Source: Eledone cirrhosa (lineage: Eukaryota). From it: a stretch of DNA of 64,000 nucleotides. The notes beneath the pieces were generated by a model, which ran no database searches, was not told where the DNA came from, and worked only from the letters and a program-made list of their open reading frames with translations. Each line of letters opens with the position of its first letter. The first letter of the stretch is position 1. Below are positions 1 to 64,000 of this stretch, in pieces. The DNA lies in NCBI GenBank assembly GCA_964016885.1, contig OZ024743.1:139252001-139316000 (forward strand), written 5' to 3'. The translations under genes and the position numbers were made by a program.

Positions 1-3000
1 TGCTTGGGGTTTGGTGTTTGGGGCTTGGTGTTTGGTGCTTTGTGCTTGCTGTTTGGTGTTTGGTGTTTGGTTCTTGGTGCTTGGTGTTTGGTGTTTGGTG
101 TTTGGTGCTTGGTGCTTGGTGCTTGGTGCTTGGTGCTTGGTGCTTGGTGTTTGGTGCTTGGTGCCTGGTGCTTGTTGTTTGGTGTTTGGTGCTTAGTGCT
201 TGGTGTTTGGTGTTTGGTGCTTGGTGCTTGGTGGCTGGTGTTTGGTGCTTGGTGTTTGGAGTTTGGTGCTTGGTGCTTGGTGCCTGGTGTTTCGTGCTTG
301 GTGCTTGGTGCTTGGTGTTTGGTGTTTGGTGCTTGGTGTTTGGTGTTTGGTACTTGGTGCTTGGTGTTTGGTGCTTGGTGTTTGATGCTGCGTGCTTGGT
401 GTTTGGTGTTTGGTGCTTGGTGCTTGGTGTTTGGTGTTTGGAGCTTGGTGCCTGGTGCTTGTTGCTTGGTGTTTGGCGTTTGGTGCTTGGTTCCTGGTGT
501 TTCGTGCTTGGTGCTTGGTGCTTGGTGTTTGGTGTTTGGTGCTTGGTGTTTGGTGTTTGGTACTTGGTGCTTGGTGCTTGGTGCTTGGTGTTTGGTGCTT
601 GGTGTTTGATGCTGCGTGCTTGGTGTTTGGTGTTTGGTGCTTGGTGCTTGGTGTTTGGTGTTTGGAGCTTGGTGCCTGGTGCTTGTTGCTTGGTGTTTGG
701 CGCTTGGTGCTTGGTGTTTGGTGTTTGGTGCTTGGTGCTTGGTGCTTGGTATCTGGTGTTTGGTGCTTGATGTTTGGTGTTTGGTGCTTGGTGTTTGGTG
801 TTTGGTGCTTGGTGCTTGGTGTTTGGTACTTGGTGCTTGGTGTTTTGTGTTTGGTGCTTGGTGCTTGGTGCCTGGTGCTTGGTGCTTGGTGCTTGTTGTT
901 TGGTGCTTGGTGCTTGGTGATTAGTGTTTGGTGCTTGGTGCTTGCGGTTTGGTGTTTGGTGCTTGGGGTTTGGTGCTTGGTGCTTGGTGCTTGGTGTTTG
1001 GTGCTTGGTGCTTGGTGTTTGGTGCTTGGTGCCTGGTGTTTGGTGTTTGGCGTTTGCTGTTTGCTGTTTGGTGTTTGGTGCTTGCTGTTTGGTGCTTGGT
1101 GCATGGTGTTTGGTGTTTGGTGTTTTGTGCTTGGTGCTTGGTGTTTGGTGCTTGGTGCTTGGTGCTGGGTGTTTGGTGCTTGGTGCTTGGTGTTTGGTGC
1201 TTGGTGCTTGGTGCTTGGCGTTTGGTCCTTGGTGCTTGGTGCTTGGTATTTGGTGGTTGGGTTTTGGTGTTTGGTGCTTGGTGCTTGGTGTTTGGTGCTT
1301 GGTCTTGGTGCTTGGTGCTTGGTGTTTGGTGATTGCTGCTTGGTGCTTGGTGTTTGGTACTTGGTGCTTGGTGATTAGTGTTTGGTGATTGGTGCTTGGG
1401 GTTTGCTGTTTGGTGCTTGGTGTTTGGTGCTTGGTGCTTGCTGTTAGGTGTTTGGTGTTTGGTTCTTGGTGCTTGGTGTTTGGTGTTTGGTGTCTGGTGC
1501 TTGGTGCTTGGTGCTTGGTGTTTGGTGCTTGGTGCTTGGTGCTTGGTGTTTGGTGCTGCGTGCTTGGTGTTTGGTGTTTGGTGCTTGGTGCCTGGTGCTT
1601 GTTGTTTGGTGTTTGGTGCTTAGTGCTTGGTGTTTGGTGTTTGGTGCTTGGTGCTTGTTGTTTGGTGCTTGGTGCTTGGTGCCTGGTGTTTCGTGCTTGG
1701 TGCTTGGTGCTTGGTGTTTGGTGTTTGGGGATTGGTGTTTGGTGTTTGGTGCTGGGTGCATGGAGTTTGGTGCTTGGTGCTTAGTGCTTGGTGTTTTGTG
1801 TTTGGTGCTTGGTATTTGATGCTTGGTGTGTGGTGCTTGGTGCTTGGTGTTTTGTGTTTGGTGCTTGGTGCTTGGTGCCTGGTGCTTGGTGCTTGGTGCT
1901 TGTTGTTTGGTGCTTGGTGCTTGATGATTAGTGTTTGGTGCTTGGTGCTTGGTGTTTGGTGCTTGGTGTTTGGTGCTTGGTGCCTGGTGCTTGGTGTTTG
2001 GTGTTTGGTGCTTGGTGTTTGGTGCTTGGTGTTTGGTACTTGGTGTTCGGTGCTTGGTGCTTGGTGCTTGGTGTTTGATGTTTGGTCCGTGGTGCTTGGT
2101 GTTTGGTGTTGTGTGCTTGGTGCTTGGTGCTTGCTGTTTGGTTTTTGGTGCTTGGTGTTTGGTGTTTGCTGTTTGGTGTTTGCTGTTTGGTGTTTGGTGT
2201 TTGGTGCTGGCTGTTTGGTGCTTGGTGCTTGGTATTTGGTGTTTGGTGCTTGGTGTTTGGTGCTTGGTGCTTGGTGCTGGGTGTTTGGTGCTTGGTGCTT
2301 GGTGTTTGGTGCTTGGTGCTTGGTGCTTGGTGCTTGGTGTTTGGTGCTTGGTGCTTGGTCTTTGGTGCTTGGGTTTTGGTGTTTGGGGCTTGGTGTTTGG
2401 TGCTTAGTGCTTGCTGTTTGGTGTTTGGTATTTGGTTCTTGGTGCTTGGTGTTTGGTGTTTGGTGTTTGGTGGTTGGTGCTTGGTGCTTGGTGTTTGGTG
2501 CTTGGTGCTTGGTGCTTGGTGTTTGGTGCTGCGTGCTTGGTGTTTGGTGTTTGGTGCTTGGTGCCTGGTGCTTGTTGTTTGGTGTTTCGTGCTTAGTGCT
2601 TGGTGTTTGGTGTTTGGTGCTTGGTGCTTGGTGGCTGGTGTTTGGTGCTTGGTGTTTGGAGTTTGGTGCTTGGTGCTTGGTGCCTGGTGTTTCGTGCTTG
2701 GTGCTTGGTGCTTGGTGTTTGGTGTTTGCTGCTTGGTGTTTGGTGTTTGGTACTTGGTGCTTGGTGCTTGGTGCTTGGTGTTTGGTGCTTGGTGTTTGAT
2801 GCTGCGTGCTTGGTGTTTGGTGTTTGGTGCTTGGTGCTTGGTGTTTGGTGTTTGGAGCTTGGTGCCTGGTGCTTGTTGTTTGGTGTTTGGCTCTTGGTGC
2901 TTGGTGTTTGGTGTTTGGTGCTTTGTGCTTGGTGCTTGGTATCTGGTGTTTGGTGCTTGATGTTTGGTGTTTGGTGTTTGGTGCTTGGTGCTTGGTGTTT

Positions 3001-4440
3001 GGTGCTTGGTGTTTGGTGTTTGGTGTTTGATGCTTGGTGTTTGCTGCTTGGTGCTTGGTGCTTGGTGTTTTGTGTTTGGTGCTTGGTGCTTGGTGCTTGG
3101 TGCCTGGTGCTTGGTGCTTGGTGCTTGTTGTTTGGTGCTTGGTGCTTGGTGATAAGTGTTTGGTGCTTGGTGCTTGCGGTTTGGTGTTTGGTGCTTGGGG
3201 TTTGGTGTTTGGTGCTTGGTGCTTGGTGTTTGGTGCTTGGTGCTTGGTGCTTGGTGTTTGGTGCTTGGTGCTTGGTGTTTGGTGCTTGGTGCTTGGTGTT
3301 TGGTGTTTGGCGTTTGCTGTTTGCTGTTTGGTGTTTGGTGCTTGCTGTTTGGTGCTTGGTGCTTGGTGTTTGGTGTTTGGTGTTTGGTGCTTGGTGCTTG
3401 GTGTTTGGTGCTTGGTGCTTGGTGCTGGGTGTTTGGTGCTTGGTGCTTGGTGTTTGGTGCTTGGTGCTTGGTGCTTGGTGTTTGGTCCTTGGTGCTTGGT
3501 GTTTGGTGCTTGGTTCTTGGTGCTTGGTGCGTGGTGTTTGGTGATTGCTGCTTGGTGCATGGTGTTTGGTGCTTGGTGCTTGGTGATTAGTGTTTGGTGA
3601 TTGGTGCTTGGTGTTTGGTGTTTGGTGCTTTGTGCTTGGTGCTTGGTATCAGGTGTTTGGTGCTTGATGTTTGGTGTTTGGTGCTTGGTGCTTGGTGTTT
3701 GGTGCTTGGTGCTTGCTGTTTGGTGTTTGGTGTTTGGTTCTTGGTGCTTGGTGTTTGGTGTTTGGTGTCTGGTGCTTGGTGCTTGGTGCTTGGTGTTTGG
3801 TGCTTGGTGCTTGGTGCTTGGTGTTTGGTGCTGCGTGCTTGGTGTTTGGTGTTTGGTGCTTGGTGCCTGGTGCTTGTTGTTTGGTGTTTGGTGCTTAGTG
3901 CTTGGTGTTTGGTGTTTGGTGCTTGGTGCTTGGTGGCTGGTGCTTGGTGCTTGGTGTTTGGAGTTTGGTGCTTGGTGCTTGGTGCCTGGTGTTTCGTGCT
4001 TGGTGCTTGGTGCTTGGTGTTTGGTGTTTGGTGCTTGGTGTTTGGTGTTTGGTACTTGGTGCTTGGTGCTTGGTGCTTGGTGTTTGGTGCTTGGTGTTTG
4101 ATGCTGCGTGCTTGGTGTTTGGTGTTTGGTGCTTGGTGCTTGGTGTTTGGTGTTTGGAGCTTGGTTCCTGCTGCTTGTTGTTTGGTGTTTGGTGCTTGGT
4201 GCTTGGTGTTTGGTGTTTGGTGCTTGGTGCTTGGTGCTTGGTATCTGGTGTTTGGTGCTTGATGTTTGGTGTTTGGTGCTTGGTGCTTGGTGCTTGGTGT
4301 TTGGTGTTTGGTGCTTGGTGCTTGGTGTTTGGTGCTTGGTGTTTGGTGTTTGGTGTTTGATGCTTGGTGTTTGCTGCTTGGTGCTTGGTGCTTGGTGTTT
4401 TGTGTTTGGTGCATGGTGCCTGGTGCCTGGTGCTTGGTGC
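1..4440 (+). repeat. Left, more mosaic satellite segment with internal repeats at offsets 2,400 and 1,302 bp
   Basis: The block TTAGTGC...TTGGTGG CTGGTG...TTGGAGT...TTCGTGC recurs near 193, 2593 and 3895 (ORF starts 200, 2600, 3902). It shares TGGTGGCTGG and TTGGCGT-TTGCTGT-TTGCTGT markers with the 26-48 kb domain. Confidence 0.7.
893..948 (+). other. Recurrent conserved box centred on TTGGTGA-TTAGTGT (first of ~95-100 copies)
   Basis: GGTGATTAGTGT recurs from ~914 to ~63516. Many + strand ORFs end at this site (...LGD*). Flanking units are also conserved. Confidence 0.85.
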
Positions 4441-7126
4441 TTGGTGATTTTGTTTGGTGCTTGGTGCTTGCGATTTGATGTTTGGTGCTTGGGGTTTGGT
4501 GTTTGGTGCTTGGTGCTTGGTGTTTGGTGCTTGGTGCTTGGTGCTTGGTGTTTGGTGCTTGGTGCTTGGTGTTAGGTGTTTGGTGCTTGGTGCTTGGTGT
4601 TTGGTGCTTGGTGATTGGTGCTTGGTGTTTTGTGCTTGGTGCTTGGTGTTTGGTGTTTGGTGCTAGGGGCTTGGTGCTTGGTGCTTGGTGTTTAGTGCCT
4701 GGTGCTTGCTGTTTGGTGTTTGGTGCTTGGTGCGTGGGACATAGTATTTGGTGTTTGGTGCTTGGTGTTTGGTGATTGGTGTTTGGTGCTTGGTGTTTGG
4801 GGCTTGGTGTTCGGTGCTTGGTGTTTTGTGCTTGGGGCTTGGTGTTTGGTGTTTGGTGCTTGGTGCTTGGTGTTTGATCTTGGGTCCTTGGTGCTTGGTC
4901 TTTGGTGTTTGGTGCTTGGTGCTTGGTGTTTGGTGCTTGGTGCTTGGTGTTTGGTGTTTGGTGCTTGGTGCTTGGGGCTTGGTGTTTGGTGCTTGGTGCT
5001 TGGTGTTTGGTGCTTGGTGCTTGGGGCTTGGTAGTTGGTGCTTGGTGCTTGGTGCCTGGTGTTTGGTGTTTGGTGTTTGGTGCTTGGTGTTTGGTGATTG
5101 GTGCTTGGTGCTGGGTGGTTGGTGTTTGGTGCTTGATGCTTGGTGTTTGGTGCTTGGTGCTTGGTGCTTGTTGTTTGGTGCTTGGTGCTTGGTGCTTGGT
5201 CTTTGGTGCATGGTGTTTGGTGTTTGGCGCTTGGTGCTTGGTGCTTGGTGTTTGGTGCTTGGTGCTTGGTGCTTGGTGTTTGGTGCTTGGTTCTTGGTGA
5301 TTAGTGTTTGTTGCTTGGTGCTTGGTGTTTGGTGTTTGGTGTTTGCTGTTTGGTGTCTGCTTTTTGGTGTTTGGTGTTTGCTGTATGGTGTTTGCTGTTT
5401 CGTATTTGGTTTTTGCTGTTTGGTGTTTGGTGTTTGCTGTTTTGTGTTTGGTGTTTGGTGCTTGGTGCTTGGTGCTTGGTGTTTGGCGTTTGGTGCTTGG
5501 AGCTTGGTGTTTGGTGCTTGGTGCTTGGTGTTTGGTGTTTGGTGCTTGGTGCCTGGTGCTTGTTGTATGGTGTTTGGTGCTTGGTGCTTGGTGTTTGGTG
5601 TTTGCTGCTTGGTGTCTGGTGTTTGGTGCTTGGTGCTTGGTGCTTGGTGTTTGGTGTTTGGTGCTTGGTGCTTGGTGTTTGGTGTTTGGTGCTGGGTGCA
5701 TGGAGTTTGGTGCTTGGTGCTTAGTGCTTGGTGTTTGGTGTTTGGTGCTTGGTATTTGGTGTTTGGTGTTTGATGCTTGGTGTGTGGTGCTTGGTGATTG
5801 GTGTTTTGTGTTTGGTGCTTGGTGCTTGGTGCCTGGTGCTTGGTGCTTGGTGCTTGTTGTTTGGTGCTTGGTGCTTGGTGATTAGTGTTTGGTGCTTGGT
5901 CCTTGGGGTTTGCTGTTTGGTGCGTGGAGCTTGGTATTTGGTGCTTGGTGCTTGGTGTTTGGTGTTTGGTGCTTGGGGTTTGGTGTTTGGTGCTTGGTGC
6001 TTGGTGTTTGGTGCTTGGTGCTTGGTGTTTGGTGCTTGGTGCTTTGTGTTTGGTGCTTGGTGTTTGGTGCTTGGTGCTTGGTGCTTGGTGCTTGGTGTTA
6101 GGTGTTTGGTGCTTGGTGATTGGTGTTTGATGTTAGGTTCTTGGTGCTTGGTGTTTGGTGTTTGGTGCTTGGTACTTGGTGTTTGGTGTTTGGTGGTTGC
6201 TGCTTGGTGCTTTTTTTTTGTGTTTGGAGTTTGGTGCTTGGTGTTTGGTGCTTCGGTCTTGGTGTTTGGTGTTTGGTGATTGCTGCTTGTTGCTTGGTGT
6301 TTGGTGCTTGGTGCTTGGTGATTAGTGTTTGGTGATTAGTGCTTGGGGTTTGCTGTTTGGTGCTTGGTGTTTGGTGCTTGGTGCTTGCTGTTTGGTGTTT
6401 GGTGTTTGGTTCTTGGTGCTTGGTGCTTGGTGTTTGGTGCTTGGTGCTTGGTGCTTGGTGCTTGGTGTTTGGTGCTTGGTGTTTGATGCTGCGTGCCTGG
6501 TGTTTGGTGTTTGGTGCTTGGTGCTTGGTGCTTGGTGTTTGGTGTTTGGAGCTTGATTCCTGCTGCTTGTTGTTTGGTGTTTGGTGCTTGGTGCTTGGTG
6601 TTTGGTGTTTGGTGCTTGGTGCTTGGTGCTTGGTATCTGGTGTTTGGTGCTTGGTCTTTGGTGTTTGGTGCTTGGTGCTTGGTGTTTGGTGCTTGGTGTT
6701 TGGTGTTTGGTCTTTGATGCTTGGTGTTTGCTGCTTGGTGCTTGGTGCTTGGTGTTTTGTGTTTGGTGCTTGGTGCCTGGTGCCTGGTGCTTGGTGCTTG
6801 GTGCTTGTTGTTTGGTGCTTGGTGCTTGGTGATTAGTGTTTGGTGCTTGGTGCTTGCGGTTTGATGTTTGGTGCTTGGGGTTTGGTGTTTGGTGCTTGGT
6901 GCTTGGTGTTTGGTGCTTGGTGCTTGGTGCTTGGTGTTTGGTGCTTGGTGCTTGGTGTTAGGTGTTTGGTGCTTGGTGCTTGGTGTTTGATGTTTGGTCC
7001 TTGGTGCTTGGTGTTTGGTGTTTGGTGCTTGGTGCTTGGTGTTTGGTGTTTGGTGCTTGCTGCTTGCTGCTTGGTGTTTGGTGCTTGGTGATTGGTGCTT
7101 GGTGTTTTGTGCTTGGTGCTTGGTGC

Positions 7127-7434
7127 TTGGTATCTGGTGTTTGGTGCTTGGTGTTTGGTGTTTGGTGCTTGGTGCTTGGTGTTTGGTGCTTGGTGTTTGG
7201 TGTTTGGTGTTTGATGCTTGGTGTTTGCTGCTTGGTGCTTGGTGCTTGGTGTTTTGTGTTTGGTGCTTGGTGCTTGGTGCTTGGTATCTGGTGTTTGGTG
7301 CTTGGTGTTTGGTGTTTGGTGCTTGGTGCTTGGTGTTTGGTGCTTGGTGTTTGGTGTTTGGTGTTTGATGCTTGGTGTTTGCTGCTTGGTGCTTGGTGCT
7401 TGTTGTCTTGTGTTTGGTGCTTGGTGCCTGGTGC
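7127..7434 (+). repeat. 154-bp (22-heptamer) tandem doublet starting TTGGTAT-CTGGTGT; representative copy
   Basis: Marker pairs at 7127/7281, 9639/9793, 16246/16400, 22203/22357, 51597/51751 and 58737/58891. Confidence 0.8.
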
Positions 7435-8499
7435 CTGGTGCTTGGTGCTTGTTGTTTGGTGCTTGGTGCTTGGTGATTAGTGTTTGGTGCTTGGTGCTTG
7501 CGGTTTGATGTTTGGTGCTTGGGGTTTGGTGTTTGGTGCTTGGTGTTTGGTGTTTGGTGCTTGCTGCTTGCTGCTTGGTGTTTGGTGCTTGGTGATTGGT
7601 GCTTGGTGTTTTGTGCTTGGTGCTTGGTGTTTGGTGTTTGGTGCTAGGGGCTTGGTGATTGGTGCTTGGTGTTTGGTGCCTGGTGCTTGCTGTTTGGTTT
7701 TTGGTGCTTGGTGCGTGGGACATAGTGTTTGGTGTTTGGTGCTTGGTGTTTGGTGATTGGTGTTTGGTGCTTGGTGTTTGGGGCTTGGTGTTCGGTGCTT
7801 GGTGCTTGGTGCTTGGGGCTTGGTGATTGGTGTTTGGTGCTTGGTGCTTGGTGTTTGATCTTGGGTCCTTGGTGCTTGGTCTTTGGTGTTTGGTGCTTGG
7901 TGCTTGGTGTTTGGTGCTTGGTGCTTGGTGTTTGGTGTTTGGTGCTTGGTGCTTGGGGCTTGGTGTTTGGTGCTTGGTGCTTGGTGTTTGGTGCTTGGTG
8001 CTTGGGGCTTGGTAGTTGGTGCTTGGTGCTTGGTGCCTGGTGTTTGGTGTTTGGAGTTTGGTGCTTGGTGTTTGGTGCTTGGTGCTTGGTGTTTGGTGTT
8101 TGCTGCTTGGTGTCTGGTGTTTGGTGCTTGGTGTTTGGTGCTTGGTGCTTGGTGCTTGGTGCTTGGTGTTTGGTGTTTGGTGCTTGGTGCTTGGTGTTTG
8201 GTGTTTGGTGCTGGGTGCATGGAGTTTGGTGCTTGGTGCTTAGTGCTTGGTGTTTGGTGTTTGGTGCTTGGTATTTGGTGTTTGGTGTTTGATGCTTGGT
8301 GTGTGGTGCTTGGTGATTGGTGTTTTGTGTTTGGTGCTTGGTGCTTGGTGCCTGGTGCTTGGTGCTTGGTGCTTGTTGTTTGGTGCTTGGTGCTTGGTGA
8401 TTAGTGTTTGGTGCTTGGTCCTTGGGGTTTGCTGTTTGGTGCGTGGAGCTTGGTATTTGGTGCTTGGTGCTTGGTGTTTGGTGTTTGGTGCTTGGGGTT

Positions 8500-11400
8500 T
8501 GGTGTTTGGTGCTTGGTGCTTGGTGTTTGGTGCTTGGTGCTTGGTGTTTGGTGCTTGGTGCTTTGTGTTTGGTGCTTGGTGTTTGGTGCTTGGTGCTTGG
8601 TGCTTGGTGCTTGGTGTTAGGTGTTTGGTGCTTGGTGATTGGTGTTTGATGTTAGGTTCTTGGTGCTTGGTGTTTGGTGTTTGGTGCTTGGTACTTGGTG
8701 TTTGGTGTTTGGTGGTTGCTGCTTGGTGCTTTTTTTTTGTGTTTGGAGTTTGGTGCTTGGTGTTTGGTGCTTCGGTCTTGGTGTTTGGTGTTTGGTGATT
8801 GCTGCTTGTTGCTTGGTGTTTGGTGCTTGGTGCTTGGTGATTAGTGTTTGGTGATTGGTGCTTGGGGTTTGCTGTTTGGTGCTTGGTGTTTGGTGCTTGG
8901 TGCTTGCTGTTTGGTGTTTGGTGTTTGGTTCTTGGTGCTTGGTGCTTGGTGTTTGGTGCTTGGTGCTTGGTGCTTGGTGCTTGGTGTTTGGTGCTTGGTG
9001 TTTGATGCTGCGTGCTTGGTGTTTGGTGTTTGGTGCTTGGTGCTTGGTGTTTGGTGTTTGGAGCTTGATTCCTGCTGCTTGTTGTTTGGTGTTTGGTGCT
9101 TGGTGCTTGGTGTTTGGTGTTTGGTGCTTGGTGCTTGGTGCTTGGTATCTGGTGTTTGGTGCTTGGTCTTTGGTGTTTGGTGCTTGGTGCTTGGTGTTTG
9201 GTGCTTGGTGTTTGGTGTTTGGTCTTTGATGCTTGGTGTTTGCTGCTTGGTGCTTGGTGCTTGGTGTTTTGTGTTTGGTGCTTGGTGCCTGGTGCCTGGT
9301 GCTTGGTGCTTGGTGCTTGTTGTTTGGTGCTTGGTGCTTGGTGATTAGTGTTTGGTGCTTGGTGCTTGCAGTTTGATGTTTGGTGCTTGGGGTTTGGTGT
9401 TTGGTGCTTGGTGCTTGGTGTTTGGTGCTTGGTGCTTGGTGCTTGGTGTTTGGTGCTTGGTGCTTGGTGTTAGGTGTTTGGTGCTTGGTGCTTGGTGTTT
9501 GATGTTTGGTCCTTGGTGCTTGGTGTTTGGTGTTTGGTGCTTGGTGCTTGGTGTTTGGTGTTTGGTGCTTGCTGCTTGCTGCTTGGTGTTTGGTGCTTGG
9601 TGATTGGTGCTTGGTGTTTTGTGCTTGGTGCTTGGTGCTTGGTATCTGGTGTTTGGTGCTTGGTGTTTGGTGTTTGGTGCTTGGTGCTTGGTGTTTGGTG
9701 CTTGGTGTTTGGTGTTAGGTGTTTGATGCTTGGTGTTTGCTGCTTGGTGCTTGGTGCTTGGTGTTTTGTGTTTGGTGCTTGGTGCTTGGTGCTTGGTATC
9801 TGGTGTTTGGTGCTTGGTGTTTGGTGTTTGGTGCTTGGTGCTTGGTGTTTGGTGCTTGGTGTTTGGTGTTTGGTGTTTGATGCTTGGTGTTTGCTGCTTG
9901 GTGCTTGGTGCTTGTTGTCTTGTGTTTGGTGCTTGGTGCCTGGTGCCTGGTGCTTGGTGCTTGGTGCTTGTTGTTTGGTGCTTGCTGCTTGGTGATTAGT
10001 GTTTGGTGCTTGGTGCTTGCGGTTTGATGTTTGGTGCTTGGGGTTTGGTGTTTGGTGCTTGGTGTTTGGTGTTTGGTGCTTGCTGCTTGCTGCTTGGTGT
10101 TTGGTGCTTGGTGATTGGTGCTTGGTGTTTTGTGCTTGGTGCTTGGTGTTTGGTGTTTGGTGCTAGGGGCTTGGTGATTGGTGCTTGGTGTTTGGTGCCT
10201 GGTGCTTGCTGTTTGGTTTTTGGTGCTTGGTGCGTGGGACATAGTGTTTGGTGTTTGGTGCTTGGTGTTTGGTGATTGGTGTTTGGTGCTTGGTGTTTGG
10301 GGCTTGGTGTTCGGTGCTTGGTGCTTGGTGCTTGGGGCTTGGTGTTTGGTGTTTGGTGCTTGGTGCTTGGTGTTTGATCTTGGGTCCTTGGTGCTTGGTC
10401 TTTGGTGTTTGGTGCTTGGTGCTTGGTGTTTGGTGCTTGGTGCTTGGTGTTTGGTGTTTGGTGCTTGGTGCTTGGGGCTTGGTGTTTGGTGCTTGGTGCT
10501 TGGTGTTTGGTGCTTGGTGCTTGGGGCTTGGTAGTTGGTGCTTGGTGCTTGGTGCCTGGTGTTTGGTGTTTGGAGTTTGGTGCTTGGTGTTTGGTGCTTG
10601 GTGCTTGGTGCTGGGTGGTTGGTGTTTGGTGCTTGGTGCTTGGTGTTTGGTGCTTGGTGCTTGGTGCTTGTTGTTTGGTGCTTGGTGCTTGGTGCTTGGT
10701 CTTTGGTGCATGGTGTTTGGTGTTTGGCGCTTGGTGCTTGGTGCTTGGTGTTTGGTGCTTGGTGCTTGGTGCTTGGTGTTTGGTGCTTGGTTCTTGGTGA
10801 TTAGTGTTTGTTGCTTGGTGCTTGGGGTTTGGTGGTTGGTCCTTGGTGCTTGGTGTTTGGTGTTTGGTGTTTGGTGTTTGGTGTTTGCTGTTTGGTGTCT
10901 GCTTTTTGGTGTTTGGTGTTTGCTGTATGGTGTTTGCTGTTTCGTATTTGGTTTTTGCTGTTTGGTGTTTGGTGTTTGCTGTTTTGTGTTTGGTGTTTGG
11001 TGCTTGGTGCTTGGTGCTTGGTGTTTGGCGTTTGGTGCTTGGAGCTTGGTGTTTGGTGCTTGGTGCTTGGTGTTTGGTGTTTGGTGCTTGGTGCCTGGTG
11101 CTTGTTGTATGGTGTTTGGTGCTTGGTGCTTGGTGTTTGGTGTTTGCTGCTTGGTGTCTGGTGTTTGGTGCTTGGTGTTTGGTGCTTGGTGCTTGGTGCT
11201 TGGTGCTTGGTGTTTGGTGTTTGGTGCTTGGTGCTTGGTGTTTGGTGTTTGGTGCTGGGTGCATGGAGTTTGGTGCTTGGTGCTTAGTGCTTGGTGTTTG
11301 GTGTTTGGTGCTTGGTATTTGGTGTTTGGTGTTTGATGCTTGGTGTGTGGTGCTTGGTGATTGGTGTTTTGTGTTTGGTGCTTGGTGCTGGGTGCCTGGT

Positions 11401-14400
11401 GCTTGGTGCTTGGTGCTTGTTGTTTGGTGCTTGGTGCTTGGTGATTAGTGTTTGTTGCTTGGTCCTTGGGGTTTGCTGTTTGGTGCGTGGAGCTTGGTAT
11501 TTGGTGCAGGGTGCTTGGTGTTTGGTGTTTGGTGCTTGGGGTTTTGTGTTTGGTGCTTGGTGCTTGGTGTTTGGTGCTTGGTGCTTGGTGTTTGGTGCTT
11601 GGTGCTTTGTGTTTGGTGCTTGGTGTTTGGTGCTTGGTGCTTGGTGCTTGGTGCTTGGTGTTAGGTGTTTGGTGCTTGGTGATTGGTGTTTGATGTTAGG
11701 TTCTTGGTGCTTGGTGTTTGGTGTTTGGTGCTTGGTACTTGGTGTTTGGTGTTTGGTGGTTGCTGCTTGGTGCTTGGTGTTTGGTGCTTGGTGCTTGGTG
11801 ATTAGTGTTTGGTGATTGGTGCTTGGGGTTTGCTGTTTGGTGCTTGGTGTTTGGTGCTTGGTGCTTGCTGTTTGGTGTTTGGTGTTTGGTTCTTGGTGCT
11901 TGGTGTTTGGTGTTTGGTGTCTGGTGCTTGAGGCTTGGTGCTTGGTGTTTGGTGCTTGGTGTTTGATGCTGCGTGCTTGGTGTTTGGTGTTTGGTGCTTG
12001 GTGCTTGGTGTTTGGTGTTTGGAGCTTGGTTCCTGCTGCTTGTTGTTTGGTGTTTGGTGCTTAATGCTTGGTGTTTGGTGTTTGGTGCTTGGTGCTTGGT
12101 GCTTGGTGTTTTGTGTCTGGTGCTTGGTGCCTGGTGCCTGGTGCTTGGTGCTTGGTGCTTGTTGTTTGGTGCTTGGTGCTTGGTGATTAGTGTTTGGTGC
12201 TTGGTGCTTGCGGTTTGATGTTTGGTGCTTGGGGTTTGGTGTTTGGTGCTTGGTGCTTGGTGTTTGGTGCTTGGTGCTTGGTGCTTGGTGTTTGGTGCTT
12301 GGTGCTTGGTGTTAGGTGTTTGGTGCTTGGTGCTTGGTGTTTGATGTTTGGTCCTTGGTGCTTGGTGTTTGGTGTTTGGTGCTTGGTGCTTGGTGTTTGG
12401 TGTTTGGTGCTTGCTGCTTGCTGCTTGGTGTTTGGTGCTTGGTGATTGGTGCTTGGTGTTTTGTGCTTGGTGCTTGGTGTTTGGTGTTTGGTGCTAGGGG
12501 CTTGGTGCTTGGTGCTTGGTGTTTGGTGCCTGGTGCTTGCTGTTTGGTTTTTGGTGCTTGGTGCGTGGGACATAGTGTTTGGTGTTTGGTGCTTGGTGTT
12601 TGGTGATTGGTGTTTGGTGCTTGGTGTTTGGGGCTTGGTGTTCGGTGCTTGGTGCTTGGTGCTTGGGGCTTGGTGTTTGGTGTTTGGTGCTTGGTGCTTG
12701 GTCTTTGATCTTGGGTCCTTGGTGCTTGGTCTTTGGTGTTTGGTGCTTGGTGCTTGGTGTTTGGTGCTTGGTGCTTGGTGTTTGGTGTTTGGTGCTTGGT
12801 GCTTGGGGCTTGGTGTTTGGTGCTTGGTGCTTGGTATTTGGTACTTGGTGCTTGGGGCTTGGTAGTTGGTGCTTGGTGCTTGGTGCCTGGTGTTTGGTGT
12901 TTGGAGTTTGGTGCTTGGTGTTTGGTGCTTGGTGCTTGGTGCTGGGTGGTTGGTGTTTGGTGCTTGGTGCTTGGTGTTTGGTGCTTGGTGCTTGGTGCTT
13001 GTTGTTTGGTGTTTGGTGCTTGGTGCTTGGTCTTTGGTGCATGGTGTTTGGTGTTTGGCGCTTGGTGCTTGGTGCTTGGTGTTTGGTGCTTGGTGCTTGG
13101 TGCTTGGTGTTTGGTGCTTGGTTCTTGGTGATTAGTGTTTGTTGCTTGGTGCTTGGGGTTTGGTGGTTGGTCCTTGGTGCTTGGTGTTTGGTGTTTGGTG
13201 TTTGGTGTTTGGTGTTTGCTGTTTGGTGTCTGCTTTTTGGTGTTTGGTGTTTGCTGTATGGTGTTTGCTGTTTCGTATTTGGTTTTTGCTGTTTGGTGTT
13301 TGGTGTTTGCTGTTTTGTGTTTGGTGTTTGGTGCTTGGTGCTTGGTGCTTGGTGTTTGGCGTTTGGTGCTTGGAGCTTGGTGTTTGGTGCTTGGTGCTTG
13401 GTGTTTGGTGTTTGGTGCTTGGTGCCTGGTGCTTGTTGTATGGTGTTTGGTGCTTGGTGCTTGGTGTTTGGTGTTTGCTGCTTGGTGTCTGGTGTTTGGT
13501 GCTTGGTGTTTGGTGCTTGGTGCTTGGTGCTTGGTGCTTGGTGTTTGGTGTTTGGTGCTTGGTGCTTGGTGTTTGGTGTTTGGTGCTGGGTGCATGGAGT
13601 TTGGTGCTTGGTGCTTAGTGCTTGGTGTTTGGTGTTTGGTGCTTGGTATTTGGTGTTTGGTGTTTGATGCTTGGTGTGTGGTGCTTGGTGATTGGTGTTT
13701 TGTGTTTGGTGCTTGGTGCTTGGTGCCTGGTGCTTGGTGCTTGGTGCTTGTTGTTTGGTGCTTGGTGCTTGGTGATTAGTGTTTGGTGCTTGGTCCTTGG
13801 GGTTTGCTGTTTGGTGCGTGGAGCTTGGTATTTGGTGCTTGGTGCTTGGTGTTTGGTGTTTGGTGCTTGGGGTTTGGTGTTTGGTGCTTGGTGCTTGGTG
13901 TTTGGTGCTTGGTGCTTGGTGTTTGGTGCTTGGTGCTTTGTGTTTGGTGCTTGGTGTTTGGTGCTTGGTGCTTGGTGTTTGGTGTTTGGTGGTTGGTGCC
14001 TGGTGCTTGTTGTATGGTGTTTGGTGCTTGGTGCTTGGTGTTTGGTGTTTGCTGCTTGGTGTCTGGTGTTTGGTGCTTGGTGTTTGGTGCTTGGTGCTTG
14101 GTGCTTGGTGCTTGGTGTTTGGTGTTTGGTGCTTGGTGCTTGGTGTTTGGTGTTTGGTGCTGGGTGCATGGAGTTTGGTGCTTGGTGCTTAGTGCTTGGT
14201 GTTTGGTGTTTGGTGCTTGGTATTTGGTGTTTGGTGTTTGATGCTTGGTGTGTGGTGCTTGGTGATTGGTGTTTTGTGTTTGGTGCTTGGTGCTTGGTGC
14301 CTGGTGCTTGGTGCTTGGTGCTTGTTGTTTGGTGCTTGGTGCTTGGTGATTAGTGTTTGGTGCTTGGTCCTTGGGGTTTGCTGTTTGGTGCGTGGAGCTT

Positions 14401-17400
14401 GGTATTTGGTGCTTGGTGCTTGGTGTTTGGTGTTTGGTGTTTGGGGTTTGGTGTTTGGTGCTTGGTGCTTGGTGTTTGGTGCTTGGTGCTTGGTGTTTGG
14501 TGCTTGGTGCTTTGTGTTTGGTGCTTGGTGTTTGGTGCTTGGTGCTTGGTGCTTGGTGCTTGGTGTTAGGTGTTTGGTGCTTGGTGATTGGTGTTTGATG
14601 TTAGGTTCTTGGTGCTTGGTGTTTGGTGTTTGGTGCTTGGTTCTTGGTGTTTGGTGTTTGGTGGTTGCTGCTTGGTGCTTGGTGTTTTGTGTTTGGAGTT
14701 TGGTGCTTGGTGTTTGGTGCTTCGGTCTTGGTGTTTGGTGTTTGGTGATTGCTGCTTGTTGCTTGGTGTTTGGTGCTTGGTGCTTGGTGATTAGTGTTTG
14801 GTGATTGGTGCTTGGGGTTTGCTGTTTGGTGCTTGGTGTTTGGTGCTTGGTGCTTGCTGTTTGGTGTTTGGTGTTTGGTTCTTGGTGCTTGGTGTTTGGT
14901 GTTTGGTGTCTGGTGCTTGAGGCTTGGTGCTTGGTGTTTGGTGCTTGGTGCTTGGTGCTTTGTGTTTGGTGCTTGGTGTTTGGTGCTTGGTGCTTGGTGC
15001 TTGGTGCTTGGTGTTAGGTGTTTGGTGCTTGGTGATTGGTGTTTGATGTTAGGTTCTTGGTGCTTGGTGTTTGGTGTTTGGTGCTTGGGGTTTGGTGTTT
15101 GTTGCTTGGTGCTTGGTGTTTGGTGCTTGGTGCTTGGTGTTTGGTGCTTGGTGCTTTGTGTTTGGTGCTTGGTGTTTGGTGCTTGGTGCTTGGTGCTTGG
15201 TGCTTGGTGTTAGGTGTTTGGTGCTTGGTGATTGGTGTTTGATGTTAGGTTCTTGGTGCTTGGTGTTTGGTGTTTGGTGCTTGGTACTTGGTGTTTGGTG
15301 TTTGGTGGTTGCTGCTTGGTGCTTTTTTTTTGTGTTTGGAGTTTGGTGCTTGGTGTTTGGTGCTTCGGTCTTGGTGTTTGGTGTTTGGTGATTGCTGCTT
15401 GTTGCTTGGTGTTTGGTGCTTGGTGCTTGGTGATTAGTGTTTGGTGATTGGTGCTTGGGGTTTGCTGTTTGGTGCTTGGTGTTTGGTGCTTGGTGCTTGC
15501 TGTTTGGTGTTTGGTGTTTGGTTCTTGGTGCTTGGTGCTTGGTGTTTGGTGCTTGGTGCTTGGTGCTTGGTGCTTGGTGTTTGGTGCTTGGTGTTTGATG
15601 CTGCGTGCTTGGTGTTTGGTGTTTGGTGCTTGGTGCTTGGTGTTTGGTGTTTGGAGCTTGATTCCTGCTGCTTGTTGTTTGGTGTTTGGTGCTTGGTGCT
15701 TGGTGTTTGGTGTTTGGTGCTTGGTGCTTGGTGCTTGGTATCTGGTGTTTGGTGCTTGGTCTTTGGTGTTTGGTGCTTGGTGCTTGGTGTTTGGTGCTTG
15801 GTGTTTGGTGTTTGGTGTTTGGTGTTTGGTCTTTGATGCTTGGTGTTTGCTGCTTGGTGCTTGGTGCTTGGTGTTTTGTGTTTGGTGCTTGGTGCCTGGT
15901 GCCTGGTGCTTGGTGCTTGGTGCTTGTTGTTTGGTGCTTGGTGCTTGGTGATTAGTGTTTGGTGCTTGGTGCTTGCGGTTTGATGTTTGGTGCTTGGGGT
16001 TTGGTGTTTGGTGCTTGGTGCTTGGTGTTTGGTGCTTGGTGCTTGGTGCTTGGTGTTTGGTGCTTGGTGCTTGGTGTTAGGTGTTTGGTGCTTGGTGCTT
16101 GGTGTTTGATGTTTGGTCCTTGGTGCTTGGTGTTTGGTGTTTGGTGCTTGGTGCTTGGTGTTTGGTGTTTGGTGCTTGCTGCTTGCTGCTTGGTGTTTGG
16201 TGCATGGTGATTGGTGCTTGGTGTTTTGTGCTTGGTGCTTGGTGCTTGGTATCTGGTGTTTGGTGCTTGGTGTTTGGTGTTTGGTGCTTGGTGCTTGGTG
16301 TTTGGTGCTTGGTGTTTGGTGTTTGGTGTTTGATGCTTGGTGTTTGCTGCTTGGTGCTTGGTGCTTGGTGTTTTGTGTTTGGTGCTTGGTGCTTGGTGCT
16401 TGGTATCTGGTGTTTGGTGCTTGGTGTTTGGTGTTTGGTGCTTGGTGCTTGGTGTTTGGTGCTTGGTGTTTGGTGTTTGGTGTTTGATGCTTGGTGTTTG
16501 CTGCTTGGTGCTTGGTGCTTGTTGTCTTGTGTTTGGTGCTTGGTGCCTGGTGCCTGGTGCTTGGTGCTTGGTGCTTGTTGTTTGGTGCTTGCTGCTTGGT
16601 GATTAGTGTTTGGTGCTTGGTGCTTGCGGTTTGATGTTTGGTGCTTGGGGTTTGGTGTTTGGTGCTTGGTGTTTGGTGTTTGGTGATTGCTGCTTGCTGC
16701 TTGGTGTTTGGTGCTTGGTGATTGGTGCTTGGTGTTTTGTGCTTGGTGCTTGGTGTTTGGTGTTTGGTGCTAGGGGCTTGGTGATTGGTGCTTGGTGTTT
16801 GGTGCCTGGTGCTTGCTGTTTGGTTTTTGGTGCTTGGTGCGTGGGACATAGTGTTTGGTGTTTGGTGCTTGGTGTTTGGTGATTGGTGTTTGGTGCTTGG
16901 TGTTTGGGGCTTGGTGTTCGGTGCTTGGTGCTTGGTGCTTGGGGCTTGGTGTTTGGTGTTTGGTGCTTGGTGCTTGGTGTTTGATCTTGGGTCCTTGGTG
17001 CTTGGTCTTTGGTGTTTGGTGCTTGGTGCTTGGTGTTTGGTGCTTGGTGCTTGGTGTTTGGTGTTTGGTGCTTGGTGCTTGGGGCTTGGTGTTTGGTGCT
17101 TGGTGCTTGGTGTTTGGTGCTTGGTGCTTGGGGCTTGGTAGTTGGTGCTTGGTGCTTGGTGCCTGGTGTTTGGTGTTTGGAGTTTGGTGCTTGGTGTTTG
17201 GTGCTTGGTGCTTGGTGCTGGGTGGTTGGTGTTTGGTGCTTGGTGCTTGGTGTTTGGTGCTTGGTGCTTGGTGCTTGTTGTTTGGTGCTTGGTGCTTGGT
17301 GCTTGGTCTTTGGTGCATGGTGTTTGGTGTTTGGCGCTTGGTGCTTGGTGCTTGGTGTTTGGTGCTTGGTGCTTGGTGCTTGGTGTTTGGTGCTTGGTTC

Positions 17401-20400
17401 TTGGTGATTAGTGTTTGTTGCTTGGTGCTTGGGGTTTGGTGGTTGGTCCTTGGTGCTTGGTGTTTGGTGTTTGGTGTTTGGTGTTTGGTGTTTGCTGTTT
17501 GGTGTCTGCTTTTTGGTGTTTGGTGTTTGCTGTATGGTGTTTGCTGTTTCGTATTTGGTTTTTGCTGTTTGGTGTTTGGTGTTTGCTGTTTTGTGTTTGG
17601 TGTTTGGTGCTTGGTGCTTGGTGCTTGGTGTTTGGCGTTTGGTGCTTGGAGCTTGGTGTTTGGTGCTTGGTGCTTGGTGTTTGGTGTTTGGTGCTTGGTG
17701 CCTGGTGCTTGTTGTATGGTGTTTGGTGCTTGGTGCTTGGTGTTTGGTGTTTGCTGCTTGGTGTCTGGTGTTTGGTGCTTGGTGTTTGGTGCTTGGTGCT
17801 TGGTGCTTGGTGCTTGGTGTTTGGTGTTTGGTGCTTGGTGCTTGGTGTTTGGTGTTTGGTGCTGGGTGCATGGAGTTTGGTGCTTGGTGCTTAGTGCTTG
17901 GTGTTTGGTGTTTGGTGCTTGGTATTTGGTGTTTGGTGTTTGATGCTTGGTGTGTGGTGCTTGGTGATTGGTGTTTTGTGTTTGGTGCTTGGTGCTTGGT
18001 GCCTGGTGCTTGGTGCTTGGTGCTTGTTGTTTGGTGCTTGGTGCTTGGTGATTAGTGTTTGGTGCTTGGTCCTTGGGGTTTGCTGTTTGGTGCGTGGAGC
18101 TTGGTATTTGGTGCTTGGTGCTTGGTGTTTGGTGTTTGGTGCTTGGGGTTTTGTGTTTGGTGCTTGGTGCTTGGTGTTTGGTGCTTGGTGCTTGGTGTTT
18201 GGTGCTTGGTGCTTTGTGTTTGGTGCTTGGTGTTTGGTGCTTGGTGCTTGGTGCTTGGTGCTTGGTGTTAGGTGTTTGGTGCTTGGTGATTGGTGTTTGA
18301 TGTTAGGTTCTTGGTGCTTGGTGTTTGGTGTTTGGTGCTTGGTACTTGGTGTTTGGTGTTTGGTGGTTGCTGCTTGGTGCTTGGTGTTTGGTGCTTGGTG
18401 CTTGGTGATTAGTGTTTGGTGATTGGTGCTTGGGGTTTGCTGTTTGGTGCTTGGTGTTTGGTGCTTGGTGCTTGCTGTTTGGTGTTTGGTGTTTGGTTCT
18501 TGGTGCTTGGTGTTTGGTGTTTGGTGTCTGGTGCTTGAGGCTTGGTGCTTGGTGTTTGGTGCTTGGTGCTTGGTGCTTGGTGCTTGGTGTTTGGTGCTTG
18601 GTGTTTGATGCTGCGTGCTTGGTGTTTGGTGTTTGGTGCTTGGTGCTTGGTGTTTGGTGTTTGGAGCTTGGTTCCTGCTGCTTGTTGTTTGGTGTTTGGT
18701 GCTTAATGCTTGGTGTTTGGTGTTTGGTGCTTGGTGCTTGGTGCTTGGTGTTTTGTGTTTGGTGCTTGGTGCCTGGTGCCTGGTGCTTGGTGCCTGGTGC
18801 TTGTTGTTTGGTGCTTGGTGCTTGGTGATTAGTGTTTGGTGCTTGGTGCTTGCGGTTTGATGTTTGGTGCTTGGGGTTTGGTGTTTGGTGCTTGGTGCTT
18901 GGTGTTTGGTGCTTGGTGCTTGGTGCTTGGTGTTTGGTGCTTGGTGCTTGGTGTTAGGTGTTTGGTGCTTGGTGCTTGGTGTTTGATGTTTTGTCCTTGG
19001 TGCTTGGTGTTTGGTGTTTGGTGCTTGGTGCTTGGTGTTTGGTGTTTGGTGTTTGCTGCTTGCTGCTTGGTGTTTGGTGCTTGGTGATTGGTGCTTGGTG
19101 TTTTGTGCTTGGTGCTTGGTGTTTGGTGTTTGGTGCTAGGGGCTTGGTGCTTGGTGCTTGGTGTTTGGTGCCTGGTGCTTGCTGTTTGGTTTTTGGTGCT
19201 TGGTGTGTGGGACATAGTGTTTGGTGTTTGGTGCTTGGTGTTTGGTGATTGGTGTTTGGTGCTTGGTGTTTGGGGCTTGGTGTTCGGTGCTTGGTGCTTG
19301 GTGCTTGGGGCTTGGTGTTTGGTGTTTGGTGCTTGGTGCTTGGTGTTTGATCTTGTGTCCTTGGTGCTTGGTCTTTGGTGTTTGGTGCTTGGTGCTTGGT
19401 GTTTGGTGCTTGGTGCTTGGTGTTTGGTGTTTGGTGCTTGGTGCTTGGGGCTTGGTGTTTGGTGCTTGGTGCTTGGTATTTGGTACTTGGTGCTTGGGGC
19501 TTGGTAGTTGGTGCTTGGTGCTTGGTGCCTGGTGTTTGGTGTTTGGAGTTTGGTGCTTGGTGTTTGGTGCTTGGTGCTTGGTGCTGGGTGGTTGGTGTTT
19601 GGTGCTTGGTGCTTGGTGTTTGGTGCTTGGTGCTTGGTGCTTGTTGTTTGGTGTTTGGTGCTTGGTGCTTGGTCTTTGGTGCATGGTGTTTGGTGTTTGG
19701 CGCTTGGTGCTTGGTGCTTGGTGTTTGGTGCTTGGTGCTTGGTGCTTGGTGTTTGGTGCTTGGTTCTTGGTGATTAGTGTTTGTTGCTTGGTGCTTGGGG
19801 TTTGGTGGTTGGTCCTTGGTGCTTGGTGTTTGGTGTTTGGTGTTTGGTGTTTGGTGTTTGCTGTTTGGTGTCTGCTTTTTGGTGTTTGGTGTTTGCTGTA
19901 TGGTGTTTGCTGTTTCGTATTTGGTTTTTGCTGTTTGGTGTTTGGTGTTTGCTGTTTTGTGTTTGGTGTTTGGTGCTTGGTGCTTGGTGCTTGGTGTTTG
20001 GCGTTTGGTGCTTGGAGCTTGGTGTTTGGTGCTTGGTGCTTGGTGTTTGGTGTTTGGTGCTTGGTGCCTGGTGCTTGTTGTATGGTGTTTGGTGCTTGGT
20101 GCTTGGTGTTTGGTGTTTGCTGCTTGGTGTCTGGTGTTTGGTGCTTGGTGTTTGGTGCTTGGTGCTTGGTGCTTGGTGCTTGGTGTTTGGTGTTTGGTGC
20201 TTGGTGCTTGGTGTTTGGTGTTTGGTGCTGGGTGCATGGAGTTTGGTGCTTGGTGCTTAGTGCTTGGTGTTTGGTGTTTGGTGCTTGGTATTTGGTGTTT
20301 GGTGTTTGATGCTTGGTGTGTGGTGCTTGTTGTTTGGTGCTTGGTGCTTGGTGATTAGTGTTTGGTGCTTGGTCCTTGGGGTTTGCTGTTTGGTGCGTGG

Positions 20401-21500
20401 AGCTTGGTATTTGGTGCTTGGTGCTTGGTGTTTGGTGTTTGGTGCTTGGGGTTTGGTGTTTGGTGCTTGGTGCTTGGTGTTTGGTGCTTGGTGCTTGGTG
20501 TTTGGTGCTTGGTGCTTTGTGTTTGGTGCTTGGTGTTTGGTGCTTGGTGCTTGGTGTTTGGTGTTTGGTGCTTGGTGCCTGGTGCTTGTTGTATGGTGTT
20601 TGGTGCTTGGTGCTTGGTGTTTGGTGTTTGCTGCTTGGTGTCTGGTGTTTGGTGCTTGGTGTTTGGTGCTTGGTGCTTGGTGCTTGGTGCTTGGTGTTTG
20701 GTGTTTGGTGCTTGGTGCTTGGTGTTTGGTGTTTGGTGCTGGGTGCATGGAGTTTGGTGCTTGGTGCTAAGTGCTTGGTGTTTGGTGTTTGGTGCTTGGT
20801 ATTTGGTGTTTGGTGTTTGATGCTTGGTGTGTGGTGCTTGGTGATTGGTGTTTTGTGTTTGGTGCTTGGTGCTTGGTGCCTGGTGCTTGGTGCTTGGTGC
20901 TTGTTGTTTGGTGCTTGGTGCTTGGTGATTAGTGTTTGGTGCTTGGTCCTTGGGGTTTGCTGTTTGGTGCGTGGAGCTTGGTATTTGGTGCTTGGTGCTT
21001 GTTGTTTGGTGTTTGGTGCTTGGGGTTTGGTGTTTGTTGCTTGGTGCTTGGTGTTTGGTGCTTGGTGCTTGGTGTTTGGTGCTTGGTGCTTTGTGTTTGG
21101 TGCTTGGTGTTTGGTGCTTGGTGCTTGGTGCTTGGTGCTTGGTGTTAGGTGTTTGGTGCTTGGTGATTGGTGTTTGATGTTAGGTTCTTGGTGCTTGGTG
21201 TTTGGTGTTTGGTGCTTGGTACTTGGTGTTTGGTGTTTGGTGGTTGCTGCTTGGTGCTTGGTGTTTTGTGTTTGGAGTTTGGTGCTTGGTGTTTGGTGCT
21301 TCGGTCTTGGTGTTTGGTGTTTGGTGATTGCTGCTTGTTGCTTGGTGTTTGGTGCTTGGTGCTTGGTGATTAGTGTTTGGTGATTGGTGCTTGGGGTTTG
21401 CTGTTTGGTGCTTGGTGTTTGGTGCTTGGTGCTTGCTGTTTGGTGTTTGGTGTTTGATTCTTGGTGCTTGGTGTTTGGTGTTTGGTGTCTGGTGCTTGGT
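8500..21500 (+). repeat. Tandem duplication of ~6.6 kb within domain A (about 8.5-14.9 kb vs 15.1-21.5 kb)
   Basis: Matching ORF translations at offsets 6,593 (8639/15232), 6,607 (9996/16603), 6,642 (12312/18954) and 6,579 (14353/20932). Shared private variants are TTAATGC (12061, 18703) and TTGGTAT-TTGGTAC (12831, 19473). Offsets differ only by multiples of 7. Confidence 0.85.
13420..14560 (+). repeat. 574-bp (82-heptamer) local duplication; the counterpart at ~20.1-21.1 kb has one copy shortened by 63 bp (511-bp marker spacing)
   Basis: TGGGTGC-ATGGAGT at 13595/14169 (574 bp apart) and 20237/20748 (511 bp apart). GATTAG boxes at 13779/14353 and 20358/20932. Confidence 0.75.
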
Positions 21501-24500
21501 GCTTGGTGCTTGGTGTTTGGTGCTTGGTGCTTGGTGCTTGGTGCTTGGTGTTTGGTGCTTGGTGTTTGATGCTGCGTGCTTGGTGTTTGGTGTTTGGTGC
21601 TTGGTGCTTGGTGTTTGGTGTTTGGAGCTTGGTTCCTGCTGCTTGTTGTTTGGTGTTTGGTGCTTGGTGCTTGGTGTTTGGTGTTTGGTGCTTGGTGCTT
21701 GGTGCTTGGTATCTGGTGTTTGGTGCTTGGTGTTTGGTGTTTGGTGCTTGGTGCTTGGTGTTTGGTGCTTGGTGTTTGGTGTTTGGTGTTTGATGCTTGG
21801 TGTTTGCTGCTTGGTGCTTGGTGCTTGGTGTTTTGTGTTTGGTGCTTGGTGCCTGGTGCCTGGTGCTTGGTGCTTGGTGCTTGTTGTTTGGTGCTTGGTG
21901 CTTGGTGATTAGTGTTTGGTGCTTGGTGCTTGCGGTTTGATGTTTGGTGCTTGGGGTTTGGTGTTTGGTGCTTGGTGCTTGGTGTTTGGTGCTTGGTGCT
22001 TGGTGCTTGGTGTTTGGTGCTTGGTGCTTGGTGTTAGGTGTTTGGTGCTTGGTGCTTGGTGTTTGATGTTTGGTCCTTGGTGCTTGGTGTTTGGTGTTTG
22101 GTGCTTGGTGCTTGGTGTTTGGTGTTTGGTGCTTGCTGCTTGCTGCTTGGTGTTTGGTGCTTGGTGATTGGTGCTTGGTGTTTTGTGCTTGGTGCTTGGT
22201 GCTTGGTATCTGGTGTTTGGTGCTTGGTGTTTGGTGTTTGGTGCTTGGTGCTTCGTGTTTGGTGCTTGGTGTTTGGTGTTTGGTGTTTGATGCTTGGTGT
22301 TTGCTGCTTGGTGCTTGGTGCTTGGTGTTTTGTGTTTGGTGCTTGGTGCTTGGTGCTTGGTATCTGGTGTTTGGTGCTTGGTGTTTGGTGTTTGGTGCTT
22401 GGTTCTTGGTGTTTGGTGCTTGGTGTTTGGTGTTTGGTGTTTGATGCTTGGTGTTTGCTGCTTGGTGCTTGGTGCTTGGTGTTTTGTGTTTGGTGCTTGG
22501 TGCCTGGTGCCTGGCGCTTGGTGCTTGGTGCTTGTTGTTTGGTGCTTGGTGCTTGGTGATTAGTGTTTGGTGCTTGGTGCTTGCGGTTTGATGTTTGGTG
22601 CTTGGGGTTTGGTGTTTGGTGCTTGGTGCTTGGTGTTTGGTGCTTGGTGCTTGGTGCTTGGTGTTTGGTGCTTGGTGCTTGGTGTTAGGTGTTTGGTGCT
22701 TGGTGCTTGGTGTTTGGTGTTTGGTGCTTGCTGCTTGCTGCTTGGTGTTTGGTGCTTGGTGATTGGTGCTTGGTGTTTTGTGCTTGGTGCTTGGTGTTTG
22801 GTGTTTGGTGCTAGGGGCTTGGTGCTTGGTGCTTGGTGTTTGGTGCCTGGTGCTTGCTGTTTGGTTTTTGGTGCTTGGTGCGTGGGACATAGTGTTTGGT
22901 GTTTGGTGCTTGGTGTTTGGTGATTGGTGTTTGGTGCTTGGTGTTTGGGGCTTGGTGTTCGGTGCTTGGTGCTTGGTGCTTGGGGCTTGGTGTTTGGTGT
23001 TTGGTGCTTGGTGCTTGGTGTTTGATCTTGGGTCCTTGGTGCTTGGTCTTTGGTGTTTGGTGCTTGGTGCTTGGTGTTTGGTGCTTGGTGCTTGGTGTTT
23101 GGTGTTTGGTGCTTGGTGCTTGGGGCTTGGTGTTTGGTGCTTGGTGCTTGGTGTTTGGTGCTTGGTGCTTGGGGCTTGGTAGTTGGTGCTTGGTGCTTGG
23201 TGCCTGGTGTTTGGTGTTTGGAGTTTGGTGCTTGGTGTTTGGTGCTTGGTGCTTGGTGCTGGGTGGTTGGTGTTTGGTGCTTGGTGCTTGGTGTTTGGTG
23301 CTTGGTGCTTGGTGCTTGTTGTTTGGTGCTTGGTGCTTGGTGCTTGGTCTTTGGTGCATGGTGTTTGGTGTTTGGCGCTTGGTGCTTGGTGCTTGGTGTT
23401 TGGTGCTTGGTGCTTGGTGCTTGGTGTTTGGTGCTTGGTTCTTGGTGATTAGTGTTTGTTGCTTGGTGCTTGGGGTTTGGTGGTTTGTCCTTGGTGCTTG
23501 GTGTTTGGTGTTTGGTGTTTGGTGTTTGGTGTTTGCTGTTTGGTGTCTGCTTTTTGGTGTTTGGTGTTTGCTGTATGGTGTTTGCTGTTTCGTATTTGGT
23601 TTTTGCTGTTTGGTGTTTGGTGTTTGGTGTTTGGTGCTTGGTGCCTGGTGCTTGTTGTATGGTGTTTGGTGCTTGGTGCTTGGTGTTTGGTGTTTGCTGC
23701 TTGGTGTCTGGTGTTTGGTGCTTGGTGTTTGGTGCTTGGTGCCTGGTGCTTGGTGCTTGGTGCTTGTTGTTTGGTGCTTGGTGCTTGGTGATTAGTGTTT
23801 GGTGCTTGGTCCTTGGGGTTTGCTGTTTGGTGCGTGGAGCTTGGTATTTGGTGCTTGGTGCTTGGTGTTTGGTGTTTGGTGCTTGGGGTTTGGTGTTTGG
23901 TGCTTGGTGCTTGGTGTTTGGTGCTTGGTGCTTGGTGTTTGGTGCTTGGTGCTTTGTGTTTGGTGCTTGGTGTTTGGTGCTTGGTGCTTGGTGCTTGGTG
24001 CTTGGTGTTAGGTGTTTGGTGCTTGGTGATTGGTGTTTGATGTTACGTTCTTGGTGCTTGGTGTTTGGTGTTTGGTGCTTGGTACTTGGTGTTTGGTGTT
24101 TGGTGGTTGCTGCTTGGTGCTTGGTGTTTTGTGTTTGGAGTTTGGTGCTTGGTGTTTGGTGCTTCGGTCTTGGTGTTTGGTGTTTGGTGATTGCTGCTTG
24201 GTGCTTGGTGTTTGGTGCTTGGTGCTTGGTGATTAGTGTTTGGTGATTGGTGCTTGGGGTTTGCTGTTTGGTGCTTGGTGTTTGGTGCTTGGTGCTTGCT
24301 GTTTGGTGTTTGGTGTTTGGTTCTTGGTGCTTGGTGTTTGGTGTTTGGTGTCTGGTGCTTGGTGCTTGGTGCTTGGTGTTTGGTGCTTGGTGCTTGGTGC
24401 TCGGTGCTTGGTGTTTGGTGCTTGGTGTTTGATGCTGCGTGCTTGGTGTTTGGTGTTTGGTGCTTGGTGCTTGGTGTTTGGTGTTTGGAGCTTGGTTCCT

Positions 24501-26290
24501 GCTGCTTGTTGTTTGGTGTTTGGTGCTTGGTGCTTGGTGTTTGGTGTTTGGTGCTTGGTGTTTGGTGCTTGGTATCTGGTGTTTGGTGCTTGATGTTTGG
24601 TGTTTGGTGCTTGGTGCTTGGTGCTTGGTGTTTGGTGTTTGGTGCTTGGTGCTTGGTGTTTGGTGCTTGGTGTTTGGTGTTTGGTGTTTGATGCTTGGTG
24701 TTTGCTGCTTGGTGCTTGGTGCTTGGTGTTTTGTGTTTGGTGCTTGGTGCCTGGTGCCTGGTGCTTGGTGCTTGGTGCTTGTTGTTTGGTGCTTGGTGCT
24801 TGGTGATTAGTGTTTGGTGCTTGGTGCTTGCGGTTTGATGCTTGGTGCCTGGGGTTTGGTGTTTGGTGCTTGGTGCTTCGTGTTTGATGTTTGGTCCTTG
24901 GTGCTTGGTGTTTGGTGTTTGGTGCTTGGTGCTTGGTGTTTGGTGTTTGGTGCTTGCTGCTTGCTGCTTGGTGTTTGGTGCTTGGTGATTGGTGCTTGGT
25001 GTTTTGTGCTTGGTGCTTGGTGTTTGGTGTTTGGTGCTAGGGGCTTGGTGCTTGGTGCTTGGTGTTTGGTGCTTGGTGCTTGCTGTTTGGTGTTTGGTGC
25101 TTGGTGCTTGGTGCTTGGTGTTTGATCTTGGGTCCTTGGTGCATGGTGTTTGGTGTTTGGTGCTTGGTGCTTGGTGTTTGGTGCTTGGTGCTTGGTGTTT
25201 GGTGTTTGGTGGTTGGTGCTTGGGGCTTGGTGTTTGGTGCTTGGTGCTTGGTGTTTGGTGCTTGGTGCTTGGGGCTTGGTAGTTGGTGCTTGGTGCTTGG
25301 TGCCTGGTGTTTGGTGTTTGGTGTTTGGTGCTTGGTGTTTGGTGGTTGGTGCTTGGTGCTGGGTGGTTGGTGTTTGGTGCTTGGTGCTTGGTGTTTGGTG
25401 CTTGGTGCTTGGTGCTTGTTGTTTGGTGCTTGGTGCTTGGTGCTTGGTCTTTGGTGCATGGTGTTTGGTGTTTGGCGTTTGGTGCTTGGTGCTTGGTGTT
25501 TGGTGCTTGGTGCTTGGTGCTTGGTGTTTGGTGCTTGGTTCTTGGTGATTAGTGTTTGTTGCTTGGTGCTTGGGGTTTGGTGGTTGGTCCTTGGTGCTTG
25601 GTGTTTGGTGTTTGGTGTTTGGTGTTTGGTGTTTGCTGTTTGGTGTCTGCTTTTTGGTGTTTGGTGTTTGCTGTATGGTGTTTGCTGTTTCGTATTTGGT
25701 TTTTGCTGTTTGGTGTTTGGTGTTTGCTGTTTTGTGTTTGGTGTTTGGTGCTTGGTGCTTGGTGCTTGGTGTTTGGCGTTTGGTGCTTGGAGCTTGGTGT
25801 TTGGTGCTTGGTGATTGGTGTTTGGTGTTTGGTGCTTGGTGCCTGGTGCTTGTTGTATGGTGTTTGGTGCTTGGTGCTTGGTGTTTGGTGTTTGCTGCTT
25901 GGTGTCTGGTGTTTGGTGCTTGGTGTTTGGTGTTTGGTGCTTGGTGCTTGGTGTTTAGTGTTTGGTGTTTGGTGCTTGGTGTTTGGTGTTTGGTGCTGGG
26001 TGCATGGAGTTTGGTGCTTGGTGCTTAGTGCTTGGTGTTTGGTGTTTGGTGCTTGGTATTTGGTGTTTGGTGTTTGATGCTTGGTGTGTGGTGCTTGGTG
26101 CTTGGTGTTTTGTGTTTGGTGCTTGGTGCTTGGTGCCTGGTGCTTGGTGCTTGGTGCTTGTTGTTTGGTGCTTGGTGCTTGGTGATTAGTGTTTGGTGCT
26201 TGGTCCTTGGGGTTTGCTGTTTGGTGCGTGGTGCTTGGTATTTGGTGCTTGGTGCTTGGTGTTTGGTGTTTGGTGCTTGGAGTTTGGTGT

Positions 26291-29200
26291 TTGGTGCTTG
26301 GTGCTTGGTGCTTGGTGTTTGGTGCTTGGTGCTTGGTGTTTGGTGCTTGGTGCTTTGTGTTTGGTGCTTGGTGTTTGGTGCTTGGTGCTTGGTGCTTGGT
26401 GCTTGGTGTTAGGTGTTTGGTGCTTGGTGATTGGTGTTTGATGTTAGGTTCTTGGTGCTTGGTGTTTGGTGTTTGGTGCTTGGTGCTTGGTGTTTGGTGT
26501 TTGGTGCTTGGTGTTTTGTGTTTGGAGTTTGGTGCTTGGTGTTTGGTGCTTCGGTCTTGGTGTTTGGTGTTTGGTGCTTGGTGCTTGGTGTTTGGTGTTT
26601 GGTGCCTGGTGCTTGGTGTTTGGTGGTTGATGTTTGGTGTTTGGTGCTTGGTGCTTGGTGTTTGGTGCTTGGTGCTTGGTGCTTGGTGCTTGGTGTTAGG
26701 CGTTTGGTGCTTGGTGCTTGGTGATTGATGTTTGGTCCTTGGTGCTTGGTGTTTGGTATTTGGTGCTTGGTGCTTGGTGCTTGGTGTTTGGTGTTTGGTG
26801 CTTGCTGCTGCTGCTTGGTGTTTGGAGCTAGGGGCTTGGTGCTTGGTGCTTGGTGTTTGGTGCTTGGTGCTTGGTGTTTGGTGTTTGGTGCTTGGTGCGT
26901 GGGACTTGGTGTTTGTTGCTTGGTGTTTGGTGTTTGGTGTTTGGTGCTTGGTGCCTGGTGCTTGGTGTTTGGTGTTTGGTGCTTGGTGTTTGGTGCTTGG
27001 GGTTTCGTGCTTGGTGTTCGGTGCTTGGTGCTTGGTGCTTGGTGCTTGGTGTTTGGTGTTTGGTGCTTGGTGCTTGGTGTTTGATGTTTGGTCCTTGGTG
27101 CTTGGTGTTCGGTGTTGTGTGCTTGGTGCTTGGTGCTTGGTGTTTGGTGCTTGGTGCTTGGTGCTTGGTGTTTGGCGTTTGCTGTTTGCTGTTTGGTGTT
27201 TGCTGTTTGCTGTTTGGTGTTTGCTGTTTGGTGTTTGGTGTTTGGTGCTTGCTGTTTGGTGCTTGGTGCTTGGTGTTTGGTGTTTGGTGCTTGGTGTTTG
27301 GTGATTGGTGCTTAGTGCTGGGTGTTTGGTGCTTGGTGCTTGGTGTTTGGTGCTTGGTGCTTGGTGCTTGGTGTTTGGTCCTTGGTGCTTGGAGCTTGGT
27401 CTTTGGTGCTTGGGTTTTGGTGTTTGGTGCTTGGTGCTTGGTGTTTGGTGCTTGGTGCTAGGTGCTTGGTGCTTAGTGTTTGGTGCTTGCTGCTTGGTGC
27501 TTGGTGTTTGGTGCTTGGTGCTTGGTGATTAGTGTTTGGTGATTGGTGCTTGGGGTTTGGTTTTTGGGGCTTGGTGTTTGGTGCTTAGTGCTTGCTGTTT
27601 GGTGTTTGGTGTTTGGTTCTTGGTGCTTGGTGTTTGGTGTTTGGTGTTTGGTGCTTGGTGCTTGGTGCTTGGTGTTTGGTGCTTGGTGCTTGGTGCTTGG
27701 TGTTTGGTGCTGCGTGCTTGGTGTTTGGTGTTTGGTGCTTGGTGCCTGGTGCTTGTTGTTTGGTGTTTGGTGCTTAGTGCTTGGTGTTTGGTGTTTGGTC
27801 CTTGGTGCTTGGTGGCTGGTGTTTGGTGCTTGGTGTTTGGAGTTTGGTGCTTGGTGCTTGGTGTCTGGTGTTTCGTGCTTGGTGCTTGGTGCTTGGTGTT
27901 TGGTGTTTGGTGCTTGGTGTTTGGTGCTTGGTGCTTGGTACTTGGTGCTTGGTGCTTGGTGCTTGGTGTTTGGTGCTTGGTGTTTGATGCTGCGTGCTTG
28001 GTGTTTGGTGTTTGGTGCTTGGTGCTTGGTGTTTGGTGTTTGGAGCTTGGTGCCTGGTGCTTGTTGTTTGGTGTTTGGCGCTTGGTGCTTGGTGTTTGGT
28101 GTTTGGTGCTTGATGTTTGGTGTTTGGTGCTTGGTGCTTGGTGCTTGGTATCTGGTGTTTGGTGTTTGATGCTTGGTGTTTGCTGCTTGGTGCTTGGTGC
28201 TTTGTGTTTTGTGTTTGGTGCTTGGTGCTTGGTGCCTGGTGCTTGGTGCTTGGTGCTTGTTGTCAGGTGCTTGGTGCTTGGTGATTAGTGTTTGGTGCTT
28301 GGTGCTTGCGGTATGGTGTTAGGTGCTTGGGGTTTGGTGTTTGGTGCTTGGTGCTTGGTGTTTGGTGCTTGGTGCTTGGTGCTTGGTGTTTGGTGCTTGG
28401 TGCTTGGTGTTTGGTGTTTGGTGCTTGGTGTTTGGTGTTTGGCGTTTGCTGTTTGCTGTTTGCTGTTTGGTGTTTGCTGTTTGGTGTTTGCTGTTTGGTG
28501 TTTGGTGTTTGGTGCTTGCTGTTTGGTGCTTGGTGCTTGGTGTTTGGTGTTTGGTGCTTGGTGTTTGGTGTTTGGTGCTTGGTGCTTGGTGTTTGGTGCT
28601 TGGTGTTTGGTGTTTGGTGTTTGATGCTTGGTGTTTGCTGCTTGGTTGTTGGTGCTTTGTGTTTTGTGTTTGGTGCTTGGTGCTTGGTGCCTGGTGCTTG
28701 GTGCTTGGTGCTTGTTGTCAGGTGCTTGGTGCTTGGTGATTAGTGTTTGGTGCTTGGTGCTTGCGGTATGGTGTTAGGTGCTTGGGGTTTGGTGTTTGGT
28801 GCTTGGTGCTTGGTGTTTGGTGCTTGGTGCTTGGTGCTTGGTGTTTGGTGCTTGGTGCTTGGTGTTTGGTGTTTGGTGCTTGGTGTTTGGTGTTTGGCGT
28901 TTGCTGTTTGCTGTTTGCTGTTTGGTGTTTGCTGTTTGGTGTTTGCTGTTTGGTGTTTGGTGTTTGGTGCTTGCTGTTTGGTGCTTGGTGCTTGGTGTTT
29001 GGTGTTTGGTGCTTGGTGCTTGGTGCTGGGTGTTTGGTGCTTGGTGCTTGGTGTTTGGTGCTTGGTGCTTGGTGCTTGGTGTTTGGTCCTTGGTGCTTGG
29101 TGCTTGGTCTTTGGTGCTTGGGTTTTGGTGTTTGGTGCTTGGTGCTTGGTGTCTGGTGCTTGGTTCTTGGTGCTTGGTGCTTGGTGTTTGGTGATTGCTG

Positions 29201-32200
29201 CTTGGTGCTTGGTGTTTGGTGCTTGGTGCTTGGTGATTAGTGTTTGGTGATTGGTGCTTGGGGTTTGCTGTTTGGTGCTTGGTGTTTGGTGCTTGGTGCT
29301 TGCTGTTTGGTGTTTGGTGTTTGGTTCCTGGTGCTTGGTTTTTGGTGTTTGGTGTTTGGTGCTTGGTGCTTGGTGCTTGGTGTTTGGTGCTTGGTGCTTG
29401 GTGCTTGCTCTTTGGTGCTGCGTGCTTGGTGTTTGGTGTTTGGTGCTTGGTGCCTGGTGCTTGTTGTTTGGTGTTTGGTGCTTAGTGCTTGGTGTTTGGA
29501 GTTTGGTGCTGGGTGCTTGGTGCCTGGTGTTTCGTGCTTGGTGCTTGGTGCTTGGTGTTTGGTGTTTGGTGCTTGGTGTTTGGTGTTTGGTATTTGGTGC
29601 TTGGTGCTTGGTGCTTGGTGTTTGGTGCTTGGTGTTTGATGCTGCGTGCTTGGTGTTTGGTGTTTGGTGCTTGGTGCTTGGTGTTTGGTGTTTGGAGCTT
29701 GGTGCCTGCTGCTTGTTGTTTGGTGTTTGGTGCTTGCTGCTTGGTGTTTGGTGTTTGGTGCTTGGTGCTTGGTGCTTGGTATCTGGTGTTTGGTGCTGGA
29801 TGTTTGGTGTTTGGTGCTTGGTGCTTGGTGTTTGGTGTTTGGTGCTTGGTGCTTGGTGTTTGGTGCTTGGTGTTTGGTGTTTGGTGTTTGATGCTTGGTG
29901 TTTGCTGCTTGGTGCTTGGTGCTTGGTGTTTTGTGTTTGGTGCTTGGTGCTTGGTGCCTGGTGCTTGGTGCTTGGTGCTTGATGTTTGGTGCTTGGTGCT
30001 TGGTGATTAGTGTTTGGTGCTTTGTGCTTGGTGTTTGGTGCTTGGTGCTTGGGGCTTGGTATTTGGTGCTTGGTGCTTGGTGCCTGGTGTTTGGTGTTTG
30101 GTATTTGGTGCTTGGTCTTTGGTGTTTGGTATTTGGTGCTTGGTGCTTGGTGCTTGGTGTTTGGTGCTTGGTGCTTGGTGTTTGGTGCTTGGTGCTTTGT
30201 GTTTGGTGCTTGGTGTTTGGTGCTTGGTGCTTGGTGCTTGGTGCTTGGTGTTAGGTGTTTGGTGCTTGGTGATTGGTGTTTGATGTTAGGTTCTTGGTGC
30301 TTGGTGTTTGGTGTTTGGTGCTTGGTGCTTGGTGTTTGGTGTTTGGTGCTTGGTGTTTTGTGTTTGGAGTTTGGTGCTTGGTGTTTGGTGCTTCGGTCTT
30401 GGTGTTTGGTGTTTGGTGCTTGGTGCTTGGTGTTTGGTGTTTGGTGCCTGGTGCTTGGTGTTTGGTGGTTGATGTTTGGTGTTTGGTGATTGGTGCTTGG
30501 TGTTTGGTGCTTGGTGCTTGGTGCTTGGTGCTTGGTGTTAGGCGTTTGGTGCTTGGTGCTTGGTGATTGATGTTTGGTCCTTGGTGCTTGGTGTTTGGTA
30601 TTTGGTGCTTGGTGCTTGGTGCTTGGTGTTTGGTGTTTGGTGCTTGCTGCTGCTGCTTGGTGTTTGGAGCTAGGGGCTTGGTGCTTGGTGCTTGGTGTTT
30701 GGTGCTTGGTGCTTGGTGTTTGGTGTTTGGTGCTTGGTGCGTGGGACTTGGTGTTTGTTGCTTGGTGTTTGGTGTTTGGTGTTTGGTGCTTGGTGCCTGG
30801 TGCTTGGTGTTTGGTGTTTGGTGCTTGGTGTTTGGTGCTTGGGGTTTCGTGCTTGGTGTTCGGTGCTTGGTGCTTGGTGCTTGGTGCTTGGTGTTTGGTG
30901 TTTGGTGCTTGGTGCTTGGTGTTTGATGTTTGGTCCTTGGTGCTTGGTGTTCGGTGTTGTGTGCTTGGTGCTTGGTGCTTGGTGTTTGGTGCTTGGTGCT
31001 TGGTGCTTGGTGTTTGGCGTTTGCTGTTTGCTGTTTGGTGTTTGCTGTTTGCTGTTTGGTGTTTGCTGTTTGGTGTTTGGTGTTTGGTGCTTGCTGTTTG
31101 GTGCTTGGTGCTTGGTGTTTGGTGTTTGGTGCTTGGTGTTTGGTGATTGGTGCTTAGTGCTGGGTGTTTGGTGCTTGGTGCTTGGTGTTTGGTGCTTGGT
31201 GCTTGGTGCTTGGTGTTTGGTCCTTGGTGCTTGGAGCTTGGTCTTTGGTGCTTGGGTTTTGGTGTTTGGTGCTTGGTGCTTGGTGTTTGGTGCTTGGTGC
31301 TAGGTGCTTGGTGCTTAGTGTTTGGTGCTTGCTGCTTGGTGCTTGGTGTTTGGTGCTTGGTGCTTGGTGATTAGTGTTTGGTGATTGGTGCTTGGGGTTT
31401 GGTTTTTGGGGCTTGGTGTTTGGTGCTTAGTGCTTGCTGTTTGGTGTTTGGTGTTTGGTTCTTGGTGCTTGGTGTTTGGTGTTTGGTGTTTGGTGCTTGG
31501 TGCTTGGTGCTTGGTGTTTGGTGCTTGGTGCTTGGTGCTTGGTGTTTGGTGCTGCGTGCTTGGTGTTTGGTGTTTGGTGCTTGGTGCCTGGTGCTTGTTG
31601 TTTGGTGTTTGGTGCTTAGTGCTTGGTGTTTGGTGTTTGGTCCTTGGTGCTTGGTGGCTGGTGTTTGGTGCTTGGTGTTTGGAGTTTGGTGCTTGGTGCT
31701 TGGTGTCTGGTGTTTCGTGCTTGGTGCTTGGTGCTTGGTGTTTGGTGTTTGGTGCTTGGTGTTTGGTGCTTGGTGCTTGGTACTTGGTGCTTGGTGCTTG
31801 GTGCTTGGTGTTTGGTGCTTGGTGTTTGATGCTGCGTGCTTGGTGTTTGGTGTTTGGTGCTTGGTGCTTGGTGTTTGGTGTTTGGAGCTTGGTGCCTGGT
31901 GCTTGTTGTTTGGTGTTTGGCGCTTGGTGCTTGGTGTTTGGTGTTTGGTGCTTGATGTTTGGTGTTTGGTGCTTGGTGCTTGGTGCTTGGTATCTGGTGT
32001 TTGGTGTTTGATGCTTGGTGTTTGCTGCTTGGTGCTTGGTGCTTTGTGTTTTGTGTTTGGTGCTTGGTGCTTGGTGCCTGGTGCTTGGTGCTTGGTGCTT
32101 GTTGTCAGGTGCTTGGTGCTTGGTGATTAGTGTTTGGTGCTTGGTGCTTGCGGTATGGTGTTAGGTGCTTGGGGTTTGGTGTTTGGTGCTTGGTGCTTGG

Positions 32201-33960
32201 TGTTTGGTGCTTGGTGCTTGGTGCTTGGTGTTTGGTGCTTGGTGCTTGGTGTTTGGTGTTTGGTGCTTGGTGTTTGGTGTTTGGCGTTTGCTGTTTGCTG
32301 TTTGCTGTTTGGTGTTTGCTGTTTGGTGTTTGCTGTTTGGTGTTTGGTGTTTGGTGCTTGCTGTTTGGTGCTTGGTGCTTGGTGTTTGGTGTTTGGTGCT
32401 TGGTGTTTGGTGTTTGGTGCTTGGTGCTTGGTGTTTGGTGCTTGGTGTTTGGTGTTTGGTGTTTGATGCTTGGTGTTTGCTGCTTGGTTGTTGGTGCTTT
32501 GTGTTTTGTGTTTGGTGCTTGGTGCTTGGTGCCTGGTGCTTGGTGCTTGGTGCTTGTTGTCAGGTGCTTGGTGCTTGGTGATTAGTGTTTGGTGCTTGGT
32601 GCTTGCGGTATGGTGTTAGGTGCTTGGGGTTTGGTGTTTGGTGCTTGGTGCTTGGTGTTTGGTGCTTGGTGCTTGGTGCTTGGTGTTTGGTGCTTGGTGC
32701 TTGGTGTTTGGTGTTTGGTGCTTGGTGTTTGGTGTTTGGCGTTTGCTGTTTGCTGTTTGCTGTTTGGTGTTTGCTGTTTGGTGTTTGCTGTTTGGTGTTT
32801 GGTGTTTGGTGCTTGCTGTTTGGTGCTTGGTGCTTGGTGTTTGGTGTTTGGTGCTTGGTGCTTGGTGCTGGGTGTTTGGTGCTTGGTGCTTGGTGTTTGG
32901 TGCTTGGTGCTTGGTGCTTGGTGTTTGGTCCTTGGTGCTTGGTGCTTGGTCTTTGGTGCTTGGGTTTTGGTGTTTGGTGCTTGGTGCTTGGTGTCTGGTG
33001 CTTGGTTCTTGGTGCTTGGTGCTTGGTGTTTGGTGATTGCTGCTTGGTGCTTGGTGTTTGGTGCTTGGTGCTTGGTGATTAGTGTTTGGTGATTGGTGCT
33101 TGGGGTTTGCTGTTTGGTGCTTGGTGTTTGGTGCTTGGTGCTTGCTGTTTGGTGTTTGGTGTTTGGTTCCTGGTGCTTGGTTTTTGGTGTTTGGTGTTTG
33201 GTGCTTGGTGCTTGGTGCTTGGTGTTTGGTGCTTGGTGCTTGGTGCTTGCTCTTTGGTGCTGCGTGCTTGGTGTTTGGTGTTTGGTGCTTGGTGCCTGGT
33301 GCTTGTTGTTTGGTGTTTGGTGCTTAGTGCTTGGTGTTTGGAGTTTGGTGCTGGGTGCTTGGTGCCTGGTGTTTCGTGCTTGGTGCTTGGTGCTTGGTGT
33401 TTGGTGTTTGGTGCTTGGTGTTTGGTGTTTGGTATTTGGTGCTTGGTGCTTGGTGCTTGGTGTTTGGTGCTTGGTGTTTGATGCTGCGTGCTTGGTGTTT
33501 GGTGTTTGGTGCTTGGTGCTTGGTGTTTGGTGTTTGGAGCTTGGTGCCTGCTGCTTGTTGTTTGGTGTTTGGTGCTTGCTGCTTGGTGTTTGGTGTTTGG
33601 TGCTTGGTGCTTGGTGCTTGGTATCTGGTGTTTGGTGCTGGATGTTTGGTGTTTGGTGCTTGGTGCTTGGTGTTTGGTGTTTGGTGCTTGGTGCTTGGTG
33701 TTTGGTGCTTGGTGTTTGGTGTTTGGTGTTTGATGCTTGGTGTTTGCTGCTTGGTGCTTGGTGCTTGGTGTTTTGTGTTTGGTGCTTGGTGCTTGGTGCC
33801 TGGTGCTTGGTGCTTGGTGCTTGATGTTTGGTGCTTGGTGCTTGGTGATTAGTGTTTGGTGCTTTGTGCTTGGTGTTTGGTGCTTGGTGCTTGGGGCTTG
33901 GTATTTGGTGCTTGGTGCTTGGTGCCTGGTGTTTGGTGTTTGGTATTTGGTGCTTGGTCT
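26291..33960 (+). repeat. Near-identical tandem duplication, period 3,842 bp
   Basis: Identical ORF translations at a constant offset of 3,842 (26725/30567, 27536/31378, 28288/32130, 29489/33331). The junction is at about 30119-30132. Confidence 0.92.
28160..29015 (+). repeat. 455-bp (65-heptamer) tandem doublet carrying TTGTCAGG and TGCGGTATGG; representative copy
   Basis: ORF-start pairs 28288/28743, 32130/32585, 40962/41417 and 44482/44937. Single, non-doubled copies lie at 48940 and 56080. Edges are approximate. Confidence 0.85.
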
Positions 33961-36900
33961 TTGGTGCTTGGTGCTTGGTGCTGGGTGGTTGGTGTTTGGT
34001 GCTTGGTGCTTGGTGTTTGGTGCTTGGTGCTTGGTGCTTGTTGTTTGGTGCTTGGTGCTTGGTGCTTGGTCTTTGGTGCATGGTGTTTGGTGTTTGGTGC
34101 TTTGTGCTTGGTGCTTGGTGTTTGGTGCTTGGTGCTTGGTGCTTGGTGTTTGGTGCTTGGTGCTTGGTGATTAGTGTTTGTTGCTTGGTGCTTGGGGTTT
34201 GGTGGTTGGTGCTTGGTGCTTGGTGTTTGGTGTTTTGTGTTTGGTGTTTGCTGTTTGCTGTTTGCTGTCTGCTTTTTGGTGTTTGGTGTTTGCTGTATGG
34301 TGTTTGCTGTTTCGTATTTGGTTTTTGCTGTTTGGTGTTTGGTGTTTGCTCTTTGGTGTTTGGTGTTTGGTGTTTGGTGCTTGGTGCTTGGTGCTTGGTG
34401 TTTGGTGCTTGGTGCTTGGTGTTTGGTGTTTGGTGCCTGGTGCTTGTTGTATGGTGTTTGGTGCTTGGTGCTTGGTGTTTGCTGTTTGCTGCTTGGTGTC
34501 TGGTGTTTGGTGCTTGGTGTTTGGTGTTTGGTGCTTGGTGATTAGTGTTTGGTGATTGGTGCTTGGGGTTTGGTGTTTGGGGCTTGGTGTTTGGTGCTTG
34601 GTGCTTGCTGTTTGGTGTTTGGTGTTTGGTGCTTGGTGCTTGGTGATTGGTGTTTGATGTTAGGTTCTTGGTGCTTGGTGTTTGGTGTTTGGTGCTTGGT
34701 GCTTGGTGTTTGGTGTTTGGTGCTTGGTGTTTTGTGTTTGGAGTTTGGTGCTTGGTGTTTGGTGCTTCGGTCTTGGTGTTTGGTGTTTGGTGCTTGGTGC
34801 TTGGTGTTTGGTGTTTGGTGCCTGGTGCTTGGTGTTTGGTGGTTGATGTTTGGTGTTTGGTGATCGGTGCTTGGTGTTTGGTGCTTGGTGCTTGGTGCTT
34901 GGTGCTTGGTGTTAGGCGTTTGCTGCTTGGTGCTTGGTGATTGATGTTTGGTCCTTGGTGCTTGGTATTTGGTATTTGGTGCGTGGTGCTTGGTGCTAGG
35001 TGTTTGGTGTTTGGTGCTTGCTGCTGCTGCTTGGTGTTTGGAGCTAGGGGCTTGGTGCTTGGTGCTTGGTGTTTGGTGCTTGGTGCTTGGTGTTTGGTGT
35101 TTGGTGCTTGGTGCGTGGGACTTGGTGTTTGTTGCTTGGTGTTTGGTGTTTGGTGTTTGGTGCTTGGTGCCTGGTGCTTGGTGTTTGGTGTTTGGTGCTT
35201 GGTGTTTGGTGCTTGGGGTTTCGTGCTTGGTGTTCGGTGCTTGGTGCTTGGTGCTTGGTGCTTGGTGTTTGGTGTTTGGTGCTTGGTGCTTGGTGTTTGA
35301 TGTTTGGTCCTTGGTGCTTGGTGTTTGGTGTTGTGTGCTTGGTGCTTGGTGCTTGGTGTTTGGTGCTTGGTGCTTGGTGCTTGGTGTTTGGCGTTTGCTG
35401 TTTGCTGTTTGGTGTTTGCTGTTTGCTGTTTGGTGTTTGCTGTTTGGTGTTTGGTGTTTGGTGCTTGCTGTTTGGTGCTTGGTGCTTGGTGTTTGGTGTT
35501 TGGTGCTTGGTGTTTGGTGATTGGTGCTTGGTGCTGGGTGTTTGGTGCTTGGTGCTTGGTGTTTGGTGTTTGGTGCTTGGTGCTTGGTGCTTGGTGTTTG
35601 GTCCTTGGTGCTTGGAGCTTGGTCTTTGGTGCTTGGGTTTTGGTGTTTGGTGCTTGGTGCTTGGTGTTTGGTGCTTGGTGCTTGGTGCTTGGTGCTTGGT
35701 GTTTGGTGCTTGCTGCTTGGTGCTTGGTGTTTGGTGCTTGGTGCTTGGTGATTAGTGTTTGGTGATTGGTGCTTGGGGTTTGGTTTTTGGGGCTTGGTGT
35801 TTGGTGCTTGGTGCTTGCTGTTTGGTGTTTGGTGTTTGGTTCTTGGTGCTTGGTGTTTGGTGTTTGGTGTTTGGTGCTTGGTGCTTGGTGCTTGGTGTTT
35901 GGTGCTTGGTGCTTGGTGTTTGGTGCTTGGTGCTTGGGGCTTGGTAGTTGGTGCTTGGTGCTTGGTGCCTGGTGTTTGGTGTTTGGAGTTTGGTGCTTGG
36001 TGTTTGGTGCTTGGTGCTTGGTGCTGGGTGGTTGGTGTTTGGTGCTTGGTGCTTGGTGTTTGGTGCTTGGTGCTTGGTGCTTGTTGTTTGGTGCTTGGTG
36101 CTTGGTGCTTGGTCTTTGGTGCATGGTGTTTGGTGTTTGGCGCTTGGTGCTTGGTGCTTGGTGTTTGGTGCTTGGTGCTTGGTGCTTGGTGTTTGGTGCT
36201 TGGTTCTTGGTGATTAGTGTTTGTTGCTTGGTGCTTGGGGTTTGGTGGTTTGTCCTTGGTGCTTGGTGTTTGGTGTTTGGTGTTTGGTGTTTGGTGTTTG
36301 CTGTTTGGTGTCTGCTTTTTGGTGTTTGGTGTTTGCTGTATGGTGTTTGCTGTTTCGTATTTGGTTTTTGCTGTTTGGTGTTTGGTGTTTGGTGTTTGGT
36401 GCTTGGTGCCTGGTGCTTGTTGTATGGTGTTTGGTGCTTGGTGCTTGGTGTTTGGTGTTTGCTACTTGGTGTCTGGTGTTTGGTGCTTGGTGTTTGGTGC
36501 TTGGTGCCTGGTGCTTGGTGCTTGGTGCTTGTTGTTTGGTGCTTGGTGCTTGGTGATTAGTGTTTGGTGCTTGGTCCTTGGGGTTTGCCGTTTGGTGCGT
36601 GGAGCTTGGTATTTGGTGCTTGGTGCTTGGTGTTTGGTGTTTGGTGCTTGGGGTTTGGTGTTTGGTGTTTGGTGCTTGGTGTTTGGTGCTTGGTGCTTGG
36701 TGTTTGGTGCTTGGTGCTTTGTGTTTGGTGCTTGGTGTTTGGTGCTTGGTGCTTGGTGCTTGGTGCTTGGTGTTAGGTGTTTGGTGCTTGGTGATTGGTG
36801 TTTGATGTTACGTTCTTGGTGCTTGGTGTTTGGTGTTTGGTGCTTGGTACTTGGTGTTTGGTGTTTGGTGGTTGCTGCTTGGTGCTTGGTGTTTTGTGTT

Positions 36901-38355
36901 TGGAGTTTGGTGCTTGGTGTTTGGTGCTTCGGTCTTGGTGTTTGGTGTTTGGTGATTGCTGCTTGGTGCTTGGTGTTTGGTGCTTGGTGCTTGGTGATTA
37001 GTGTTTGGTGATTGGTGCTTGGGGTTTGCTGTTTGGTGCTTGGTGTTTGGTGCTTGGTGCTTGCTGTTTGGTGTTTGGTGTTTGGTTCTTGGTGCTTGGT
37101 GTTTGGTGTTTGGTGTCTGGTGCTTGGTGCTTGGTGCTTGGTGTTTGGTGCTTGGTGCTTGGTGCTCGGTGCTTGGTGTTTGGTGCTTGGTGTTTGATGC
37201 TGCGTGCTTGGTGTTTGGTGTTTGGTGCTTGGTGCTTGGTGTTTGGTGTTTGGAGCTTGGTTCCTGCTGCTTGTTGTTTGGTGTTTGGTGCTTGGTGCTT
37301 GGTGTTTGGTGTTTGGTGCTTGGTGTTTGGTGCTTGGTATCTGGTGTTTGGTGCTTGATGTTTGGTGTTTGGTGCTTGGTGCTTGGTGCTTGGTGTTTGG
37401 TGTTTGGTGCTTGGTGCTTGGTGTTTGGTGCTTGGTGTTTGGTGTTTGGTGTTTGATGCTTGGTGTTTGCTGCTTGGTGCTTGGTGCTTGGTGTTTTGTG
37501 TTTGGTGCTTGGTGCCTGGTGCCTGGTGCTTGGTGCTTGGTGCTTGTTGTTTGGTGCTTGGTGCTTGGTGATTAGTGTTTGGTGCTTGGTGCTTGCGGTT
37601 TGATGCTTGGTGCCTGGGGTTTGGTGTTTGGTGCTTGGTGCTTCGTGTTTGATGTTTGGTCCTTGGTGCTTGGTGTTTGGTGTTTGGTGCTTGGTGCTTG
37701 GTGTTTGGTGTTTGGTGCTTGCTGCTTGCTGCTTGGTGTTTGGTGCTTGGTGATTGGTGCTTGGTGTTTTGTGCTTGGTGCTTGGTGTTTGGTGTTTGGT
37801 GCTAGGGGCTTGGTGCTTGGTGCTTGGTGTTTGGTGCTTGGTGCTTGCTGTTTGGTGTTTGGTGCTTGGTGCTTGGTGCTTGGTGTTTGATCTTGGGTCC
37901 TTGGTGCATGGTGTTTGGTGTTTGGTGCTTGGTGCTTGGTGTTTGGTGCTTGGTGCTTGGTGTTTGGTGTTTGGTGGTTGGTGCTTGGGGCTTGGTGTTT
38001 GGTGCTTGGTGCTTGGTGTTTGGTGCTTTGTGCTTGGGGCTTGGTAGTTGGTGCTTGGTGCTTGGTGCCTGGTGTTTGGTGTTTGGTGTTTGGTGCTTGG
38101 TGTTTGGTGCTTGGTGCTTGGTGCTGGGTGGTTGGTGTTTGGTGCTTGGTGCTTGGTGTTTGGTGCTTGGTGCTTGGTGCTTGTTGTTTGGTGCTTGGTG
38201 CTTGGTGCTTGGTCTTTGGTGCATGGTGTTTGGTGTTTGGCGTTTGGTGCTTGGTGCTTGGTGTTTGGTGCTTGGTGCTTGGTGCTTGGTGTTTGGTGCT
38301 TGGTTCTTGGTGATTAGTGTTTGTTGCTTGGTGCTTGGGGTTTGGTGGTTGGTCC

Positions 38356-41300
38356 TTGGTGCTTGGTGTTTGGTGTTTGGTGTTTGGTGTTTGGTGTTTG
38401 CTGTTTGGTGTCTGCTTTTTGGTGTTTGGTGTTTGCTGTATGGTGTTTGCTGTTTCGTATTTGGTTTTTGCTGTTTGGTGTTTGGTGTTTGCTGTTTTGT
38501 GTTTGGTGTTTGGTGCTTGGTGCTTGGTGCTTGGTGTTTGGCGTTTGGTGCTTGGAGCTTGGTATTTGGTGCTTGGTGATTGGTGTTTGGTGTTTGGTGC
38601 TTGGTGCCTGGTGCTTGTTGTATGGTGTTTGGTGCTTGGTGCTTGGTGTTTGGTGTTTGCTGCTTGGTGTCTGGTGTTTGGTGCTTGGTGTTTGGTGTTT
38701 GGTGCTTGGTGCTTGGTGTTTAGTGTTTGGTGTTTGGTGCTTGGTGTTTGGTGTTTGGTGCTGGGTGCATGGAGTTTGGTGCTTGGTGCTTAGTGCTTGG
38801 TGTTTGGTGTATGGTGCTTGGTATTTGGTGTTTGGTGTTTGATGCTTGGTGTGTGGTGCTTGGTGCTTGGTGTTTTGTGTTTGGTGCTTGGTGCTTGGTG
38901 CCTGGTGCTTGGTGCTTGGTGCTTGTTGTTTGGTGCTTGGTGCTTGGTGATTAGTGTTTGGTGCTTGGTCCTTGGGGTTTGCTGTTTGGTGCGTGGTGCT
39001 TGGTATTTGGTGCTTGGTGCTTGGTGTTTGGTGTTTGGTGCTTGGAGTTTGGTGTTTGGTGCTTGGTGCTTGGTGCTTGGTGTTTGGTGCTTGGTGCTTG
39101 GTGTTTGGTGCTTGGTGCTTTGTGTTTGGTGCTTGGTGTTTGGTGCTTGGTGCTTGGTGCTTGGTGCTTGGTGTTAGGTGTTTGGTGCTTGGTGATTGGT
39201 GTTTGATGTTAGGTTCTTGGTGCTTGGTGTTTGGTGTTTGGTGCTTGGTGCTTGGTGTTTGGTGTTTGGTGCTTGGTGTTTTGTGTTTGGAGTTTGGTGC
39301 TTGGTGTTTGGTGCTTCGGTCTTGGTGTTTGGTGTTTGGTGCTTGGTGCTTGGTGTTTGGTGTTTGGTGCCTGGTGCTTGGTGTTTGGTGGTTGATGTTT
39401 GGTGTTTGGTGATTGGTGCTTGGTGTTTGGTGCTTGGTGCTTGGTGCTTGGTGCTTGGTGTTAGGCGTTTGGTGCTTGGTGCTTGGTGATTGATGTTTGG
39501 TCCTTGGTGCTTGGTGTTTGGTATTTGGTGCTTGGTGCTTGGTGCTTGGTGTTTGGTGTTTGGTGCTTGCTGCTGCTGCTTGGTGTTTGGAGCTAGGGGC
39601 TTGGTGCTTGGTGCTTGGTGTTTGGTGCTTGGTGCTTGGTGTTTGGTGTTTGGTGCTTGGTGCGTGGGACTTGGTGTTTGTTGCTTGGTGTTTGGTGTTT
39701 GGTGTTTGGTGCTTGGTGCCTGGTGCTTGGTGTTTGGTGTTTGGTGCTTGGTGTTTGGTGCTTGGGGTTTCGTGCTTGGTGTTCGGTGCTTGGTGCTTGG
39801 TGCTTGGTGCTTGGTGTTTGGTGTTTGGTGCTTGGTGCTTGGTGTTTGATGTTTGGTCCTTGGTGCTTGGTGTTCGGTGTTGTGTGCTTGGTGCTTGGTG
39901 CTTGGTGTTTGGTGCTTGGTGCTTGGTGCTTGGTGTTTGGCGTTTGCTGTTTGCTGTTTGGTGTTTGCTGTTTGCTGTTTGGTGTTTGCTGTTTGGTGTT
40001 TGGTGTTTGGTGCTTGCTGTTTGGTGCTTGGTGCTTGGTGCTTGGTGTTTGGTCCTTGGTGCTTGGAGCTTGGTCTTTGGTGCTTGGGTTTTGGTGTTTG
40101 GTGCTTGGTGCTTGGTGTTTGGTGCTTGGTGCTTGGTGCTTGGTGCTTAGTGTTTGGTGCTTGCTGCTTGGTGCTTGGTGTTTGGTGCTTGGTGCTTGGT
40201 GATTAGTGTTTGGTGATTGGTGCTTGGGGTTTGGTTTTTGGGGCTTGGTGTTTGGTGCTTAGTGCTTGCTGTTTGGTGTTTGGTGTTTGGTTCTTGGTGC
40301 TTGGTGTTTGGTGTTTGGTGTTTGGTGCTTGGTGCTTGGTGCTTGGTGTTTGGTGCTTGGTGCTTGGTGCTTGGTGTTTGGTGCTGCGTGCTTGGTGTTT
40401 GGTGTTTGGTGCTTGGTGCCTGGTGCTTGTTGTTTGGTGTTTGGTGCTTAGTGCTTGGTGTTTGGTGTTTGGTCCTTGGTGCTTGGTGGCTGGTGTTTGG
40501 TGCTTGGTGTTTGGAGTTTGGTGCTTGGTGCTTGGTGTCTGGTGTTTCGTGCTTGGTGCTTGGTGCTTGGTGTTTGGTGTTTGGTGCTTGGTGTTTGGTG
40601 CTTGGTGCTTGGTACTTGGTGCTTGGTGCTTGGTGCTTGGTGTTTGGTGCTTGGTGTTTGATGCTGCGTGCTTGGTGTTTGGTGTTTGGTGCTTGGTGCT
40701 TGGTGTTTGGTGTTTGGAGCTTGGTGCCTGGTGCTTGTTGTTTGGTGTTTGGCGCTTGGTGCTTGGTGTTTGGTGTTTGGTGCTTGATGTTTGGTGTTTG
40801 GTGCTTGGTGCTTGGTGCTTGGTATCTGGTGTTTGGTGTTTGATGCTTGGTGTTTGCTGCTTGGTGCTTGGTGCTTTGTGTTTTGTGTTTGGTGCTTGGT
40901 GCTTGGTGCCTGGTGCTTGGTGCTTGGTGCTTGTTGTCAGGTGCTTGGTGCTTGGTGATTAGTGTTTGGTGCTTGGTGCTTGCGGTATGGTGTTAGGTGC
41001 TTGGGGTTTGGTGTTTGGTGCTTGGTGCTTGGTGTTTGGTGCTTGGTGCTTGGTGCTTGGTGTTTGGTGCTTGGTGCTTGGTGTTTGGTGTTTGGTGCTT
41101 GGTGTTTGGTGTTTGGGGTTTGCTGTTTGCTGTTTGCTGTTTGGTGTTTGCTGTTTGGTGTTTGCTGTTTGGTGTTTGGTGTTTGGTGCTTGCTGTTTGG
41201 TGCTTGGTGCTTGGTGTTTGGTGTTTGGTGCTTGGTGTTTGGTGTTTGGTGCTTGGTGCTTGGTGTTTGGTGCTTGGTGTTTGGTGTTTGGTGTTTGATG

Positions 41301-44300
41301 CTTGGTGTTTGCTGCTTGGTTGTTGGTGCTTTGTGTTTTGTGTTTGGTGCTTGGTGCTTGGTGCCTGGTGCTTGGTGCTTGGTGCTTGTTGTCAGGTGCT
41401 TGGTGCTTGGTGATTAGTGTTTGGTGCTTGGTGCTTGCGGTATGGTGTTAGGTGCTTGGGGTTTGGTGTTTGGTGCTTGGTGCTTGGTGTTTGGTGCTTG
41501 GTGCTTGGTGCTTGGTGTTTGGTGCTTGGTGCTTGGTGTTTGGTGTTTGGTGCTTGGTGTTTGGTGTTTGGCGTTTGCTGTTTGCTGTTTGCTGTTTGGT
41601 GTTTGCTGTTTGGTGTTTGCTGTTTGGTGTTTGGTGTTTGGTGCTTGCTGTTTGGTGCTTGGTGCTTGGTGTTTGGTGTTTGGTGCTTGGTGCTTGGTGC
41701 TGGGTGTTTGGTGCTTGGTGCTTGGTGTTTGGTGCTTGGTGCTTGGTGCTTGGTCTTTGGTCCTTGGTGCTTGGTGCTTGGTCTTTGGTGCTTGGGTTTT
41801 GGTGTTTGGTGCTTGGTGCTTGGTGTCTGGTGCTTGGTTCTTGGTGCTTGGTGCTTGGTGTTTGGTGATTGCTGCTTGGTGCTTGGTGTTTGGTGTTTGG
41901 TGTTTGGTGTTTGGTGTTTGCTGTTTGGTGTCTGCTTTTTGGTGTTTGGTGTTTGCTGTATGGTGTTTGCTGTTTCGTATTTGGTTTTTGCTGTTTGGTG
42001 TTTGGTGTTTGCTGTTTTGTGTTTGGTGTTTGGTGCTTGGTGCTTGGTGCTTGGTGTTTGGCGTTTGGTGCTTGGAGCTTGGTATTTGGTGCTTGGTGAT
42101 TGGTGTTTGGTGTTTGGTGCTTGGTGCCTGGTGCTTGTTGTATGGTGTTTGGTGCTTGGTGCTTGGTGTTTGGTGTTTGCTGCTTGGTGTCTGGTGTTTG
42201 GTGCTTGGTGTTTGGTGTTTGGTGCTTGGTGCTTGGTGTTTAGTGTTTGGTGTTTGGTGCTTGGTGTTTGGTGTTTGGTGCTGGGTGCATGGAGTTTGGT
42301 GCTTGGTGCTTAGTGCTTGGTGTTTGGTGTATGGTGCTTGGTATTTGGTGATTGGTGTTTGATGCTTGGTGTGTGGTGCTTGGTGCTTGGTGTTTTGTGT
42401 TTGGTGCTTGGTGCTTGGTGCCTGGTGCTTGGTGCTTGGTGCTTGTTGTTTGGTGCTTGGTGCTTGGTGATTAGTGTTTGGTGCTTGGTCCTTGGGGTTT
42501 GCTGTTTGGTGCGTGGTGCTTGGTATTTGGTGCTTGGTGCTTGGTGTTTGGTGTTTGGTGCTTGGAGTTTGGTGTTTGGTGCTTGGTGCTTGGTGCTTGG
42601 TGTTTGGTGCTTGGTGCTTGGTGTTTGGTGCTTGGTGCTTTGTGTTTGGTGCTTGGTGTTTGGTGCTTGGTGCTTGGTGCTTGGTGCTTGGTGTTAGGTG
42701 TTTGGTGCTTGGTGATTGGTGTTTGATGTTAGGTTCTTGGTGCTTGGTGTTTGGTGTTTGGTGCTTGGTGCTTGGTGTTTGGTGTTTGGTGCTTGGTGTT
42801 TTGTGTTTGGAGTTTGGTGCTTGGTGTTTGGTGCTTCGGTCTTGGTGTTTGGTGTTTGGTGCTTGGTGCTTGGTGTTTGGTGTTTGGTGCCTGGTGCTTG
42901 GTGTTTGGTGGTTGATGTTTGGTGTTTGGTGATTGGTGCTTGGTGTTTGGTGCTTGGTGCTTGGTGCTTGGTGCTTGGTGTTAGGCGTTTGGTGCTTGGT
43001 GCTTGGTGATTGATGTTTGGTCCTTGGTGCTTGGTGTTTGGTATTTGGTGCTTGGTGCTTGGTGCTTGGTGTTTGGTGTTTGGTGCTTGCTGCTGCTGCT
43101 TGGTGTTTGGAGCTAGGGGCTTGGTGCTTGGTGCTTGGTGTTTGGTGCTTGGTGCTTGGTGTTTGGTGTTTGGTGCTTGGTGCGTGGGACTTGGTGTTTG
43201 TTGCTTGGTGTTTGGTGTTTGGTGTTTGGTGCTTGGTGCCTGGTGCTTGGTGTTTGGTGTTTGGTGCTTGGTGTTTGGTGCTTGGGGTTTCGTGCTTGGT
43301 GTTCGGTGCTTGGTGCTTGGTGCTTGGTGCTTGGTGTTTGGTGTTTGGTGCTTGGTGCTTGGTGTTTGATGTTTGGTCCTTGGTGCTTGGTGTTCGGTGT
43401 TGTGTGCTTGGTGCTTGGTGCTTGGTGTTTGGTGCTTGGTGCTTGGTGCTTGGTGTTTGGCGTTTGCTGTTTGCTGTTTGGTGTTTGCTGTTTGCTGTTT
43501 GGTGTTTGCTGTTTGGTGTTTGGTGTTTGGTGCTTGCTGTTTGGTGCTTGGTGCTTGGTGCTTGGTGTTTGGTCCTTGGTGCTTGGAGCTTGGTCTTTGG
43601 TGCTTGGGTTTTGGTGTTTGGTGCTTGGTGCTTGGTGTTTGGTGCTTGGTGCTTGGTGCTTGGTGCTTAGTGTTTGGTGCTTGCTGCTTGGTGCTTGGTG
43701 TTTGGTGCTTGGTGCTTGGTGATTAGTGTTTGGTGATTGGTGCTTGGGGTTTGGTTTTTGGGGCTTGGTGTTTGGTGCTTAGTGCTTGCTGTTTGGTGTT
43801 TGGTGTTTGGTTCTTGGTGCTTGGTGTTTGGTGTTTGGTGTTTGGTGCTTGGTGCTTGGTGCTTGGTGTTTGGTGCTTGGTGCTTGGTGCTTGGTGTTTG
43901 GTGCTGCGTGCTTGGTGTTTGGTGTTTGGTGCTTGGTGCCTGGTGCTTGTTGTTTGGTGTTTGGTGCTTAGTGCTTGGTGTTTGGTGTTTGGTCCTTGGT
44001 GCTTGGTGGCTGGTGTTTGGTGCTTGGTGTTTGGAGTTTGGTGCTTGGTGCTTGGTGTCTGGTGTTTCGTGCTTGGTGCTTGGTGCTTGGTGTTTGGTGT
44101 TTGGTGCTTGGTGTTTGGTGCTTGGTGCTTGGTACTTGGTGCTTGGTGCTTGGTGCTTGGTGTTTGGTGCTTGGTGTTTGATGCTGCGTGCTTGGTGTTT
44201 GGTGTTTGGTGCTTGGTGCTTGGTGTTTGGTGTTTGGAGCTTGGTGCCTGGTGCTTGTTGTTTGGTGTTTGGCGCTTGGTGCTTGGTGTTTGGTGTTTGG

Positions 44301-45395
44301 TGCTTGATGTTTGGTGTTTGGTGCTTGGTGCTTGGTGCTTGGTATCTGGTGTTTGGTGTTTGATGCTTGGTGTTTGCTGCTTGGTGCTTGGTGCTTTGTG
44401 TTTTGTGTTTGGTGCTTGGTGCTTGGTGCCTGGTGCTTGGTGCTTGGTGCTTGTTGTCAGGTGCTTGGTGCTTGGTGATTAGTGTTTGGTGCTTGGTGCT
44501 TGCGGTATGGTGTTAGGTGCTTGGGGTTTGGTGTTTGGTGCTTGGTGCTTGGTGTTTGGTGCTTGGTGCTTGGTGCTTGGTGTTTGGTGCTTGGTGCTTG
44601 GTGTTTGGTGTTTGGTGCTTGGTGTTTGGTGTTTGGGGTTTGCTGTTTGCTGTTTGCTGTTTGGTGTTTGCTGTTTGGTGTTTGCTGTTTGGTGTTTGGT
44701 GTTTGGTGCTTGCTGTTTGGTGCTTGGTGCTTGGTGTTTGGTGTTTGGTGCTTGGTGTTTGGTGTTTGGTGCTTGGTGCTTGGTGTTTGGTGCTTGGTGT
44801 TTGGTGTTTGGTGTTTGATGCTTGGTGTTTGCTGCTTGGTTGTTGGTGCTTTGTGTTTTGTGTTTGGTGCTTGGTGCTTGGTGCCTGGTGCTTGGTGCTT
44901 GGTGCTTGTTGTCAGGTGCTTGGTGCTTGGTGATTAGTGTTTGGTGCTTGGTGCTTGCGGTATGGTGTTAGGTGCTTGGGGTTTGGTGTTTGGTGCTTGG
45001 TGCTTGGTGTTTGGTGCTTGGTGCTTGGTGCTTGGTGTTTGGTGCTTGGTGCTTGGTGTTTGGTGTTTGGTGCTTGGTGTTTGGTGTTTGGCGTTTGCTG
45101 TTTGCTGTTTGCTGTTTGGTGTTTGCTGTTTGGTGTTTGCTGTTTGGTGTTTGGTGTTTGGTGCTTGCTGTTTGGTGCTTGGTGCTTGGTGTTTGGTGTT
45201 TGGTGCTTGGTGCTTGGTGCTGGGTGTTTGGTGCTTGGTGCTTGGTGTTTGGTGCTTGGTGCTTGGTGCTTGGTCTTTGGTCCTTGGTGCTTGGTGCTTG
45301 GTCTTTGGTGCTTGGGTTTTGGTGTTTGGTGCTTGGTGCTTGGTGTCTGGTGCTTGGTTCTTGGTGCTTGGTGCTTGGTGTTTGGTGATTGCTGC
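38356..45395 (+). repeat. Near-identical tandem duplication, period 3,520 bp
   Basis: Constant offset of 3,520 (38797/42317, 39490/43010, 40210/43730, 41417/44937). Private variants in both copies are ATGGTGC (38811/42331), TTGGGGT-TTGCTGT (41113/44633) and TTGGTCT-TTGGTCC (41750/45270). The junction is at about 41876. Confidence 0.92.
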
Positions 45396-48300
45396 TTGGT
45401 GCTTGGTGTTTGGTGCTTGGTGCTTGGTGATTAGTGTTTGGTGATTGGTGCTTGGGGTTTGCTGTTTGGTGCTTGGTGTTTGGTGCTTGGTGCTTGCTGT
45501 TTGGTGTTTGGTGTTTGGTTCCTGGTGCTTGGTTTTTGGTGTTTGGTGTTTGGTGCTTGGTGCTTGGTGCTTGGTGTTTGGTGCTTGGTGCTTGGTGCTT
45601 GCTCTTTGGTGCTGCGTGCTTGGTGTTTGGTGTTTGGTGCTTGGTGCCTGGTGCTTGTTGTTTGGTGTTTGGTGCTTAGTGCTTGGTGTTTGGAGTTTGG
45701 TGCTGGGTGCTTGGTGCCTGGTGTTTCGTGCTTGGTGCTTGGTGCTTGGTGTTTGGTGTTTGGTGCTTGGTGTTTGGTGTTTGGTATTTGGTGCTTGGTG
45801 CTTGGTGCTTGGTGTTTGGTGCTTGGTGTTTGATGCTGCGTGCTTGGTGTTTGGTGTTTGGTGCTTGGTGCTTGGTGTTTGGTGTTTGGAGCTTGGTGCC
45901 TGCTGCTTGTTGTTTGGTGTTTGGTGCTTGCTGCTTGGTGTTTGGTGTTTGGTGCTTGGTGCTTGGTGCTTGGTATCTGGTGTTTGGTGCTTGATGTTTG
46001 GTGTTTGGTGCTTGGTGCTTGGTGTTTGGTGTTTGGTGCTTGGTGCTTGGTGTTTGGTGCTTGGTGTTTGGTGTTTGGTGTTTGATGCTTGGTGTTTGCT
46101 GCTTGGTGCTTGGTGCTTGGTGTTTTGTGTTTGGTGCTTGGTGCTTGGTGCCTGGTGCTTGGTGCTTGGTGCTTGATGTTTGGTGCTTGGTGCTTGGTGA
46201 TTAGTGTTTGGTGCTTTGTGCTTGGTGTTTGGTGCTTGGTGCTTGGGGCTTGGTATTTGGTGCTTGGTGCTTGGTGCCTGGTGTTTGGTGTTTGGTATTT
46301 GGTGCTTGGTCTTTGGTGCTTGGTGCTTGGTGCTGGGTGGTTGGTGTTTGGTGCTTGGTGCTTGGTGTTTGGTGCTTGGTGCTTGGTGCTTGTTGTTTGG
46401 TGCTTGGTGCTTGGTGCTTGGTCTTTGGTGCATGGTGTTTGGTGTTTGGTGCTTTGTGCTTGGTGCTTGGTGTTTGGTGCTTGGTGCTTGGTGCTTGGTG
46501 TTTGGTGCTTGGTGCTTGGTGATTAGTGTTTGTTGCTTGGTGCTTGGGGTTTGGTGGTTGGTGCTTGGTGCTTGGTGTTTGGTGTTTTGTGTTTGGTGTT
46601 TGCTGTTTGCTGTTTGCTGTCTGCTTTTTGGTGTTTGGTGTTTGCTGTATGGTGTTTGCTGTTTCGTATTTGGTTTTTGCTGTTTGGTGTTTGGTGTTTG
46701 CTCTTTGGTGTTTGGTGTTTGGTGTTTGGTGCTTGGTGCTTGGTGCTTGGTGTTTGGTGCTTGGTGCTTGGTGTTTGGTGTTTGGTGCCTGGTGCTTGTT
46801 GTATGGTGTTTGGTGCTTGGTGCTTGGTGTTTGCTGTTTGCTGCTTGGTGTCTGGTGTTTGGTGCTTGGTGTTTGGTGTTTGGTGCTTGGTGATTAGTGT
46901 TTGGTGATTGGTGCTTGGGGTTTGGTGTTTGGGGCTTGGTGTTTGGTGCTTGGTGCTTGCTGTTTGGTGTTTGGTGTTTGGTGCTTGGTGCTTGGTGATT
47001 GGTGTTTGATGTTAGGTTCTTGGTGCTTGGTGTTTGGTGTTTGGTGCTTGGTGCTTGGTGTTTGGTGTTTGGTGCTTGGTGTTTTGTGTTTGGAGTTTGG
47101 TGCTTGGTGTTTGGTGCTTCGGTCTTGGTGTTTGGTGTTTGGTGCTTGGTGCTTGGTGTTTGGTGTTTGGTGCCTGGTGCTTGGTGTTTGGTGGTTGATG
47201 TTTGGTGTTTGGTGATCGGTGCTTGGTGTTTGGTGCTTGGTGCTTGGTGCTTGGTGCTTGGTGTTAGGCGTTTGGTGCTTGGTGCTTGGTGATTGATGTT
47301 TGGTCCTTGGTGCTTGGTATTTGGTATTTGGTGCGTGGTGCTTGGTGCTAGGTGTTTGGTGTTTGGTGCTTGCTGCTGCTGCTTGGTGTTTGGAGCTAGG
47401 GGCTTGGTGCTTGGTGCTTGGTGTTTGGTGCTTGGTGCTTGGTGTTTGGTGTTTGGTGCTTGGTGCGTGGGACTTGGTGTTTGTTGCTTGGTGTTTGGTG
47501 TTTGGTGTTTGGTGCTTGGTGCCTGGTGCTTGGTGTTTGGTGTTTGGTGCTTGGTGTTTGGTGCTTGGGGTTTCGTGCTTGGTGTTCGGTGCTTGGTGCT
47601 TGGTGCTTGGTGCTTGGTGTTTGGTGTTTGGTGCTTGGTGCTTGGTGTTTGATGTTTGGTCCTTGGTGCTTGGTGTTTGGTGTTGTGTGCTTGGTGCTTG
47701 GTGCTTGGTGTTTGGTGCTTGGTGCTTGGTGCTTGGTGTTTGGCGTTTGCTGTTTGCTGTTTGGTGTTTGCTGTTTGCTGTTTGGTGTTTGCTGTTTGGT
47801 GTTTGGTGTTTGGTGCTTGCTGTTTGGTGCTTGGTGCTTGGTGTTTGGTGTTTGGTGCTTGGTGTTTGGTGATTGGTGCTTGGTGCTGGGTGTTTGGTGC
47901 TTGGTGCTTGGTGTTTGGTGTTTGGTGCTTGGTGCTTGGTGCTTGGTGTTTGGTCCTTGGTGCTTGGAGCTTGGTCTTTGGTGCTTGGGTTTTGGTGTTT
48001 GGTGCTTGGTGCTTGGTGTTTGGTGCTTGGTGCTTGGTGCTTGGTGCTTGGTGTTTGGTGCTTGCTGCTTGGTGCTTGGTGTTTGGTGCTTGGTGCTTGG
48101 TGATTAGTGTTTGGTGATTGGTGCTTGGGGTTTGGTTTTTGGGGCTTGGTGTTTGGTGCTTGGTGCTTGCTGTTTGGTGTTTGGTGTTTGGTTCTTGGTG
48201 CTTGGTGTTTGGTGTTTGGTGTTTGGTGCTTGGTGCTTGGTGCTTGGTGTTTGGTGCTTGGTGCTTGGTGCTTGGTGTTTGGTGCTGCATGCTTGGTGTT

Positions 48301-48670
48301 TGGTGTTTGGTGCCTGGTGCTTGTTGTTTGGTGTTTGGTGTTTGGTGCTTAGTGCTTGGTGTTTGGTGTTTGGTCCTTGGTGCTTGGTGGCTGGTGTTTG
48401 GTGCTTGGTGTTTGGAGTTTGGTGCTTGGTGCTTGGTGCCTGGTGTTTCGTGCTTGGTGCTTGGTGCTTGGTGTTTGGTGTTTGGTGCTTGGTGTTTGGT
48501 GTTTGGTGCTCGGTACTTGGTGCTTGGTGCTTGGTGCTTGGTGTTTGGTGCTTGGTGTTTGATGCTGCGTGCTTGGTGTTTGGTGTTTGGTGCTTGGTGC
48601 TTGGTGTTTGGTGTTTGGAGCTTGGTGCCTGGTGCTTGTTGTTTGGTGTTTGGCGCTTGGTGCTTGGTGT

Positions 48671-51600
48671 TTGGTGTTTGGTGCTTGATGTTTGGTGTTT
48701 GGTGCTTGGTGCTTGGTATCTGGTGTTTGGTGCTTGATGTTTGGTGTTTGGTGCTTGGTGTTTGGTGTTTGGTGCTTGGTGCTTGGTGTTTGGTGCTTGG
48801 TGTTTGGTGTTTGGTGTTTGATGCTTGGTGTTTGCTGCTTGGTGCTTGGTGCTTTGTGTTTTGTGTTTGGTGCTTGGTGCTTGGTGCCTGGTGCTTGGTG
48901 CTTGGTGCTTGTTGTCAGGTGCTTGGTGCTTGGTGATTAGTGTTTGGTGCTTGGTGCTTGCGGTATGGTGTTAGGTGCTTGGGGTTTGGTGTTTGGTGCT
49001 TGGTGCTTGGTGTTTGGTGCTTGGTGCTTGGTGCTTGGTGTTTGGTGCTTGGTGCTTGGTGTTTGGTGTTTGGTGCTTGGTGTTTGGTGTTTGGCGTTTG
49101 CTGTTTGCTGTTTGCTGTTTGGTGTTTGCTGTTTGGTGTTTGCTGTTTGGTGTTTGGTGTTTGGTGCTTGCTGTTTGGTGCTTGGTGCTTGGTGTTTGGT
49201 GTTTGGTGCTTGGTGCTTGGTGCTGGGTGTTTGGTGCTTGGTGCTTGGTGTTTGGTGCTTGGTGCTTGGTGCTTGGTGCTTGGTGTTTGGTGCTTGGTGC
49301 TTGGTCTTTGGTGCTTGGGTTTTGGTGTTTGGTGCTTGGTGCTTGGTGTTTGGTGCTTGGTTCTTGGTGCTTGGTGCTTGGTGTTTGGTGATTGCTGCTT
49401 GGTGCTTGGTGTTTGGTGCTTGGTGCTTGGTGATTAGTGTTTGGTGATTGGTGCTTGGGGTTTGCTGTTTGGTGCTTGGTGTTTGGTGCTTGGTGCTTGC
49501 TGTTTGGTGTTTGGTGTTTGGTTCCTGGTGCTTGGTTTTTGGTGTTTGGTGTTTGGTGCTTGGTGCTTGGTGCTTGGTGTTTGGTGCTTGGTGCTTGGTG
49601 CTTGCTCTTTGGTGCTGCGTGCTTGGTGTTTGGTGTTTGGTGCTTGGTGCCTGGTGCTTGTTGTTTGGTGTTTGGTGCTTAGTGCTTGGTGTTTGGAGTT
49701 TGGTGCTGGGTGCTTGGTGCCTGGTGTTTCATGCTTGGTGCTTGGTGCTTGGTGTTTGGTGTTTGGTGCTTGGTGTTTGGTGTTTGGTATTTGGTGCTTG
49801 GTGCTTGGTGCTTGGTGTTTGGTGCTTGGTGTTTGATGCTGCGTGCTTGGTGTTTGGTGTTTGGTGCTTGGTGCTTGGTGTTTGGTGTTTGGAGCTTGGT
49901 GCCTGCTGCTTGTTGTTTGGTGTTTGGTGCTTGCTGCTTGGTGTTTGGTGTTTGGTGCTTGGTGCTTGGTGCTTGGTATCTGGTGTTTGGTGCTTGATGT
50001 TTGGTGTTTGGTGCTTGGTGCTTGGTGTTTGGTGCTTGGTGTTTGGTGTTTGGTGTTTGATGCTTGGTGTTTGCTGCTTGGTGCTTGGTGCTTGGTGTTT
50101 TGTGTTTGGTGCTTGGTGCTTGGTGCCTGGTGCTTGGTGCTTGGTGCTTGATGTTTGGTGCTTGGTGCTTGGTGATTAGTGTTTGGTGCTTGGTGCTTGG
50201 TGTTTGGTGCTTGGTGCTTGGGGCTTGGTATTTGGTGCTTGGTGCTTGGTGCCTGGTGTTTGGTGTTTGGTGTTTGGTGCTTGGTCTTTGGTGCTTGGTG
50301 CTTGGTGCTGGGTGGTTGGTGTTTGGTGCTTGGTGCTTGGTGTTTGGTGCTTGGTGCTTGGTGCTTGTTGTTTGGTGCTTGGTGCTTGGTGCTTGGTCTT
50401 TGGTGCATGGTGTTTGGTGTTTGGTGCTTTGTGCTTGGTGCTTGGTGTTTGGTGCTTGGTGCTTGGTGCTTGGTGTTTGGTGCTTGGTGCTTGGTGATTA
50501 GTGTTTGTTGCTTGGTGCTTGGGGTTTGGTGGTTGGTGCTTGGTGCTTGGTGTTTGGTGTTTTGTGTTTGGTGTTTGCTGTTTGCTGTTTGGTGTCTGCT
50601 TTTTGGTGTTTGGTGTTTGCTGTATGGTGTTTGCTGTTTCGTATTTGGTTTTTGCTGTTTGGTGTTTGGTGTTTGCTGTTTGGTGTTTGGTGTTTGGTGT
50701 TTGGTGCTTGGTGCTTGGTGCTTGGTGTTTGGTGCTTGGTGCTTGGTGTTTGGTGTTTGGTGCCTGGTGCTTGTTGTATGGTGTTTGGTGCTTGGTGCTT
50801 GGTGTTTGCTGTTTGCTGCTTGGTGTCTGGTGTTTGGTGCTTGGTGTTTGGTGTTTGGTGCTTGGTGATTAGTGTTTCGTGATTGGTGCTTGGGGTTTGG
50901 TGTTTGGGGCTTGGTGTTTGGTGCTTGGTGCTTGCTGTTTGGTGTTTGGTGTTTGGTGCTTGGTGTTTGGTGTTTGGTGTTTGGTGCTTGGTGCTTGGTG
51001 CTTGGTGTTTGGTGCTTGGTGCTTGGTGCTTGGTGTTTGGTGCTTGGTGCTTGGGGCTTGGTAGTTGGTGCTTGGTGCTTGGTGCCTGGTGTTTGGTGTT
51101 TGGTGTTTGGTGCTTGGTGTTTGGTGCTTGGTGCTTGGTGCTGGGTGGTTGGTGTTTGGTGCTTGGTGCTTGGTGTTTGGTGCTTGGTGCTTGGTGCTTG
51201 TTGTTTGGTGCTTGGTGCTTGGTGCTTGGTCTTTGGTGCATGGTGTTTGGTGTTTGGCGCTTGGTGCTTGGTGCTTGGTGTTTGGTGCTTGGTGCTTGGT
51301 GCTTGGTGTTTGGTGCTTGGTTCTTGGTGATTAGTGTTTGTTGCTTGGTGCTTGGTGTTTGGTGTTTGGTGTTTGCTGTTTGGTGTCTGCTTTTTGGTGT
51401 TTGGTGTTTGCTGTATGGTGTTTGCTGTTTCGTATTTGGTTTTTGCTGTTTGGTGTTTGGTGTTTGGTGTTTGCTGTTTTGTGTTTGGTGTTTGGTGCTT
51501 GGTGCTTGGTGCTTGGTGTTTGGCGTTTGGTGCTTGGAGCTTGGTGTTTGGTGCTTGGTGCTTGGTGTTTGGTGTTTTGTGCTTGGTGCTTGGTGCTTGG

Positions 51601-54600
51601 TATCTGGTGTTTGGTGCTTGGTGTTTGGTGTTTGGTGCTTGGTGCTTGGTGTTTGGTGCTTGGTGTTTGGTGTTTGGTGTTTGATGCTTGGTGTTTGCTG
51701 CTTGGTGCTTGGTGCTTGGTGTTTTGTGTTTGGTGCTTGGTGCTTGGTGCTTGGTATCTGGTGTTTGGTGCTTGGTGTTTGGTGTTTGGTGCTTGGTGCT
51801 TGGTGTTTGGTGCTTGGTGTTTGGTGTTTGGTGTTTGATGCTTGGTGTTTGCTGCTTGGTGCTTGGTGCTTGGTGTTTTGTGTTTGGTGCTTGGTGCCTG
51901 GTGCCTGGTGCTTGGTGCTTGGTGCTTGTTGTTTGGTGCTTGGTGCTTGGTGATTAGTGTTTGGTGCTTGGTGCTTGCGGTTTGATGTTTGGTGCTTGGG
52001 GTTTGGTTTTTGGTGCTTGGTGCTTGGTGTTTGGTGCTTGGTGCTTGGTGCTTGGTGTTTGGTGCTTGGTGCTTGGTGTTAGGTGTTTGGTGCTTGGTGC
52101 TTGGTGTTTGATGTTTGGTCCTTGGTGCTTGGTGTTTGGTGTTTGGTGCTTGGTGCTTGGTGTTTGGTGTTTGGTGCTTGCTGCTTGCTGCTTGGTGTTT
52201 GGTGCTTGGTGATTGGTGCTTGGTGTTTTGTGCTTGGTGCTTGGTGTTTGGTGTTTGGTGCTAGGGGCTTGGTGATTGGTGCTTGGTGTTTGGTGCCTGG
52301 TGCTTGCTGTTTGGTTTTTGGTGCTTGGTGCGTGGGACATAGTGTTTGGTGTTTGGTGCTTGGTGTTTGGTGATTGGTGTTTGGTGCTTGGTGTTTGGGG
52401 CTTGGTGTTCGGTGCTTGGTGCTTGGTGCTTGGGGCTTGGTGTTTGGTGTTTGGTGCTTGGTGCTTGGTGTTTGATCTTGGGTCCTTGGTGCTTGGTCTT
52501 TGGTGTTTGGTGCTTGGTGCTTGGTGTTTGGTGCTTGGTGCTTGGTGTTTGGTGTTTGGTGCTTGGTGCTTGGGGCTTGGTGTTTGGTGCTTGGTGCTTG
52601 GTGTTTGGTGCTTGGTGCTTGGGGCTTGGTAGTTGGTGCTTGGTGCTTGGTGCCTGGTGTTTGGTGTTTGGAGTTTGGTGCTTGGTGTTTGGTGCTTGGT
52701 GCTTGGTGCTGGGTGGTTGGTGTTTGGTGCTTGGTGCTTGGTGTTTGGTGCTTGGTGCTTGGTGCTTGTTGTTTGGTGCTTGGTGCTTGGTGCTTGGTGC
52801 TTGGTGCTTGGTGTTTGGTGTTTGGCGCTTGGTGCTTGGTGCTTGGTGTTTGGTGCTTGGTGCTTGGTGCTTGGTGTTTGGTGCTTGGTTCTTGGTGATT
52901 AGTGTTTGTTGCTTGGTGCTTGGGGTTTGGTGGTTGGTCCTTGGTGCTTGGTGTTTGGTGTTTGGTGTTTGGTGTTTGGTGTTTGCTGTTTGGTGTCTGC
53001 TTTTTGGTGTTTGGTGTTTGCTGTATGGTGTTTGCTGTTTCGTATTTGGTTTTTGCTGTTTGGTGTTTGGTGTTTGCTGTTTTGTGTTTGGTGTTTGGTG
53101 CTTGGTGCTTGGTGCTTGGTGTTTGGCGTTTGGTGCTTGGAGCTTGGTGTTTGGTGCTTGGTGCTTGGTGTTTGGTGTTTGGTGCTTGGTGCCTGGTGCT
53201 TGTTGTATGGTGTTTGGTGCTTGGTGCTTGGTGTTTGGTGTTTGCTGCTTGGTGTCTGGTGTTTGGTGCTTGGTGTTTGGTGCTTGGTGCTTGGTGCTTG
53301 GTGCTTGGTGTTTGGTGTTTGGTGCTTGGTGCTTGGTGTTTGGTGTTTGGTGCTGGGTGCATGGAGTTTGGTGCTTGGTGCTTAGTGCTTGGTGTTTGGT
53401 GTTTGGTGCTTGGTATTTGGTGTTTGGTGTTTGATGCTTGGTGTGTGGTGCTTGGTGATTGGTGCTTTGTGTTTGGTGCTTGGTGCTTGGTGCCTGGTGC
53501 TTGGTGCTTGGTGCTTGTTGTTTGGTGCTTGGTGCTTGGTGATTAGTGTTTGGTGCTTGGTCCTTGGAGTTTGCTGTTTGGTGCGTGGAGCTTGGTATTT
53601 GGTGCTTGGTGCTTGGTGTTTGGTGTTTGGTGCTTGGGGTTTGGTGTTTGGTGCTTGGTGCTTGGTGTTTGGTGCTTGGTGCTTGGTGTTTGGTGCTTGG
53701 TGCTTTGTGTTTGGTGCTTGGTGTTTGGTGCTTGGTGCTTGGTGCTTGGTGCTTGGTGTTAGGTGTTTGGTGCTTGGTGATTGGTGTTTGATGTTAGGTT
53801 CTTGGTGCTTGGTGTTTGGTGTTTGGTGCTTGGTACTTGGTGTTTGGTGTTTGGTGGTTGCTGCTTGGTGCTTGGTGTTTTGTGTTTGGTGCTTGGTACT
53901 TGGTGTTTGGTGTTTGGTGATTGCTGCTTGTTGCTTGGTGTTTGGTGCTTGGTGCTTGGTGATTAGTGTTTGGTGATTGGTGCTTGGGGTTTGCTGTTTG
54001 GTGCTTGGTGTTTGGTGCTTGGTGCTTGCTGTTTGGTGTTTGGTGTTTGGTTCTTGGTGCTTGGTGTTTGGTGTTTGGTGTCTGGTGCTTGAGGCTTGGT
54101 GCTTGGTGTTTGGTGCTTGGTGCTTGGTGCTTGGTGCTTGGTGTTTGGTGCTTGGTGTTTGATGCTGCGTGCTTGGTGTTTGGTGTTTGGTGCTTGGTGC
54201 TTGGTGTTTGGTGTTTGGAGCTTGGTTCCTGCTGCTTGTTGTTTGGTGTTTGGTGTTTGGTGCTTGGTGTTTGGTGTTTGGTGCTTGGTGCTTGGTGCTT
54301 GGTGTTTTGTGTTTGGTGCTTGGTGCCTGGTGCCTGGTGCTTGGTGCTTGGTGCTTGTTGTTTGGTGCTTGGTGCTTGGTGATTAGTGTTTGGTGCTTGG
54401 TGCTTGCGGTTTGATGTTTGGTGCTTGGGGTTTGGTGTTTGGTGCTTGGTGCTTGGTGTTTGGTGCTTGGTGCTTGGTGCTTGGTGTTTGGTGCTTGGTG
54501 CTTGGTGTTAGGTGTTTGGTGCTTGGTGCTTGGTGTTTGATGTTTGGTCCTTGGTGCTTGGTGTTTGGTGTTTGGTGCTTGGTGCTTGGTGTTTGGTGTT

Positions 54601-57600
54601 TGGTGCTTGCTGCTTGCTGCTTGGTGTTTGGTGCTTGGTGATTGGTGCTTGGTGTTTTGTGCTTGGTGCTTGGTGTTTGGTGTTTGGTGCTAGGGGCTTG
54701 GTGCTTGGTGCTTGGTGTTTGGTGCCTGGTGCTTGCTGTTTGGTTTTTGGTGCTTGGTGCGTGGGACATAGTGTTTGGTGTTTGGTGCTTGGTGTTTGGT
54801 GATTGGTGTTTGGTGATTGGTGTTTGGGGCTTGGTGTTCGGTGCTTGGTGCTTGGTGCTTGGGGCTTGGTGTTTGGTGTTTGCTGCTTGGTGCTTGGTGT
54901 TTGATCTTGGGTCCTTGGTGCTTGGTCTTTGGTGTTTGGTGCTTGGTGCTTGGTGTTTGGTGCTTGGTGCTTGGTGTTTGGTGTTTGGTGCTTGGTGCTT
55001 GGGGCTTGGTGTTTGGTGCTTGGTGCTTGGTGTTTGGTGCTTGGTGCTTGGGGCTTGGTAGTTGGTGCTTGGTGCTTGGTGCCTGGTGTTTGGTGTTTGG
55101 AGTTTGGTGCTTGGTGTTTGGTGCTTGGTGCTTGGTGCTGGGTGGTTGGTGTTTGGTGCTTGGTGCTTGGTGTTTGGTGCTTGGTGCTTGGTGCTTGTTG
55201 TTTGGTGCTTGGTGCTTGGTGCTTGGTCTTTGGTGCATGGTGTTTGGTGTTTGGCGCTTGGTGCTTGGTGCTTGGTGTTTGGTGCTTGGTGCTTGGTGCT
55301 TGGTGTTTGGTGCTTGGTTCTTGGTGATTAGTGTTTGTTGCTTGGTGCTTGGTGTTTGGTGTTTGGTGTTTGGTGTTTGCTGTTTGGTGTCTGCTTTTTG
55401 GTGTTTGGTGTTTGCTGTATGGTGTTTGCTGTTTCGTATTTGGTTTTTGCTGTTTGGTGTTTGGTGTTTGCTGTTTTGTGTTTGGTGTTTGGTGCTTGGT
55501 GCTTGGTGCTTGGTGTTTGGCGTTTGGTGCTTGGAGCTTGGTGTTTGGTGCTTGGTGCTTGGTGTTTGGTGTTTGGTGCTTGGTGCCTGGTGCTTGTTGT
55601 ATGGTGTTTGGTGCTTGGTGCTTGGTGTTTGGTGTTTGCTGCTTGGTGTCTGGTGTTTGGTGCTTGGTGTTTGTTGCTTGGTGCTTGGTGCTTGGTGCTT
55701 GGTGTTTGGTGTTTGGTGCTTGGTGCTTGGTGTTTGGTGTTTGGTGCTGGGTGCATGGAGTTTGGTGCTTGGTGCTTAGTGCTTGGTGTTTGGTGTTTGG
55801 TGCTTGGTATTTGGTGTTTGGTGCTTGATGTTTGGTGTTTGGTGCTTGGTGCTTGGTATCTGGTGTTTGGTGCTTGATGTTTGGTGTTTGGTGCTTGGTG
55901 TTTGGTGTTTGGTGCTTGGTGCTTGGTGTTTGGTGCTTGGTGTTTGGTGTTTGGTGTTTGATGCTTGGTGTTTGCTGCTTGGTGCTTGGTGCTTTGTGTT
56001 TTGTGTTTGGTGCTTGGTGCTTGGTGCCTGGTGCTTGGTGCTTGGTGCTTGTTGTCAGGTGCTTGGTGCTTGGTGATTAGTGTTTGGTGCTTGGTGCTTG
56101 CGGTATGGTGTTAGGTGCTTGGGGTTTGGTGTTTGGTGCTTGGTGCTTGGTGTTTGGTGCTTGGTGCTTGGTGCTTGGTGTTTGGTGCTTGGTGCTTGGT
56201 GTTTGGTGTTTGGTGCTTGGTGTTTGGTGTTTGGCGTTTGCTGTTTGCTGTTTGCTGTTTGGTGTTTGCTGTTTGGTGTTTGCTGTTTGGTGTTTGGTGT
56301 TTGGTGCTTGCTGTTTGGTGCTTGGTGCTTGGTGTTTGGTGTTTGGTGCTTGGTGCTTGGTGCTGGGTGTTTGGTGCTTGGTGCTTGGTGTTTGGTGCTT
56401 GGTGCTTGGTGCTTGGTGCTTGGTGTTTGGTGCTTGGTGCTTGGTCTTTGGTGCTTGGGTTTTGGTGTTTGGTGCTTGGTGCTTGGTGTTTGGTGCTTGG
56501 TTCTTGGTGCTTGGTGCTTGGTGTTTGGTGATTGCTGCTTGGTGCTTGGTGTTTGGTGCTTGGTGCTTGGTGATTAGTGTTTGGTGATTGGTGCTTGGGG
56601 TTTGCTGTTTGGTGCTTGGTGTTTGGTGCTTGGTGCTTGCTGTTTGGTGTTTGGTGTTTGGTTCCTGGTGCTTGGTTTTTGGTGTTTGGTGTTTGGTGCT
56701 TGGTGCTTGGTGCTTGGTGTTTGGTGCTTGGTGCTTGGTGCTTGCTCTTTGGTGCTGCGTGCTTGGTGTTTGGTGTTTGGTGCTTGGTGCCTGGTGCTTG
56801 TTGTTTGGTGTTTGGTGCTTAGTGCTTGGTGTTTGGAGTTTGGTGCTGGGTGCTTGGTGCCTGGTGTTTCATGCTTGGTGCTTGGTGCTTGGTGTTTGGT
56901 GTTTGGTGCTTGGTGTTTGGTGTTTGGTATTTGGTGCTTGGTGCTTGGTGCTTGGTGTTTGGTGCTTGGTGTTTGATGCTGCGTGCTTGGTGTTTGGTGT
57001 TTGGTGCTTGGTGCTTGGTGTTTGGTGTTTGGAGCTTGGTGCCTGCTGCTTGTTGTTTGGTGTTTGGTGCTTGCTGCTTGGTGTTTGGTGTTTGGTGCTT
57101 GGTGCTTGGTGCTTGGTATCTGGTGTTTGGTGCTTGATGTTTGGTGTTTGGTGCTTGGTGCTTGGTGTTTGGTGCTTGGTGTTTGGTGTTTGGTGTTTGA
57201 TGCTTGGTGTTTGCTGCTTGGTGCTTGGTGCTTGGTGTTTTGTGTTTGGTGCTTGGTGCTTGGTGCCTGGTGCTTGGTGCTTGGTGCTTGATGTTTGGTG
57301 CTTGGTGCTTGGTGATTAGTGTTTGGTGCTTGGTGCTTGGTGTTTGGTGCTTGGTGCTTGGGGCTTGGTATTTGGTGCTTGGTGCTTGGTGCCTGGTGTT
57401 TGGTGTTTGGTGTTTGGTGCTTGGTCTTTGGTGCTTGGTGCTTGGTGCTGGGTGGTTGGTGTTTGGTGCTTGGTGCTTGGTGTTTGGTGCTTGGTGCTTG
57501 GTGCTTGTTGTTTGGTGCTTGGTGCTTGGTGCTTGGTCTTTGGTGCATGGTGTTTGGTGTTTGGTGCTTTGTGCTTGGTGCTTGGTGTTTGGTGCTTGGT

Positions 57601-60600
57601 GCTTGGTGCTTGGTGTTTGGTGCTTGGTGCTTGGTGATTAGTGTTTGTTGCTTGGTGCTTGGGGTTTGGTGGTTGGTGCTTGGTGCTTGGTGTTTGGTGT
57701 TTTGTGTTTGGTGTTTGCTGTTTGCTGTTTGGTGTCTGCTTTTTGGTGTTTAGTGTTTGCTGTATGGTGTTTGCTGTTTCGTATTTGGTTTTTGCTGTTT
57801 GGTGTTTGGTGTTTGCTGTTTGGTGTTTGGTGTTTGGTGTTTGGTGCTTGGTGCTTGGTGCTTGGTGTTTGGTGCTTGGTGCTTGGTGTTTGGTGTTTGG
57901 TGCCTGGTGCTTGTTGTATGGTGTTTGGTGCTTGGTGCTTGGTGTTTGCTGTTTGCTGCTTGGTGTCTGGTGTTTGGTGCTTGGTGTTTGGTGTTTGGTG
58001 CTTGGTGATTAGTGTTTCGTGATTGGTGCTTGGGGTTTGGTGTTTGGGGCTTGGTGTTTGGTGCTTGGTGCTTGCTGTTTGGTGTTTGGTGTTTGGTGCT
58101 TGGTGTTTGGTGTTTGGTGTTTGGTGCTTGGTGCTTGGTGCTTGGTGTTTGGTGCTTGGTGCTTGGTGCTTGGTGTTTGGTGCTTGGTGCTTGGGGCTTG
58201 GTAGTTGGTGCTTGGTGCTTGGTGCCTGGTGTTTGGTGTTTGGTGTTTGGTGCTTGGTGTTTGGTGCTTGGTGCTTGGTGCTGGGTGGTTGGTGTTTGGT
58301 GCTTGGTGCTTGGTGTTTGGTGCTTGGTGCTTGGTGCTTGTTGTTTGGTGCTTGGTGCTTGGTGCTTGGTCTTTGGTGCATGGTGTTTGGTGTTTGGCGC
58401 TTGGTGCTTGGTGCTTGGTGTTTGGTGCTTGGTGCTTGGTGCTTGGTGTTTGGTGCTTGGTTCTTGGTGATTAGTGTTTGTTGCTTGGTGCTTGGTGTTT
58501 GGTGTTTGGTGTTTGCTGTTTGGTGTCTGCTTTTTGGTGTTTGGTGTTTGCTGTATGGTGTTTGCTGTTTCGTATTTGGTTTTTGCTGTTTGGTGTTTGG
58601 TGTTTGGTGTTTGCTGTTTTGTGTTTGGTGTTTGGTGCTTGGTGCTTGGTGCTTGGTGTTTGGCGTTTGGTGCTTGGAGCTTGGTGTTTGGTGCTTGGTG
58701 CTTGGTGTTTGGTGTTTTGTGCTTGGTGCTTGGTGCTTGGTATCTGGTGTTTGGTGCTTGGTGTTTGGTGTTTGGTGCTTGGTGCTTGGTGTTTGGTGCT
58801 TGGTGTTTGGTGTTTGGTGTTTGATGCTTGGTGTTTGCTGCTTGGTGCTTGGTGCTTGGTGTTTTGTGTTTGGTGCTTGGTGCTTGGTGCTTGGTATCTG
58901 GTGTTTGGTGCTTGGTGTTTGGTGTTTGGTGCTTGGTGCTTGGTGTTTGGTGCTTGGTGTTTGGTGTTTGGTGTTTGATGCTTGGTGTTTGCTGCTTGGT
59001 GCTTGGTGCTTGGTGTTTTGTGTTTGGTGCTTGGTGCCTGGTGCCTGGTGCTTGGTGCTTGGTGCTTGTTGTTTGGTGCTTGGTGCTTGGTGATTAGTGT
59101 TTGGTGCTTGGTGCTTGCGGTTTGATGTTTGGTGCTTGGGGTTTGGTGTTTGGTGCTTGGTGCTTGGTGTTTGGTGCTTGGTGCTTGGTGCTTGGTGTTT
59201 GGTGCTTGGTGCTTGGTGTTAGGTGTTTGGTGCTTGGTGCTTGGTGTTTGATGTTTGGTCCTTGGTGCTTGGTGTTTGGTGTTTGGTGCTTGGTGCTTGG
59301 TGTTTGGTGTTTGGTGCTTGCTGCTTGCTGCTTGGTGTTTGGTGCTTGGTGATTGGTGCTTGGTGTTTTGTGCTTGGTGCTTGGTGTTTGGTGTTTGGTG
59401 CTAGGGGCTTGGTGATTGGTGCTTGGTGTTTGGTGCCTGGTGCTTGCTGTTTGGTTTTTGGTGCTTGGTGCGTGGGACATAGTGTTTGGTGTTTGGTGCT
59501 TGGTGTTTGGTGATTGGTGTTTGGTGCTTGGTGTTTGGGGCTTGGTGTTCGGTGCTTGGTGCTTGGTGCTTGGGGCTTGGTGTTTGGTGTTTGGTGCTTG
59601 GTGCTTGGTGTTTGATCTTGGGTCCTTGGTGCTTGGTCTTTGGTGTTTGGTGCTTGGTGCTTGGTGTTTGGTGCTTGGTGCTTGGTGTTTGGTGTTTGGT
59701 GCTTGGTGCTTGGGGCTTGGTGTTTGGTGCTTGGTGCTTGGTGTTTGGTGCTTGGTGCTTGGGGCTTGGTAGTTGGTGCTTGGTGCTTGGTGCCTGGTGT
59801 TTGGTGTTTGGAGTTTGGTGCTTGGTGTTTGGTGCTTGGTGCTTGGTGCTGGGTGGTTGGTGTTTGGTGCTTGGTGCTTGGTGTTTGGTGCTTGGTGCTT
59901 GGTGCTTGTTGTTTGGTGCTTGGTGCTTGGTGCTTGGTGCTTGGTGCTTGGTGTTTGGTGTTTGGCGCTTGGTGCTTGGTGCTTGGTGTTTGGTGCTTGG
60001 TGCTTGGTGCTTGGTGTTTGGTGCTTGGTTCTTGGTGATTAGTGTTTGTTGCTTGGTGCTTGGGGTTTGGTGGTTGGTCCTTGGTGCTTGGTGTTTGGTG
60101 TTTGGTGTTTGGTGTTTGGTGTTTGCTGTTTGGTGTCTGCTTTTTGGTGTTTGGTGTTTGCTGTATGGTGTTTGCTGTTTCGTATTTGGTTTTTGCTGTT
60201 TGGTGTTTGGTGTTTGCTGTTTTGTGTTTGGTGTTTGGTGCTTGGTGCTTGGTGCTTGGTGTTTGGCGTTTGGTGCTTGGAGCTTGGTGTTTGGTGCTTG
60301 GTGCTTGGTGTTTGGTGTTTGGTGATTGGTGCCTGGTGCTTGTTGTATGGTGTTTGGTGCTTGGTGCTTGGTGTTTGGTGTTTGCTGCTTGGTGTCTGGT
60401 GTTTGGTGCTTGGTGTTTGGTGCTTGGTGCTTGGTGCTTGGTGTTTGGTGTTTGGTGCTTGGTGCTTGGTGTTTGGTGTTTGGTGCTGGGTGCATGGAGT
60501 TTGGTGCTTGGTGCTTAGTGCTTGGTGTTTGGTGTTTGGTGCTTGGTATTTGGTGTTTGGTGTTTGATGCTTGGTGTGTGGTGCTTGGTGATTGGTGCTT

Positions 60601-62943
60601 TGTGTTTGGTGCTTGGTGCTTGGTGCCTGGTGCTTGGTGCTTGGTGCTTGTTGTTTGGTGCTTGGTGCTTGGTGATTAGTGTTTGGTGCTTGGTCCTTGG
60701 AGTTTGCTGTTTGGTGCGTGGAGCTTGGTATTTGGTGCTTGGTGCTTGGTGTTTGGTGTTTGGTGCTTGGGGTTTGGTGTTTGGTGCTTGGTGCTTGGTG
60801 TTTGGTGCTTGGTGCTTGGTGTTTGGTGCTTGGTGCTTTGTGTTTGGTGCTTGGTGTTTGGTGCTTGGTGCTTGGTGCTTGGTGCTTGGTGTTAGGTGTT
60901 TGGTGCTTGGTGATTGGTGTTTGATGTTAGGTTCTTGGTGCTTGGTGTTTGGTGTTTGGTGCTTGGTACTTGGTGTTTGGTGTTTGGTGGTTGCTGCTTG
61001 GTGCTTGGTGTTTTGTGTTTGGTGCTTGGTACTTGGTGTTTGGTGTTTGGTGATTGCTGCTTGTTGCTTGGTGTTTGGTGCTTGGTGCTTGGTGATTAGT
61101 GTTTGGTGATTGGTGCTTGGGGTTTGCTGTTTGGTGCTTGGTGTTTGGTGCTTGGTGCTTGCTGTTTGGTGTTTGGTGTTTGGTTCTTGGTGCTTGGTGT
61201 TTGGTGTTTGGTGTCTGGTGCTTGAGGCTTGGTGCTTGGTGTTTGGTGCTTGGTGCTTGGTGCTTGGTGCTTGGTGTTTGGTGCTTGGTGTTTGATGCTG
61301 CGTGCTTGGTGTTTGGTGTTTGGTGCTTGGTGCTTGGTGTTTGGTGTTTGGAGCTTGGTTCCTGCTGCTTGTTGTTTGGTGTTTGGTGTTTGGTGCTTGG
61401 TGTTTGGTGTTTGGTGCTTGGTGCTTGGTGCTTGGTGTTTTGTGTTTGGTGCTTGGTGCCTGGTGCCTGGTGCTTGGTGCTTGGTGCTTGTTGTTTGGTG
61501 CTTGGTGCTTGGTGATTAGTGTTTGGTGCTTGGTGCTTGCGGTTTGATGTTTGGTGCTTGGGGTTTGGTGTTTGGTGCTTGGTGCTTGGTGTTTGGTGCT
61601 TGGTGCTTGGTGCTTGGTGTTTGGTGCTTGGTGCTTGGTGTTAGGTGTTTGGTGCTTGGTGCTTGGTGTTTGATGTTTGGTCCTTGGTGCTTGGTGTTTG
61701 GTGTTTGGTGCTTGGTGCTTGGTGTTTGGTGTTTGGTGCTTGCTGCTTGCTGCTTGGTGTTTGGTGCTTGGTGATTGGTGCTTGGTGTTTTGTGCTTGGT
61801 GCTTGGTGTTTGGTGTTTGGTGCTAGGGGCTTGGTGCTTGGTGCTTGGTGTTTGGTGCCTGGTGCTTGCTGTTTGGTTTTTGGTGCTTGGTGCGTGGGAC
61901 ATAGTGTTTGGTGTTTGGTGCTTGGTGTTTGGTGATTGGTGTTTGGTGATTGGTGTTTGGGGCTTGGTGTTCGGTGCTTGGTGCTTGGTGCTTGGGGCTT
62001 GGTGTTTGGTGTTTGCTGCTTGGTGCTTGGTGTTTGATCTTGGGTCCTTGGTGCTTGGTCTTTGGTGTTTGGTGCTTGGTGCTTGGTGTTTGGTGCTTGG
62101 TGCTTGGTGTTTGGTGTTTGGTGCTTGGTGCTTGGGGCTTGGTGTTTGGTGCTTGGTGCTTGGTGTTTGGTGCTTGGTGCTTGGGGCTTGGTAGTTGGTG
62201 CTTGGTGCTTGGTGCCTGGTGTTTGGTGTTTGGAGTTTGGTGCTTGGTGTTTGGTGCTTGGTGCTTGGTGCTGGGTGGTTGGTGTTTGGTGCTTGGTGCT
62301 TGGTGTTTGGTGCTTGGTGCTTGGTGCTTGTTGTTTGGTGCTTGGTGCTTGGTGCTTGGTCTTTGGTGCATGGTGTTTGGTGTTTGGCGCTTGGTGCTTG
62401 GTGCTTGGTGTTTGGTGCTTGGTGCTTGGTGCTTGGTGTTTGGTGCTTGGTTCTTGGTGATTAGTGTTTGTTGCTTGGTGCTTGGTGTTTGGTGTTTGGT
62501 GTTTGGTGTTTGCTGTTTGGTGTCTGCTTTTTGGTGTTTGGTGTTTGCTGTATGGTGTTTGCTGTTTCGTATTTGGTTTTTGCTGTTTGGTGTTTGGTGT
62601 TTGCTGTTTTGTGTTTGGTGTTTGGTGCTTGGTGCTTGGTGCTTGGTGTTTGGCGTTTGGTGCTTGGAGCTTGGTGTTTGGTGCTTGGTGCTTGGTGTTT
62701 GGTGTTTGGTGCTTGGTGCCTGGTGCTTGTTGTATGGTGTTTGGTGCTTGGTGCTTGGTGTTTGGTGTTTGCTGCTTGGTGTCTGGTGTTTGGTGCTTGG
62801 TGTTTGTTGCTTGGTGCTTGGTGCTTGGTGCTTGGTGTTTGGTGTTTGGTGCTTGGTGCTTGGTGTTTGGTGTTTGGTGCTGGGTGCATGGAGTTTGGTG
62901 CTTGGTGCTTAGTGCTTGGTGTTTGGTGTTTGGTGCTTGGTAT
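48671..62943 (+). repeat. Near-identical tandem duplication, period 7,140 bp (1,020 heptamers), 7,133 bp after loss of one unit near 60.4 kb
   Basis: Offsets are 7,140 (48940/56080, 49434/56574, 50883/58023, 52500/59640), then 7,133 (53389/60522, 54690/61823). The junction is at about 55811. Confidence 0.93.
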
Positions 62944-64000
62944 TTGGTGTTTGGTGTTTGATGCTTGGTGTGTGGTGCTTGGTGATTGGTGTTTTGTGTT
63001 TGGTGCTTGGTGCTTGGTGCCTGGTGCTTGGTGCTTGGTGCTTGTTGTTTGGTGCTTGGTGCTTGGTGATTAGTGTTTGGTGCTTGGTCCTTGGGGTTTG
63101 CTGTTTGGTGCGTGGAGCTTGGTATTTGGTGCTTGGTGCTTGGTGTTTGGTGTTTGGTGCTTGGGGTTTGGTGTTTGGTGCTTGGTGCTTGGTGTTTGGT
63201 GTTGGTGCTTGGTGTTTGGTGCTTGGTGCTTTGTGTTTGGTGCTTGGTGTTTGGTGCTTGGTGCTTGGTGCTTGGTGCTTGGTGTTAGGTGTTTGGTGCT
63301 TGGTGATTGGTGTTTGATGTTAGGTTCTTGGTGCTTGGTGTTTGGTGTTTGGTGCTTGGTACTTGGTGTTTGGTGTTTGGTGGTTGCTGCTTGGTGCTTG
63401 GTGTTTTGTGTTTGGAGTTTGGTGCTTGGTGTTTGGTGCTTCGGTCTTGGTGTTTGGTGGTTGGTGATTGCTGCTTGTTGCTTGGTGTTTGGTGCTTGGT
63501 GCTTGGTGATTAGTGTTTGGTGATTGGTGCTTGGGGTTTGCTGTTTGGTGCTTGGTGTTTGGTGCTTGGTGCTTGCTGTTTGGTGTTTGGTGTTTGGTTC
63601 TTGGTGCTTGGTGTTTGGTGTTTGGTGTCTGGTGCTTGGTGCTTGGTGCTTGGTGTTTGGTGCTTGGTGCTTGGTGCTTGGTGCTTGGTGCTTGGTGTTT
63701 GGTGCTTGGTGTTTGATGCTGCGTGCTTGGTGTTTGGTGTTTGGTGCTTGGTGCTTGGTGTTTGGTGTTTGGAGCTTGGTTCCTGCTGCTTGTTGTTTGG
63801 TGTTTGGTGCTTGGTGCTTGGTGTTTGGTGTTTGGTGCTTGGTGCTTGGTGCTTGGTATCTGGTGTTTGGTGCTTGGTGTTTGGTGTTTGGTGCTTGGTG
63901 CTTGGTGTTTGGTGCTTGGTGTTTGGTGTTTGGTGTTTGATGCTTGGTGTTTGCTGCTTGGTGCTTGGTGCTTGGTGTTTTGTGTTTGGGGCTTGGTGCC

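What the first reader, a model, noticed from the sequence alone, without database searches (positions are those of the whole stretch)
1..64000. A 'simple' 7-bp satellite that is really a multi-level higher-order repeat
Seen: one heptamer fills 64 kb, but the order of C/T units and rare variants is copied faithfully at many nested periods (154, 196, 455, 574, ~2,100-2,980, 3,520, 3,842, ~6,600, 7,140, ~12,350-12,765 bp). All are multiples of 7 apart from counted 1-bp deletions. Established: HOR organisation is typical of centromeric satellites such as primate alpha satellite (171-bp monomer). Heptamer satellites are known, for example the Drosophila virilis ACAAACT family, but are usually described as simple arrays. 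I do not recognise TTGGTGY as a named satellite. Inference: this is a candidate centromeric or heterochromatic array in which a microsatellite-sized unit is the alphabet for kb-scale monomers.
Basis: partly seen in the sequence, partly recalled or inferred. Interest (0 to 1): 0.75.

Follow-up and report, generated by a model that had tools for sequence, protein, structure and literature searches.

The report
Giant seven-base satellite built by duplications
This window is a slice of one 14.6-million-base block of a 7-letter repeat on a giant chromosome of what is probably an octopus; its nested spacings are real but differ between copies of the same region, so they likely record one-off duplications at every scale, as in human satellite 3, rather than a fixed centromere-type unit, and a centromere role is possible but untested.

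Summary
Observation confirmed; interpretation partly supported. The window is 9,144 TTGGTGY units (69% exact) with 12 one-base deletions. The listed periods exist, but each tandem one has about two copies, none holds over 8% of spacings, and 12,765 and 12,352 decompose into an ~8.9-kb duplication plus later 3,842 and 3,520-bp ones. The same variant 'dialect' recurs 2.7 Mb to either side at ~99.6% identity with none of the window's top 12 periods. So this is a heterogeneous, HSat3-like nested tandem repeat, not a fixed higher-order repeat. It belongs to one 14.60-Mb array (G000:C4:128.82-143.42 Mb), with no gap or insertion in 840 kb sampled. A 28-bp substructure runs through all dialects. A roughly megabase macro-unit with a 156-256-kb inverted block recurs about ten times. 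A 71-kb copy sits on C2; I found no other array, so it is not a pan-centromeric repeat. A 196-bp repeat shared by C1, C2 and C4 lies 69 Mb away. The scan had already noted this block and its eleven tail-to-tail joins from another window (e1-10312967). I found the unit in no searched paper. New member of a known kind; centromere role about 20%.

The parts
1..64000 (+). Uninterrupted TTGGTGY heptamer satellite, 9,144 units, dialect 'W'; slice G000:C4:139,252,001-139,316,000 of a 14.60-Mb array
5623..9960 (+). ~2.5-kb duplication (lags 2,519 and 2,512), 99.8% identical
9205..21537 (+). ~6.6-kb duplication (lags 6,607, 6,642, 6,579), 99.7% on the 6,607 diagonal; contains the 2,331, 2,366, 574 and 154-bp repeats
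13377..14545 (+). 574-bp tandem duplication, 2.04 copies
23092..48264 (+). Inferred ~8.9-kb duplication (diagonals at 8,923 and 8,832). Its apparent lags are 12,765 = 8,923 + 3,842 and 12,352 = 8,832 + 3,520
   Evidence: the arithmetic is mine
26291..33960 (+). 3,842-bp tandem duplication, 2.0 copies, 99.97%, inside the first copy of the 8.9-kb block; carries the 455-bp repeat
38356..45409 (+). 3,520-bp tandem duplication, 2.0 copies, 99.97%, inside the second copy of the 8.9-kb block
48671..62950 (+). 7,140/7,133-bp tandem duplication, two copies, 99.94-100%, differing by one heptamer
6204..6237 (+). One-base-deletion marker (copies at 8,723 and 15,316); found elsewhere only at C4 136.59, 136.61 and 141.91 Mb, where the W dialect recurs
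26809..26814 (+). One-base-deletion unit copied six times (also 30,651; 35,025; 39,574; 43,094; 47,377)

Best explanation
The window is part of a single 14.6-Mb satellite block of a 7-base unit whose nested periods are likely the scars of one-off duplications, probably made by unequal exchange or break-induced replication between misaligned heptamers, and the block is likely passive heterochromatin of the human HSat2/3 type rather than a regimented centromeric higher-order repeat. Shown: the unit, the two-copy duplications, the dialect domains, the copied inversion junctions, the array edges and the C2 copy. Inferred order: (1) an early four-unit (28-bp) pattern; (2) point mutations fixed in kb-scale blocks, giving local dialects; (3) a 156-256-kb segment inverted through 2-5-base self-complementary overlaps, probably by template switching; (4) a roughly megabase unit (Z ... 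W, V, X, junction 1, inverted Y, junction 2) copied about ten times, some copies flipped; (5) continuing 0.15-13-kb duplications and deletions, independent in each copy, which produce the window's periods. Any heptamer can pair with any other, so exchanges keep the 7-base frame without selection.
For: 11 of 11 tandem duplications have about two copies. The top period holds 4.8-7.9% of spacings and changes along the window. W-dialect copies at C4 136.59 and 141.90 Mb hold 64% and 58% of the window's 105-mers (up to 2,932 bp with 11 mismatches) but share 0 of its top 12 periods; the four X/Y regions hold 0.00. The order W then V is seen at 3 of 3 places examined; X flanks all 9 head-to-head junctions on the outside and Y on the inside. 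One head-to-head junction occurs 9 times. A tail-to-tail junction occurs at 11 array sites, 10 of them homologous. Copies differ by private substitutions and are broken by indels after 0.2-2.9 kb. 23 of 23 strand switches examined have no N; 114 loci (840,160 bases) have no N and no non-satellite stretch of 15 bases or more except at the two edges. A lag-4 peak appears in 9 of 9 regions, r 0.13-0.42. Precedent: HSat2/3 nested tandem repeats, over 200 inversion breakpoints in HSat3B5 and beta-satellite arrays, and iterative duplications up to 5 Mb in Yq12.
Against: No chromatin data, so 'passive' is not shown. The absence of insertions and the very young duplications also fit an active centromere: transposons are virtually absent from homogeneous human HOR arrays, and CENP-A overlaps zones of recent duplication. 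Two of the window's chunks are among the most recently duplicated of 17 28-kb chunks (0.47 and 0.32 covered by exact 1,680-bp repeats), though 136.62 Mb (0.51) and 134.44 Mb (0.46) match them. Only about 6% of the array was read, so the macro-unit is inferred from junctions and samples. The arrangement was not checked on raw long reads. The exchange mechanism is inferred from patterns.
Confidence: 0.68

Rival explanations
1. The array, built as described, is the working centromere of chromosome C4: a chromosome-specific centromeric satellite with a 7-base unit and heterogeneous higher-order blocks.
For: One huge interstitial block 34-38% along a 379-Mb chromosome, free of insertions in 840 kb, with duplications at 99.9-100% identity. 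A 71-kb copy lies inside a 25-bp satellite array on C2, in a region that also holds the 196-bp repeat. Heterogeneous HORs, sub-nucleosomal monomers and families segregated on different chromosomes all occur among candidate centromeres (10.64898/2026.09.17.752431 section 6). Drosophila virilis has 7-bp satellites at or near centromeres (10.1101/693077 passages).
Against: No array was found on chromosomes other than C4 and C2. C4 also carries a 196-bp satellite at 212.2 Mb that is shared with C1 and C2. The largest human arrays of this architecture are pericentromeric HSat2/3. Earlier unreviewed notes list several other single-locus megabase arrays of short units in this genome (not checked).
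Confidence: 0.2
2. The copied inversion junctions and macro-unit are kept by selection as structural elements, as proposed for Tribolium macro-dyad symmetries.
For: Nine and ten near-identical junction copies. An imperfect macro-palindrome centred at C4 134.467 Mb shares 53% of 84-mers between arms. PMC13081366 proposes a function for conserved inversion sites (passages).
Against: Junction copies carry private substitutions and flanking indels like ordinary array sequence, and one tail-to-tail copy is mutated next to the join. The arms of the two common junctions are different dialects, not mirror images. Three further switches have other junction sequences.
Confidence: 0.07
3. The nested duplications and macro-repeats are assembly artefacts (haplotype duplication or mis-joins in a simple repeat).
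For: Some duplicates are 99.97-100% identical. Raw long reads were not examined.
Against: No N at 23 of 23 switches. Nine to eleven copies differ by private substitutions and indels, more than two haplotypes could supply. Three public runs of one sample hold 62-73% of sampled words of window 26,291-33,960; this may be the source sample, and it shows words, not arrangement.
Confidence: 0.05

Closest known systems
Human HSat2/HSat3 nested tandem repeats, including DYZ1 on Yq12 (10.1101/2021.07.12.452052 and 10.1101/2022.12.01.518724; passages read)
   Same: A tiny ancestral unit diverged into kb-scale blocks; period varies along the array; arrays of 13-28 Mb; many inversion breakpoints; iterative megabase duplications later altered by smaller deletions and expansions.
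   Different: Unrelated sequence (TTGGTGY, not CATTC). The 7-base frame is almost intact (12 one-base deletions in 64 kb). No stable unit like the ~3.6-kb DYZ1. No transposon fragments in 840 kb sampled. Most sampled inversions are copies of one junction pair.
Heterogeneous (Arabidopsis-type) higher-order repeats in the Darwin Tree of Life centromere atlas (10.64898/2026.09.17.752431; abstract and section 6 read)
   Same: Paired blocks of similar monomers at irregular spacing without long-range periodicity.
   Different: Monomer is 7 bp against a mean of 140 bp; essentially one locus; no transposon invasion seen. The main text has no hit for octopus, cephalopod or Mollusca; its supplementary tables could not be seen.
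Drosophila virilis 7-bp satellites AAACTAC/AAACTAT/AAATTAC (10.1101/693077; passages read)
   Same: 7-bp unit, very large arrays, sister variants one base apart.
   Different: Those average 97.5-99% identity, variants lie in separate blocks, and the main one occurs on five chromosome pairs. Here C and T variants are interleaved, 31% of units carry other changes, and the array is at one locus.
Tribolium macro-dyad satellite arrays (PMC13081366; abstract and passages read)
   Same: Conserved inversion junctions repeated within satellite arrays.
   Different: There thousands of junctions, arms up to 75 kb, on all chromosomes. Here about ten copies around a 156-256-kb block whose flanks are not mirror images.
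Primate alpha-satellite HORs (described)
   Same: Variant order copied at high identity; transposon-poor; macro-repeats and large inversions occur.
   Different: No fixed n-mer repeated many times; unit 7 bp; not on every chromosome.

Membership tests
Regimented HOR (alpha-satellite type) | A fixed multi-monomer unit repeated many times at one period | tested here: not met
   11 of 11 tandem duplications have ~2 copies; top period under 8% of spacings; 0 of 12 top periods shared with two paralogous regions
Heterogeneous HOR (Arabidopsis type) | Paired blocks of contiguous similar monomers at irregular spacing | tested here: met
   354 diagonals of 50 units or more at 340 lags; median identity 99.4% for 118 diagonals of 100 units or more
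Nested tandem repeat, HSat2/3 architecture | kb-scale repeats derived from a short simple unit, with period varying locally | tested here: met
   definition
Nested tandem repeat, HSat2/3 architecture | Multi-megabase array with strand inversions and large iterative duplications | tested here: met
   14.60 Mb; 23 switches examined; junctions copied 9 and 10 times
HSat2/HSat3 sequence family | Derived from (CATTC)n | tested here: not met
   Unit is TTGGTGY; the window has 1,095 A in 64,000 bases
Simple satellite (D. virilis type) | Near-homogeneous unit, about 98% identity or more | tested here: not met
   6,277 of 9,132 seven-base units match TTGGTGY; 3,292 further mismatches, about 5% of bases
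Pan-centromeric satellite | One array on each chromosome | tested here: not met
   Rare-pattern hits all in the C4 array: 6 of 6, 49 of 49, 9 of 9, 11 of 12 sites, 6 of 6. Hit density implies 15.2 Mb in total against 14.67 Mb mapped. Small arrays on later contigs are not excluded.
Functional centromere | CENP-A occupancy or methylation dip | not testable with these tools
   No chromatin data
Functional centromere | Homogeneous, transposon-poor array with very recent duplications | tested here: met
   not specific to centromeres
Telomeric repeat | At a chromosome end, in one orientation | tested here: not met
   128.8-143.4 Mb of a 378.8-Mb sequence, both orientations

The most novel reading that the evidence does not exclude
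This block is the functional centromere of a giant, possibly fusion-derived octopod chromosome: a 14.6-Mb centromere written in a two-letter heptamer code, organised from 28 bp up to megabase macro-units, that has seeded a 71-kb outpost in the satellite cluster of another giant chromosome. It would be a first sequence-level cephalopod centromere as far as my searches reach, and would show centromere identity on a microsatellite-sized unit competing with a 196-bp repeat on the same chromosome.
Probability: 0.2. Interest if true: 0.72.

Novelty: new member of a known kind. Interest (0 to 1): 0.36.

Why it matters
The unit keeps its frame and carries many markers, so the array reads as text and duplication events can be ordered over five orders of magnitude (28 bp to about 1 Mb). 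About ten copies of one macro-unit act as replicate experiments in satellite turnover: same starting sequence, different later duplications. It shows that HSat3-like architecture arises convergently in a probable octopod, and it supplies FISH and CUT&Tag targets (7-bp, 25-bp and 196-bp repeats) for a group in which my searches found no centromere sequence described. The architecture itself is known, and the scan has met it several times in this genome.

Tried and rejected
Fixed HOR monomer: rejected. Strand flips as scaffold gaps: rejected for 23 of 23 examined; other flips implied by sampling (for example between 134.9 and 135.5, 136.65 and 137.0, 137.0 and 137.7, 140.0 and 140.4 Mb) were not located. 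Simple reciprocal inversion: not supported, since the native continuations of the arms at one junction do not match the arms at the other in the loci held; sampling is partial. Ordering macro-unit copies by junction flanks: mostly star-like, the four arm trees disagree, and only the 130.2-130.4 / 134.5-134.8 Mb pair is supported, in three of four arms. Two junction patterns returned nothing; one search missed real junctions because of variant units. Mapping the 25-bp and 196-bp repeats over all chromosomes failed because only the first 100 hits are listed or one hit came back. Coding: + frames have 226-231 stops, - frames 73-95 with an open stretch up to 1,326 codons; no evidence of a gene, expression untested. 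Marine metagenome, metatranscriptome and organism D-F runs hold 7-21% of the words; only one of them (organism D) was laid and it showed none of the flank SINE, so I draw nothing from them. A tRNA-like stretch at the left edge was not called by ARAGORN. A helicase-like peptide at the right edge resembles Helitron proteins only from memory; it has stops and was not scanned. Literature: no paper held two of five heptamer spellings plus 'satellite DNA', and none held any of four 20-base strings. Two octopus/centromere searches listed no paper on cephalopod satellites (9 and 25 rows seen). Dfam, Repbase and nt were not available, and bioRxiv supplements could not be seen.
Full report
What the window is. 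All 64 kb parse into 9,144 units of TTGGTGY: 3,693 with C, 2,584 with T, the rest among 93 variant types, with 12 one-base deletions and no insertions. The order of variants is copied far beyond chance: the longest exact run at one lag is 496 units, against 11-15 in 5 shuffles and 34-45 in 3 order-4 Markov simulations. 92% of units lie in an exact 20-unit repeat. All 354 diagonals of 50 units or more respect the 7-base frame once deletions are counted.

What the periods mean. They are not levels of a fixed hierarchy. Each of the 11 tandem duplications has 1.9-2.05 copies. The 354 diagonals use 340 lags. The top period holds under 8% of spacings and changes along the window. The two largest periods are composite: diagonals at 8,923 and 8,832 exist, and 8,923 + 3,842 = 12,765 while 8,832 + 3,520 = 12,352. 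I infer that an ~8.9-kb block was duplicated and each copy then gained its own tandem duplication. Merging homologous units leaves 828 classes, a vocabulary of roughly 6 kb; over-merging makes this approximate. It appears in 9 of 9 regions tested, including C2, and is likely the oldest layer.

The array. The window is G000:C4:139,252,001-139,316,000 in a 3.0-Gb genome. Sampling and edge-finding give one block from about 128,822,857 to 143,422,347, or 14.60 Mb, with abrupt edges against AT-rich, retroelement-rich DNA. In 114 loci totalling 840,160 bases, about 6% of the array and including the window, there is no N and no non-satellite stretch of 15 bases or more apart from the two edges. A five-unit pattern has 428,006 hits genome-wide; at 28.2 hits per kb (88 loci, SD 5.4) this implies 15.2 Mb. 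Rare patterns hit only this block: 6 of 6, 49 of 49, 9 of 9 and 6 of 6, and 11 of 12 sites, the twelfth being a short inverted repeat at C4 351.7 Mb. The one other array found is 71 kb on C2 (250,860,578-250,931,520), set into a 25-bp satellite through 3-5-base overlaps. One of its five sampled loci shares 36% of 84-mers with C4 139.5 Mb; the other four share at most 1-11% with any C4 sample. It is likely an ectopic copy. The assembly has four sequences of 379-443 Mb and others of 22-136 Mb among the 11 whose lengths I saw.

The megabase layer. About 30% of hits are on the minus strand. All 23 switches examined are gapless joins. One head-to-head junction recurs 9 times, at 130.209, 131.437, 133.037, 134.761 (reversed), 135.989, 137.734, 138.740, 140.594 and 141.034 Mb. 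Tail-to-tail junctions lie at 11 sites; 10 are homologous and the one at 131.693 is different. Together they bound an inverted block of 156-256 kb, with 0.44-1.85 Mb between head-to-head copies. Flanks mostly differ by about 1% or less and are broken by indels after 0.2-2.9 kb. The array is made of dialects that share almost no 84-105-mers, in a repeated order: Z after the tail-to-tail join, W then V at 3 of 3 places examined, X before and Y after the head-to-head join. The window's dialect W recurs at 136.59 and 141.90 Mb at about 99.6% identity but with periods of 11,388/11,073/16,140 and 3,285/4,080; none of the window's top 12 periods is in either list. This is the key test: the window's periods are younger than the macro-unit and private to this copy. 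The two common junctions are not reciprocal in the loci held, which favours template switching over a clean two-break inversion; this is inferred from partial sampling. I had mapped the junctions before consulting earlier notes; note e1-10312967 reports the same block and eleven joins.

Organism and age. The best named match of a retroelement ORF 1.6 Mb from the array is an Argonauta hians protein, 58% identical over 63% of the query; two closer matches are unnamed. A flank SINE looks octopod to me from memory only. Earlier notes also say octopus-type. Runs under two other organism codes (B and C, one study) hold 24% and 23% of the satellite words, against 5.6% of distinct words made of exact units only, and carry the flank SINE in 30,964 and 24,315 contigs. 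The heptamer may therefore predate the species. Against this, an organism D run holds 21% of the words and laid no SINE contig, so such shares do not prove homology.

Function. Nothing here measures chromatin. For a centromere: one huge interstitial block, no insertions, very young duplications. Two of the window's 28-kb chunks rank among the four most recently duplicated of 17, though two other places match them. Against: no array on most chromosomes, and C4 has a second candidate, a 196-bp repeat at 212.2 Mb also present on C1 and C2 (lead from e1-10313858). I put passive heterochromatin at 0.68, the C4 centromere at 0.20, selected junction structure at 0.07 and artefact at 0.05.

Comparison. 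It works like human HSat2/3, described as multi-kb nested tandem repeats from (CATTC)n with hyper-local periods and many inversions (10.1101/2021.07.12.452052, passages), and like Yq12, with iterative duplications up to 5 Mb (10.1101/2022.12.01.518724, passages). It is not a member of those sequence families. It meets the definition of heterogeneous HORs, which are reported as prevalent (10.64898/2026.09.17.752431, section 6), and fails that of regimented HORs. It differs from D. virilis heptamers in being far less homogeneous (10.1101/693077, passages). Copied inversion sites recall Tribolium (PMC13081366, passages). The unit was in no paper searched; repeat databases and bioRxiv supplements were not available.

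Verdict. A real, apparently undescribed 7-bp satellite with an unusually legible multi-scale duplication history, of a known architectural kind. Interest 0.36.

Noticed in passing
G000:C2:250.70-251.05 Mb (L020, L057, L058, L060, L120, L128); C1 251.19-252.10 and 279.2 Mb; C2 245.6 Mb: A 25-bp satellite with A-rich variant units on at least two giant chromosomes (7,690 hits of a 58-base pattern); it hosts the 71-kb heptamer insert.
   Followed up: partly
L133 (G000:C4:212.23 Mb); C1 279.98 Mb; C2 243.6-244.0 Mb: A 196-bp satellite on three giant chromosomes, near the 25-bp satellite on C1 and C2; a rival centromere candidate for C4.
   Followed up: partly
L152-L160 and contig lengths: Strongly bimodal karyotype: four sequences of 379-443 Mb and others of 22-136 Mb, which suggests fusions; the array may mark a fusion point or relic centromere (untested).
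   Followed up: no
L132 (G000:C4:about 134,466,870): A gapless head-to-head junction of another type at the centre of an imperfect macro-palindrome between two tail-to-tail joins; arms share 53% of 84-mers.
   Followed up: partly
L051:2350-2530 (right edge of the C4 array): The array ends against a short stretch whose translation resembles a Helitron helicase end (recalled; contains stops; not scanned).
   Followed up: partly
L121:660-760 (about 120 bases left of the C4 array): A tRNA-like stretch by eye, not called by ARAGORN.
   Followed up: partly
L025 (G000:C4:127.0 Mb): An unrelated 28-bp tandem repeat 1.8 Mb left of the array.
   Followed up: no
L035:3-4000 (G000:C4:145.0 Mb): Long open frames of a Tx1/L1-like retroelement with reverse-transcriptase relatives.
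   Followed up: partly
L065-L071 and L073-L080 (inverted Y dialect): Runs of 12-16 units with CpG-bearing variants; the rest of the array is very CpG-poor (250 CpG in the window), which could matter for methylation mapping.
   Followed up: no
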